A stretch of DNA of 64,000 nucleotides from Rhina ancylostomus (taxonomy: Eukaryota). Shown piece after piece: positions 1 to 64,000 of this stretch. The notes under the pieces were generated by a model. The model was not told the DNA's origin, did not search any database, and worked only from the letters and a program-made list of their open reading frames with translations. Each line of letters opens with the position of its first letter. Within the stretch, counting starts at the first letter, position 1. The position numbers and the translations under genes were made by a program. The stretch lies in contig JARFYF010000118.1 of assembly GCA_030265395.1 (NCBI GenBank), positions 24,765,277 to 24,829,276 on the forward strand. The letters run 5' to 3'.

Positions 1-290
1 CAAGAAATTCCTATACACATCAGTTTTAAATGACTGGCCCCTTATCTTGTAACTTTTTCCCCACATTCAAGGCTCTTACATTTAACATCTCAACATCCAC
101 CTTGTCATGTTCCATTAGGATCTTATGCTTCAATAATATCATCTCTCATTCTTCTGAATTCCAAACAATACAAGTCTAACTTTTTTCTAGGCATTCATGA
201 TAGGAGATTGTTCTCACCCCAAGAATTAGCCTAGTGAATCACTCCTGGACTGCCACCAATGCTAGTATGTCCTTAAGCAATGGGACCAAA
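1..290 (-). mobile_element. CR1-clade LINE 3' fragment (degenerate)
   Basis: Reverse-strand similarity to the better preserved CR1 copy at 49535-50055 (aagaaattcct...catc..ttttaaatg...cccct; cattcttctgaattcca). Confidence 0.6.
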
Positions 291-357
291 GTTTTACAAT
301 ATTCAGATCTATGAATGTAATTTTATCAATACTGAAAGTGAGTTGCAGATGGACAGT

Positions 358-455
358 AAAGAATCAGAATCTGGTTTATTATCACTGACTTGTACATTGT
401 GAAATTTGTTGTTTTGTGGCAGGAGTACAGTGCAAAGACACAAAATTCTATAAAT
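358..455 (-). mobile_element. 3' tail of a non-LTR retroelement (agaatc-tailed)
   Basis: gaatcagaatctggtttattatcac... is a reverse-oriented AATAAA plus short tandem tail, with the same layout as the tail at about 56620. Confidence 0.45.
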
Positions 456-493
456 TACAAAATGATCCCCTTATTTCTTTCTTGGTACCACAG

Positions 494-705
494 GTTTGTA
501 AACAGCTTTGTGTATTATGGATTGTGCTTCAATGTTGAAAGTTTTGGCAAGAATATTTATCTAACGAATTTCATCTTTGGACTGGTGGAAATCCTCCGTG
601 TTTCTTGCATTTGGCTCTTGGCGAAGTTTGGTCGAAAAAAATGTCAAGGTTATTTCCTGTTGCTTGGTGGTGTCGCATGCCTCCTCATATTGGCTTTTCC
701 AGAAG
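494..705 (+). CDS. SLC22A13: SLC22 organic anion transporter, internal exon (TM7-TM9 region)
   Basis: Acceptor cacag|G and donor GAAG|gtagg. Encodes (W)FVNSFVYYGLCFNVESFGKNIYLTNFIFGLVEI...KFGRKK...LLGG, which are SLC22 signature motifs. The symbol rests on similarity plus XIRP1 linkage (human 3p22), so it is best read as SLC22A13-like. Confidence 0.85.
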
Positions 706-949
706 GTAGGAGTGAAGTCAATGAGTGGTGGAGCAAAGAGTATTCTGTTATTTGTAATCCAGGATGGCCCTTTCATATCTATCATTCCTCTGCTGTCTCT
801 TTGAAAGAATCATACAGTTAGTTCCATACCTCCTGTCTTTCTCCAAAGCCCCCACGACTGCTTCCTTTTCATTGATTCCTTTAAAAAGTTACTACTGGCT
901 CTGTTTCCACAACTATTCTTATCGCAGTGGGAGAGAAATGTAACTCCAC

Positions 950-1040
950 TGTGTAATGAATTAACCGGTACGAACGGTATGCAAGACAAGTTTTTCACTG
1001 TCTCTCGGTACAAGTGACAACAATAAACCAATACCAATGT
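950..1040 (+). mobile_element. 3' tail of a LINE (Rex/Babar-like)
   Basis: tgtaatgaa...tatgcaagacaagtttttcactgt...ggtaca.gtgacaa.aataaaccaat is the reverse complement of the element end at about 56620-56700. Confidence 0.55.
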
Positions 1041-2275
1041 AACACATGACATTGAAAATATCTGATTCAATAATTTTAATGGTTTATCACATGAATAATA
1101 GAATTAGAGGCTGGAAGCTAATAAAATCATTCATAGAATCTTTGAAATGTATAACTTGGAAGGAAGCCCCATGGCCCATTTCTCTCAATACTGGCTGGAG
1201 AAACAGCTGTGAATACTAATCCCACTTTTCAGCTCTCACTCTGTAGCTTTGTCATTTGTGGCTTTTTGGGCGCTTCTTTGATACATGATAAATGTTCTGA
1301 AGTTTCTGCTCCAGTGAGTACTGACATTCACCACTTATGTGATATTATTTTTTTTCGATTCACTTCTAATCCTTTTATGAACTTGTATCTACATCTAATT
1401 ATTAAACTTTCTGCTCGGGGTAGTAATTCTTTTCAATTCAGCCTGTCCAGTCCTCTCATAATTTCCCCCAGGTCTATAGTGTATATTTTTCTTGTAACTA
1501 ATGTTATTCAGTCCTGGCAAAATCCACAAATCCTCTCTAAGCTCTCTCTTATAATATCACATTCTTCCAGTGGTCAGAAGTGTAAACAGTACTTTAGTTG
1601 CAATGTGACTAGTTAAAATGATTTATGTAGAGAAGAATAGATATCTGAGAATGGGTTGCAGGCTGGAATCTAACAAAGGCATTCAGGTAATTTCTATATA
1701 AAATGATGGTTGAGGAAAAATGGCAGTTAATTAATAGCTATTGCATTTACAACGAAATATTACACAACCCATATGCACAAATCTAAGGCAGTTGCATGAG
1801 GGCATACTAGTTTCCCTAATCAAAGGAGATGTATACAGGTAATGATTGTAAGCTACTGAGCTCCATGAAGAGAATAATGCTGAGCATTTTATGCACTGCA
1901 CAGAAATGAGAGTGAGACTGGTATTAGATAACTTGAAATTTGAGAGAATGGAATTGGAGACCAGGAACCAGAGTAAACTGAACAATAGTAGAATTTGAAA
2001 TGGATGGGGAAGTGACAACACGGATGCTTCTCAAGGTGGGTTATCTTCCAGATCATTCACTCTCCCTTCACCTTTCAAGTTTGTCCTTTTAACTTCACAC
2101 TTTTTGAATGTAAAGGAGCAACTTTGTTTCAATAGGTCAGAAATCTCAGTAGCAATGACCATAAATGGAAAATCAGGGACATGTTAAGCACAAAATAACT
2201 GGGGAAAACGGTCTCTTTGAAGAACAAAGCATGTCAAAAAGGAACCCTTCCATTAATATCTGTTCTTTGTTTCAG

Positions 2276-2384
2276 GAATGGCTCTGGAAGTCACTGTGCT
2301 TGCTGTCCTTGCAAAATTATCAATGTCGTGCTCCTTCTCAGTGACTTATGTCTATTCTACTGAGTTATTCCCAACTGTGGTCAG
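2276..2384 (+). CDS. SLC22A13: SLC22 transporter internal exon (109 nt; TM10 plus ELFPTVVR motif)
   Basis: Acceptor ttgtttcag|G and donor CAG|gtatga. Encodes GMALEVTVLAVLAKLSMSCSFSVTYVYSTELFPTVVR. Phase matches both neighbouring exons. Confidence 0.92.
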
Positions 2385-2989
2385 GTATGATGGATTGGAA
2401 AGAGTGCCATGCGATGAACTGTGTGAAATCTTATATATTTATGCTGGAATGTTTCATCCATCTGTTGCACCTCTATATCAAGCGTTCACAGATCATGCAC
2501 AGCATGCGTGAAATGTAGAGAGCAGTTTGCAACAACTTGCCTCTAACATAGTGTGAGCACAGTTTGTATTATATCTCTCTTACTGTACTTATAATACAGG
2601 ACCAATAATGAAGCTGAGTTAATATCCACCATGAAGATTTGAATTTGATTTCAAGTTGTGAAGTGAAAAGCCATTATCAGGAAAAGTGACCACAAAACCT
2701 TGTGCACAAATGATCTCAAGGTACAAGTCTACCTTCTTTCACATGAAGTGGCCTGTACTGAACACGAACCCACACCCATGCCAAAATGGCTGACTGTTAA
2801 ATAACCTCTAAAGAGGTTGACTGAACTATAGAGTTCCCGCACCACTTTTTCTTGGCAAATAGTGGGTGGTAGTAAATGTCAGGAGCATCTACATCCAATA
2901 AAGATGTGTAAAAAAAAAACAAAAAGCTTGTTGTCAGCAAGTAAAGGTCATGCTCGAAAGACTGGCTATGGGTCAGGATTTTCACTGAA

Positions 2990-3170
2990 AATCAAAAGAC
3001 TACAGATTCTGAGAAACTGAAATAAAAACAAACTGCCAAAAGGCTAGGCAACATTCTGTGGTGAGAGTAACAAAGTTAATCTTGCATCAACATTGACTGG
3101 AAAATGTCACTGTTTTTCTCTCCATGGAGCCGACTGTTTCTTAGACTTTCATTGTCTGAAGTTCTGGCAC
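2990..3170 (-). mobile_element. Penelope-like terminal fragment (degenerate)
   Basis: Resembles the copies at 26745 and 35175 in both orientations (aactgaaataaaaaca...ggctaggcaacattctgtgg; gaaaatgtcactgtttttctctccat). Confidence 0.35.
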
Positions 3171-3784
3171 TTTCTCATCAGTGTAATATTAAAATGGCAT
3201 TTTGTGTCTTGGTATCAGAGTGGTAATGGATGGCAAGTGATGGGCTACGTGAGGAATAAGAGAATCGTGGAGGAAGGTGGAATTGAGATAAGCAAGGCTT
3301 GAAGGCCTGAATGACCTAATCCTTCTACTATTACATTTTATCATTCATATTGAAGCTTGTTTATTAATCACATCAATTGTTTTTACCAACATGTGAGCAA
3401 ATAGTTTTTTTTCCAATTGCTTTACTTCTCCCTACTTTTCCTCATTGGCATGTCAAGATATTTCACTGGATTTTGAACCACAATGAAGCCCATTTTCACA
3501 GTTCTTTTATTCCTTCCAACCTGTGACACCAATGGTCAAGCCATGAAGCAGTAAGTATAGAAGAGTAAGTAACTTAGCAACTAAACTCCAAAGTTCCAAA
3601 GAGAATAAATTGTGTGCATTTGTTGGTGCGCTTTGGTATATTGCGTGGCCTCACTGTAATTGACATGTATGGTGATGGAAAAAACTTGTTCTTAATAAAT
3701 GATTGTTAGCCATAAAAATGAATGGTATATGAGGAATGGATTGTATTGCTGGCAGGTTTATAGTTCTTTCTTTTGCTGATGCAG

Positions 3785-3994
3785 GCAGAGTGGTATTGGT
3801 TTGGTGTCCATGTTTGCTCGGTTAGGTGGCATCATCGCTCCCATGATCATGATTTTGGAACAGGACTACCCAGGCATCTCCTTGATCTTATTTGGAATCA
3901 CATCAATAATCGCCAGTGCTCTGAGTCTCCTGCTGCCAGAAACTGCCAACAAAGAACTACCAGATGACACTGGGCAAGTTGGAAATGTTAAAAA
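3785..3994 (+). CDS. SLC22A13: SLC22 transporter penultimate exon (TM11-TM12, LLLPET motif)
   Basis: Acceptor gatgcag|G. Encodes RQSGIGLVSMFARLGGIIAP...LLLPETANKELPDDT. Probable donor AA|gttagt at 3995. The terminal exon was not securely identified. Confidence 0.88.
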
Positions 3995-5479
3995 GTTAGT
4001 ACTGTTTTATTTAAGCTATAGCGCAATTCCTAATCTTTGGATGCCTCAAAAATTCTGTGTACTTCTATGGTGTAATCTGTTGTCTATCGGAGATGACTAA
4101 CACTTGTCTTGGTTGAATGTCTTAATCAAAAGAGAGCACTCAGCAGGTGTTGACCTCCCCAAATATTGCACTGCAATGAATTGTAATCTTTCAATTCTGA
4201 AAGAGAATCGGCAACTGACAAACCACACTGGACTTGTTGCATGGCAATCCTGAGCTATTCACTTTTCTTCCTCAAGAATGTGAGGTGCTGGTTTGATCCA
4301 CCCTTGTTTTTCCCGTGGAAGTTCCATTTTGGAATATGGCTGTTAACTAAGATGACACACTAGTTCAGGGCCAAGAGGATCCTCTCCAGTCAGAGGTTGT
4401 TCCTTGTTGCCATCAGCCACCACCAGAGAAAACAGATTAATTAATGACCAATTTCACCCACAATTGAGATCCTTAATTGTTTTTTGCCAATAAGTGAGAA
4501 AATATTTGGAGCCCTCAATCCCCACTGATGTACAATTGGTCCTCTTTTGAAACACGCGTCAACCCCAAGTATTGCCAATCCCATTCTTCCTTCCCTCTTC
4601 TGTCCTGCCAGTCCCAGCTTTTCTTTCCTTGCTCTCCAATCGCTATCAACCTCATTCCCCTGCTCCTAATACCCACACAAAACTGCGCTATTATCTTGCT
4701 CTCAGTCCCAACCCTTCTTGACGCAGCACAAGCCCATTCAAGCTGCTAATCTCTGGAGCTCAACGTTGGAAGTGAGAATTAAGTGGCATTTCTTCAACTC
4801 AAAATGTGCAACACCTTTGTACTTGAATCGGTCATTGACTTACTATTACAGTTTCATATTAGAGCACCCATGAATTAGAATTTCTAGGCATGTAATTTTT
4901 GACTCTGCTACCATTAAAAAGAAAGGAAACCCCATGAAAGAATATTTGGCAGGTGAATGCACACCTGCAGGTCAGAGAACTTCCTCACTTGGATAGAGGG
5001 TGTTTTTGCAAAGGAAGATGTGATGTCAGGCCGAACTTCCCCATGCTATAATTACTAATTATCAATCTAGTGTGTATGTAAAAAAAAAAGTTTTACTTAA
5101 AGGAGTTGAGTTTGCACTCTGGACAATTAGGGCACAGATTATACCCATTTTGAGAACTTTGAGTTTCAGTGAAATGTATTTGCATATCATGAATTGCAAA
5201 TTACGTCACAAGCCAGCACAATTGCANNNNNNNNNNNTAAAGCCAGAAGATTTTGCTTCACAACAGTTTCCTTGATACATGTTCAATTTGATTAATATAG
5301 CTGAAAATTGTATTATAAATAAGTACATTTTAATCCATTGCTTGTGAGTAACCTTATTTTAAGTTACCAAAATAGTTTGAAAATGAACAGGAACAAAAAG
5401 TGCAAGATATATCAAGGTACAAAAGCCTGTTCCTTGAAAAAAAATTAAAGAATATTACAGTCAAAAGCTTTTAAAATGT

Positions 5480-5552
5480 TTTATTAATGTCCTTGTTCCC
5501 CAATGAATCAATTTAACTTTTAAAACTATTTTAAAGACACACAAAATTTATT
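5480..5552 (-). terminator. Candidate distal poly(A) signals of XIRP1 (after the LIM-type terminal exon)
   Basis: Two minus-strand AATAAA (5480-5485, 5547-5552) in AT-rich, UTR-like sequence between the convergent genes. Confidence 0.3.
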
Positions 5553-6894
5553 AAATTAGTTGTAACTCACAATGGTGATACATTTATGCTTGGAATTGCA
5601 CCTGTTTTGTGGGCAGGGCTGATCTCTAATACAATTTTTAAACATTGCAAAAGATTGGAGAAGCTTGATTTGTGCTTAAAATATTTTCTCTTAAATCTCT
5701 GTGCTATGTCAATTTCAGGTAAATTATCCCAACAGAAAGTAATCAACAGTAGCTCCAGGCACATTTTATTTCTTTCATCCCAAAAGGAAAGGACTGTCAT
5801 TGTTAGGTGAAGGAATGATTTCCACAAGGTAACCAGCATCTATCATCAGTATAGAAGAGAAGTCCCACTAGATTATCCCAAAAATATGTGTATTGTTGAC
5901 AACATCAAAGTGTTGCCATCCTTCAGCTCCTAAACCTGAAATTAGTTTAGGATATCTATTTTGCTGGAGTCACATGGCACATGTTGTCTTTTACCAAGTA
6001 TCAAGGTCACCAGAGAAGATATTCAACCTACTAATGTTGGTAGAATGCAAAACTCTGTTTAGAGCACCACTGATCTATTAATGGCTTTAGTATAAAGTTG
6101 CTCAATGGCTTTATTTTATCTCTAGGGAAGTGAATGGTAAGAGTGATGTAGAAAATGCATACCATCAGTCTGCAGCGGATGCTGGCAACTTCACTAAGAG
6201 CACAAGAATGTGACACAACATGTCATTGAAGAATGGCCCGAATTTGAGCAATGCTGACTATCGTCTATTTGGAATTGCTGAGCTCTCCTCTGCATTTTAA
6301 CTTGTAGCTTGTATTCATTTGCAGGAAACTATATATCAGTACTGTCAAAAGAAAAATTGGGTAAAGAACTTGGCTTTTTAAAGATTATTGAATAATTCTG
6401 TGTTGGTGATTTGAACACAGGATGAGCCATCAGAGTCAGGTACAACAAATCAAAGGAGTTGTTTATTTTACGTGACTGAAAATGCCCAATGTGTAATTTG
6501 AATATGGTGGTGTTTTGTTTCTTTGTTTTTAAGGCAAAAAATAGACAGCCATGTAATGTATAAGAATGTATCCCTGGGATTTTATAAGCATACTACTGAT
6601 AGTCCATCTGATGGGATTTCAAGTAGAGCATGCATTTGTCTCAATGCTTCACCTAATGCATAGAAACACAACTTTATAAAATAATGGCAGACTCTATTTG
6701 AAGGAAAAGATTAAAAAGGAAGTGATTTAACAATCTTGGATTCTTGTTTCATATTTGGGGTAGTCCCTTACACTTTCCCTATTGCTCCAAAGTCTCATAT
6801 AAAATGTGAAGCTGCTTCACAAAGTTTCCTCAAGTTTTGTTAATGGGAAGTAATGTCATAAAGTTCTGATTTTCTACTTTTCACCAATGTCCAA

Positions 6895-7243
6895 CCCTAA
6901 TGGGGTTTATAAAATTATGATGGGCATAAATAGGGGAGATAGTCTTCTTCCAAGAGTAGGAGCATCTAAGTCTAGAGGACATAGGTTTAAGGTGTGAGGG
7001 AAAATATTAAAAGGAGATCTGAGTGATATGTTTTTCAAACGGAAAGCTGCCAGAGGAGGTGGTAGAGGCAGGTACAATCACACGTTTTTTTGGACAGGTA
7101 TATGGATAGGATAGATGGGAAAGGAATAGAGGGATATGAGCCAAATGCAGGAAAATGGGATTAGTGTAGGTAGGCATTTTGGTTGGCATGGACGAGTCGG
7201 GCGGAAGGGCCTCTTTTCCCCCCCGTACCAATCTATGACTCTA
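6895..7243 (+). mobile_element. CR1 LINE 3' end
   Basis: tataaaattatga...ggacataggtttaaggtg...gaggtggtagaggcaggtaca...ctatgactcta terminal repeat. Confidence 0.85.
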
Positions 7244-7244
7244 A

Positions 7245-9666
7245 ATCTGGTTTGTCTTTTTACTGTGCACAATAAAGGCCAATGGCTTCTAAAGGTTTAA
7301 ATCTGGTTGTTTTCAAATAATCACCTCTTTATAAATACCAGGCCTGATTTCAAATTATGTCTGCTTGAAGATAAAATAGACCAAAAAAGGAATGCTAGAG
7401 AAATCAACCTGAGCAAGACATCAGACAAATATTATGCACCTTTCCAAAGAAATCCCATCATATTCCTGGATACTCTGGTAAGAATATTGTCTTCAATAAC
7501 TTTAGACTTCAGCTATTTCCTCCATTTTCTTTTACTGTGAGCATTGCTGGCGACAGTCTCTCCACACTTGCAAGGGAAGGGGGAGTTATACTTCTGGATT
7601 GCACAAGGCCCCCCATCAGAACATAACAGAGGTGGTGCTGTGTTCATTAACATGAACTACTTCTGAAAGTTCTGCTGGAGGTACAACTGCTTTTGTTTTG
7701 TTCTTGTTCAATTCTGCCACCCATCTGAGAATTGGGTTTGTTTGAATTTGCAGTCTCTAATGTTGATTTCTTGAAGATCTTTTTGTTGTCTGAAACAAGT
7801 TAGAAAATGAACTTTTACTGATTCATGATGATTCTTCTAGTTCCATGTCCCATTGTCTTCCCAGAAGAATTATTTATGTCAATGAGATCCAGTACGTTGG
7901 ATTTCATTTTAATTCTAAAACATTAAGACTCCTACAATTATTCACTCTTCAGTGAATAAAATGGTAATTTTATCATCTTCATCTTTATTCACTACTGAAA
8001 ACCTCATCTTATATTTGATTGTAATCTTTACAATTCCCTCCTATTCTGTATATTTCTTTTCATAATTTGGTCTTCTTCAGAATTCCTTCTTATTTTCTTG
8101 GTATAAAACATTAGGAAATTGGAATTGGTGCATATCTGTGTTCCAATATATTCATTATGAAGGTTCATTCTTTGAGTATTGATTAAGTGGCTCCATGGAG
8201 TTGGCAGGTATCTATAATACCTGCAGCTTGTTCAGTCGTAACACTGATTCATGTGGAAATATCCTCATGTTCCATCTTGATGAATTCTTCATCTCCTTTA
8301 TCTTTTTTGGAAGATTTGCCATCTAACTATTCATAATGATTGCCCGTGGTTAGCAAATCATGGGATTCAGTACTTTCATTGGCCTCTTTGAATCTGATTG
8401 AGTCTAGGCAATATGGTGTTACAGCAAATTCAAGGAGCTGGCTCTCTGCAGTTGAAATTGATTCTTTCTTCTGCAAGTCATCAATGCTCCTATCTACTGT
8501 CTTGTCAGTAAACAAATGTATGATTGACTGAATTAATTGCCCTTGCAGCTTTTCTATTGTTCCTTTCAGTTTGGAAAAGTTAAACTTTTCTCGATTAGGG
8601 CTATTGACATTATGAAACTCAGATTTCAGTGACCCTGTTTCTCATTCGTAGATCTTTCCTGGTTGAGAGAAGCTGGGCTTTTATTCATATTCCTCTTTTC
8701 AAAATTATGTTCAAACATTTATTTCAGTTCTTTTGAGAGTCTGTTTTCCATCATCAGTTTTTGCTTATGGAGATATTTGAACCCTTTATTTGTCTAAATG
8801 AAATTCTTTAGTCACTGCTATTTTGTTTGGTTCATTTGCTTCATGCTGTTCCAATTCTCATTTTCATTTAATTTCTCTGCAATGCTTAATGCAGATTTTA
8901 CCATCAACAATTTAAAGCTCCTTTTTTCTGTATCTCTGTGTACTTCTGAAAAGCGGTCAGGCCTTTTGCTCACATAATTATCTCTAAATGCAAATCCCTT
9001 TAGTTTGTCCATTTTGCTATTTACTACTGATCACAGGGTGCAGTGACATCACCCCACTTTTGTTCCATAAGACTTGGGTTCTTGGTGCCTGTTTTCATTT
9101 CAGATCCCCGGACATGGGGTCTGCCCTTTTAGTTCATCTGCAATGATTTCATGTTCTCTGTGTTTGAACAGTCCTTGTGAGTGGGTTGATGTGTTTCCTT
9201 CCCTCCTCCTCTTACCCAAATGAATTGATTTAAAGAGTTGTGCATTTCTCTACATGAATGAAGTTATTCAGATTTAGAAGATTTGAGGGGTGCCATACTT
9301 CTCTAGTCTGCTGTTTTTGGGGGAGGCCAGCTAACTCTGAGCTTTGCTATTGGCACTGACCTTGTACTGTCCTCCATACCAGATTTACTTCTTTCAGCAG
9401 CCTCAGAAATCCTGCCCACACCTTCCAAGTTGGATTGCACGGCACTAGGTACAAGGTCTAATTTCCCTTTTGCATCTTCTAAGTTACCATTTTCCTCAAT
9501 TTGTACATTATTTTCAGCTTGGCTGCAATTAGCACTCTTTGATAGCAAAAGCTCTTCACGAAGATTAAGGTCAAAGTCTCCAACGTAATTGTGTTTCACC
9601 TTGCATTGGCTGTCATAGTGAGCCCTGCAATAAAATTCATCCTGCACTGGCACAAAGTTAAGGAGG
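7245..9666 (-). pseudogene. XIRP1: Disrupted LIM-domain/EPLIN-like terminal exon of XIRP1 (open 9666-9303, then stops and frameshifts)
   Basis: Acceptor ttcttcttttacag|C (phase 2). (S)LLNFVPVQDEFYCRAHYDSQCKVKHNY resembles the second LIM half of XIRP2/LIMA1 (SLGNYASLHGEFYCKPHF..LFKSKGNY). It is followed by KLRVSWPPP, TAG at 9305-9303, then LKSSKSE* where LKMSKPKW is expected. The lower boundary is uncertain. Confidence 0.7.
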
Positions 9667-10462
9667 CTGTAAAAGAAGAACAATACCTTACATCACAACA
9701 AGGAAAGTAGACTGTTAGGTCATGTAGTGTTAATTAAATACAGCTTATTAAAGTTAACACATATTGGGAATCAGAACCATTGGTTCTAACCTGGCCTGCT
9801 GTGGCTTAAGGATAATTCTGGTTGGATGCCCAATTAATGCGTTATCTAATTTTATTCTTCATCAGCTTCAGTTGAGATTAAAATTGGTTTGAGTATAAAA
9901 CTGGCATCAGACCTGACTCTTCCTATTAAGGTTAAAATTAGAGCTGGAATATCTAATATAATTGAATTTGAGATATGTAAGAGGGACACCAGCCTTCTCC
10001 AGGTAGACGCTGAGGTTGGTGGAAATAACAGCAGTTATATGAGTCTTATCATTGACATCCACATGCAGTGGATGAGGAAGAGATAGCCACTGGCCTTCCC
10101 TGTAGAAGGACATTGTGTTCAGGGTAGAAACATGAGAAAAAAACATCAATACCTTCTTATATTTAAAAAAAACATTTCCACTGACAAACTGTCCAATTTA
10201 TTACCTGTGTGCCATTGTGTCGCAAGTTGCATCATTGAGTTTTTGACACTTAAGTCCTTTCACAACAATGCTGTTGCTCCTTTAAGAGCTATTTAGTATA
10301 TTATCAAATATTTGGTCATAATCTTGCAAGGATAGAGACAGGGAGCATATGAAATTTGTATTAAAATTAAGACAATTTTATTGGAATGATTTGAAATTAG
10401 ACAATAATAAAAATAACATTGCAGGTTAATGATAAAATCAATGCTATTTTTAAAAACACTCA

Positions 10463-10594
<132 letters not shown>

Positions 10595-10884
10595 CTAATA
10601 CAAGATCTTTGTAAGTAGCATACACCTAATGACCTCTGCCCTTAGAATTAGCTAAGATTTATAACTTCTCCCTTATATGTCGTAACATAATCCTTGACTC
10701 AAACCCAACCGAACGAGGCAGGATCATGTTTTCAGGACTGGGAATCATGTTTTTGTACAAAGCTGCCACTTTCTGTTCCACAACCATACCTCTTTTTATC
10801 TAATTTACTTCTTGTAGGTTGGTAGGTGGGTTTTCATATATGTGGCAGCCCTGTGAGTTGTCAGTCTTCATCTTTGAGCCAGGA

Positions 10885-11050
10885 AAATAGGTCCCAAACT
10901 ATCCACACACCTGTCCCATCAAGCAACTCCTGTTCCACTTGTGGCAGAGTCTGCACCTCTCAGATTGGCCTCATCTGTCACCTCAGAAGCCACAGAACAG
11001 GAGAGGAGGCAAATCATCCTCAATCCTAAGCGGCTGTTTGAGGAGGAGGA
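10885..11050 (+). mobile_element. RTE-clade LINE 3' end
   Basis: Translates as CSTCGRVCTSQIGLICHLRSH (RTE C-terminal C2H2-like motif), followed by a short 3' UTR and a gaggag tail. Confidence 0.7.
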
Positions 11051-11329
11051 ATTAGGTAGAATCAAAAGTCTCAACATATGAATACAATGCACATGGCACT
11101 GTGTGTAAATTCAGAGTTAATGCCTGACCCAGAGGATGAAGTTTCAAATCTCTTCTGCTTGTCCATACGTGGAGTCTAGTATGTTTAACCTACAACTTCG
11201 AATGTTGTGGGCACTCGTAAACCCAAGCTGAAATTAATTTAAAGTAACTAATACACTAATTAGTTTTGGGAAGAGATGCTGCTTGTCTCTACCCTTAGCT
11301 GGTTTAATTCTGACGTATGGACAAAAAAC

Positions 11330-12250
11330 AGGGTAGGAATAAATTAGGTATTTGCAGGTTGCAGACTATAATTAGCAGGCCAATGCTTGAGCTTCAGCTG
11401 TTAATAATCCTTATTATTAGTTTACATGGAAGGAACAAATCTAATGCAATCAAGTCGGGTAATAAAAAGTTAGGTGGGAAAGTAAACTGAGAGGTGCTAA
11501 CAATGACATTACAAATTATAGAGTGAGTGGGCAAGGAAGTAGCAAATGGAGTGTAATGAAAGTAAATATCAGGCTATTTGTGCTGGTTGAAAGAAGGAAA
11601 ATAGAATTTATGAAACAATGCAACTCTTAAATGTTATTGTTTGGAGATTTGGGTATCCATGCATATGGACCATAAAGTTAGAATGTAGGTGCAGCATGCT
11701 AATTTGCTTATCTAATTGCTTGCTGAATTTTATTGCGAACAAGATTGAGTACAAAACCAAGGAGCTTTTGCTACAATTGAACAGGACTTGGTGAGACTTT
11801 GCCTGCAGTACTTTGTACCATTGCAGAAGGGCGGTATTATGAGGAAAGATTGACAAGAATAGACGTACACTCCTTCAGTTTTAGCAGAATGAACTTTGAT
11901 CTCACTGAAGAATATAAGATCCAGAAAAGGTTTGACAAAGTGGATGCTGAGAGTTTACTTTTTCCAAAGAGACCTTGAATCAGGGGCATAATCTCAGGAT
12001 ATTTAAGACTGGTAAATTATTCTTTTACAAAGAGAGTGGCAACTTTTGTTTTGAAATTCAATATCAGAAGGGCTGTGAATGCTCAGATATTAAGTTTATT
12101 TAAGACTGAGATCAAAAGATTTATGGAATTCAGGAGACTCGAAAGAAATGGGAATTGGGCTAGAAAGTGGAGTTGAGATATAAGATTAACCTTGGTTTTG
12201 TTAAATTGCAATGGTCACATAGTTTACCCCTGTTAATTAATATTCTTATG
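11330..12250 (+). mobile_element. Old CR1 LINE ORF2 3' fragment
   Basis: Degenerate match to the RT C-terminal and 3' UTR landmarks seen at 52850-53490 and 59110-60090. Confidence 0.7.
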
Positions 12251-14090
12251 ATGAAAATGAGTTGAAATTCAGGAGAATGAAACTGAAGCAATTAGAGTAA
12301 AAGGAATTTTGGGGCTAACAGTTTTGCAAGGAGCACAGGGCATCATTCTTGTTTACTTGTACAGAAAATACAGGAACAGAGTTGTATTTCGTTTGGCATA
12401 ATATAAATTGTATGGAATGAGTGAAGCCATAAATAAGTTAATAAATCCTGTTAGCTTGGTAAACATGGAAATATAAAGTTATTGTTGTCAATTTCAAGTT
12501 AACTGAAGTTATATTTTAACGTCTGCATAATTACATAATGCAGGTTATATGGCTTGTCATATGGAAGGAATAAGATATATACATATAAACATGCAATTTT
12601 TAAAGATTACTTGAGGGCCAAGATACTGAATTCAGAATTGTAGTGCTGAATCCCCTGCCAATCTATCTGATTCTGTTGTTAAGTACTGCTTTTTGTGTCC
12701 ATGTTTAAGTTGGATTGCATGTGCTAGATGCTAAATAAATGCATGATATCGGACTTCCACATTTAAGACCCTTACTGTTTTGTGGAAGAAAAACCCTTTC
12801 GCATAACATATTGATTAACTCAAATGCAAATTAGATTCTTTTCAGGAAACATTTTACAAAATGCCTTTTGAAATGGTGTTTTGGTAAATAACAGAGACAG
12901 CTGATGAATATACTGCAATTGGTGATGTTTCTAGACTTTCAATGGTTGTTTGATAAAATACTGCATAATAGATGATATGAAAAATAAAGGCCAGCGTTCC
13001 TATTAATGGTTCCAATGTAGAGTGTTGCAAATTATGCTGAGAACGATGGCTGTTCATTCATTTTTAATGAAGATAAAGTAGGTAGTATTGCAATATGTGT
13101 ATGTGTTGAAGATTTCAAAGAACTGAGTATAAATTCAGCATTGATTCCTGACCCAGAGAAGAAAGTTTCATAGTCCTTCTGTTGTGTGTAGAGTTTAACT
13201 CCAGGATGTTAAAGATCCACAAGCTTTAAACTTTGTAGTCACTTTTGAAACCAACCAGAACTTAATTTAAGGTAGAGATAATGATGCAGCCCTCTCTCTA
13301 CCCGATGATTTAGCTTCTGGGAGAGGTGCTGCATGTCTCCAACTGTCACCTAAGCTGCACAATTTAAATTTCAGTGCTGTTAGCTTTTCCTTGAATTACT
13401 GGAAAGACATCCCTTCCATGCCTATAACCACCTTTTCTCCAGCTGCTAGTGTAGTGATCCCTCAAGGCGGGAGGACTTTATGGGATCCCACAAACCCATA
13501 CAATGCACAACCCATCAGATAGAAGGTTCCTGCTGGGTACTAATCCAGAATTAAGGAGCAGAACTATGATACCCACTCCCCAAGCTTTCTGGAATAGATT
13601 TTGAACACCATACCATTTGACTCTCAGACAAAAGTACCACTAACCAAAAGGTTTGCTTCGCATGTGAGTTTGGCAAATGGTATTCCTTGAGAGCAATCTG
13701 AACTGCCTCTGCTGCTGTATCATAGTACCCTCAAATCAAATGCCCATTCTCATAAAGAAGCATAGACATAGAAGTTAAGTGTAGAGATGGAGGGCCCCAG
13801 TGCATTATAAACAGAATGGATCACTGGATAGCAATCAGAAGGGTGAACCCTAGCTGATTTTCTTCCCCTCCCATAGTGGTCACAGAGGGCAAGCATTTTT
13901 CCTCCATTGGTTGATTTTTATTATCTAAAGGATTGGTTTAACCATATTTACAAGCCAAATCCCACTAATTTCTTTTTAAATAGCAACACAATAATGTATA
14001 AAGCCTCATTAAAATAAGAGCCCAAATAACCCCATGCACTTTAAACAGATTATATGCAAAACAAGATAAAACTGAAGAAATATTAAAAAG

Positions 14091-14096
14091 TTTATT
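14091..14096 (-). terminator. Candidate poly(A) signal for the Xin-exon-terminated mRNA
   Basis: Minus-strand AATAAA about 810 nt after the stop codon, followed by a U-rich tract (ctttttaatatttcttcagttttatcttgttttg). Confidence 0.45.
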
Positions 14097-14903
14097 AAAG
14101 CAAATAGTGGGAATAAAAATAGAACAGTAAAGAGGAAGAACAGTTTGCAGGCAAAAAAAGAGACTTTTGAGGTTCCTGGAGGAGCCAATACATTGAGTGT
14201 AGAACTAAAATACAAAAGAAACTTGAGGAAAAACTAAGTAGAAAAAATGAATAGTTATGGACAATTGTAGTCTAATTCTGAACACAACACTACAAGTCTT
14301 TGTAAAAACTAAAGTATTAGTTATGCCACATCTGTGGTAATTCCAACTTTTACAAATGCTGTAAAATGCATGATATCGAATTGGCCACCAGATCTCCTCC
14401 AATTTTCTCGTGGAGAAAAAAAGAAAAGTTGGTGGTGATGTATGAATGGCTAATTCGAAAGAATCAGTTTTATACCATTTGCTAAAGTTAAAATTACATG
14501 CCNNNNNNNNNNATGGTATCAAACCTAGCCTCTGAGGACAGAGAAAATCTTTGACGCTGTGGTTGTATGCTGCTCATTGACGCTCAGTTCTCTGGACCTC
14601 AAACATTAATCAGTGAGATGCCATGCCCTTCTGGATCTTTAAGTATCAGAGTTTTTGTTTCAGTTTAACTGGTGCAAGAAGTTGACACTTAGTGTGGGTC
14701 CTTTGTTAGCAGTGATTTGGCAGCCCAGGGAGGAGCCTGCACTCAGCACATTATCCTACCTTCGTGGAAGCTGTCCTTGTGCACTATGTATTTCCAATGC
14801 CATTTTTGTGTATTTATGATTTTCAACTTCATGTACTTATTCTCCCAGTATGTGTTTCTTATTCAAATTGTTAGTAGTTGTATTTTAAAAGATCTCAGCA
14901 TTA

Positions 14904-17900
14904 CTAAGATCTCTTTGCTGAATTGGGGTTTCCAAAAGAAAGAAACACTACTCCATTTTCTTCGATGTTGGGTTGTGAATCTTCAGCTGCCCTTGTCTGG
15001 TTCTGCAGATGTCTATTAAGACGGGGCGAAGTAACAACATCATACCTGGGTGGTGCTTGAACTACTTCATATGTTGATGAGGTTGTTGACTCAGATTGCT
15101 TTGTGACAGTGGTTGAGGTTTTTGATGTGATAATTTTATTCCCAAAACGATCAATTTCTTCATATTTTTCCATGATGGTCTTTGTACCAACTATTTCACC
15201 TCCATCAGGCCCTGTCTTGAACTCCACAACACTTTTGCTTCTCTGAGGGACTGGGCTCTGAGTCCTGTCAACAATGTTGCTTTTAAATCCACTTAAGGAG
15301 ATGCATCCTGTAGGTGAGTTGGCTATGCTGTCACTGGCTTTGACATTGTTGCTTTCCTTTCTGTTTGTTTGAATGTACTCATTGTTGAAATCTCTTTGCA
15401 CAAACTCCTTTCTTGGCACAGACTGTTGTTTTGCTGCCTCAGTTTGTTTGCTGGCACACTTGTATCCATTGCAAAGAAATGAATCTTCAAAGGTTGTCAC
15501 TTTTGCAGAACAGGATGGAACAGCTTGACCTTGAGAAGGTGAGATAGACTCCATCTCAAGTTGTGAGCCAGACAATGTTTTTTTCAAAGGATCTGCAGGT
15601 TTTCTAACTGCTGATTCAATGGAAATGTAGGAGGGAGATGATGGAGAGCTCACACGGGCGGAAACAGATGGAATATCTAATGATGGCCCAGCTTGCTTCT
15701 GTGACTTTTCTAACCATTCTTTGTGAACCCGATCTTCTTTCAATTGCCTGGCCTTTTCTGAGCTTGACTTGCTGGAGACCAGACTGATTTTCTTAATATT
15801 GCCAGAGGTGGAGTTTGAGGCAGCTCCCAGTGACTCTCCAAATAGACCAGATAGTCCGGCAATATCAGACTCTGATTTCAGATTGGAAACCGAATACAGA
15901 GCTTTTTTAATGGATTCTTCAATGTGTAACAACTTTGCCAATGTCTGCTCTTTCAGATAGGTTATCTCTGCACTTGCCCTTTCAAGGTCTTCAAACACAT
16001 GTTCCACCGAAGACAAACTTTCTACTTCATCTTTGAACTCTCTAGGCTGATTCTGCATCTCATCCTTCCGGCTGTCAATTGGTTTAAGTTGTTTTACCAC
16101 ATTGTTCTTAGTCACCACCCACACAGGCACATTCTCAAATAAACTCTTCAGACCTTTCACATCAACTTTAAAAGTTTCCTCTTCAAACTCCTTAACTCTA
16201 GTCAATATTTTCGGCAATTCTTCTCGTTTCTTTAGGTTTTCAAAGATCTCCATTGCTGCCTTCACATTTCCTCGCATTATCTCCTCCTTGTGAACAGATA
16301 ACCTTTTCCTGCGATCATCTTCTGTCTCTTTACATTGCTGTCGGTCTCCTCGCATTACAACTGCATCTGGTTGTGGGGTGCGCTGCTGCTCTTTGTCCAA
16401 TAATACTTGTTGGTCATTTGTAGCTGATACTTGGTTATTAAACCCATGCTGGTTGGGGCACCTGTGACATTGGGCAGTCTGACACTCTGATTGTTCAAAA
16501 GAAGCTTTGACCAGCTGTTGGTGGTGCGACTCTGCACATGTTTGAGGCTGTTGGTAACCTTTTGGGGCAGTGATCCTGGCTGAGGATTTTGGTGACGCAG
16601 TTTTAACTTTCTTTGGTAAACTAGATCTCTCCCCTGTCATGATTAGATTCTGATCTGGGCTGTTTGGCTCGCCCATTTGAGGAGAATTTGATTTGCTTTG
16701 GGTACTAAATGTTTGAAGAGCAGATCTGCATTCCTGAAATTCAGTTCTTGCTGTGCTTTCTTTTGAATAAGACTGCATGAATCCCTGGACTTCTGCTGCA
16801 TTCAGTTTGTTTGGTACCATTTCTGGTTCTCTCGTCATTGAGACATTGGGATCATCAAGGCTTACAGAGGAGTTTCTTCCTCTCTGGTACATTTCTTGTG
16901 ATGATGTATCTGGTGTTGGCCTGGTTACCATTACGTTTAACTTGCTGTGCCCTTCCTTTCCTTGCTTGTATTTCTCCTCTGCCAACTGCAAGGGGGTTTT
17001 CATCACCTTGGTGTAAGAAGCCATTGTGGTGGATTTTTCTCCCAATTGAAGCTGTTCATGTTGCCTTTCTAACTGCATGTTCTGACATCCTGAAGGATTA
17101 GTGGCTTCTGCAGGAAGTGATGCCCTGATAGGTTTTACTAGAGGTGACTTGCACACAACAGGAGGTAATGGGTTTGATTTAGACGTGACTGACGCATGGT
17201 TTCTTGGTGGAGTAGGTGGACTCGGAACAGCACGGATTGCTTGCAAATGTTCAGGCTTTGGAGGCAGAGTAGGTTTCCCACCCTGCATTGGCAAGTGCCT
17301 GGCAGGGATGGCAGGTGGCTTTGGTGCAACAGATGGTTTAGACGCGATGTTTTGTTCCTGCACCTTGNNNNNNAGTAGTGGAGGAAACTGAGAAGGTGGT
17401 GGATTTTTCACTGCAGATGAACTCAGCTGACTTAAAGGAAAGGGGCTGCCTGCCACAGGCAGATGACCACAAGCTTCGTTCGACGGTGCAGTGGACTTTG
17501 TCACTGGAACTGGAGAAGGAAACTCAGCATCAGACTGTGGTAGCGAAATCTGATTACAAACAGTTCTAACACCACTCTTCTTTTGGTCACGTGAATACGA
17601 CTGGCCTGCTGCTCTATATATCATGGCAGCTTTAAAATCACCTTTGGATACGTTCATATTAGCTTTTCCTAGGGATTGGAGAGCTGCCTGCAAATTACCT
17701 TGGACCACCTCCTCTTTCTCGACCGATTTTTGCTCTGTTACTGAATCCTTTAAAGCCTCTATGGTTGATTTTACATCTCCCTTGACAATTATCTCCTGAT
17801 CTGCCACTGCCCGATCTTCCTTCTCTAAGATATTGGACGAGTGCTGACCATGAGCCTGCACTTGTTCTGAGGCAGCTCTTATTTCACCTCTGCTGTTCTT

Positions 17901-20900
17901 AACTACGTCAGTTAAATGTTCACATTTCTGACTTTCATTAGAGCAGGCCACAAATGACTTAAGTCCTTGTGTTCCCTCAGAGGCACTGACCTGAAGAGTA
18001 TTCTGTTGGCTCTTTGGTTGTTGGTACTGAGTGACAGTCACTTGGGTACTTGCTTGGTGTCTTGAAGCTGTGCTGCTTCGCTGTCGTGTGGAGATTTGTA
18101 TGTTTTTCTTCACTTCTTTCTCCAGTGTGTTCCTGCATTGAATGCCTTGGTGATGATGTTGCTCAGTTTCTGCCATGCTCTCTGTATTACTCCTGAAATG
18201 TTCTTGCATGCTAGAGTTCTGTTGTATGCTACGCGCTTCAGCAGTAACTTCTCTGAGGTTCTCCATTGCTGCCTGAAGGTCCTGGCCAGAGGCATTTGCT
18301 GCACCCACCTCAGAAACTGCAAAGGAGGCGTCACCTGATGAGCAAAAATCAGGCTCTGTACACTCTCTTATTCTCACTCCCTTCTTATCACACGTTGATT
18401 CCTGCAATGCAGCCAGTGTGTCCTTCACATTGCCGCAAAGAACATCCTCCTGATCTGGCTTTTTTGTTTGGTATTTTGCCTTCTCCGGCGGCTGCAGCTT
18501 GGTCTTAACGTCACCAGGCACAATATCATCTTTCACTCCCACATTCACAGCTTGTCCCAGGGTCTGGTCAGCAGAACTGATGTCACCACCCAATACACCA
18601 TCTTTCTGAGCAATACCTGGGCTTTTCTGTGCTTCTGTCAAGAAGTACTTCTTTGTTCCTTTGACATCACCTGGTATAATATCATCAACTGTCTTTTCAA
18701 TTTGGGCTCTACTCTCTGTCAGATTCCTGATGGCACCTTCTACATCACCACGTACAATCTCCTCTTTCTGAGAGGAAATATCAGGATCATCAGAATCCTC
18801 CTGATTGCCTTTGCCTTTGAGATAGTCCAATGTCCCTGATTCAATACACGTTGTGTAAAGTTGTACATTTCCTCTCTCATTTTCCTCACGTTTTATTGTT
18901 GATGTTGTTTGCTGCTGAGTTGAAGCAAGAAGACTATTAATTGTTGACTTTACATCTCCTTTGATTGTCTCAATTTCAGCCTCCTTATTTTGGGGACAGT
19001 TAACTAGAGAATATATGGTAATCTGAGCAATTCCTTTGTCAGTTTCCTGAATCAAAATCCCTTGTTTGATTTTACTATCCTCCATTAAGAAGCTATAAAT
19101 TGCATGAGTACTTTCTTCTTTAACAAATTCTTCATTAATATTAACTTCTGACTGTGAGAAAAGCTGAATCTTACTTGTAGAAATCCTTCCACTTTCATCT
19201 TCCTTCAGCACAATACCTTCAGAATGAAGGGATTCCTTTCTTTGAAGTAACTGCATCAGGATTCTCTGCAAGTTGCCACCAATAACCTCTTCCTTTAGAA
19301 TGTGTGGATCATTCTGACTCACCAGTTGATATTTGGCCATTTTTAGAATGCCTGTTGCACTCGATTCAATAATAAGTCCCCTTGACTTGATGGCTCCACA
19401 GCTTATGAGGGTTTCCAAGCTTGCATGGATACTTTGTTTTGTCATCTTGGAACTTTCTGTGCTACATTGTGCATGAATGAATGTGTCCAAGGGTGTTGTC
19501 TCAAACAACCACGTTGTCGTCTTTACGTCTGTGCACATCACTTCTTCCTTGGTTTCTTTGCCAATTGAACTGTCTGAATCTTTTAGGCTGTCCAATGGTT
19601 GGGACTCAAACAACCAAGTGCATCTCTTCACATCTCCCTTCTGTATATCTTCTCGTTGGACTGTTGTTGTACCTGTACTTTCTTCAGTTTCTCCTTTCAA
19701 GGAGTCAATGGGCAGGTTTTCAAACAGCCAAGTTGATGTCCTGACATCTCCACTCTGAACATCACTGACACTAACCATCCTCACATATCTCTGGTTTGCC
19801 TGTTGCCCTTCAAAGAGTCGCTTGTTTGCTTGGACATCACCCCCCTGGATCTCATCCACCACTTTTATTCCTGGTTGGGCTTCATCTCTGATTGAATCCA
19901 AAGGCTGGGTCTCAAATTTCCATCGAGCAGCTGTCACATCTCCTGTGTGCATGTCCTCCTGTGTGACAGCTCTAATCACAAATACTTCGTCCAGTGGCCT
20001 GATCGTGTCCAATGGTTTTGTTTCAAAGAGCCACCTAGTTCCTCTTACATCGCCCTTCATGATTTCCTCCTTCTTTGCTGTAGTAACTTCATGATATTGG
20101 CCTTCCTTATCTCTAAGGGCGTAGAGGGGTTGTGTTTCAAACAGCATGGTGCATGACTTCACATCACCCTTGGCAACCGTTTCTTCCTTTCTTGAACTGA
20201 AGTCCTTTATATCAGTTTCCTCTTTTATTTGGTCCAGTGAATAGGTCTCAAAAACAAACCTTTTGCCACCAACATCACCCCCCTTTACATCAGTAATTGT
20301 ACTCTTAGGTATTGCTTCTTCTGGCGTTTCTTTAATGGAGCTAATTGGGCAGTTTTCAAAGAGCCAAGTGAACTTGTGTACACAACCTGATCCTGGCTGC
20401 GGGGAGTCCATTTGTGTGGATGTGAAGCTCTGCCTCTTTTCTTCTACATCACCTATTTCACTGAGTGAAGTGCTCTGATAAATTTCTTTCACTCTTGATA
20501 CATTTCCGGACTGGACGTCCACCTCACTTGTGTACCTCATGTTCTGAGCCTCATCTAATTTCCCAGCAATATTTCCAAATTGTTCTGTTTCAAACAGATG
20601 TTTTTTAGTCTTCACATCGACCCCTTTAACATCATCCATTTGCATGCTGCAGACTTTCAGATGTTGTTCTTCATTCTCATTAATGCTGTCCAGCGTTTGT
20701 GTTTCAAAAAGCCAGGTATATGATTTGACATCACCTTTTGGTTGCACTTCAGAATCCTGCTTAGCTTCGACTTTTTCATACAAGGCATTCATAGGCTGTG
20801 TTTCAAACAGCCACCTACATGTCTTCACATCACCTTTCAGTAAATCTTCCTTTTCAGAGGTCTGAATTTCTGTTTTGTTGACATTAGCATGTATGACATC

Positions 20901-22730
20901 AAGGGGCTGTGTTTCAAATAGCCATCTTGTTGTCTCCGTGTTGTTGGCTTGGATCTCCTCTTTCGTGATGCCTTTAACCAATTCCACATTTTGTGTACTC
21001 TCATCAAATTGATCCAGGCGGCGGGTTTCAAACATCCACTTGTAGTGTTTGACATCACCGCTAATGACTTGCTCACGGCTTACTGTTTTGACTTGATGGC
21101 AGTGACCTGCACCATCCATGATAGCATAAAGGGGGACAGTTTCAAAGAGCACTCTGTTCTCGTTTACATTTCCAGCCAAGACTTCATGATTCTCAGTTGA
21201 GATGTCATCTGAATTTTTAATACTGTCAAGGGGAAGTGTTTCAAAGAGATTTTTGTAAGCTTTAACATCTCCCTTCTGAATCTCCAGTACTCTGGTGCTA
21301 TTGGAAGTCTCACTTTGTTCCTTGTTGATACTGTCTAGAGAGTAGCTTTCAAACACATGAGCCTTATGCTTCACATCTCCCCTTTCCTCTTCCGTCATAA
21401 CTTTTTTCAAGTGGCCAACTTCAAAGCTGTCTTTCAAAATTTCCATTGGCTGAGTCTCAAACAACCAAAGAGTAGAGTTCACGTTACCTCCAATTATTTG
21501 TTCCTTGGCAACCTCTTCAGATGGACTTTCTTTTAATGAGTCAAGAGGCTGAGTTTCAAAGAGCCAGCATTTCTTATTCACATCTCCTCCTTCTATTACT
21601 CTGACACTGGCTTTACTGTCTGCCTCCTCTGTCTGCTCGTTGATGGTATCCAAGGCCTGTGTCTCAAAGAGCCATCGTTTTTTGCCAACGCCGCCACCCT
21701 GTTGGGTCTCTTCCAGGGAGATGCCACGAATGATTTTCACTCTTGAGAGATCTCTGTTAATGCTGCTGAGGGGTTGTNNNNNNNNNNNNNNNNNNNNNNN
21801 NNNNNNNNNNNNNNNNNNNNNNNNNNNNNNNNNNNNNNNNNNNNNNNNNNNNNNNNNNNNNNNNNNNNNNNNNNNNNNNNNNNNNNNNNNNNNNNNNNNN
21901 NNNNNNNNNNNNNNNNNNNNNNNNNNNNNNNNNNNNNNNNNNNCTTCTGAACGCAGTTGCAATAAGCTGCTTTCTTCCATCGAGTTGCTCCGTCCCAAGT
22001 CACCCAATGGATGAGTCTCAAATAATAATTTGGTTCCTCTGACATCCCCTTTCTGTACAGGTTCCTTCAGAACTGCTTCTTGTAGATCATTCTCCTTGGA
22101 GTAGATTTTATTCAGGGAATCCATAGGCTGGGTTTCAAACAACCACAAAGCTGTGCGGACATCACCCTTTGTTTGTTCTTTTCCAATGCTGGAATTTGCA
22201 GAAAATTCTGAGTACTGGGAGCTAATATCATTTATTGTTTGGTTTTCAAACTTCCATGATGTGCTCCTCACGTCTCCACTGAGGATGGCCTCTTCTTCCT
22301 TCATCTTCTTAGTTGCTTGGTGATCTCCAATTGTGTCCAATGGCCAGTTATCAAATATCCAACGCATGGACTGGACCTCACTTTGAAGTGCTGCATCACT
22401 GTTGCCACGGACTCCAGTTGCTAAGGCAGCAGCCGTATGTTCAGCGTCCAGTACTTCGGCCCAATCCTCAGTGACCACCTCCTGCAAATTTTTCCTCAGC
22501 TCCGGGTGCATGTGCTTATAAAGCCTCTTCAATTCATTAATTTGTCGTTGCTGGTGGAACTTGACAAAAGTCTGATGTGGAGGGGGTGGGATTTTTTGAG
22601 GCTGCTCTTTCATTGTTATGTTTGGCTTAGTAGAAGCTTCAAGCAGATCAGGTGGCGGTGGTGGTAAAAAATCATCCTCCGCAGTCTGACTCATTTCTGA
22701 TGTTTGGATCCTATCCAAGTTTTGAGCCAT
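14904..22730 (-). CDS. XIRP1: Xin actin-binding repeat-containing protein 1, giant coding exon (2608 aa from the ATG at 22730)
   Basis: Acceptor ttttactaaag|ATGGCT. The N-terminus has FLPPPPP (EVH1 ligand) and [26 protein letters not shown] as in XIRP1. There are 25 visible GDVxxxxWLFETxPLD Xin repeats, a Pro-rich region and conserved C-terminal blocks. Two N gaps (21778-21943, about 17370) preserve the frame. Confidence 0.95.
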
Positions 22731-23019
22731 CTTTAGTAAAACAAGGTTACACATGAGGATTCATCAGCAATGGACCCTTGCTTCATGCAATATGGTTTAG
22801 TGGCAATCAAAGTGTAATTCAAATGGTTAATCAGAAACAATTTAAAAATAAAATGGATTTGTAGAAGAAAAGTATTATACCTTTCATGAGTGGTGTTGGC
22901 ACAGAACATGCAAAGTGAGTTGTCGAGAGGTGAGTATCAATACACAGCAAACCGTCCTCAGCTTTGCCGAAACTCATGAGGACATCTTTGCGTTATAAAA
23001 AGCAGCACAGTTAAGTTAT

Positions 23020-23312
23020 TCATAGAGTCAGACAACACAGAAACAGGCCCTTCAACCCAATGTCTCCACCTCGACCACCGACTCATCCTACTTCATTCTC
23101 CTCTCATTCTCATCAACTCCCCCAGATCAACTCATCAATTCCCCCACCACTCACATACATCCTAAGGGCAATTTACCTAGCAAGCCACACATCTTTGGGA
23201 TGTGGTCAGAAGCCAGGAGCACCAGGAGGAAACCCACATGGTCATAGGGACAATGTGCGGATGCCACAGAGACTGGGTGTTTGAGCTGCAGTTCTACTAG
23301 CTGTGCTGCCCC
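23020..23312 (-). mobile_element. tRNA-derived SINE (V-SINE-like core, CR1-type tail)
   Basis: tctttgggatgtgg...ggagcacc..gaggaaacccac..ggtca core and catagagtca...gaaacaggcccttc tail. Confidence 0.75.
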
Positions 23313-23569
23313 TAGACTTTTCCTCCAAAAAAATAGCAAGGTACACAAAAGAGGTGAAAGTGACATATTCTAAACAAGATTGCTCAGATTTGAATAAACT
23401 GTGTAGAGACTGTGGGCATGGTTATCTTTGGAATGTATTTGTGGACCTAACCTTCAGAATGAGGTGAATGCATTGGGAAAGTAAAGAGAACAATGACAAG
23501 GCAGGGACCTGGAAGATTCTGGGACTGATGTGCCAGGAGAGACTCCAGAATTAAGCACAAGACTATCAA

Positions 23570-24250
23570 CAAGAATTTCCATTTATATTGTGCTATTAAC
23601 AAAGCAATATCAAATAAAATATTTACAAGAAGATAACATCAAGAAATGTCAGGTAGATGATCAAAAACTTGATCAAAGAAAAATGTTTTAAGATGTGGCT
23701 TGAAACAAGTGTGAGACAGAGAATTTTTGAGATTAAGTCCTTGGCCCTCAATGGTGGAAGGAATTAATTCAAAGCTAAACAAGCAGAAGAGCAAGACTTG
23801 GAGCAAAGATTGTCTTACAGCCAAACAGGGTGGGGGGAGATCACAGAAACTGAAGGGCAAGGCCATGTAAGGAATGGAAAACAAGAATAAGAATTTTAGA
23901 ATGGGAAGCTATTATAAATCAGCCAATTATCACAAATTATTTCAATGCTCTTGAACAGGAGTTGGTGTGAGCGATGGGCATGAGAAATAGAATTTGAAAT
24001 GACCATGTTTATGGAGTGTAAAATGAGGAAGGATGGCTCAAGCATAGAAATCATTAAATCTAGAAGCAATAAATGTGTGATCAGTCACTGGACAATCAGA
24101 CAGAGGTGGAAACAGGAGGCCCTGGTCTTGGCACAGATGCATAATCTCTCTCTCACCCTAGGTTTGGATATGATGACCAGTTTCTGTATACTCTTAGCAA
24201 AAGAAAAACTATGTATGGTGGAAATCCAAACTAGAGTCAGGATATTTTGG
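23570..24250 (-). mobile_element. Old L2-like LINE 3' fragment
   Basis: aaaacttgatcaaagaaaaatgttttaag..g.cttgaa motif is shared with the fragments at about 39540-39880 and 44620-45130. Confidence 0.5.
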
Positions 24251-26744
24251 AAACAGAATGCGTCAGGGAGTAGCTGTGGAGAGAGAAAGAGAGTTGATGT
24301 TACGGGTCAATGATCAGTCAACATTCTAATGGATTTATCAGCCAGAATAGTGAAGGTCATTGACCTGATATGTTAGTTCTGTTTCTCTTTTCACAAATGC
24401 TGCCTGACCTGTAATGTTTTTGCAAATAGTGTGATTCAGTTTGGAGCAGTCATCCAGACGAGGGATGGGGTTAATGCACATGGAATGAAGTTTGTGACTC
24501 CTATCAAAGATGAAGACAATGGTTTGGGTTTTCCCTAAAAATTTAGTATTAACTAATTCTTTAAACTATATGTTTCACATTTTGGGAATTTAATGCTGGT
24601 GTCATCTGGCCTTTTCAAAAATGTGTGGCTGGTCTTCGTGTTTAGAATTCTCAAATCCTCTGCTAGCACTTTTGCATTGATAATATACCAGAATCTTCTC
24701 ACACCAAAGCAAAGGTAGCCTAAAATATCACTGGTAGTTGCTGATGCAAGTTCAACTGATCCAGCAATAGATTAGTGTCATTATTTGCTTAAAAACTGAC
24801 AGAATGCTTGGATCTGTTGGCTTTGACCAACTTTTTTTTTCACTGCTTCAGCTTTCCAGTCCAGCTAAGTGGCAAACCTAGGACACCTCCACTGCTGTAT
24901 TCCTCATCTACCTGCAGGGCCAGTGCCAGCTTAGCCTGGCACAAGTTCAGCAGACTCCTTAACATCCATGGGAAAAAGTTGTGGCAGCTAGCACATTAAG
25001 CAGAAGTTAATCTCCTTGATCCAGCTGATTTAATTATACATAAGTTTGATCATTTGTGAGTGTCAATAAATGCTTTTTATTAAAAATAATTTGTTTTATA
25101 ATTCCACCTTAATTTTATTTTTCACTTGTGCCTGAATGATTTGGGGTGATAGCGTTAATGGCTGCTTAGCCTGGAGATCGGGCCTTGCCAGGTTTCACAG
25201 TTATCTGGGTTTGAGCTGGAAATCTAGGCTTGAGAGGCTCTGTACTATGCAGGTCTCTCCAACTAACCAGGAGCAGGACTCCCAGTGGAACACCATGCCA
25301 AGGAGCATGTTTCAAGGGCAGGTGAACAGTGACCTTGGGTAGCTTGCCAGTCAGTGGGATTCCCCTCCCCAATATGTGTCTGCAACACTGTTAGAACACA
25401 ATTAGAAAGCTGGTGTCAATAGCCTTTTGGATCACAATAATCTCCCATTCTTTTAAAATATTGTTAATTAAATTACTGCAAATGTCACATATAAACATAA
25501 ACACACACTCACAAAAGTGTTGATACTTCCAACTCAAAAGTACACTAAAATTGCACACCATTTTGCATTAAGACCACATCATCTTTTGCATTAGTAGTCA
25601 GCATGTTATCATGTTTTGTCCAGCAAAAGGACAGGCAATAGAGCGTCCTTCTCAACTTGAATAGTATCAAAAAAAGATCATTGGAACATCACTAGGGTGA
25701 GGAACTGGTGAATGTTGATTTTATTACAGAGAGGGAGAGTGCAATATTAACATGATGAATTAAGAGCATTTCACAAGGTCTTTTTTAACTCTTGGTCACT
25801 GGTTTTCTCGTTGTACTGAATGGCAGCAATGACACAGACNNNNNNNNNNAATGGACCTAACTGCATTAACCACTAGCCAAAAATTAAGATTGGATACATT
25901 TTTTCTGGTGGAGGTTAAAGTGAAACAGTGATAGATTTTAAATTTTAAAAGAAGTGGCAATATAGTACCCACTGAGAACTGCCAAACTCATTTCATGAGT
26001 TTGATGTTACAGGTTATTAGTTACTGAATGCTGGACTTACAGATCCCAAAGGTATTCTTAATGGACAGTCTTAAAGATCAATAGTAATATAAAATCTAAA
26101 TTTTAAGTTTGTCTTCCTATAGGCAATATTAAACAATCAAGACACAAAATATTCATCCAAAAATGAATCTCTGTGGTTCCGATGTTTACGAGAATTGTTA
26201 AACATGAAAATGGAAGAAAGCAAATTGGTGTGGTGAACAACATTAACCCTCCTGTCCTGAAGTTCTGGGTAATAATAAGAGAGGATGGAAATATCGAAGA
26301 GGAACTCTGGAAGAGGAGGAAGAATGATCACTGATAGGAAATGGTTGCGCAATGCTGTGAGAGCCCCTCTTTGATAGAGCATTAGCAGATGTGACAACTG
26401 GGTGGCTACTGTGGGAGCTACTAAAAAGTGGAAACTACTGGAAGCCAAATTTAGGCAGGAAATAAACTAAAGTGTTGAGCACTCAGACAGTTGCAAAGCA
26501 ATCAATTTCAGTGGCATCAAACGCATCCATTTACCTCTATCTGCTGAGACTCTTTTGCTGCTTGTGGAGTACTGTCTTGAGAAGAAATAGTCTAAATTAA
26601 ATCAAAAACATTTCATAATTTAGAAAAGAACATCTTTCATAAGCCTGTTGAAAACACAGAAAGCCTATACAGACATAACCTACAGAGCAAACATTCTCAT
26701 TTTCATTAAACAATGGTTAGATCAAAAACAGAGCACTGCATTCT

Positions 26745-26845
26745 GTTCTGATGAAGGGTCATGGACTTGAAATGTTAACTGTTTCTCTGTCCACAGATGC
26801 AGCTTAACCTGCTGAATATTTCCAGCATTTTCTGTTTTTGCTGTA
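26745..26845 (+). mobile_element. Penelope-like element terminal fragment with hammerhead-like core
   Basis: CTGATGA-aGGGTC-atg-GACTT-GAAA-tGTTAAC-tgtttctc...cacagatgc...acctgctga..atttccagcattttctgtttt. Confidence 0.65.
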
Positions 26846-28274
26846 TTCAATTTTACTTGATACAAATTTAGGAAAGTTCTTGTGACGGTACAAAAAAAAG
26901 GTTTACTGGAATAGTTCCAGGGATGAAGGAATTTCAGCTCCTTCAGGATTAGACTGGAAAATCTGGAGTTGTTGTCCTTTGAGATTTGCTAGAGATTTTA
27001 TAAGGTTATGATGAGTTTATGTAGGGTAACAGAGAGAAGCTGTTCTCATTAGCAAATGGTTGTAGGATTAAGTCCATGTGTAATGTATATTTCTTGTTGA
27101 TTTCTAATCTAGAGAGAAGCTTTGTGCAGAGTAACACACAGGAAACATGAACAGCTTTAAAAGATGTCTCTTGTTCATTGAGTGTTATTCCTCGATTGCA
27201 TATGTGCCCAGAATGATAATACAGTTGATCAAATATTAACACGAGTTTGCAGCATTGAACAGTAGCTTGTCAAGAACAAGCACCTTCAGCGCACCACCCA
27301 ACTCCCTGTGGCTCTGTTTTCCAGTCTAATGACTGTAGCATCTCCCTTTCAAATCCAGCCCACTTTTCCAGCCCAGCACACAAAACCTACCATTGCTAAC
27401 CCTGCAATTCTATCTTTCTGAATCTTGTCACTTATTATTTCATTCCCTACTGTCAGACATGGTTTTAAAATTTGCATCATTCATCACTACTTCCCTGTAC
27501 CATTGAACATTTTTTGTACATATTGAATTCCAATGGCAGAAAACTGTACGGGCTTGCTGAGGTATTGTTTAAAACTAGGCATCATTTTGTCTATTCTTTG
27601 GGGGTGCAATGGAGCAAAGCAGACAAATTTCACTGAACTTGGCCCACTAGTCGGAGGATACCTGGATAGCTTGGGTAAAACCAGAAATGGTTTTGACACA
27701 TTGTACAAGCCAATAAGGTGCCTGATGTCTGTTTTGGAACTATACGAGGACCTGCTTTATCCACGTTAATGCATATTGGCAAGTGGCTACTATCAAATAG
27801 GAAACATATTCTTGAAGTTGACTAGAGCCAGGAAAATCAATCCTGTTTCCCCAAGCTCCATTGCAGTCCTGACAGATAATATTGTCTTTCCCCTGCTTGA
27901 CACTTACATGAGGGGTACTTCTGCTGAGACAAATGGTCAGTGATCATAAGATTATAAGATGATACTGGACAAAAGAAAGCTATTGGACTGTAGATGGTTC
28001 TTTGAAAGAGGATTTAAATTATTTCTATTCCCAAGGCCTTTCACCATGGCCCTGCATTTTTTCTCATTTTAAATATTTACCTAATAGACATTTAAAGGTT
28101 TGTGTTGAACCGATGTATCCTTTCAGATGCTGGATTCCAAATTGATAGGTGTCATAAAGACCAGAGGCTGTACTCATGAGGGATGCCATTTTGTTCCCTG
28201 TTCAGCTTGAAGAATAATTCTTTATCAATCCCCTCTGCTTGCTGTCTCTCTTCTAATTTCTTGTCTGTGATGCT

Positions 28275-28572
28275 GGGTGGGCACAGTAGTGTAGCGGTTA
28301 GCGTAACGCTTTACAGTGCCAGTGACCCGGTTTCAATTCCGGCCACTGTCTGGAAGGAGTTTGTATGTTCTTCCCGTGTCTTTGTGGGTTTCCTCTGGGT
28401 GCTCTGGTTTCCTCCCACATTCCAAAAAGATGTACAGGCTAGGAGCTGTGGGCATGTTACNNNNNNNNNNNNNNNNNNNNNNNNNNNNNNNGCAGACCCC
28501 AGAACACTCTAAGCAAAAGATGCATTTCACTGTGTGTTTCTATGTACATGTGACTAATAAAGATATCTCATC
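28275..28572 (+). mobile_element. Young tRNA-derived SINE
   Basis: Pol III A-box (tagtgtagcggt) and B-box-like head, a V-type core, and the tail tgtacatgtgactaataaagatatct. High identity to the copy at 33683-33991. Confidence 0.88.
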
Positions 28573-29439
28573 TTATTGGCTGTCCCCTTGACTCCATCGC
28601 TTTTAATTCTGCTAACAATATAATGCGGTACTTTATCAACACCTTTAGGAAGTCCACATAGTCAACATGAACTGTGCTGCCTTCATTCTCTGAAAGCCAC
28701 CTCTTGTGATGTGATAGGTGATAGCTTTGACAAACTTACTGAGATGATGTGGGATCAATTTTAAGCTCACACAGTGTGTGCTGCACTAATTCTGCAGTGC
28801 CCCACTTGTTCCAACAGGTGGCAGGTGTGCATCAAGTAAGGATATGAATTCACTGTCCAGTCAAGAAGTTATTTTAGTGACACGGACCAGAAACTGCCTG
28901 CACTATGGAAAAAAAGCTGTCTGACTGCTTGATTCTATGCTGAGCTTCTAAAGAGCTGCCACTGGCTGGGCAAACATTGAGCGGATTCGAGTGGGAGATT
29001 GATAAACCACTTTAGATTCATTAAAAAAAACAGACAGGGATAAAAATAGCATGGCATGAATGTACATGCTTAAGTTACTGAGTTTAACAAATACCATTGA
29101 ATCAGTTCTTTAAAAGGGATACAAGTTGTCCTCGTGGGAGATAATTAGTTAACCTGTAATTTGATTAGCAAGCAAGACCTTGCTTCTAAAATCCAAAATC
29201 CAGCCCTGTTAAAGTATGTGCTGTTCAGACCTGATGCAAAATTAACCACTCTGCCTGATATATATAAAACATAGCCAATTCTGTCCAATGTGTAGCATAA
29301 CAAAGTAAAATTTGCAATTATTTAATGTCTTTCCTGTACTTTAGGATGACTTAAAACACCTTGTAGTCAATTAATTACTTATGAGATACATATAATTACT
29401 TCTGGGGTATCTTTTCAGGATTATAGAATTAATTACAAA

Positions 29440-30400
29440 AATAGATTAAGTGAGAGGGCAAAACTGCAGCAGGTTTCATTGCAAGTTTGAGAGCAATGGC
29501 TATTCATTTAGGAATTAAAACACAATATTTTGTTTTAAATGTTGACATGCTAGGAATTCTTAAGGTCCTCAGATGTTTTGGATACATGTACACTGATCAC
29601 TAAAGTATAGCTGTCAGATACAAAAAATGTCAGAAAGTGTGAAATTTTGCTACTGATCAACAAAACTCTAGTTGGACCACATCTAGAATACTGTCTGTGG
29701 TTCTGGTGTGCAGCTCAGATTTGCAGACTACAGACAGGGCTTCAAGAATTAAATTATAAAGAAAGATTATATAAAAAGGGCATGTCCTCCCTGAAATTAA
29801 GAGGTGATTTCATATTGGAATTTTGATAGAAATCCACAAGGTAAATTGGGAAACTTCTTCCAGTGATGTAGCTGAAGGGGACATTCACAACTCCTACAAA
29901 TGGGAACAGCTTAGGTGGGAATCTTGGCTGGCATGGACCGGTTGGGCTGAAGGTCCTGGTTCCATGCTGTATGACTCTAAGAAAATACAAGCAAGAGTAG
30001 GCCACACAGCCCTTCATAGCTGCCTCGCCATTTAACATGATGATTGCTCATTTGCCCCAGACCTCCGCTTCTGTGCCAGATCCTTATAGCCCTCAATTTG
30101 CTGATTTTTCAAAAATTATCTACTTCCCTTTTAAGTACCTCCAATGACAGACTCCATAACTCTCTAGAGCAGAAAATTCCAGAGCTTCACTACCCTCTGC
30201 ACAAAGATCCTATGTACCTCAGTCTTAAATAACTATTCCCCAAGTTTGTGACTCGGTCCCCTCTTTCGAGATTCTAAACTAATGGGAACATTTCTATACA
30301 TGCCCTGTTATGCCCCTGAAGGAACTTATATCCTTCAATAAAATCATCCCTCATTCTTCTAAACTTCAAAGAATATAGATCAAATTTCTTCAGAAAATTA
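29440..30400. mobile_element. Two CR1 3' fragments, tail-to-tail (+ 29440-29980; - 29980-30400)
   Basis: The + copy ends ccatgctgtatgactcta. The - copy encodes LYSLKFRRMRDDFIEGYKFLQG. Confidence 0.7.
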
Positions 30401-30429
30401 AGCACACCATGTCTGTATGCAGCAAGACC

Positions 30430-31170
30430 TAAACAATATTCAGGCATGGGCTGATAAGTGACAAGTACCATTTGCACCAGAGATGTAGGCAATGAAGATC
30501 TCCGATGAGAGACTCTTGACGTTCAGTTGCATCACCATCNNNNNNNNNNNNNNNNNNNNNNNNNNNNNNNNNNNNNNNNNNNNNNNNNNNNNNNNNNNNN
30601 NNNNNNNGAAAGTCTGGTGTATTCGCTGCAGGGAAGAAGTGGTTATCCTGTAGAGGGTGACTCCTTTCCTGACACACCTAAGACTTTTATCATCAACAAG
30701 GTGCAAGTCAGGAGCGTGATGAAATACGCTCTATTTGCTTGGATCAGTGCAACTGCATTAACTCTCCAGAAGTTCGACACCATCCAAGACAAAGTAGTCT
30801 GATCAGTGCCCCTTCCACCAAAGGTGCCCAGTTGTTGCAGTGTGCACCATCTACACATGAACTCTAGTTACTCACCTTGTTACTCTGGGAACATCTCCCA
30901 GCTTATGAAGAAGGGTGTTAGTCATATGGGAGTATTACTATTTGCGTGTTCCCCTCCAAATCACACATCATCTTGATTTGAAAATAAATCATTATTGATG
31001 GGTCAAAATCCTTGAACTCCCTACCCAACAGCACTGCAAGAATACTTTCAATCTGAAGGACTCAGGGATTCAATAAGATGGCTCAACGCCACCTTTTCAA
31101 AGGGAATTACAGATAGCCAATAAATACTGGCCATACTGGTGATCCCAGATTCTGAGAAATGAATAAAATA
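30430..31170 (+). mobile_element. L2/CR1-group LINE ORF2 3' fragment
   Basis: Encodes NKVQVRSVMKYALFAWISATALTLQKFDTIQDK and ends agccaataaatactggcc...gaataaaa. Confidence 0.75.
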
Positions 31171-31852
31171 AAACCCAGCTCATTCAGAAGAGGTTAGAAA
31201 AGATTTTTAGACATAACAAGAGACAGTTGTGTAAAAATCTCTCTCATATTAGGAAGCAGATTCTGATTAATAATTTAAATTTGATTTTTGGTAGATAAGG
31301 ATATTAGGAGATGTGGAGCCAATTGGCTGAGGATACAGGTCAGCTATGATCTCATTGAATAGGTTCAATGAGCTGAATAACCTCCAGCAGTTCTTATTCT
31401 ACCATATACCTACCATAGTCCCACCCAGTTTTTAACATCCAGATTTTTTTTTAAAACTGTGTTCAAATTCTCAAACTGAATTGGTAGCTTTAATGTAAAT
31501 AATTGCTGCCCTATTACACCCTTGAATCTACATGGATAATTTTCTCAGCTCTTTTCAGTATTTTGAAATCTTTAGTGCAGTCTCTTAAGTTTCCTCTTTT
31601 CCAAATAGAACAATCTCCAAACATGTAATTTTTCCAATTTATTTTAGGGTTCAGTAAACTAGAACCATCATTAACTTGCTGGTAGCAAGTCAGTCAAAGA
31701 ATTCACTGAGCAATTTTTAATAAAAATGGTGCCCTTTTAAGAACAATTTTGCCTTCATGAGCAACCTTGTAGTGCCAGAACTGCTAATGGTGTTCCCTTG
31801 ACCTCCACGGCTATGACCGAGAAAGAAAATGAATGGAATGCTGGATACTCAC

Positions 31853-31986
31853 ATACTTCACTGAGGGGTCTGCTTCAGATTTAGACAGATATATAGCTGA
31901 CCTCTCTCTGACAGAGATGACCTCTTGTTCTAGCAGTGGCTGGTTATTTCTCTTTGGCGTCCTTGGATACAATAACCTCTCCTCAT
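31853..31986 (-). CDS. XIRP1: XIRP1 long-isoform upstream coding exon (134 nt, phase 1 to 0)
   Basis: Acceptor cctttccttttgcag|AT and donor TAT|gtgagt. Encodes (D)EERLLYPRTPKRNNQPLLEQEVISVRERSAIYLSKSEADPSVKY, with an EPLIN/XIRP2-like SVKERMAxYQ motif. In frame with both neighbours. Confidence 0.72.
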
Positions 31987-32029
31987 CTGCAAAAGGAAAG
32001 GCTTTTACTATCAAATCTCAGGAAAGGTT

Positions 32030-33380
32030 TTTTTAAACAAGAATTTCTCCTAAAATTATAACATTATTAATGTGTTTTTGATTTCCTGCCCACTGTTCCA
32101 AAGGCCCAGATCTGTGCAACTTGAAGATCATGCAACTTGAAGATTGTGCAGGGATACCCAAGCTATACTGAGACAGGGTNNNNNNNNNNNNNNNNNAATT
32201 AAGGATTAGCCTGAGGCATAACTTCAGCTCAATTGCATTCCAGTCCTTTGAGATAACAGGCCAACATTCCATAAGCATTTTTGCAACTGCGATCTGAGCT
32301 CTGAGTGATTTGTGTTCATAGATACCAAAGTCGTTTCTCTCCGCCATGGCAGCTGGTTTCTCATCATTTTGAAAATATTTCAGTTTGACTCTCTCAGATT
32401 CAAAATGGATGACATTACTTTTCCTACATTAAACATCTGCCACAGTTCTGTTCACTCACTTACATTGTCTATATCCCCTTGTAACCCCCCTCCTCTGCTC
32501 CCACCTACACAACTTAGAGCACTTTCCAACTCTTCCTATCATCTCTTCTGAAAGTGTTTCACAGCAAAAACAATCAGATAGAAACTGAGATCACAATGTA
32601 GGGGAGCGGCCTACAGCAACGTGTGAAAAGATGGATTTTATGGGGCTTTCCTAGTTTGGGGAAAGATTGAAAAGACGGTTAGAGGCAGTACCAGGAAATC
32701 TACTTAGTCCCCCTGTAAAACTGAATCAACCCACTTCCCACAGACTATGAACGGAAGTCCAACCTGACTCACAAGTGCACTTCCTTGAGGCAAATCCTTA
32801 ACTGCCTGTTCATTTTGATCATCTTACACATTCTAACAATTTTATGGATATAAGACAAGATCAGGGCTCTTTCTGGACCTCAACACCATTTGTATCCCTC
32901 CATTCCTTTAACATCCAGAAATCTATTGATCTGTGTTTTAAGGGAGCCCAGTGACTGAACTTCCATAGCCCTTCTGGGTAGAAAATTCCAAAAATTCATC
33001 CCTCTCCGCATGGTGAAATTTCTCTTCATTTCTGCCCTAAATTGGTTACCCCTCTTAGAGTGTAACCCTTGATTTTCAAAGTCAGGAGAAACAGCCTTTC
33101 TGCTTCCACCCCGTTGAGCCCTATAAGAATTTAGTACATTTCAATGAGACCTCCTCTGACTCTTCTAAACTCCAGAGGACACAGACCTAGTCTATTCAGT
33201 CACTCTTCCTACAGTGAACCCACCATCCCGGGAACCAGCCTAGTCAATCTTCAATGTGCTTCTTCAATACAAGCATAGCTCTTCGTAGGTAAGGAGGACA
33301 AAACTCTGCACAATGCTTCAGGTGTGGCATCACCAAAGCCCTACATAATTACAGTAAGATATGCACTCAAATCCTCTCAT
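32030..33380 (-). mobile_element. Degenerate CR1 fragments (about 32030-32520 and 32850-33380)
   Basis: Reverse-strand CR1 RT landmarks (ggccaacattccataagc; tcttctaaactccagagga.acagacc). Confidence 0.6.
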
Positions 33381-33682
33381 GATATAATATTGTTACTATC
33401 AGCAGAAATGTTATGCTGTAAATATTTCAATTAGAATCCTTCTATTAGGCAGTTTTTGATTAAAGTTTTGAGGTTTCAAAGTTCCACAAGCCAGAACATA
33501 TTGAAAACCCCACAGCCTACATCCTCACTTCTCCCTGCTGGCAGCTGGTGCCGAGGTGACAATGTCAAAATTTGTCTCCCCTAGCTTAACAGTGTCCTCT
33601 AGCACCATCCACTCCTCCAAGACCAATGTATTCCTTCTGTTCTGCATCCCTCCATTACTTCATTGGTGGCCTGATAGATTTA

Positions 33683-33991
33683 TAAGATAAGATATGATAA
33701 GATATTTGTCACATGTACATTGAAACACACAGTGAAATGCATCGTTCTGCGTTACTGAGAATGTGCTGGGGGCAGCCCACAAGTGTCGCTACTCTTCCGG
33801 CGCCATCGTAGCATGCCCATAGTTCCTCACCTGTACGTCTTTGGGATGTGGGAGGAAACCGGAGCACCCGGAGGAAACCCACGCAGACACGGGGAGAACG
33901 TAAAAACTCCTTTACAGACAGCGGCAGGAATTGAGCCCGGGTTGCTGGCGCTGTCATAATGTTATGCTAACCGCTACACGACTGTGCCGCC
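33683..33991 (-). mobile_element. Young tRNA-derived SINE, full length, (TCTTA)n tail
   Basis: CpG-rich reverse complement of the 28275 family, with a taagataagat tail. Confidence 0.9.
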
Positions 33992-35174
33992 ATCTTCTTA
34001 GGCTCCTCCACTATGCTGCTATAATCCTGCTTTCAGAAGTCTCCTCAAAATCAATTGCATGAGCACCCCGCCTATTAACTAATCCATACTTCTTCCTATT
34101 TACTATCCTTATCAATGTAAAGGACTCTTCTCCTTTTATATATTTTATTGAACCTGAGGAGTTCCCTGGAAATGAAATTATTGACACCCTGGTGCTACAT
34201 GCATTGTAGATCTGAGTTTGGTGTTTGTTCCCTGAACAACAAGGGTCATCATTAACATCTGCATGCTCAGAGGAGAGCACAAGTTCCGAGTTTACTAGTG
34301 ACTGAAAGAGCCTTCAGACATTTCCTTACCCCACAATCCCAAACACTTCACGTTCAATTTATTAGTTCCTCAGTTATCTTGTAATCTCTCTTACTCTTTT
34401 CAACATTACTAGTATTCCAGTAGGAAACCCAGCTCTTCACCTTGAAACTCTTCAAGATTTCTTTGTATTATTTATCATTAAAAGAACATTGATAGTGATT
34501 GTAAGACACTTTCTTTACTCTTCTCTTAAGTCTAAGTAAACACATTAGACATATTCCCAAAGGCCAGTAATATTAAACTCAAGCTATACATCCGTCAGTG
34601 TCTCCCAGTCCTTTACAGCTTTTTGAGAAAGGTCCCTACTGTCTTTCGTGAGCTAATGGCCAAAAAAAAGCAAGCACACACACAGACGAAGAGGGAGCTG
34701 CGGTGTCAGCATGTAGCAGCATTGAATAGTCAGCCAACAATTCAGAGCCTCGGTGCTAAATAAACAACGACCTCAAGCAAAGGGAATGTTGGCCCATCCA
34801 TTGTGTCGAACAAGGGCAGGAAGGGGCAGTGATCCATCTCCACAGGAATCACTGTCAACTGGCTTTAGGGCCTTAGGTTACTAACAATAAATAATCACAG
34901 GAACTGCTGCACAATCACATCATGCCTTGCTGTCCCATTACTAAGCTTTCTAAGCTTTTATTGTCTAGCCAGCTAAATGTCTGACATGCATGAAGACCTT
35001 ACACTGCACTCCAAAGATTTACCAACCCAAATTAAGAGAGATCCACCCAAGCAAAGACCTTGAATTTATATGGCCCCTTTCATGTCTTCAGGATGCCCAA
35101 AAGAAATATGTTGAAAGTACAATCACTGAAACTGAGTAGGGCAAAATTAACAGCTAAATTCCACATGTTTTGTG

Positions 35175-35312
35175 ACACAAGAGACTACAGATACTGGAAT
35201 CTGGAGCAACAAACAATCTGCTGGAGGAACTCAACGGGTCGAGCAGCATCTGTGGAGTTGGGGGCAGGAGAAGGAATTGTCAACGTTTCGGGATGAAACA
35301 CTGCATCAGGGT
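35175..35312 (-). mobile_element. Penelope-like terminal fragment
   Basis: Reverse strand reads cCTGATGc...cccGAAAcgttgac...cacagatgctgctcgaccc.ttgagttcctccagcagattg. Confidence 0.65.
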
Positions 35313-36899
35313 TCTTTAAAGAGAACAATGACATTTTTCTTGGGCATTTCAGCAGCCACTTTGCGCACAAGATCACAACTACCTAGAAACTGGACTTCAC
35401 ACATTTTTTGGTGCATTTAAACTGTGCATTTATTCCCAGTTTCCAATTTACCCAATTCAACTAACAGGAAGAAGAGTCTCTTAATTTGGGAAAATCCCAG
35501 TGGAAAAAAGTGTTCAGGTGATTTTAACCCATACGCATTTGTTATAATTTTGGCTGCATATTTCCCTTCAATGGCTGGCTGCAAAGCTCATACAATCAGT
35601 CCCGCACTGACTTCGGGAAGTGAGTCAGCTCTTCAAGGGATAGACTCCATAGCAGCCACAGTGCATTAGCACAAAGGCCATCATGAATAGGAGGGAAAAG
35701 GGTTAGGAGAAGTGGGTATTTGGAGACCTGTGATCCATATGAACACTCCACGCATGTTGGTCTGGAGTTCCTGTTCCATATCTTTTGCATTTTAGCCTCT
35801 AACCATCTTAGGAGCTAATCTTCACCCTAAACTTCCTGAGATAAAATTAGAAAAATAAAGAGAAAAATAAATATATGGATTGACCTTCATGCTATGAGGG
35901 TCCCCAAACCACTGTGAGATATGGGAACATTACAGTGGCCCTTGATCACAACATTGTGTATTTAATACAGGAATATTATGAACTTTGTCAGTGGTTCCTG
36001 TGGACAAGAGCGCAGCATCGAGAAGTGATTGTTGCAGAATCTGTGGCCAAAGCATCAATGTGCCAGCAGGGACCTGTAANNNNNNNNNNNNNNNNNNNNN
36101 NNNNNNNNNNNNNNNNNNNNNNNNNNNNNNNNNNNNNNNNNNNNNNNNNNNNNNNNNNNNNNNNNNNNNNNNNNNNNNNACCTGTAACCCACAATGGCCA
36201 CTGGATTCTTCCAGCTCTGAGATGATTGTGCAAACCGATCCAGACTGGGCTTGACATCTGATACCTTCACGTTAAGAGCTACAGAAATAATTAGGAAAAA
36301 AAATGACTAATTTATACACAAAGCTGTCCACTATATTTAATAGCATTTTCTGCAAAGGGTACTCAAAAATAAATAGAGCTGTTGCCAAAGCCCGATGCAT
36401 GCTCAACAGCCAAATGCATGATCACAGCTCTTACGTGGGTAATCCTGTCTAGTTGTCTACTGGGTTGGAAAATGTTTGTATTTAACAATATTGGCTCTGT
36501 GTGTCCTCCAGACGTGGAGTGAAATGTTTATTTTTAATTGACTAAACACATGCCTTTGGATATTTTGAGAACTCTGGTAATATTACTGCCTCTGCCACAG
36601 TTCCAGTAACCAAGAGTAACTTTGGCCGTGGGTCTGGTGTCCACAGGCCTGACTGGTAACTGCCCAGAATTGTACCTACAGGACCCAGGGAAGTACTGTG
36701 AAGGCACTCCCTCATGGATTCAGCTCTATTGACCTTCTTTCAGCTACTGGGTTTCCCCAAAGCCTTGGAAACCCATCTGCCTGTGGTTAAATATAGAAAG
36801 ACTGTTGGGCTTTGATTTAGCATCATGGGCTTTACTCCTGCAGCAGAAACCTTGGGCTCCATACTATGCCTGTATCTCTTTGTTATAAGCCTGGCCCTG

Positions 36900-37850
36900 T
36901 TCCTTTTCACTCATTCCTGCAATACAGGCCTTGCTGGCAAGCCCAGCATCTACTGCCCATCTCCAATTGTCCTCAAGAGGGTTATAGTGAGCCACCTTCT
37001 TGAATATCATAGTCTGTGTGCAGAGGATCATCTCAACCACCTGTCAGGTAAAGAATTCCAAGATTTAGACCAGCGGTGATGAAAGAAAAGTAATACAACT
37101 CCCAATCAGGATGGTACATGACTTGAAGGGGAACTTGCAGATGGTAGAGTCTCTATGTGCTGGCTGCCTTTGATCTTATGGAAGAGTTTGTGGCTTTGAG
37201 GTACTGTTTAGGAAGCCTTGGTAAGTTGCTGGTGTGCATTCTGTAGACAATAAACAGTACAGTCATGATACACCAGTGTTGGAGGATGTGAATGTTTAAG
37301 GCTGTACATCAGATGTGGATCCAGTGGCTCTTTTGCCCTGGACAGTGTCAAGCTCCTTAAGTGCTGTTGCAGTCATGTGGAGAGTATTCCATCACACTCC
37401 TAACTTATTTCATGTAGATGGTTGGAAGACTTTGTGGGGCCAGAATGTCAGTTATTTTTTGCAATGTACCGAGCCCTGACCTGTTTTTAGAGGCATCATA
37501 CTTACATGGTTGCTTATGTTAAGTTTCCTGTCAATGGTTACATGCAGGATGCTGATGGTTGGGGGCTTTATGATAGTGATGCTACTGAATTTCAACAGGT
37601 TGTTAGGCTTTCTCTGGTGGGAGTCGGTCATTTCCTGATGCTTATGTGGCATGGATATTACTTGCCATTGATCAAACCATACCTGCATATTATAAAAGGT
37701 CTTTCTCCAGGTGAACAGAAGCACTCTGAATGGAACTGAACACCCTGATGATCAATGAGTACCCTCACTGCTGAACTTATGATAAAGTGAAGGCAGCAAC
37801 AAAGGCAGATGGTTGGGCTTTGGACAATGCCCTGAGGAAGTTGTACAATT
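36900..37850 (-). mobile_element. L2/CR1-group LINE fragment, same family as 30430-31170
   Basis: ggcaagcccagcatctactgccc 3' end and agagtattccatcacactcctaactt (reverse strand VRSVMEYS). Confidence 0.7.
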
Positions 37851-38464
37851 ATATCCCAGAGCTGAGTTCTTTGCCATCAAACACTCACATCGTCTTTCTG
37901 TATCACAGATCTTGGTTCTGCCTTATTGACCTTGGCTCTGTATCAAGGCCAGCACTTAGACAATGTTATAAAATCAACAAACTGCTTCCCTGGCTAGACT
38001 CTACTTTGTATTCTGCAAAACTGCAGATTTTAAATCAAATATCAATCATTGTCCATGAGGTGAACATGTCACAAATCAGAAAGAACATCCATTGAAGCTT
38101 CTGCCATTTGTAAGGAATTACAGGAATGCAAGTTATTTTTCTTGGAGAGGAATCTAAATGAAGTTTTCCTGAATGCCAGCTGTTTAGGGAGTTGGAGGGT
38201 CCAGTAGTTGCAAGAGGGCAGGTTCAGAGCATGAAACAATTATTTAGGTTCTAAACAGTTCCAACACAGTCACCACCTTCATTCCCACAATGCCATTTTG
38301 CTGGAAATTCCTCAGTGCTCTAGCAGCAGGTGGAAGCCCAATCTATCTCTCTCCCATTTTAAACTACTGAGTTGTGACAATACTAGCACCAAATGTGATG
38401 CAGACAGTTCCCAACAGAGACAGACCAATTACCACTGGATCAAAAGATTGTGCTTCAAGAACAC

Positions 38465-39070
38465 AAATTGTAAGCTGACACTGCAATGCAGTGGGGAATG
38501 CTGCACTTTCAGAGGCTCTGTACTGACAAGACATTAAACTAAAGCACTGCCTACCTCTGTAGTGGACCTAAAATGTTGCATGGTATTATCTGAAGGACAG
38601 CAGTGGACGTCTCCCAGTGTGCTGTTCATCCATCAATCAAAAATCACTCATTAAACCAATCTAGATTAAAAGTATTATTGTGATTATGAAACTCCTAGAT
38701 TGCATTTAAATAAATCATCTGGTTCACTAATATCCTTTAGGAAAGGAAATCTGCCTAAAGGATATTACTCAGTCAGGCCTGCATGGAGTTCCAGACTCAT
38801 TACAATGTGAATGACTTTTAATTGCCTCTGTAATGGCTTAGCAAGCCATTCAATTCAGGGGCATTAGGAGTGGGTAATAAATGCTGCCTTCGTCCTGTGA
38901 ATGGACTTAAAACCAAATAAATTATTTCAGTGTTTTAACATCCTTGCTGCTTGTGGTAGCTTACTGTGCTTAATTTGGCTGTCATATTTCTTATATTACC
39001 ACTATGGCTGTATTTAGAAGTACTTTATTCTTTGTGGGACTTCCTACGGTTGTTAAAGGTATTTTCTTTA
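38465..39070 (+). mobile_element. DeuSINE (SacSINE1/AmnSINE1-related), interrupted by another SINE at about 38705-38900
   Basis: gctgacactgcaatgcagt.gggaatgctgcact.tcagagg...agacattaaac...gtggac.taaaa...catggtattat.tgaag resembles the Deu domain as I recall it. Confidence 0.65.
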
Positions 39071-42000
39071 TTTGATTCGGGATACATGCAGGTGCCGTAG
39101 GCATCAGTGGATTGTTAATGCCTGATGTCCTATGCCTACAGCAGTGGGCAATATGCCAGGTAAAGATTAGGCATAGAATATGACTAACAGTGACATACGG
39201 AGAATGGCAATGGTTTACTCATGTTCGTTCAATAAGGCTTAAACATGCATCCTTGTATGCTGCCACTGACAAACTGGTGGGCAGGCACATGGACACCCTT
39301 TAGAAACTTTTTCTGGGTTCATTCTTATGTGTGAGCCTAAACACTATAAGAACGATGGCATGTTTGACCATATGGTTGAGACTAAGGTCCAAGTATGAGT
39401 AACTAGTACATGAGAGTCATCGTGAATGGGATCTCAGAATGATATTCCTTTCTCTATCTTGGCAATTATAATGTATATTGAAATCTTGTCAACTATTATG
39501 TACTGATGTAACAAGAGCATCATCTGTTCGGTGTTTTTACTATAGGGAGTCATCTAGAAGAATTTCACAGAAGTGTAAAAAAAATTGCCATTGAAGCAAA
39601 TGAGGAGATAGCAGCATAGGTGACCAAATCTGGATCAAAGTAGTAAGGAAATGAAGGAATTCAGGGAGGGAATTCCTGAACTTTGGCCCTAGAAATCTAA
39701 AGGCACAGTATAAATAGAGAGACATTGGGCATGCACAAGAGTCCAGAGTTGGAGAAATGTATTCTTGGAGAATTGCAAGATACGAGAAGGTTTCAGAAGT
39801 AGGAAGGAAGGATGAGTTTGAGTGATTTCATCCGGAGGATGGGAGTTTTAAAAATGAGGCATTAGTAAACTGAGATCCAGTGTAGTAATGATCATTGTTA
39901 ACACATTATATTTATTCATTCATTTTCTCGGTTATTTCTTATTCCTCTAGCACACTAGTCGCTTATTTCCACTAATCTAGATTTAGATTTGTTTCAATTA
40001 TAGTTGCTATGAAATTTTGTTTCTACCATGAAAAATGGTAAACTGAAGCTATTAAGCATTCATAGTTTCTTTATTAATTGTCCCTATGGCTCCATGAGTA
40101 GAAGCTACAGTATACATAATAGCCAGTTCCAGGGTCATTCTTATCTGGAGTGCTAGGATTTGCTTCAAACATGCCAGGATGAGACATACAAGTCAATTAT
40201 TCAGTTGCTGCAGACAGTCATGTTTGGTTCTACTGTCTGCTTGGTCAAATAGCCTGCCTTTACTCACATATGACAAGGGGCAATACAAGAAAGGGACTCG
40301 AGGAACACTGCCACTGGTGGTATTAGTTCTTTAGAAAAGGAGCGAGGTATGTGTAGAGAGAAAGAACTTCAAGTTTGGATGCTGAATAAAGAAGTCATAG
40401 AGATAAGTTCTATTTAAAACTTAATCAGCAAGTGGCGAGTCACATTTTAATTCTTGTGCCAGTATTGTAAAAGCATCTGCTTTCAAACATTTCTACCCTT
40501 CCCCAGCTACCCCCACCCCCATCAGCCCTTTCATCATTCCTCTCTATTCAGAGCCAGTTAAACTACATCAGACAGTTCTTTTGGTAACACTATAGAACTC
40601 CAGCATCCACACACTCTCCTTTTGCTGAAAACTTCCTCTCCATTCCCAATACCGAAATTTCAAAATAACATTCCGTATATCGCACCGTTAAGTTACTCTA
40701 TAAAGTTCCCCAGCCCTTTAAACCAGTCTGCTCTTCCAAGTTCATTCCATTATATACTTCCCTACTCACCCACTATCCAGACTTAAACAGTTACTCTGAA
40801 ATCTCTTCCTAAAACTGTTTCCTTTGTGATCTCTCTTCCCGCTTTTCTATCTTCTCTGGAATATACCTTTGACGTGTCCCTTAATGCTTCTTTAAGTTTT
40901 TGCTCAGTATGAGATTTTTTGCTTTCTTGTTGATTTTAGCCTATTGTCAGCAGAATTTGTAGTTATTTGTAGCACCAATCACGTTAAAAAGTCCTAAAGC
41001 TAAATTACGTATTAATTAGTTAAGTAGGCAAAAACACTATATAAACTTCAGTTCATGGTGTCTATGCCATTTGTAATGTTCTCTTAGAAATGAGCTAGAA
41101 AAGACTCCAGAGCTTTATACATATGGTTTGTATTCATCAGGAATTTTAGCACACACCGTATAGCTGTCAATTACAACAACATTTCCAGGTCAGAGGAAAC
41201 AGTCTTCAAGCTTCCTGAACTTAACTATTCAGTTATGACAATATTTGTACAATTATTTCTTAAATGATAGATATAGTTGACTACTGTCTAACGGAGTCTT
41301 TGGCACTGCAGTTATTATTTAACCCAGATTGAGCCTTCATCTATAGCATACAGCAGCAACATACAAATAAAAATATTAATTTCTTTTATAATAGTTCCTC
41401 ACCTACTGTGAGAAGGCCGGCATATAGCTGAAATGGCTAGCAACAATCATGCCCTGAGTTTCTGCCTTTGTGACAACAGAGTATCATATCTTCCCCAAAC
41501 TTTACGGAACAATATTCTGTACTAATATTGCCAACCTTTCCACGAGTAATTCTGTTGTTAAATGCAATTATAAATTATCTTTATACAAAAGAGTTTTTTT
41601 TGTTTTAAACGCATCGTTTCATATCTAAAAGGAAAGATCTTTAGAGAAAAGCAGGAGAGAGATTTACAACCCCCTTCCAAATCTCATACCTCCATTGAAG
41701 CTTAAATCAGATATGCATCTCATTTCTAAGTGAGCTTCAGGCAACTTTCAAAAACTTTATATGGAAACAGTTGAATTCCTAAATTGAAAGCTGTTGCCTG
41801 TGCTCTGTTACTACTGATGTGTTTCATATAGAGTGTCCAGAAACTGTTTTATGCTTGGGCAGACTGATTATGGTCTGCAGAATAGCAAGAATCTACTGAA
41901 TCTTCGGTCAGCTGGTGGATACTAGTCTCAGGTCGAGAGCTAAAGTAACATGAGCCCCTATTCTTTGCTATGCAATTTAATTAATGGTCCATGGCAATAT

Positions 42001-42207
42001 TACAAATAGGGCAAATTATTTACATTAATGAATTAGAAAGTTGTCTGATGATTAATGATTAGCAAATATTCACTGATTCATACATCATAAATTTAAAGTC
42101 CTTGTAGCGCATCGATTACATCCCTTATGTTCTGCTTTTCTATAAAATCCCACTTCAATAAGACTTTAACAAATCCCTTAAAATTCACAAGTAGTAATAG
42201 AGCTTAC

Positions 42208-42385
42208 CAAAATCCTTAACTTCACTTTTCAGTCTTCTTTGACTTTTTAAAAACACAGAATTCCAGTTGAAAGGTTTGAGTTCTGAGTAGTTCTAATGTT
42301 AGGTGGAAGGAGACCTGCTCCCAGCTGTGTCTGTCTTTTTTTCAGGCTCAGGGAAAATGCCGACAGCTGATTCTATCAGTGTGCT
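42208..42385 (-). other. XIRP1: Candidate non-coding first exon of the short (Xin-exon-only) XIRP1 transcript
   Basis: Starts about 25-30 nt below a TATA-like TATAAATAG, has no ATG, and ends at the donor TTTG|gtaagc. The TSS is inferred. Confidence 0.55.
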
Positions 42386-42396
42386 ATGTTTGGGAG

Positions 42397-42530
42397 GATA
42401 AGCTAGCTCTATTTATAGGGATTTGGAAGCCTGGCTGCTCCATCAGGCTGAGTCAATCACTGCTTCCAGAAGTCATTGGAAGACTCATGCTGTTGACATC
42501 CCTGCGAGCCAAGCATGCTGATGGCACCTG
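42397..42530 (-). promoter_or_regulatory. Muscle-type core promoter: overlapping MEF2/TATA site, GATA, AP-1, E-boxes
   Basis: Perfect MEF2 site CTATTTATAG (42409-42418), GATAAG (42397-42402), TGAGTCA (42449-42455) and nearby CAGCTG/CACCTG, all in repeat-free sequence. Confidence 0.6.
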
Positions 42531-45299
42531 CTCACTGGGCTGAGCTCATGGTCACAATAAGGGCATGAGTTCTCGGCCAACCTGATGGCAGGAATCCAGC
42601 CCACTTCCGGCTCCTCTTTAAGATGTTAAGAAATGGCTTGACAAGCAAATGACAATGACATTACAGTCACTCAGATTTCTTGGAGATATGATTGCTTCCC
42701 AATGATGGGAATCCTGTGCACCAACAAATAATCATCTTATCACCAGATGCCAAATCAGAAAAACAGAGACGAAATCCAAGAAAACTGATGACAAATTTTT
42801 CTGGCACGTGCATGTCACAATACAAGAACCTACAATTCTCCCTCTCAACTGTCTATCATTTTATATAAAAACTATCTGAACCTTTTGATTAACTTCTGGT
42901 CTGTAACTCACTTTCAGGTATCCATTTTCCTTTCTGAGAAAATATTGAGCCACTCAATTAGATTTTAAAGTTATAGCATTTATATCTTTGGTCTTTGGCA
43001 TTAAGCAGGTACTGGTATATGGCAGTACTCTCTCTTCAATAACATAATCAATAGCTCCAAATGTCAGGCAGGTTGTACAATAGGGTCAGATAGTCCATCA
43101 TTTGTTCATATCAGAGACCAGAGAAAAATTCATTCTACGGGTTCATTATTTAAAATTTTTGTATTCCTTTATGAATATTTAGTGCTTTCTTTGCATGGAC
43201 CCTGAAACCTTTGGCCTGGACTCAGCACAACCCATGATCAACATGTATCCTTACAGGAGAACTGGAGGTAGGGTTGGTGGTGGTGGGAGAGGATGGGGAG
43301 CAGCTGGGGATGGAGAAATTATTATGCCTGTCATGGACATGCAGTAACCCTGATTGCAACAAATCTATTGAGCCTAGTGTTCCATGCGTCAATCCTAATT
43401 AGATTTTTAACATATCCTGATATACAAAACTCATCATCGCTTGTGTAGTCCTACTCTGTTGACTTGAGTATCCATCCAGGTTCTTTTCTTTCTCTTCACT
43501 TGCAAAGATTCTTTCTCCCCAATAATGAAGTGCTAGTATTTTCCTAAGGTACAACTCTAACCGTTGAAGCCAAACATCTATCATTAGCAGGTCATATATG
43601 AAAATGATTTCTGAGGTGTTACTTGGCTGATAGGGCATCACAATTTATGGTATCCAAGTGGCAGAATGCTCCTTAATATTTTTCCTTAATCTAATTGGGT
43701 GATTTTCAGAAATAGGATTGCATGCAAGTACCACCTTTTGGATGAATCATTAAATCAAAACTCTGTATCTGCTAAGACATGTAAAAGAACTAATGATACT
43801 GTTTCAAAAAGACAGCTTTACCATTATTTGCTCAAAGTATATTTCTCAACCAATATCACTATCAATACACAGATTTATTTATTTATCCATCCATCCCTTT
43901 GCTATGTATATGAATTTGCCCAATGGCTTGGCTATACAGGTCTGCCTAATCCAATTCATTGGCTCCAGAACTTGGTGACCATATGAGGAGCTTTATAGAA
44001 ATACATATTATTTTTGTTCAAGGACAATGGCCCAGGTCATTGGGCTGCATGGTATGAATTTAAAACAAAATCAGCTAGGATTCTGATTTTGATCATCTGT
44101 CAGTGATTTCTGAAGCACTGGAATTTACTGGACTCAACTGTCACTTTCTCGCAATTTGCTGATATATACAATAATAATAACAACTCAGAAAAGGCTTTAG
44201 ACAGTGAGTAGCAATGACACAACTAAGTGTCAACTTAACTGAATGGCTTTATGGGCCACACACAACCACATTGTTGTACTAACATTTTTGTGTCTACATC
44301 AAAAAGTAGGATAACTGATGAGGAAAAAATATCAAGATATCAGACTGTGTGGTCAAAGAGATAATTCAGGCACATTTCATCATGATCTCAATTTCAAACA
44401 TCAGGCACTTAATGAAAGGCTTGGCCCAAAATAGCTTCACACTCACTGGTCAATTGATGCTACAAGAAATTCAACTAAATAGCTGTGTCATTGCTGACAG
44501 AACAAATTCACTTCAGGCAGATCATAACCATTTAAAAATGTTGCAAATTGAAATGATAGAAAAAAATTCTGCTGGACTTCTCCACTTATTGTACAGTTTT
44601 TTCCAGTTTGGAGACATCTGAAACAACTTGTATCTGTATCACAGCTTTAGCATCATAAAACATCGTCAAACAAGATTTAAGGGAAAGAATAAGCAGCTGA
44701 GGTAGGTTTTAAGGAACAACCTTACAGAGTAAAGTGGTAGTGAAGTAAAAGTGTTTAGGAAGGAAATTCCAGAATTGTGCATGGCAATCCAGGTCCTGGT
44801 GGTGCTCCACAATACTACAACAGCAGCAGCAACTATGTTATTACAGTTAGTGTCCCTAACCTAGAAAGATATTGTAAACTGCTTCACAGAAAGGCATGTC
44901 TACAGAATGAAGAGGTATCAGAGAAGTAATTGAAAACATGGTCAAAAGTGCAAGTTTTAAAGTGTGTCCTGAAGGAGGAGAAGATTTTCGGGAAGTAATT
45001 CCAGACCATAGGTCNNNNNNNNNNATTCGGCCCAACCAGGCTCCTCCAACCAAACGACGAAAAATAAAATGAAATGTGAAATTGGGGGGGGGGCACGCAG
45101 GGGGTGTGAAAGAAGTTAGAGAACATCTTTAGTGAGATTAAAAATGCATCCACACAAACACCAACGTGACCCAGATCATGGTAGCATATTACTGAGAAAA
45201 CACAGGTTTATATCATCAGTGGGGCTAGAATGAGTCAACTCTGACATGGTTAGGCTGCTTAAAGGAGCAACTGGTATGAATGGACAAGATTTCAATTTA

Positions 45300-45600
45300 T
45301 AACACACACAGAACACTTAATCTAATGTTATAACAACACCAAGGGAGCAATAAAATATGTGATAATGTAATAAATAGACAGTTACATAAAGCAATAAAAT
45401 ACAGCCATAGTGATGGCTGTTGAGGGACAAGTGTTGATCATACTACTGAGAGAACATTGTCTTCTTTCTCAAATAGCTTAAAGAATTGTTGGTGTCCGTG
45501 TTATATATATTTCATCTGAAAGGTGGCACCTGCAACAATGCTGCATTCTCTTGGTCTCACACTGACATATCAGCCTAGGCTGTGGACTAGTGTCCTGAAA
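45300..45600 (-). mobile_element. DeuSINE copy
   Basis: gttgagggacaagtgttg...ttcatctgaaaggtggcacct.caacaatgctgcattctc...cactga...tcagcctag is the reverse complement of the Deu domain. Confidence 0.6.
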
Positions 45601-48600
45601 AAAACAACTTTGGAACTTAATGGTAGGACACAATTTATGCGTGCTAAACAGCATGAAAAAGGAAATTTTCCCTAGTAAAGACACCAGCATCAGAAAATTG
45701 TGTGCAGCACATCCCCTGCTCTTGGTATTGATAGCTTGTGGGCAATATTCCACAATCCAGGCAAACTTAAAAAATTGGCCCTGCAGCAATGGACAAGTAT
45801 TGCAAGACTTGGCAGCCCCTTGAAGAACGAGGGTAACAAGTGCCTGAGAATATCATCAGCTCCCAGTCAAAAACCATCCAAACTTTGACCTAAAGTGCAT
45901 ATTATCACTGGATCAAAATCTTTGAATTCCTGACGGAACAGCATTATGGGAATATCTTCAGGACATAAAACATAACTTTCAGTTGCATTTCAACAATAGT
46001 AATCTCCTGTGACCACCACTTTCTCAAGAGTAATAAGATAGAGCATTACATGCTAGCCTTGTCCCATCACCGGATAGGAACTTTACAATATTACATACTT
46101 GTAACTGTAAATATTTCATACATCATAAAGTCATGGAGTCATATGTAGTGAAGATTATAAAATACTTTTTTTATAAAGTATGCAAACACTATAAAAAAGG
46201 CACCCTTTGTCCTGCAATATAACATAATGGCTGAAACCTGGTATATTCTCATGGGACAGCTGGCCAGTCAACCAGTAATGAGAAATAGCTTTCTATAATA
46301 CTAACTGACATCTCATCAACATTCTACATCAGAGTAGGCAGTGGAGTAGGTTGCATTACAGTTGAAAAAAACTTGGATGCAGACACCAAGAGCTATCAGA
46401 TTTTATAGCTCAACATTTATCTCTTCAGTCATAGATTACTCAGTTCATTTAGAACTGTGAGCTAATGTTTCATCTCACAACCACTGAGTACAATGCTGCT
46501 AAAAAAGGCAGGGGTTTCCTCTAGCAAGCTCTCAAATTTAGCAAGGTAAGGAGATGTTGAAAGGAAAAGTGTTCTGCGCTAATTTCCTCCAACACAACAG
46601 GACCAATGCTTAATAGCATGTCAACGGCTTCAAAGTGCTTTCAGAAGATCTGAAGCAGGGAAAGGCACTATAAAAAACTGATTTCATTGGGAGAAAGATC
46701 AGCTTTGATATTTTTGCCCTTAAGATCGATTTCTTCCTATTGCAGAAGGGAATTCAGGCTATCAAGTCCATGCTGGCTCCCAGCAGAGCAATCCCACTAG
46801 TTTCATTCCTCCTCTCTTTATTTTCCTTGCAGCTCTACAACTTATTCCCTCACACATGCCCTTTGATTATTTGACTCCCTATGACAGATACAAGGCAGCA
46901 GAGGAGACCAATAAGGAAATGATCAGCAAGGAACTTCAAATTCAATTAGACACAGTGGCAAATGGAAAAAAGTAAGATGGGTAAGAAGTTTCAAACTCTT
47001 AGGCTCCTTTTGAAGAAAGTATTTGAGATGGTGATGTAAAGATGAGCCTTTAGGGCAGCCATGGAATCATACATCATAGAAACAGGCCTTTCAGCCCATT
47101 ACATCCATGCTGACCATCAAGAACCCATCTAAGTATACAAGTAAGTGAATAAGTAAATAGTGTAGTATGTAAACAAAGTGATAGTAGAAACTACTTATCA
47201 TTCTGGTCATTCTCTGAACAGTCATCATGCCAGAACTCACTAAATTCAGATTTTTAGCATTTCACCAAACTTAAGACTCCAAACCCCTATTAGTGGGTCA
47301 GATACTTGATATCGTTGGTCCCCACTGTTTTGCCAACCCACTTCCAACTGCATGAACAGGTGCACATGGTGTGTAACCCAATGAAAAACAATCATTTTCA
47401 GGATCTGTCCATCAGTCCAGTTTTCAGAAAGTTAGCATTCAATAAAGTAAATCAAAATGCCCAAAGGTTTAAGGAGGCAGATTAAAAATGTTTGACAATA
47501 GAGAGCAGGTAATTACTGAGGTTAAATGGAACTAGTCACTGCTGGGTAAAATATGGCAGGTCATCTTTATGACATCATCAGCTATCAGGTGAGGCAGATA
47601 TGAACTTAAAGCTCCAAGACCGATTATCCTTGTAAAACTAGTTTTCAAATAAAAATAACTTGGTGTTCGAAAGTAAAAAAATCTTAGCATAGAAATAAAT
47701 GTTAGCAAAATAAGTGTACAATATTCTTCTACCTACTAACAAGCATCACTGAGTTCATTTTAAAATGAGTTAAAGCTTCTGTTAAAATTTCTAGGCTCCT
47801 ACAATCCATAATTTAACATGATGTCAAGAACCCCAGAAGAATTGGTTTCCCAAATCTATTTGTGCCCTGAAACTTAAGACTAGATCTCTAACTGGAAATG
47901 TTTACGGCATTATTTATCTTTCTGATGTGTATCATAAAATTGGATCACTCATAGGACTAGATATTAAGTGGATATTAAGTGCAGAGAGAAACAAGAATTA
48001 TTTTGAAGTCAATTAATGCAGAATAATGGGTTTCCTGTCATGCACTAGGAACAGTATCACTGGGAACATAAGAATGAAAAAGTTTGAAACAACTAGGAAG
48101 GGTAGGAGGACATTAGAGGCCAAAAGGCACTTCAGAGACCAAAAAACAAGATCGCAGACAAGAGACCAGAGACCAGAGCTGGGGGAGATCTAGTGGTGGC
48201 ATCCATTAGATCTATTGTAGCATCATAAGATGATCAGAAGGATTGGTGGATGAAGATTGGAAGGGAGTTCGATCTCAGCATTAAACTGGATTCAATAGGT
48301 AAAGTAAAAGCACTTTCCTTCTGGATCCAAATTCCTTGTTGCCCTTTACCTATTGGTCTTCATAATGCCTAGGTTAGGTTTGAAATTGTTGTTAAATATA
48401 ATTCATACAATCTTTTGTAATATTTAAATACTGGAGATGGCACAAAGTTGTGATTCAGATTTTTAAACTTTTTAAGCATTCCACCCTTCTCAAATCTGCT
48501 TGACATTCATCTGTAGGAGACCATATCTTCCCCAAATCCCACCCCTCACAATTACCAGAACAACCTTCTCCACTTCAAACATTTGGGTCCCATTGAACTT

Positions 48601-49534
48601 GGCTTATGTACTTCAGAAATAGTTTATTGCCTATAAAGCACATTGGGATGATCCAAGCTTGTGAAGGTTGATATTAACAACTCTTTCACCAACTTTTCAT
48701 TCTGTTCCTCACTGGCCCCACAGACACACTGCCTTCCTTCACAATAGTTTCCAAAACACCTATGACACCCTCTTGATGTCTTCTTACTTGTTCTCTCATG
48801 TAATGCTAAGACAATACATTTATATTGCAAAATTACAGGTGAAAACATCTCCTTAGTGCTGCCCCAGCCTCATTTCTATTTGTCTCTTCATTGCACCCCC
48901 ACTCAAATAGAATTATATTTACTCCTTTAATCACTTCAGAACATTTTATGATCAATCTCCTTAGAAATGATATAGGTAAGGTGAGACTTAACTGAAATGT
49001 TCTAAATCATTCACTATTTTCATCGAGCAAAAGAAGATTCTTATAAGATTATGAGTGGGCCATTAAGCAGAGAGTCAGAGCAACAATAAAACATACTTTT
49101 TTTAAGGCAGGAAATTCTTATGATTTAGAAATCCCTGCCTGATGATGGAAGCAGATTCTACAGTATCTTTTGAAAAGGAGTTAGATGCATACAAACAGGA
49201 AAAATTAGTTAGGCAATAGGGAAAGAGAGTAATTGGTAAAATATTCAGCCTGACACAATGAGCAGGATGGCTTCTTTTGTGCTGTAATTAAGGTGATGTG
49301 TATTATGATGAACTGCTTAACGTCAGTTCTGATATAAAATTTTGATACTTTAAAGTTTAGTCCTGTGATGGATATTCACTATCCAGGGTCAGGAGGCTTT
49401 TTGCCAAACTCAGCTTTTTAAGCACAGCAGAAAAATCTAAGGTTCAAGATGTTTATTGTTAATCTTTAACTGGTACTCTTTCCTCATCCTCCAGAGAAAC
49501 AGTACTGTCCAGGATCAGAAAGCCCATCGTTGAC

Positions 49535-50055
49535 TTAGACCATAAGACACAGGAGCAGAATTGGGCCATTCGGCCCATCGAGTCTGCTCCGCCATTTGAT
49601 CATGGCTGATATATTTTTCCCTCTCAACCCCATCCTCCTGCTCTGTCCCCATAACCTTTGACATCCTTACAATTAAAGAATCTATTAACCTCCGCTTTAA
49701 ATATACCCAATGACCTGGCCTCCACAGCCATCTGTGGCAATGAATTTTACAGCTTCACCACCATCTGGCTAAAGAAATTCCTCCTCATCTCTGTTCTAAG
49801 GTGACATCCTCCTATTCTGATGCTGTGCCCCCTGGTCCTAGACTCTCCCACTACTGGAATCATCCTCTCCATGTCCACTCTATCCAGGCCTTTCAATATT
49901 CGGTAGGTTTCAATGAACTCCCTGCTGATCCTTCTAAACTCCAGAGAGCACAGGTCCAGAGCCATTAAACATTCCTCATACATTAACCCTTTCATTCCTG
50001 GGATCATTCTTGTAAACCTCCTCTGGACCCTCTCCAATGCCAGCACATCCTTCCT
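49535..50055 (-). mobile_element. Young CR1 LINE 3' end (continues into an N gap)
   Basis: ORF 50046-49747 reads LALERVQRRFTRMIPGMKGL.YEE...RTRGHS...RRNFFSQ, followed by a 3' UTR hairpin region. Confidence 0.92.
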
Positions 50056-51127
50056 NNNNNNNNNNNNNNNNNNNNNNNNNNNNNNNNNNNNNNNNNNNNN
50101 NNNNNNNNNNNNNNNNNNNNNNNNNNNNNNNNNNNNNNNNNNNNNNNNNNNNNNNNNNNNNNNNNNNNNNNNNNNNNNNNNNNNNNNNNNNNNNNNNNNN
50201 NNNNNNNNNNNNNNNNNNNNNNNNNNNNNNNNNNNNNNNNNNNNNNNNNNNNNNNNNNNNNNNNNNNNNNNNNNNNNNNNNNNNNNNNNNNNNNNNNNNN
50301 NNNNNNNNNNNNNNNNNNNNNNNNNNNNNNNNNNNNNNNNNNNNNNNNNNNNNNNNNNNNNNNNNNNNNNNNNNNNNNNNNNNNNNNNNNNNNNNNNNNN
50401 NNNNNNNNNNNNNNNNNNNNNNNNNNNNNNNNNNNNNNNNNNNNNNNNNNNNNNNNNNNNNNNNNNNNNNNNNNNNNNNNNNNNNNNNNNNNNNNNNNNN
50501 NNNNNNNNNNNNNNNNNNNNNNNNNNNNNNNNNNNNNNNNNNNNNNNNNNNNNNNNNNNNNNNNNNNNNNNNNNNNNNNNNNNNNNNNNNNNNNNNNNNN
50601 NNNNNNNNNNNNNNNNNNNNNNNNNNNNNNNNNNNNNNNNNNNNNNNNNNNNNNNNNNNNNNNNNNNNNNNNNNNNNNNNNNAATATCCCACCTTGGTAT
50701 GGTGGGGGGGGGGGGGTGAGACAGCTAAGCCCCTTCAGAAAAGAGACTAAAGTAATTAAGTAAATTAGTCTTTGTATTATAGGTTGAAATAGCATAATGT
50801 CCCTAAAGTGAGGGTACTAATATAAACTACAAGACTTAAAGTCTTTGCTTAAGTTTAAGTTTAGGACTCTAGAATGGGTACATTCTATATCATCACAGTC
50901 CTTCATCTTCCTGTCACAGTTTTGGTTGAAGCAATGTCCTGCAATAGCATTTATAATGTGTCTCTTTCTTGCCACCTCCATTCAAGATGGAAAGGCCCAT
51001 GTCTTTCCTCTCAGTCCTCTGAAAATTGGGTGATTTTCCTTATGAGTTGGCTTTGCCTCATGCCAGTGAGCTACAGTCTCTAACATACCCATGCTCTGCA
51101 TTTGATATTGCTTCAGCTGCTACATAC

Positions 51128-51206
51128 CCAGCTCTTCCTTTGGCATTGCTGGATATTGCTGTGGTTCTCCTTCTTCCGGCAGAAGCTTCTGATTCAATGT
51201 TGGTTC
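51128..51206 (-). CDS. XIRP1: XIRP1 long-isoform upstream coding exon (79 nt, phase 0 to 1)
   Basis: Acceptor tttctctgcccacgttgacag|GAA and donor CTGG|gtatgt. Encodes EPTLNQKLLPEEGEPQQYPAMPKEEL+G and exactly bridges the phases of the 55.4-kb and 31.9-kb exons. Confidence 0.65.
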
Positions 51207-51399
51207 CTGTCAACGTGGGCAGAGAAATAATGACATTTTAATGAGAGCTAAAGAATGAGTAGAATAGAAAGAAATTTCTTGGCAGAGGGGCCAAGATCTT
51301 AAAAGTCCCACATGGAGGTGGAAATAAAAATAGGAACTATTAATAAGCGTAGAGATCAGTGTAGTTGAAATATTATCTTTGCTTGACAGAACATGATGT

Positions 51400-53490
51400 G
51401 GAACAAAGGTCATTTTGCTTTGAGCTAAGAAATAATAAAGGACAGAAAATATTGGTGGGAATTATTTGTAGGCCACAAAATAGTAGTTGTAGCATTGGGT
51501 GTAACATAAATCAGTAACCATGAGAGACCTTAACCTGCATTGAGACTGAATGAATCAAAAGAAAGATGAATTCCTGGAATGTCCATGAGATGGTTTTTCT
51601 ACATAAAAAATGTAGAGAAACCAGCTAGGAAGAGTAATTTTAGATCTTGGTATGTGCAATGAGAAGTGATTAATTGATAATCTTGTCAAGGGGATTTTGG
51701 CAGAGAGTGATCATAATATGACAGAATTTGACACTGAGTTTGAAAGTGCTATGGTTCAATCTAAAACCAGGGTCTTAAATCTAAATGAAGGAAACCATGA
51801 ATATATGAGAGGAGAATTGGCCACGGTTGATTGGGAGAACACTATGATGATGGTCAGGCAACAGTTAACATTTAAAGAAATAATGAACAAGTTGTAAAAG
51901 AAATTTTGTCAAAGCACAAACATCCACAAGACAAATTATGAGAAATTGGCTGATGAGAGAAATTAAAGATAACATTAAATCCAAGGAAGAGGCCTATAAA
52001 GCTGCTAGGAAAAGCAATAGGCCTGAAAATTGGGAGCATTTTAGAACTCTGTGGAGAGGAACCAAGAAATTGATAAAGGCAGANNNNNNNTAGAATATGA
52101 GAATGAACTGATAAGAAACAAAAAAAATGTGACAGCTTTTACAGATACACAAAGAGGAAAAGATCAGTGAGGGAAAGTGTGAGCCACTTACCCACAAACA
52201 AGAAATTTATAATGGGGAGTAAGAAAATGACAGAGGAATTAAACAATTACTTAGCATCTGTCCTTGCAGAAGACACAAAAAACTTTCCAGATAAATCAGA
52301 GAATCGAGGATTTAGCGAGAATGAGGAAATGAAGGAATTAAATCTTTGTCAAAAAGCAGGTCCAGGGAAGTTAGTGTGCTTGAAAGCTGATAAATTCCTG
52401 GGACCTGATGAGTTGTTTCCCCAGAGTTTTGGCTTCAGAACTAATGGATGCTTTGTATCACATTCCAAAACTCTATAGATCCTGGAGTTGTTCCAGTTGG
52501 TTGATGGGTAACAAACTGATCCTGTTACATAAAAAGGGAGGTTTGTCTGTAATGGAAGATGTAATAACATAACACCTTGAAAAGAATAATAGGATTGAGC
52601 AGGGCCAGCATGGATTTACAAGAGAAAAATCAGGTTTGACTAATCCACTGGAATTCTTTGATGATGTGACTGGTAGAATAGATAAAGGAAAATCGGCAGA
52701 AATGGTGTATTTGGATCTTTGGAAAGTATTCACAAAAGTCGTGCCCAGAAGATTGATCACTAAGGTTAGAGCACATGGAACTAGAAGTAATGTATTGGCA
52801 GAGACTGAGAATTAGTTATCAGACCAAAAGCAAAGAGTGAGAGTAAACAGATCATTCTCAAGTTGGCAGGCTGTGACTAATGGGATACTGTAGGGATTGA
52901 TGCCCGAGCCCCAGCTTTTTACATCAACAACTTGGCAGAAATGACTGAACGTCATACTTCCAGGTTTGCTGATAATTCTAAACTAGGTGGGATTGTGAGA
53001 ACAAAAGGAGGATGATGTAAAAGAGGTTTGAAGGAGATCTTGACAAGTGGATTGACTGGGTGACAACTTGCCGATGGAATAAATAGTGTAAAATTGTGAA
53101 GTTATCCACTTTGGTTCACGTAATAGAAATGCAGAGTACTTGTTAAATAGTGAGAGACTGGGTAGTATTGATTCTCAAAAGGACTTAAGTACATTTGCAC
53201 ACAAATCAATGAAGGCCAACATGTAGGTACAGCAAGTGATCTCATCACAACTTTAAAAAGCTCTGAAAGTTTAGACAGGTTAGATGCAAGAAAAATGTTT
53301 CCTCTGGCTCAAGTGGCCACAGTTTGAGAATAAGATATTTAGGACTGAAATAAGAGATTTCTTCACTCACAGGGTGGTGAATCTTAAGAATTCTCTATTC
53401 CTAAGGCTGTGGAGGCTGTCATTGTATTTATTCAAAGCAGAGATCAATAGCTTTCTGGAAATTAAGGAAATCTAGGGGTTATGGAGATAG
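51400..53490 (+). mobile_element. CR1 LINE ORF2 remnant of about 2 kb (endonuclease end, RT, 3' end)
   Basis: Fragments SDHNMTEF, GPDE, QHGF, VYLDL.KVF.KVP, FADNSKLGG, FFTHRVVNL, with many stops. Confidence 0.9.
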
Positions 53491-53499
53491 TCCTAGATT

Positions 53500-54200
53500 G
53501 GTGAGGGAGTGAGTCAGGTTGTTGGACTTGGTGATGGGTAACAGCAATTTAGAGTCTTATTATTGCTGTTCAGGATTGGCTGTGGTTATCAGTGCACTGG
53601 GGTCATGTAATCACCAGTTGAGGTNNNNNNNNNNNNNNNNNNNNNNNNNNNNNNNNNNNNNNNNNNNNNNNNNNNNNNNNNNNNNNNNNNNNNNNNNNNN
53701 NNNNNNNNNNNNNNNNNNNNNNNNAATCACCAGTTGAGGTTGGATATGCATTATTGGTAAGTCAGGGCCCTGCCCTTGTCAGGGTAGTTGGTGGGGAAGG
53801 TTAGAGTCAGGGTCTTGTGATCACCGGTCAGGGTTGGTGATGGGCATCAATGAGTCAGGGTCGGGTGTGAGGCAGTGAGTCAGGATCATGTGATAACTGG
53901 TCAGGGTTGTGGGGTTGGGGGTGTGGGTAAAATTGGCGAGACCAGGTCCAATAATCACTGGTCAGGATCATGGATCAGTGGATTGTGACCCACAGTTAGC
54001 TGCATGGATTAGGCAGCAGTAGGTTGTGGGTATGTGACTGAAGATCTAGAGGGGATCAGTCAGTGGGTGAATGGGTTCCTGTCAGTTGAGCAGTGGGTGG
54101 AAGAGGCAGAACAAGATGCTCAATGATGCATACGTGAGTGGGAGGGTGGAGTTGTGTGGCTGGGGTTCAGTACCAAGGCAAGGGTTAGGTAAGCAAAAGG
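53500..54200 (+). repeat. G/T-rich degenerate tandem repeat
   Basis: Recurring gtcagggt / gtgatcac(c/t)ggtcagg units around an N gap. Confidence 0.5.
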
Positions 54201-55389
54201 ATGTCTTCTGGATTTGGGTTTCCAACAGCAGACTGGGACCTGCTCACAGATGGCACCTTTAATTGTACCCTTATTAAGCACAGTACTATGAAATCATGTT
54301 TATGAGTGCCCAATGACACATGTGCTGTGGGACATGCCTGATTTTCCCCTGACGATGCTTTAAGTGTGCATTACACCAGGAATAACAGTGTACGTCCAAT
54401 GAAGAATATGGCTCATCTGCACAAGCTTGATTTGCAATGGTAGAACATGGTCAAATTTCCAGAGGCAGATTCAATTAGGAAACCAGCTGTTGTGTTTCAT
54501 TTCAGAAAGCCAATTATCATCCATGTAAAGACTATTCAAACTGTTAAATGCAACATAGTTCTGTAAAAACTATCACATTTAAGTACATTTAAAAGCAAGT
54601 AAATTCATTCAAGTAATTTAAAAAAATCTAAATTATCTACTACTTAGTTGATTGCAGTTGTTGCCTTCTATTGAAATTAATGGGAGCTGTGTTGCAGTGT
54701 CGGGATTCCAGACAAGAATCCTGTGTCGACTGTGGCACAGGATTCTCATGTGGATTCCCCACTGTGAGTGGTAGAAAACTCCCTCACCGGATGTCATAAG
54801 GCATCAACCATGGAGCACAATTGGGAAAACCAACAGAAATAGCAGGCAACAGCTTCAGGAACACCACATGTCTATGTGTGTGGAAACATAGAGGTTGTCC
54901 TCGTTACGATGAGTAATGTAGACAAATGCCATCATGTTTGCTGAGACTTCCCTACAATATCCAGGCTGTAGTAATCACAATGTGCAGATCCATTGCAGCT
55001 GAATGTATTCGGCTTGTGACAGTGTATTTGTCACAGGAGCAGTGGTTGGATAAGGATTACAGTGATAGGATACAGGACAGACGAAAGGCCTTGGGCCACA
55101 ACCATGTAACACGAGTACCTGCTTCAATTTTACCGAATTTGAACAACACTGACAGTAGAGTATGAGAACAATAAATCAGTTTGCAAAAATAAACATGTAC
55201 CTGCTAAAACTAGAATTTACTTCCAAAGCTTGATCCCTTGCTACTGGACCTTGTATGTATAAAGGGGCTCCCACACTATAAAACCATCATCTGAGCCAGG
55301 CCATAACACCCCACAACTACATGAGCTGACTAGCCCTTCATGCAGTGTTATAATAAATGATCAAATTTCTGAAGTGAATGCTGACTTAC

Positions 55390-55782
55390 CTTATTGACAG
55401 TGCTTTCAGGGTCGGTGATACCAAATGGTCTGTTCATAGCTTCCTCCAGCTCCTCAGGGCAAATGCCTATGCTGTATCTTCCTTCATTCATCCTGCACTG
55501 GAATGGCTTTGAGCTTGGAGTTCTGGGACTTTCATCATTTATTATGTTGTTTGATTGGCCAGTTTTGACCTTTGACACCACTGATGCACATTGGGAATTA
55601 CTTTTGTCAACAGGAATCTCAAAGCAAGCCTTCAGCATCCTTATGTCGATGTTAATGTTCTTAATTTGAGACAGGTTACCCATTGAATTACACCTCCTTG
55701 GAGGGAAGTTTGGTGTCTGAATCACCTTCATCTCAAATATCCTTTTCAAAGACTCCAGCTTGTTCTTGGATGGAGACGACAT
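55390..55782 (-). CDS. XIRP1: XIRP1 long-isoform upstream coding exon (393 nt, phase 0 to 0)
   Basis: Acceptor gttttttctaag|ATGTCG and consensus donor AAG|gtaagt. Holds 131 open codons with LESLKRIFE and IRMLKACFE motifs. Confidence 0.72.
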
Positions 55783-56604
55783 CTTAGAAAAAACAGTTCT
55801 TTTAATGCCATCTAAAAAGGTCACTTTTAATGCAATTAACTTTTTAATAAAATTAACACAACCGATCTTCTCCCTTTTTTTTGACATTCAGGGATACAGT
55901 AATCAGGAGACCACTCCAGAGGCCATATATCACATCTGAACCATGTCAATCAATGTTGGAATGCTATTTGAATATTGGGCCTTCACAATCCAAGGTGGCC
56001 AAGTATATTAGACTATCAACAATTGTCAATGTTTCCTTGTTCCCTAAGGCATTTGTTAACTTTTGTTTGGCTGGAGATAGTCCCCAGAAGCATGACATGA
56101 AGAATGGCAGAAACTAATATTGCAGTAAAGATGCCCCATTCACAAATCACCCCTAAAACCATATGTGACATGATCACAGTTTTGTTAGCTCTCAAGGTTA
56201 TGAAGATTTTAACTGTTATTGAATCTCTGACATTCAAAGACACTTAAAAACTTTTTGAAATGAAGTAAACAATTACAAAATTAACATTTAAAATTATATG
56301 TTAAGGATAAAAATAGCTTTCAAAAGATTAAAACATTTGTAAATAATTAAAAATGGAATTAAACCAAAATACTTTTATTTAACAATGAACTTCCCCTTTA
56401 CTCTCTTATGCACAGCCCTTCACTACCCAATAAAATATAAGTGATTGTGGATTCTGCACTAGGTCTAACCTGGAGCAGATTCTGAGTGCCAATTTCCCAT
56501 CATTGATGCTGGGGAATTTTAACTGGACCAGCAGTGGAGCAGGTAATAGGTTTGGTAATTCAAAACTGCTGTAGGTTTGGGATTTCCACCTCTCCATTTC
56601 AACT

Positions 56605-56980
56605 TGTAAATTAGTAAATTGGTTTATTATTGTCACATGTACTGAGGTACAGTGAAGAACTTGTTTTGCATACTGTTCATACAGATCATTTCATTACACA
56701 GTACATTGAGGTAGTACAGGGTAAAACAATAACAGAATACAGAATAAAGTGTTACAGCAACAGAGAAAGTGCAATGCAGGTAGACAATAAGGTGCAAGGT
56801 CATAACGAGGTAGATTGTGCAATCAAGAGTCCATCTTATCAAACTAGGGAACCGTTCAATTGTCTTATAACAGCAGGATAGAAGCTGTCCTTGAGCCTGG
56901 TGGTACGTGCTTTCAGGCTTTTGTATCTCCTGCCTGATGGGACAGGGAGGAGAGAGAATGTCCGGGGTGGGTGGGGTCTT
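56605..56980 (-). mobile_element. LINE 3' end (Rex/Babar-like)
   Basis: ggtttattattgtcacatgtac...gaagctgtccttgagcctggtggtacg; the same family recurs at 58104-58240 and 950-1040. Confidence 0.75.
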
Positions 56981-57494
56981 TAATGGAGAACTAAATTATA
57001 CATCTTCCCAACCTTTTCCACCTCCTGGGTTAATAAGTTAAAGCACCTTCACCTTTACTAATCTGGAATTACCTCTGTCACTGTCCCTGGGCCCATCAAA
57101 ATTCCTTTGGTTGTCCAGGACAGCACAAAGATGGGGTAGTGATGAGCGACAAAGGGTTAAAGCAACCAAAATTCCTTGAGAGGCCACCAAGTGTTTGACC
57201 TAATTCTGCCAGCCTTGAAATTTAAAAAAAACAATCTAATATGCTTGAAACTCACAAATGGACTCTATATTACCCGAGGCCAATTTTCAAACTGGTGATC
57301 TGTGGAGTGAAAACATCTTCCTCTCCGATTCTCATTGCTGGGTCAGGGACTATTAACTGGGTCAAGGCGCAGCGAGTCCAAGGGAATGTGCTGTCGAGCA
57401 GTCAGTTCACCAATACTTCCCATGGGAGGACCAACCTACACACTGGTAGCTCATTCCCTGTCTCCACAATTCAGGGGAAGTCCCATCGACTTTG

Positions 57495-57787
57495 GACAGC
57501 ACAGTGGCACAGTCAGCAGAGCTGCTGCCTCACAGCCTCGGTGAGCCAGGTTCAATCCCGGCCTCTGGTGCTGTCTGTGTGGAGTCTGTACGTTCTCTCT
57601 GTGACCAATTAAGTTTCCCAGGTGCTCTGGTTTCCTCCCACATCCCTAAAGATAGGTACTTGGATGGGAGGGGTTTGGAGGGATATGGTCCAGGTGCAGG
57701 TAGATTGGACTAGGCAGAAGATCAGGTCAGCATGGACTAGATGGGCCAAAGGGCCTGTTTCTGTGCTGTAGTACTCTACGACTCTAA
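57495..57787 (+). mobile_element. tRNA-derived SINE with CR1-derived tail
   Basis: Head cagtggcacag...gagctgctgcctcacag...ggttcaatccc and tail gggcctgtttctgtgctgtag.actctacgactcta. Confidence 0.8.
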
Positions 57788-57824
57788 AAGACATGCAGGT
57801 TTGTGAGCCACTGTAAATTACAAG

Positions 57825-58240
57825 AAGGCTACAGATGTGAGGTAGATCGGCTGGCTAAGCGGTGTTGCAACAACAACCTCGCACTCAACGTCAGCAAGAA
57901 CAAGGAATTGATTATGGACTTCAAGTAGGGGAAGTTGGGAGAACACACACCAGTCCTCATTGAGGGGTCAGCAGTGGAAAGGGTGAGCAGCTTCAAGTTC
58001 CTGNNNNNNNNNNNNNNNNNNNNNNNNNNNNNNNNNNNNNNNNNNNNNNNNNNNNNNNNNNNNNNNNNNNNNNNNNNNNNNNNNNNNNNNNNNNNNNNNN
58101 NNNACTGTCCTTGAGCCTGGTGGTACGTACTTTCAGGCTTTTGTGTCATCTGCCCGATGAGAGGGAAGAAGAGAGAATGTCTGAGGTGGGGGGTCTTGTT
58201 TATGCTACCTGCTTTAGCAAGGCAGTGAGAAGTATAGACA
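57825..58240. mobile_element. LINE RT C-terminal fragment (+) and 3' segment (-), separated by a gap
   Basis: The + frame reads YRCEVDRLAKRCCNNNLALNVSKNKELIMDF. Sequence after the gap matches 56885-56980. Confidence 0.7.
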
Positions 58241-58822
58241 GCTTGGACCTACAGTATTTGGCACTTACCATTAAGGTCAGGGCCATTTCATTATCAGCAG
58301 TTAATTACAATGTGCATTTTGTAAAGGCATTGACCTCATTTGTCAAGAAGGTCCATAACTGTGTCTTAAGCCAGATATTTATGTGGCTTAGATATATTAT
58401 GTGCAGACATCTTAAGAATACCTATGTAACCAGAATATAGGAGCAGAAAATGGAAATGATAGAACAGAGAACATAGAAAAACTATAGCACAATTCAGGCC
58501 CTTCAGCCCACAAAGCTGTGCCAAACATGTCCCTACTCTAGAAATTACAAGGCTTACCCATAGCCCTTTATCTTACTCAGCATAGAAGAACAACTCAACA
58601 TAGAAGGACAAATATTGACAAAGATCAAATATTGTTTTCAAGAAGACAACAGCCAAGGGTCTCAGACCTGAAATGTTAACTCTTTTTCACTTTCTGTAGT
58701 TGCTGCCTGACCCACTGAGTTTTTCCAGCAGTTTCTATTTTTAGTTCAATAGCCATTAACGTATTCCATGTCAGATAATGCAATGCTTTTTCTGATGTGT
58801 AAGCCCTAGAATCATTACTCAC

Positions 58823-58861
58823 CTCTTGTCTTTCCTCTGATTCTTGGCTTCTTAGATTCAT
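58823..58861 (-). CDS. XIRP1: Candidate first coding exon of the XIRP1 long isoform (MNLRSQESEERQE)
   Basis: Consensus donor GAG|gtgagt in phase 0, in frame with 55782. There is a possible acceptor ttctcacag| at 58874 and a TATAA-like motif at about 58915. Confidence 0.45.
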
Positions 58862-59109
58862 TTCATTTTGATATCTGTGAGAACAAGCCAAGCACAGATC
58901 AGCTGCAATCGGTTATAACCAGAGAGAGGATCCCACAATCAAGTGTCTCCTACAAGGAGTTGCACACTTCCTGTCACGAGGCATGAGGGATCTCCTTCCA
59001 ATTTCTTATCCCACAATAAGGGATGCTACAGTCTTCACTTCACCTAATCTTCACACAAATCAGGAAGCAAACGGAACTGGCTTTGAACCTGGTGCTGTCT
59101 CTGCAGCAT

Positions 59110-60090
59110 GGTTCTCAGTGGGTTGCAGACAAGTGTGGATAGTCATCTAATGTGACAGGGTGATATTGGTGTGTTGGTGAAGTGGAATGAGGAATGGAAG
59201 ATGGACTTTAATCCTGATAAATGTGAGGTGATACATTCTGGGTGTACCTATAAGGAAAGGACGCACACCATGACTGGTAAGGTCCTAGGTAGTATTGAGG
59301 AACAGAGGGACCTTGGTGTACCAGTCCAAAAATTCTTGTAAGTGGCAGAGAGAAGGCATATGGAATACTGGCCTTCATCTATCAGGGCATTGAACTCAAG
59401 AGCAGGGAGGATATGCTCCAATTTTATAAAACATTGGTCAGACCACAGCTGGAGTACTGCACGCATTTCTGGTCACCACACTATAGGAAGGATGTAATAA
59501 TGCTGGATACGGTGCTGAGGAGATTCACCAGGATATTGCCTGGGATGGAGCATTTTAGTTATGAGGAGACACTGGAGAGGTTAGGTCTGTTTTCCCTGAA
59601 CCAGAGGAGATTAAGATGGGACATAATTAAGGTATGTAAAATTATGAGGGGTATTGATAGCTAGACTGTAGGAATCTTTTCCCCCTATCAGAAGTGAATA
59701 AAACTAGAAGACATAGATTTAGGGTAATGGGTAAGATATTTAGAGGGCTTCTGAGGAAGACCTCTTTCACCCAGAGAGTGGTGAGTACCTGGAATGTACT
59801 ACCAGAGAGCGTAGTGGAAGCAGAGTCCCAGACTGGATATAAGAAGAGTTTAGATGAACACTTGAATTGCCTAGACATTGAAGGCTCTGGGCCAGGTGCC
59901 AAAAGATGAGATTAATACAGGTGGGTACACAGAATCCTGAAACATCAGCAATGCCTTTCCGCACAGATGCCACAGGACCCACTGAGTTCCTCCAGCAGAT
60001 TGTTTATTAATACAGATTGGTGCCCACTGGTCAATGCTGAAGTGATAGGCTGAATAGCCTGTTTCTATGCTGTATTACTCTATGACTCTA
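59110..60090 (+). mobile_element. CR1 LINE 3' fragment of about 1 kb, with a small Penelope-type insert at about 59930-60005
   Basis: Encodes MLQFYKTLVRPQLEYCTHFWSPHYRKD...LERLGLFSL and ends ctctatgactcta. Confidence 0.92.
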
Positions 60091-60459
60091 TTGGGTACTC
60101 TCAGGGAAAAAGACGATCTATCCTATCTATGCCACTCATAATTTATAAACTTCTATAAGGTAACCCCATACCTCCTACATTCCAGTGAGAATAAACCCAG
60201 CCTATTCAATCTCCCTGCCCTTCATTCCAGGCAACGTCTTAGTAAATCACTTCTGCATTATTTCTAAATGCAGACTGATCATTGTTTTGTAAAGCTCAAA
60301 CATGTTATCCCAACATCTATACTCTCGTGCAGGAGAATCTCAAATCTCATATGTATACTGAGTTACTTCTAACAGGGGTAATGTAAGGTAGGAATTGTGC
60401 CTGGGAGTACCTTCATCACATAGATTGCAGCAGCTTGAGAAGGTAGCTAACTTCACCTT

Positions 60460-61335
60460 CTTTAGGTTCTTCTTCTCAGGCAGTCCCTCAGGATCAAGGA
60501 TGACTTGCTTCTACTCAGATTTGTGTGTCAGAGGTGCTGATGAGGCCGATATGGGAACTGCAGACTCTTCCACAGATGGGGCAGGAGTTAGCTAATGCAG
60601 TGGGTGGATGGAGAATTTGTGAGGTATTGCATTCCTTCCGCAGTTTATGCTCCCAGTGGAATTGAGATTCTCAGAGCCGTCCCAAATGCTCCGTCTCCAA
60701 TTTGAGTTGCCATGACCCAGGGATTCCTAAGGCTCAGTGGGGACATTTAATTTCATTAAGGAACACATTTTTGAATCTTCTCCTCTACTTACTTGGAAAT
60801 CTCTTCCTCCTTCAGAATTTGGAATAAAGTCTTGGTTTTGGGAGTGTGACATCAGGCATGTGAACAATGGGGTCCACTAGAGCTGATCAAGTGTAATAAA
60901 GACCTCAGTGCTGGGGATGTTGGCCTGGGAAAGAATACTGATATTAGCTTGCTTGTCGTGCCAGTGAATTCAGAGGATTTTATGGAGGCAGCTTCAGTAG
61001 AGTCATCTCAGTAGTGTGGTACCTGCATTAGGTAGTCCAAGTCTTAGAAATATATATAAGAGCAAGGATTACTGCTGACTGGTAGACTATGAGCTTTGAG
61101 CCAAGTATGAGATCTTGATCTTCAAACACCCTTTTCGCCAATTGATCAAAGGTTGTCCTAGGACATTGAAGGCACTGGAGAACTTTATCATTGATGTCTG
61201 CCTTCGTCAAGAGGTGCCCCATGGGATATGAGACATGGACCATGCTTTTCAGGGTCTCACCTGAACCTCTATTGTCAAAGGCTGATGTTGTACAGTTGAG
61301 GCAGGTTGGCAGAGAACCTTGGTGACAGAATAACN
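60460..61335 (-). mobile_element. RTE-clade LINE fragment
   Basis: Reverse frame reads ADINDKVLQCLQC...F.QLAKRVFEDQD....KLIVYQSAVILALIY.SKTWT. Confidence 0.75.
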
Positions 61336-61419
61336 NNNNNNNNNNNNNNNNNNNNNNNNNNNNNNNNNNNNNNNNNNNNNNNNNNNNNNNNNNNNNNNNN
61401 NNNNNNNNNNNNNNNNNNG

Positions 61420-61820
61420 ATTGAATAGAGCAGACACCTCTGTTCTTTGTTGATTAGAAGACTGAGAGGTGATCTTATGGAAAGGTACAAAATTTTCAGT
61501 AGGATTAACAGTGTGGATGTGAACAGGATGATTTCCCTGGCTGCAGAGTTAATAACCAAGGGTTACATTCTCAGAATAAGGTATAGTTCTATTAGGAATA
61601 ATAAATTTCTTCATACAGTGGGTGGTGAATTTTTGAAATCCTCTAGCCTGGAGATCGATGGAGGCTCGGTCGTTGAGTTCATTCAAAACAGAGATCTGTA
61701 CATTTATGGATATTAAGGGAATGAAGTGATAAGTGGTGGTGAATGAGTTGCTCAGTCATAATCTTGAATGGAAGAGTAGGCTTGAAGAGCCAAATGGCTT
61801 ACTGCTGCTCTTATTCTTCT
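61420..61820 (+). mobile_element. CR1 3' end
   Basis: Encodes RRLRGDLMERYKIFSRI, followed by a 3' UTR ending gaagagccaaatggcttactgctgctc. Confidence 0.75.
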
Positions 61821-62799
61821 ATTTTGATATTCTAACTCTTAATGGGTTGAATCACACCGATGGCTAGCTGATGGGTCCATAGTGAACCATTAGGTGCCTG
61901 TAGTGTGGCAGAGGTTCCAGGCTTCCACACCCATAGACAGAAGCATACACATCTGACCTCTTGCTCTGCCTCTGGAGCTACCACTAAGACTTGGGGCTTT
62001 CCATAAGTTCTGAGCTGAGGGGCTGGATACAATTTGTAAGGCAAGGTAAATGTATTGTTTATTTTTTTTATTTCAAAGCATATTTGTGGTTTTAATTAAT
62101 TAATAGCTATTTCATGTGCTTGAATTAAATGTATCAATTTTTTATAAATAAATTGTTTATGGTTTTTAATTTTTTGAGTTATTTGATCTGTTTCCAAATG
62201 TTTAGGATCATCAGGCTGTNNNNNNNNNNNNNNNNNNNNNNNNNNNNNNNNNNNNNNNNNNNNNNNNNNNNNNNNNNNNNNNNNNNNNNNNNNNNNNNNN
62301 NNNNNNNNNNNNNNNNNNNTTAGGATCATCAGGCTGTTTACAGGCAACGTCTTACTTCCTGCAAGCTGTGGTCTAGTCACCATCTGCGACCTGCTGTGTT
62401 ATACACAGCAGTGGCAAAGTTGCCAGGATCCTAAGAACTGTGAGCAGTGACCATAAGACACAGCCTGAGATCGGTGCATTCCGACCTGTTGTCACCAGCA
62501 TTTTCCAAAGAAAGAGGGAGGAAGAAATTCCAGAGTGTGATGGGTTCCTGTGTATTTCAAAATAAAAATCACCGCAATGTAATCTCTCCCTCTGCTGGTG
62601 GCTATGAGAAAATAAAATGCATGGCAAGTCTGCAATTGTACCAGCTTTTCCATTAGCAGCTACTGATGTAATACATTGCTGATATTCCATGAATGGGTGT
62701 GCCACTAACCATGAAGACAAAGTGTAAGAGGACAGGAACACAGCCAATATTTGTAATAGGAATATTGCAATCAAGAGGTATAATGTAATGTACCACCTT

Positions 62800-63525
62800 T
62801 GGGGCCACAGTGGAGCAGCTGCTGAGCTGCTGCCTCACAGTGCCAGAGACTGTGTGTTCAATCCCAGCCTCCGCTGCTGTCTACGTGGAGCTTACATGTG
62901 CTCACTGTGACCACATGTGGGTTTCCTCTGGGTGCTTCTGTTCCTCCCACGTCCCAAAGAAACATGGTAGTGTAGCGGCTAGCTACACTGAATAAAGACA
63001 CGAGACACTTGTTTGGAGTCCNNNNNNNNNNNNNNNNNNNNNNNNNNNNNNNNNNNNNNNNNNNNNNNNNNNNNNNNNNNNNNNNNNNNNNNNNNNNNNN
63101 NNNNNNNNNNNNNNNNNNNNNACTGAATAAAGACACGAGACACTTGTTTGGAGTCCAAGAGTCGAATGAACGACTGGGGTGCGCTGCCCCTTTAATAAGC
63201 ACAGTTCCCACGCTGACGTCACGCGCAGGTCACGTGACCTTCCCGCACGCGGGCTCCACTAGCCCAACAAAGAAGGAGTGCCCCGCACCATCTTGTGTCG
63301 GGGCCTCTGACGACACTCGTGATCCTGGGAGTCGGTTCGTGAAAGGTAAGTCGCCACAGCAGTCTAATTGGCCAATGTAAATTGCCTCTAGTGTGTAGGT
63401 GAATGGTAGAATCTGGGAGAGTTGATGAGATTGTGGGAGGAATTGGGATTAATGTAGGGATAGTATAAATCGGTGGGTTGAAAGGCCTGCTTCTGTGTTA
63501 TATTTCTCTATGATTTTATAACTAT
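62800..63525 (+). mobile_element. V-type SINE split by an LTR insertion
   Basis: The head and core (62800-62970) resume at 63359 (taattggcc..tgtaaattgcc...) and end with a CR1-type tail. Confidence 0.75.
62971..63358. mobile_element. Solo LTR (Gypsy-like)
   Basis: TG...CA termini with imperfect inverted ends (TGTAGCGGC / GTCGCCACA) and flanking 4-mers gtag/gcag (TSD with one mismatch). CpG-rich. Confidence 0.7.
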
Positions 63526-63829
63526 GACAGAGGGGGTAAGGCTCAGGTTGCTTAGCCCTGCTGTTGATAAAGTTATCTGTATGATAGGTCAATGAGGGAA
63601 GTTAGAAAGAAAGAACACAGAGAAAGAAATGTAAAACCTGTGAAATGCATAGCTGTAGGAAAAACCAAACAGGTCAGGTCATGCCAGTGGATAGAAAAAA
63701 GATGAACCAATATTATAGATGGATGAGCCACTGCAGAACTAGCCAGTATCAGAATTGTCCTCACCAGATTGATTCTCAGATGGCAGGTTTGTAGTACAAG
63801 GAGAGATGAAGCATATTGGGACAATATGC

Positions 63830-64000
63830 TCTTTAATTCAGAATAATGTGTGATTATCTCATTGAAAGATACAAAACATGAGTTTGACAGAGTAGATGCA
63901 AAAGATGATGTTTTCCTGGCTGAAGTTTCTAGATCCAGTGGTCACAATCTCAAAATAAGGGGTCAGTCATTTATGACAGGGATGAGAAGAAATTTCTTCA
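63830..64000 (+). mobile_element. CR1 fragment running off the window
   Basis: gattatctcattgaaagatacaaaa...gtggtcacaatctcaaaataagggg...gatgagaagaaatttcttca. Confidence 0.7.

Follow-up and report, generated by a model that had tools for sequence, protein, structure and literature searches.

Gene content of the window

The window, i.e. the whole stretch of 64,000 nucleotides of Rhina ancylostomus DNA that was analysed, carries on its minus strand exons of a Xin-repeat gene, including two exons that encode a LIM domain, the second of which is interrupted by stop codons. The largest coding block is a frame of 2,618 codons (22760-14904) with 19 Xin repeats (PF08043); the corresponding exon occupies 14904-22730 and has its own stop. 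Among the best 120 of 1,180 matches of this Xin exon, the named proteins are nearly all XIRP1 or XIRP1-like, and the top match of these 120 is a XIRP1-like protein of Pristis pectinata (89% over residues 1-600), followed by other rays and sharks, a ranking that fits a ray. Over the whole Xin exon, 2422 of 2600 residues are identical to Pristis. A separate Xin gene, XIRP2, is located on contig C1 of the same genome, with its own LIM exon and an open terminal exon of 482 codons of the EEQIKRNR type, and LIMA1-like and LIMD2-like loci are found on C81 and C58 (the names of these three loci are based on motif likeness and PDB matches). Judged by its sequence, the Xin exon is orthologous to XIRP1 rather than XIRP2, and the gene of the terminal exon is XIRP1, not XIRP2 or LIMA1, an assignment made from the best-scoring named matches and the presence of a separate XIRP2. 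The affinity to XIRP2 and LIMA1 proposed in the initial annotation of this DNA has to be given up, as both genes lie elsewhere in the genome. In the large exon of XIRP2 (C1:33135904-33136333), a tandem run of ∼13-codon units has more than one open frame.

With the gene models of Heptranchias and Heterodontus, six short upstream exons could be located. Exon 1, with the ATG, lies 336-451 bases past the window end, and exons 2 (58823-58874), 3 (55390-55782), 4 (51128-51206), 5 (31853-31986), and 6 (26535-26591) follow on the minus strand. Exon 6 has phase 0 at both ends, which allows in-frame splicing to the Xin exon as well as to the LIM exon (10464-10594). On the plus strand, exons of an SLC22 organic-ion transporter (360-4100 and beyond the window edge; best PDB matches SLC22A6, E 2e-8, and SLC22A12) run toward the 3′ end of XIRP1. 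High-copy interspersed repeats occur at 23020-23280, 10950-10990, and ∼7180-7245, with very high contig depth at the first two, and a repeat check of 5000-11000 gave no informative repeat. A retroelement remnant at 49750-50800 is mostly N-masked; from motif likeness, we take it to be reverse-transcriptase-like.

The terminal exon and its stops

The acceptor of the terminal exon (a pyrimidine tract followed by CAG, minus strand) extends to 9667; position 9666 is the first base of the exon, which begins in phase 2. Its open 5′ part (9306-9666) comprises 120 open codons (9665-9306) that encode the last Cys/His ligands of the LIM domain in a CxxH arrangement, an eroded EPLIN motif, a linker, and the sequence KLRVSWPPP. 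The frame is then closed by a TAG (9305-9303), and after 12 further codons by a TAA (9266-9264). The phase-2 acceptor, the ∼120 open codons, the CxxH ligands, KLRVSWPPP, and both stops had been described in the initial annotation and were confirmed. Both stops are present in the DNA, because a public sequencing run that is near-identical to the window and possibly from its source (X3) shows 0 differences over 9064-9482. They are also covered by runs of two relatives, organism A (X1/X2) and organism C (X4), with no difference at either stop. The stops are real and common to the window and these relatives, and the concern that reads might expose them as sequencing errors is thereby settled.

Two informative proteins were found by an HMMER search with P0122, the gene model of the horn shark Heterodontus, among the best 150 of 2,322 matches. 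P0130 is a 1,292-residue protein of the sawshark Pristiophorus, 76% identical to the LIM part of P0122, and P0172 is a 146-residue model of Pristis that ends at the same residue as the first stop of the window. P0130 matches the window in tblastn with an E value of 8e-49, and no locus in the genome matches it better than XIRP1 (E 6e-41). A P0130 alignment that allows for frameshifts extends from 9665 to 7649, through both stops and ∼1.65 kb beyond, with 69/120 identical residues before the TAG and 226/526 after it. It contains 9 frameshifts and 18 stops counting the first (16 opposite residues and 2 in an insertion), counts that are approximate near frameshifts. The TAG lies opposite an Arg codon, P0130 having D-R-R-S-M where the window has D-stop-R-S-M, and the alignment then continues for 526 further codons. 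The purine and A skew of coding sequence likewise continues from 9600 to 7500.

Measured against this intact orthologue, 9305-7649 is pseudogenised by stops and frameshifts, and no disabling lesions were found in 10594-10464 or 9666-9306 in this genome. The long C-terminal domain that follows the LIM domain in P0130 is cut at 9305; what remains of it, the decayed tail at 7649-9302 (minus strand), corresponds to about residues 170-772 of P0130 and is purine/A-rich like the Xin exon. The earlier proposal that homology continues in frame past both stops, which are lesions, was thus correct, but not in all its details. The second stop is not at a Trp position; it lies after SKSE of P0130, opposite Gln or Asp depending on gap placement, and P0130 has no second KPKWPP there (a second KPKWPP motif is seen in XIRP2 of this genome). 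The lesioned exon itself was properly located, but the interval given for it spans only the first 430 nt of a relic of ∼2 kb.

Against XIRP2 and LIMA1 of this genome, the genes to which an alignment had been suggested as a check, detectable homology stops at WPP. Scores as high as those of the DNA alignments to these genes were obtained in 245, 82, and 241 of 300 shuffles. Two readings of the decayed sequence were rejected: that the second stop derives from a KPKWPP motif, and that SEEDQIMKRN near 8080 is what remains of EEQIKRNR. Neither is significant against XIRP2/LIMA1, and P0130 aligns other residues at both places. An old shared natural C-terminus after WPP, where P0122 also ends, was rejected in view of P0130. 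Neither the window nor 10 kb on either side gave a match to the last 530 residues of P0130, which may still be present elsewhere in the genome, and the eel, lizard, and sturgeon tails gave no alignment to the DNA after the stop. A word-index comparison of the 120-residue exon translation with longer proteins scored 0/333 candidates, the same translation gave 0 matches in the PDB, and a search of the ESM Atlas with P0122 returned LIMA1-type clusters only. The repeat-like element at ∼7180-7245, which resembles the other two, sits just downstream of the end of the tail alignment.

The C-terminal W-x-D-D-L of P0130 recurs in teleost and sturgeon models, and four models that carry it (P0167, P0188, P0190, and P0282) also share the N-terminal motif, the LIM domain, and WPP, which suggests that the long LIM form of XIRP1 is likely ancestral. 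The intact tail of P0130 contains four LxxLKxxFE-like segments. D[LIV]F motifs are enriched in 4/7 tails tested (0/500 shuffles), more weakly in P0130, and the enrichment is absent in the lizard tail and in the XIRP2 tail of the ray. Motifs of this type can bind endocytic adaptors.

LIM domain and predicted short isoform

The terminal exon alone has no match to the Pfam LIM profile, because only the last part of the domain is encoded in it. The adjoining LIM exon (10594-10464, minus strand), which is open and has a phase-0 acceptor and a phase-2 GTGAGT donor, scores 26.2 bits against PF00412 (cut-off 22.9), so the profile match on which the initial annotation had made its LIM assignment depend is found one exon upstream. 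Its best matches among solved structures are LIMD2 (2lzu, E 7e-13) and EPLIN (2d8y, E 2.5e-12). The LIM exon, which supplies the first six zinc ligands, is joined to the terminal exon across a phase-2 intron whose position is shared with XIRP2, LIMA1, and LIMD2 of this genome, and all eight ligands (C-C-H-C-C-C-C-H) are present with LIM spacing across the two exons. The domain may fold and bind two zinc ions.

When the eight exons are joined without the Xin exon, an open frame of 441 residues results, with GT-AG at every intron; it is identical to the horn shark model P0122 at 235/436 residues. P0122 carries the LIM domain, has no Xin repeats, and uses the same junction between exon 6 and the LIM exon. 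This junction is in frame, as exon 6 ends and the LIM exon starts in phase 0, and we infer that the Xin exon is skipped in the predicted LIM form. The upstream exons themselves are no proof of such a short form, because models of Heptranchias, alligator, turtle, and bird splice them to the Xin exon. Four contig runs cover the introns with no splice joint and give no evidence on expression either way. This gene structure makes the terminal exon the final one in a predicted XIRP2-style LIM short form of XIRP1. A candidate lesion at the acceptor of the LIM exon, where a TAG stands in place of a Lys codon of the paralogues, was rejected, since P0122 has the same junction and takes the Lys from the previous exon. 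Within the Xin exon, at 17991/17990 (minus strand), a donor-like CAG/GTCAGT is found where isoform X2 of Cetorhinus XIRP1 (P0125) ends. Because this site shares phase 0 with the LIM exon, Xin repeats and LIM domain could be fused in frame, as in the eel (P0118) and lizard (P0086) models.

Tail and stub probably decayed at different times

The 495 coding nucleotides of the LIM exons before the first stop contain 0 lesions, where 8.1 would be expected from the lesion density of the tail (P 3e-4, or 0.011 if only 15 lesions are counted); therefore, the 441-residue stub outlived the tail. In simulations, 16-18 stops per 526 codons need a neutral divergence of ∼0.25-0.3 or more per site, several times the distance between the window and organism A (0.06-0.07). 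Organism A (X1/X2) carries four indels within 9060-9482, all of them downstream of the stop. The truncated functional tail that the initial annotation offered as its alternative is therefore in part true of the past: the stub kept its frame open for a much longer time than the tail did, but the stops that created it are lesions.

The stub now looks unconstrained and appears to change at about the neutral rate. Between the window and X1/X2, the 22 differences in 9306-9666 comprise 17 nonsynonymous and 5 synonymous changes, where 24-27% synonymous is the neutral expectation (40 of 593 rows and 17/18 differences of the covering contig were seen). For this one lineage with its 22 differences, the point estimate of omega is 1.07-1.26; a value of 0.3 is rejected (p under 0.01), and for 0.5 the rejection is borderline (p 0.045-0.09 if only the counts are used, 0.013 with the intron rate). 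The divergence of the stub (22/361, 6.1%) is close to that of introns (115/1674, 6.9%, five contigs; p 0.64) and exceeds that of the Xin exon (9/340, 2.6%; p 0.028), for which the control in X2 is a single 340-nt contig. In the comparison to P0172, 20/146 residues differ vs 178/2600 in the Xin exon (p 0.004). X1/X2 and P0172 count as one lineage, because the same 17 changes are found in both. Organism C (X4) has at least 5 nonsynonymous and 1 synonymous changes, a count that is exhaustive over 9306-9482 alone. One of its contigs, at depth 8, also has an extra base at 9347, upstream of WPP; the resulting frameshift removes only the last 14 codons.

Of 46 columns that are invariant in the three paralogues of this genome, the ray keeps 25 and the horn shark 37, and a relative-rate comparison gives 13 changes in the ray only vs 1 in the horn shark only (p 0.002; Xin-exon control 134 vs 120). 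The terminal exon of the ray retains 9/27 of the invariant columns, compared with 20/27 in the horn shark, and the respective values for the LIM exon are 16/19 and 17/19; the terminal exon, and not the LIM exon, is thus where columns were lost. Against an EPLIN-motif profile built from 105 matches chosen for an intact motif, with the three shark/ray XIRP1 rows excluded, the ray scores 11.8 bits, the horn shark 41.2, the sawshark 49.7, and the ray's own paralogues 51-59. The 22-residue motif after the LIM domain is thus homologous but eroded, and on sequence grounds the stub is EPLIN-class by descent and no longer by motif. Against relaxation stand the eight zinc ligands and every splice site, all intact, and the Pfam LIM score of the Pristis stub (26.6 bits) is close to that of the sawshark (26.8 bits). 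Moreover, 12/17 of the amino-acid changes map past codon 36 to the linker and tail, whose sequence possibly evolves fast even if functional. All protein comparators are automated gene models.

Probable loss of the LIM isoform

Taken together, a two-step loss of the LIM isoform of XIRP1, with a terminal exon whose tail is broken and whose head is probably in decay, is the probable explanation. In the first step, an old nonsense change would have removed ∼1,100 C-terminal residues, and the tail would have decayed as untranslated sequence, with the 441-residue stub remaining for some time under selection to stay open. In the second step, constraint on the stub would have relaxed, with a rate of change close to neutral, the disappearance of most of its EPLIN motif, and a frameshift in one relative as the outcome. 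We infer both this order (tail first, stub relaxed later) and the present loss of function. The Xin-repeat protein of the same gene is unaffected.

As the main alternative, the truncated 441-residue LIM protein could still be functional, and possibly favoured, in rays, with only the tail dispensable and the fast change of the stub reflecting relaxed or positive selection on a working protein; this is rather unlikely. Such a protein would account for the open frame with its canonical splice sites and 8/8 ligands, for the frame being open also in P0172 and in X1/X2, where the four indels fall after the stop, and for AATAAA sites located 500-620 nt after the stop. Tail-less forms also recur, as P0122 ends at a different terminus 6 residues past the same WPP and several teleost models of 364-403 residues end before WPP. 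However, the neutral-like dN/dS and divergence, the frameshift in X4, and the 11.8 bits of the EPLIN motif, compared with 41 in the equally truncated form of the horn shark, speak against continued function. Moreover, 3-37% of simulation runs leave the stub open at a neutral divergence of 0.06, and its openness in two close lineages needs no selection.

The opposite view, that the whole LIM form died with the first stop and the stub has stayed open by chance, is very improbable. Some open stretch is expected, as the open region is defined by the first stop, and recent evolution looks neutral. Nevertheless, from the lesion density of the tail, the 495 nt would be expected to carry 4.5-8 lesions, and simulated survival at the divergence of the tail (≥0.2 per site) is at most 0.07 without indels and <0.001 with indels; in addition, the splice sites have been preserved. 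Finally, the idea that the stops are sequencing errors or the natural ancestral C-terminus of cartilaginous fishes can be dismissed as hardly credible, since X3 and the two relatives agree on them and since P0130, although P0122 and P0172 both stop just after WPP, is open through this point and for 1,100 residues beyond, ending in W-x-D-D-L as in teleost and sturgeon models.

Under the two-step loss, the locus would record the loss of an isoform inside a living gene, in which one product is dismantled stepwise and the other is constrained, with an intact orthologue on which each lesion can be mapped. The decay itself is ordinary molecular evolution and does not in itself point to a phenotype. 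Should the stub still be produced, it would amount to a tail-less LIM protein of the EPLIN class. The locus indicates that XIRP1 had the same two-protein layout as XIRP2, and the layout therefore likely predates the duplication that gave XIRP1 and XIRP2; it also suggests that sharks and bony fishes have a long LIM protein that is so far unstudied. In a more speculative and, in our estimate, unlikely extension, XIRP1 of jawed vertebrates would ancestrally encode a second protein of ∼1,200-1,550 residues, with an EPLIN-type LIM domain, WPP, repeated LxxLKxxFE, and an acidic tail rich in DPF/NPF/D[LIV]F and ending in WxDDLL, that would have been cut independently, within a few codons of each other, in rays and horn sharks because a LIM stub without the tail was advantageous. 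In that case, the truncation seen in the ray exon would have been adaptive, with loss coming after it, and the exon would stand partway toward the single-exon XIRP1 described in mammals.

The literature listings examined contained no paper that describes a LIM form of XIRP1 or the decay of such a form; a prior mention elsewhere is possible. The words LIM, exon, and shark do not occur in the main text of the study of Xin evolution by Grosskurth et al. (PMC2478706), and the accessible parts of PMC3810769 and PMC7709239 contain nothing on a LIM form of XIRP1. As far as the accessible text of the literature goes, the LIM short form is treated as specific to XIRP2, being needed there to repair the stereocilia of hair cells, and XIRP1 is described as a single large exon. 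The exons themselves are already in databases, in gene models under names separate from XIRP1.

Comparison with known systems

The same exons are found in models of Heterodontus (P0122, 445 residues), Pristis (P0172, 146 residues), Pristiophorus (P0130, 1,292 residues), and Labrus (P0167, 1,233 residues), and in models of Synaphobranchus (P0118) and Phrynocephalus (P0086). P0172 has the same stop as the window, whereas P0130 has an intact tail and P0122 a different end. These automated models have names such as ‘LIMA1-like’, ‘LIM domain-containing’, or ‘uncharacterized’, not XIRP1; their linkage to XIRP1 is direct for P0118 and P0086 only, in which the exons are fused with Xin repeats, indirect for P0122 and P0172, and by sequence similarity for P0130 and P0167. 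The end of P0122 is probably an independent truncation, two or three codons from that of the ray. Its N-V-F-R-Q, six residues past WPP, would correspond to a one-base frameshift of the sawshark N-V-L-D-R, judged from the protein sequences, and both the ray and P0122 are without 11 residues that the sawshark has after WPP. Five teleost proteins of 369-403 residues (P0147, P0155, P0213, P0226, and P0277) have an XIRP1-type N-terminus and a LIM domain, without WPP, tail, or Xin repeats; they are called ‘LIM domain-containing’ or ‘uncharacterized’ where looked up and are possibly short forms or duplicated xirp1 copies.

Within the EPLIN class (LIMA1, XIRP2, and LIMD2), as set out in the accessible text of Koch et al. 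(PMC3305314), a single LIM domain is directly followed by the EPLIN motif, the conserved 22 residues that define the class. The ray stub has the same single LIM domain followed by a homologue of this motif, but the motif is heavily eroded, and XIRP1 is not named among the class members in that text. The closest parallel is the short isoform of XIRP2 in mouse and in zebrafish xirp2a/b (PMC10259482, PMC3280289), which has the same short 5′ exons and skippable Xin exon, and the same phase-2 intron that splits the LIM domain over two exons, followed by WPP and a long terminal exon. In the accessible text of PMC3280289, xirp1 is described as one large exon with intraexonic splicing, next to a XIRP2 short form of matching layout. 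In the ray, however, the gene is the paralogue XIRP1, and the tail is destroyed. According to the accessible text of PMC10259482, it is the isolated tail of mouse short XIRP2, not its LIM domain, that goes to strained actin. The XIRP1 tail of sawshark and teleosts has no significant match to the XIRP2 tail past WPP and ends in W-x-D-D-L instead of EEQIKRNR, so this role is not simply transferable to it.

Follow-up and report, generated by a model that had tools for sequence, protein, structure and literature searches.

Six short upstream exons at the XIRP1 locus of Rhina ancylostomus and their predicted splicing to the Xin-repeat exon

Six intact and conserved coding exons lie upstream of the Xin-repeat exon of XIRP1 in Rhina ancylostomus, and they are probably spliced to it in some transcripts, giving a predicted isoform of 2885 aa. 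The window analyzed here is a stretch of 64,000 nucleotides (assembly GCA_030265395.1, contig JARFYF010000118.1, positions 24,765,277 to 24,829,276), with the gene on its minus strand. Exon positions, splice sites, the open frame, the decay of the distal tail and collinear homology to three chondrichthyan proteins and one eel protein were observed directly. The layout is real, ancestral and of the XIRP2 type, and it reveals no new mechanism.

Gene identity and the Xin-repeat exon

The large exon of the gene has an ATG of its own, located at the acceptor:

14904..22730, minus strand: Xin-repeat exon (XIRP1), 2608 aa from its own ATG

Over residues 40-262 its product matches an XIRP1-like protein of Pristis pectinata at 99%, and most of the best 120 matches carry the name XIRP1. 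A separate XIRP2-like locus on another contig of the same genome (C1) is 42% identical. By its closest annotated matches, the gene in the window qualifies as the XIRP1 ortholog. The exon contains two gaps of N, 166 and 6 nt long; the first corresponds to precisely 56 residues in the proteins of Pristis and Mobula, so the reading frame is safe across it.

The motifs LKRIFE and LKACFE of the upstream exons were also considered as degenerate Xin repeats. This candidate was rejected, since their best window score (-15.4, with a matrix built in this work from 86 repeats) was reached by 883 of 1000 shuffles. Pfam found no Xin repeat (PF08043) in the leader proteins of Heterodontus (P0123) or Pristis (P0126).

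Organization of the leader exons

The corrected chain consists of six short coding exons (831 nt, 277 aa), all with intact splice sites and frame, and the frame stays open from this leader through the Xin exon. In the direction of transcription the features are:

24829612-24829727 of the contig (336-451 nt beyond the window end), minus strand: E1, the true ATG exon, 116 coding nt, ending in phase 2, with GT donor and frame
58875..64000, minus strand: portion of the E1-E2 intron inside the window
58823..58874, minus strand: E2, 52-nt internal exon, phase 2>0, CAG acceptor, GTGAGT donor
55390..55782, minus strand: E3, 393 nt, phase 0>0, containing LKRIFE and LKACFE
51128..51206, minus strand: E4, 79 nt, phase 0>1, both junctions also in Pristis models
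31853..31986, minus strand: E5, 134 nt, phase 1>0, carrying the SVRERSAIYLSK motif, likely a paralog of an XIRP2 exon
26535..26591, minus strand: E6, 57 nt, phase 0>0, the final exon ahead of the Xin exon

The preliminary description had chained four minus-strand pieces, 58861-58823 (39 nt), 55782-55390 (393 nt), 51206-51128 (79 nt) and 31986-31853 (134 nt), to the Xin exon. All four have GT donors, AG acceptors precede the last three and the Xin exon (22730), and the arithmetic was borne out: 645 nt encode 215 aa with zero stops, and 2823 aa are reached at the stop ending at 14904. However, the supposed 39-nt first exon is the 3' part of E2, whose CAG acceptor precedes the supposed ATG by 13 nt; neither Heptranchias nor Heterodontus has the Met at 58861, and the conserved ATG exon lies upstream, outside the window. 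E6 had been overlooked, although it is included in the longer of the Pristis models and in those of Heptranchias and Heterodontus, with E6-like pieces in two further shark models. Neither a product of 2823 aa nor a direct 31853>22730 junction is supported as the main form. A four-exon product of this kind would be in frame, and the phase symmetry of E6 makes its skipping possible, but that it is the main long isoform is highly improbable.

Stop-free AG..GT pseudo-exons of 40-299 nt are common in the 36-kb intron span, with 12-26 for each of the nine phase classes, so in-frame chaining by itself is weak as evidence. The case for the leader exons rests on sequence homology rather than on phase.

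Conservation of the leader

The RefSeq XIRP1 model of the shark Heptranchias perlo (XP_067834867.1; P0011, 2890 aa) is collinear with the ray over all six exons and continues into the Xin exon. E1 matches the Heptranchias N-terminus at 26/40 residues (tblastn, E 5e-14) and E2 at 13/18. For the remaining exons, identities to Heptranchias, Heterodontus and Pristis, respectively, are 59/118, 63/128 and 88/98 (E3), 14/26, 17/26 and 23/26 (E4), 28/42, 28/45 and 44/45 (E5), and 9/19, 8/19 and 17/19 (E6). Over the whole leader they amount to 147/261 for Heptranchias, 149/274 for Heterodontus P0123, 172/188 for Pristis P0126 and 72/243 for eel P0125. The upstream exons are thus conserved in sharks, and E3 to E6 match Pristis as well. 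Conservation against sharks is 54-56%, below that of the Xin repeats (80-86%).

A long leader occurs in 25 of the 120 listed XIRP1 matches, namely in one shark and in 24 proteins of turtles, crocodilians and birds; among these listed matches the E5 motif is found in all 25 long-leader models and the E1/E2 motif in 22. A hybrid confined to this lineage is not consistent with this distribution or with the XIRP2-type layout. Sauropsid leaders align with that of the ray by short motifs only (blastp E about 0.5-3). E3 as query found no match among proteins of 231-2000 aa, and the Heptranchias leader recovered itself alone among 3302 candidates of 1589-5058 aa.

In the RefSeq annotation of Heterodontus and Pristis, the leader exons sit in separate, Xin-less genes termed 'uncharacterized'. 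Of 22 chondrichthyan Xin proteins, one has the full leader, two have an E6-like piece and 19 have no leader piece. Pristis isoform X2 has an alternative terminal exon; its counterpart in the window, at about 45595-45518, contains three stops, so this exon is not conserved in the ray.

The leader could also be a recent relic of the ray lineage, functional in the ancestors and in sharks, now relaxed and still free of disabling changes. It differs from Pristis at 16 of 188 residues (8.5%), slightly above every bin of the Xin exon (2-8%). Intron divergence from two relatives (61 of 1705 and 95 of 1497 letters, in a DNA-level comparison covering window positions 21950-28300) is compatible with near-neutral change, and the Pristis models begin within E3, lacking E1, E2 and part of E3. 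Against this reading stand the intact splice sites and frame of six exons, the near identity of E5 to Pristis and the disablement statistics given below, and it is considered unlikely. Contigs of one sequencing run cross the Xin acceptor and intron sequence, and none of the 15 joints listed, out of 566, falls on an exon boundary; the run looks genomic and carries no information on expression.

LIM exons and decay of the tail

Downstream of the Xin exon the gene continues with two exons:

10464..10594, minus strand: LIM exon 1, 131 nt, phase 0>2, open; Pfam LIM 26.9 bits (cut-off 22.9)
9303..9666, minus strand: last exon, proximal part, with the second LIM half, a decayed EPLIN motif and a WPP motif, then a stop; open frame
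8050..9302, minus strand: last exon, distal part, a decayed C-terminal domain with at least 10 stops or frameshifts

LIM exon 1 is identical to its paralogs and the eel protein at 18-21 of 35 residues. The tail had been described as broken, which holds for the distal part, but the frame is open across the entire LIM domain: skipping of the Xin exon (E6>10594-10464>9666) would give 441 aa with a single LIM domain, in which all eight zinc ligands are present at canonical spacing. The second LIM half is identical to its paralogs at 5-7 of 16 residues, against 10-12 of 16 among them. Over the EPLIN motif, taken here as the 22 residues following the last zinc ligand rather than from the published motif table, the ray shares 5-6 residues with three paralogs, which share 16-19 with each other; the eel was omitted from both counts. 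The counterpart of the C-terminal domain in XIRP2 is an open frame of 496 codons. The tail aligns to the LIMA1-like last exon (E 2e-7) and the XIRP2 last exon (E 7e-4) of the same genome.

The 831 nt of the leader are free of disablements, whereas the 1616 nt of the tail contain 11 or more, a count that is a lower bound. At the tail rate 5.7 would be expected in the leader, and the probability of finding none is 0.0035 if both have been relaxed for equally long. The corresponding figures were 12-25 in ten intron controls and 20.8 on average in shuffled sequence, which indicates that decay of the tail is incomplete. With the EPLIN motif, the second LIM half and the distal tail eroded, the LIM product gives the impression of relaxed constraint, in contrast to the leader. 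The earlier proposal that the N-terminal exons are real and stayed under selection while the tail decayed is upheld by their conservation and by this difference.

Rather less probable than splicing to the Xin exon is that the leader is kept mainly for a Xin-less product, the Xin protein being made from its own start. Such a product would either continue from E1-E6 into the LIM exons, as a truncated EPLIN-like protein of 441 aa, or end shortly after E6 (about 280 aa). The open LIM frame, the eel protein P0125, which combines the leader with an intact LIM domain without Xin, and the prevalence of chondrichthyan Xin proteins without a leader piece are in its favor. The Heterodontus model stops two residues past E6 (PA-stop), and the last exon of the ray, read directly from E6, gives a matching PP-stop. 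The erosion of the LIM product speaks against it, as does the joining of leader and Xin in the Heptranchias and sauropsid models.

Comparison with XIRP2, LIMA1 and published XIRP1

The layout of XIRP2 is described as short coding exons, a large Xin exon and two LIM/C-terminal exons in two accounts (PMC3280289, PMC10259482), which report long/short splicing in zebrafish and mouse, respectively. In the ray genome, XIRP2 has its LIM exons split at the identical point and a motif exon of 137 nt resembling E5 (134 nt), both in phase 1>0, with 15 of 36 residues identical. The similarity does not reach significance by itself (HMM E 0.53), but the XIRP2 exon ranks first among 8302 open frames in 200 kb as a match to E5; when E5 was searched against the whole genome, it recovered only itself. 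Searches of XIRP2 with the other five leader exons gave no match, and, unlike in ray XIRP1, the EPLIN motif and the C-terminal domain are intact in XIRP2. Of the motifs noted previously as resembling those of EPLIN/XIRP2, SVRERSAIYLSK sits in this likely paralogous exon; LKRIFE and LKACFE have no demonstrated homology to either. We infer that short exons, a skippable Xin exon and two LIM exons are an ancestral layout common to XIRP1 and XIRP2.

The EPLIN class of LIM proteins comprises LIMA1, XIRP2 and LIMD2; the available part of its description (PMC3305314) does not name XIRP1 as a member. The tail of ray XIRP1 has the single LIM domain of this class, but the post-LIM 22-residue motif is largely gone. 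Comparison of the leader with LIMA1 gave no match in a region in which 33,987 of 100,000 bases are N. In the protein atlas, eel P0125 was similar at 0.92 to clusters of LIM/LIMA1, its recognition being low, and Heterodontus P0123 gave only leads below 0.9.

Human XIRP1 is described as having one large coding exon with intraexonic splicing and as coding from exon 2 only (PMC13267782), and zebrafish XIRP1 likewise has one large coding exon with intraexonic splicing (PMC3280289). They share the large Xin-repeat exon with the ray, but no upstream coding or LIM exons are described in the available sections of these accounts. The suggested lack of the long form in mammals agrees with this for human, the only mammal checked. 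The layout of the ray is an ancestral form absent from human XIRP1, not a new hybrid. The Heptranchias model has the same six-part leader joined to Xin, whereas the long models of alligator, turtles and birds, most of them about 2730-2880 aa in length, have motifs alone in common with the ray leader. All these long forms are computational database gene models, of which no description was found in the literature.

Predicted products and implications

The Xin-only protein initiated at the first codon of the Xin exon is probably the commoner product. In the predicted 2885-aa isoform the leader would likely form a mostly disordered arm with few short helical motifs; by analogy with the N-terminus of XIRP2, it may provide the Xin-repeat protein with a putative contact to the actin cytoskeleton or with targeting. 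Single-sequence AlphaFold of Heterodontus P0123 placed helices only at residues 33-44, 106-111 and 240-252, with low confidence (pLDDT 47). The leader exons may have been preserved by continued use in the long form, and perhaps also in a short form that lacks Xin, while the LIM/C-terminal output would be fading.

It is conceivable, although somewhat doubtful, that a dual-output XIRP1 of the jawed-vertebrate ancestor was dismantled stepwise and that the ray still makes both the 2885-aa isoform and a shortened LIM product. The eel would keep the leader and an intact LIM domain, and sharks and rays the leader together with a LIM frame that is still open but has an eroded motif (441 aa in this ray); sauropsids would retain the leader, and human the Xin exon alone. 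The accounts cited above treat XIRP1 as a single-coding-exon gene (PMC13267782, PMC3280289). If XIRP2-style long and LIM isoforms are made from non-mammalian XIRP1, Xin-exon knock-outs and blot sizes in fish and birds may miss products, and the gene would become a tidy example of stepwise module loss following gene duplication. The 'uncharacterized' RefSeq genes of sharks and rays are tied to XIRP1 by the present comparison.

Gene identity and exon structure

Sequence comparison identifies the minus-strand gene as XIRP1 of a ray: over residues 40-262 its Xin exon shares 99% identity with the XIRP1-like protein of Pristis pectinata (followed by other rays and sharks among the best 120 of 906 matches), and this genome carries another Xin locus, on contig C1, which is the XIRP2-like paralog. 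The Xin exon contains N gaps of 166 nt and 6 nt; in the Pristis and Mobula proteins the 166-nt gap corresponds to exactly 56 residues. The preliminary description placed four coding pieces upstream; all are present on the minus strand with GT donors, the internal ones with AG acceptors, and when spliced onto the Xin exon at 22730 the four add 215 residues in a 2823-aa frame ending at 14904. Phase fit by itself is little proof of such a chain, because the 36-kb span holds 12-26 stop-free short pseudo-exons in each of nine phase classes. The 215 residues are 51% identical (219 columns, E 4e-50) to the 2890-aa RefSeq protein XP_067834867.1 of Heptranchias perlo, which has additional sequence at the N-terminal front and ahead of the Xin exon. 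Searching with this protein recovered the start exon E1 (26/40 identical, E 5e-14) and the 57-nt exon E6, and extended the supposed 39-nt first exon, really the 3' part of a longer exon (52 nt) preceded by a CAG acceptor. The feature is real and conserved, but was mis-delimited.

Features of the XIRP1 gene (all minus strand)
336-451 nt beyond the window end: leader exon E1, start exon
58874-58823: leader exon E2
55782-55390: leader exon E3
51206-51128: leader exon E4
31986-31853: leader exon E5
26591-26535: leader exon E6
22730-14904: Xin exon
10594-10464: first LIM exon
9666-8050: last exon (LIM)

Together the six leader exons, whose phases are consistent, span 831 nt and encode 277 aa; the predicted long form would have 2885 aa. 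The exact 2823-aa product has an open frame, but its start methionine is absent in both sharks (Heptranchias, Heterodontus), and it is very improbable as the main long form.

Conservation of the leader

A HMMER scan of 1.84 billion proteins with the Heptranchias leader (E up to 0.001) returned three proteins: one of 281 aa from Heterodontus, one of 151 aa from Pristis and one of 413 aa from the eel Gymnothorax; a Pristis isoform of 206 aa was obtained from a protein cluster. The ray leader matches the Heterodontus protein at 149/274 positions, Pristis at 172/188 and the eel protein at 72/243, and is identical to Heptranchias at 147/261; all six exons align in both sharks. The Xin exon is 51-86% identical to the two sharks in 300-residue bins. 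The Heterodontus (XP_067887538.1) and Pristis (LOC127574366) entries are annotated as separate 'uncharacterized' genes, although they are actually XIRP1 leader exons.

Among the best 120 XIRP1 matches, whose named entries include neither mammals nor teleosts, 25 carry a long leader; one is from a shark and the other 24 are from turtles, crocodilians and birds. The E5 motif occurs in 25/25 of these and the E1/E2 motif in 22/25; sauropsid likeness to the ray leader is limited to these motifs. The long isoform already exists as database models in other vertebrates, in a layout known from XIRP2. Zebrafish xirp1 is described as one large exon, and xirp2a/b as having short exons and producing both long and LIM isoforms (PMC3280289); in human XIRP1, exon 2 is reported to hold the whole coding region (PMC13267782). 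The terms exon, shark and LIM do not appear in the available text of a paper on Xin evolution (PMC2478706). Literature searches found no publication describing LIM exons in XIRP1, or coding exons ahead of its Xin exon, which does not establish their absence from print.

LIM exons

Two LIM exons are located downstream of the Xin exon, the first scoring above the Pfam cut-off. The tail had been called broken. This holds in part: the last exon carries at least 11 stops or frameshifts across 1616 nt, 10 of them past the WPP motif; however, the Xin-skipping frame is open with 8/8 zinc ligands, and the tail is not simply dead. That frame (10594-9303, minus) runs through a complete LIM domain for 441 aa with an eroded EPLIN motif, and the first LIM exon has a second in-frame acceptor at 10588. 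In the 22 residues past the LIM domain, identity to three paralogous loci is 5-6/22, versus 16-19/22 among those loci themselves. The XIRP2 last exon of this genome has an intact frame of 496 codons. LIM and EPLIN motifs are also intact at a LIMA1-like locus (contig C81, ~2278000-2279400) and a probable LIMD2-like locus (contig C58, ~30637250), both named from sequence; LIMA1, XIRP2 and LIMD2 are grouped as the EPLIN class (PMC3305314).

The XIRP1 model of the lizard Phrynocephalus (3584 aa) continues into a LIM domain, the next motif being likewise eroded, and a Latimeria XIRP1 is named 'LIM domain-containing protein', yet only Xin is visible. These proteins hint that LIM exons behind XIRP1 may persist in bony vertebrates.

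The leader has no disablements, against 5.7 expected at the tail rate (P 0.0035, if both had been under relaxation for equally long). A recent relic would also keep open frames, but this reading is improbable.

Predicted products

Gene models disagree on the destination of E6. The Heptranchias model joins it to the Xin exon and two GenBank shark models place an E6-like piece ahead of Xin; the Heterodontus model stops two residues past E6, compatible with a splice to the last exon, the Pristis model reads through the E6 donor, and the eel leader continues to an intact LIM domain. Neither the full leader nor an E6-like piece is found in 19/22 chondrichthyan Xin proteins (one partial protein excluded). 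Contigs aligned over 21950-28300 showed no joint at an exon boundary among the 15 of 566 joints listed, which carries no information on expression. Use of the six exons mainly for a Xin-less product would suit the eel and Heterodontus models, but not the Heptranchias model, and is rather unlikely. We favor, as the probable arrangement, an ancestral XIRP2-type gene that would generate different products by using alternative starts and by skipping the Xin exon or not: a Xin-only protein, whose ATG lies at 22730, and likely also a 2885-aa form with the leader.

Single-sequence structure prediction gave a mostly disordered leader with short helices at conserved motifs (pLDDT 47). An actin-related role may be suggested by analogy, because the N-terminal part of mouse short XIRP2, including the LIM domain, co-localizes with F-actin (PMC10259482).

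Relationship to XIRP2, EPLIN and Xin repeats

When the 200 kb surrounding XIRP2 were scanned with a profile from ten XIRP1 leaders, an upstream XIRP2 exon with SLKERLAMYQAA came first of 8302 open frames (E 0.53). This exon has 137 nt and E5 134 nt, both of phase 1>0, and 15/36 residues are identical (E 4e-5, optimistic as the pair was picked after the search), suggesting, without proving, kinship. No counterpart of the LKRIFE/LKACFE exon was found among these frames. The LIMA1 region compared with the leader is one-third N. The leader motifs gave no Xin-repeat score and were ruled out as Xin repeats.

Other features

About 17 kb ahead of the window start, a 176-codon open frame (flanking stretch L012:2286-2813, plus strand) resembles exon 1 of a transporter gene of the SLC22 type. 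It had no Pfam match at E 0.1. A reverse-transcriptase fragment in flanking stretch L011 (7579-7983, minus strand; RVT_1 E 8e-6, under the cut-off) is likely a LINE remnant. Long open frames in all six frames at 49747-50816 reflect a 627-N gap (50056-50682) and no gene. Contig depth was very high in all four runs at three intron sites (~23010-23220, 24280-24410 and 26740-26840), a mark of high-copy interspersed repeats.
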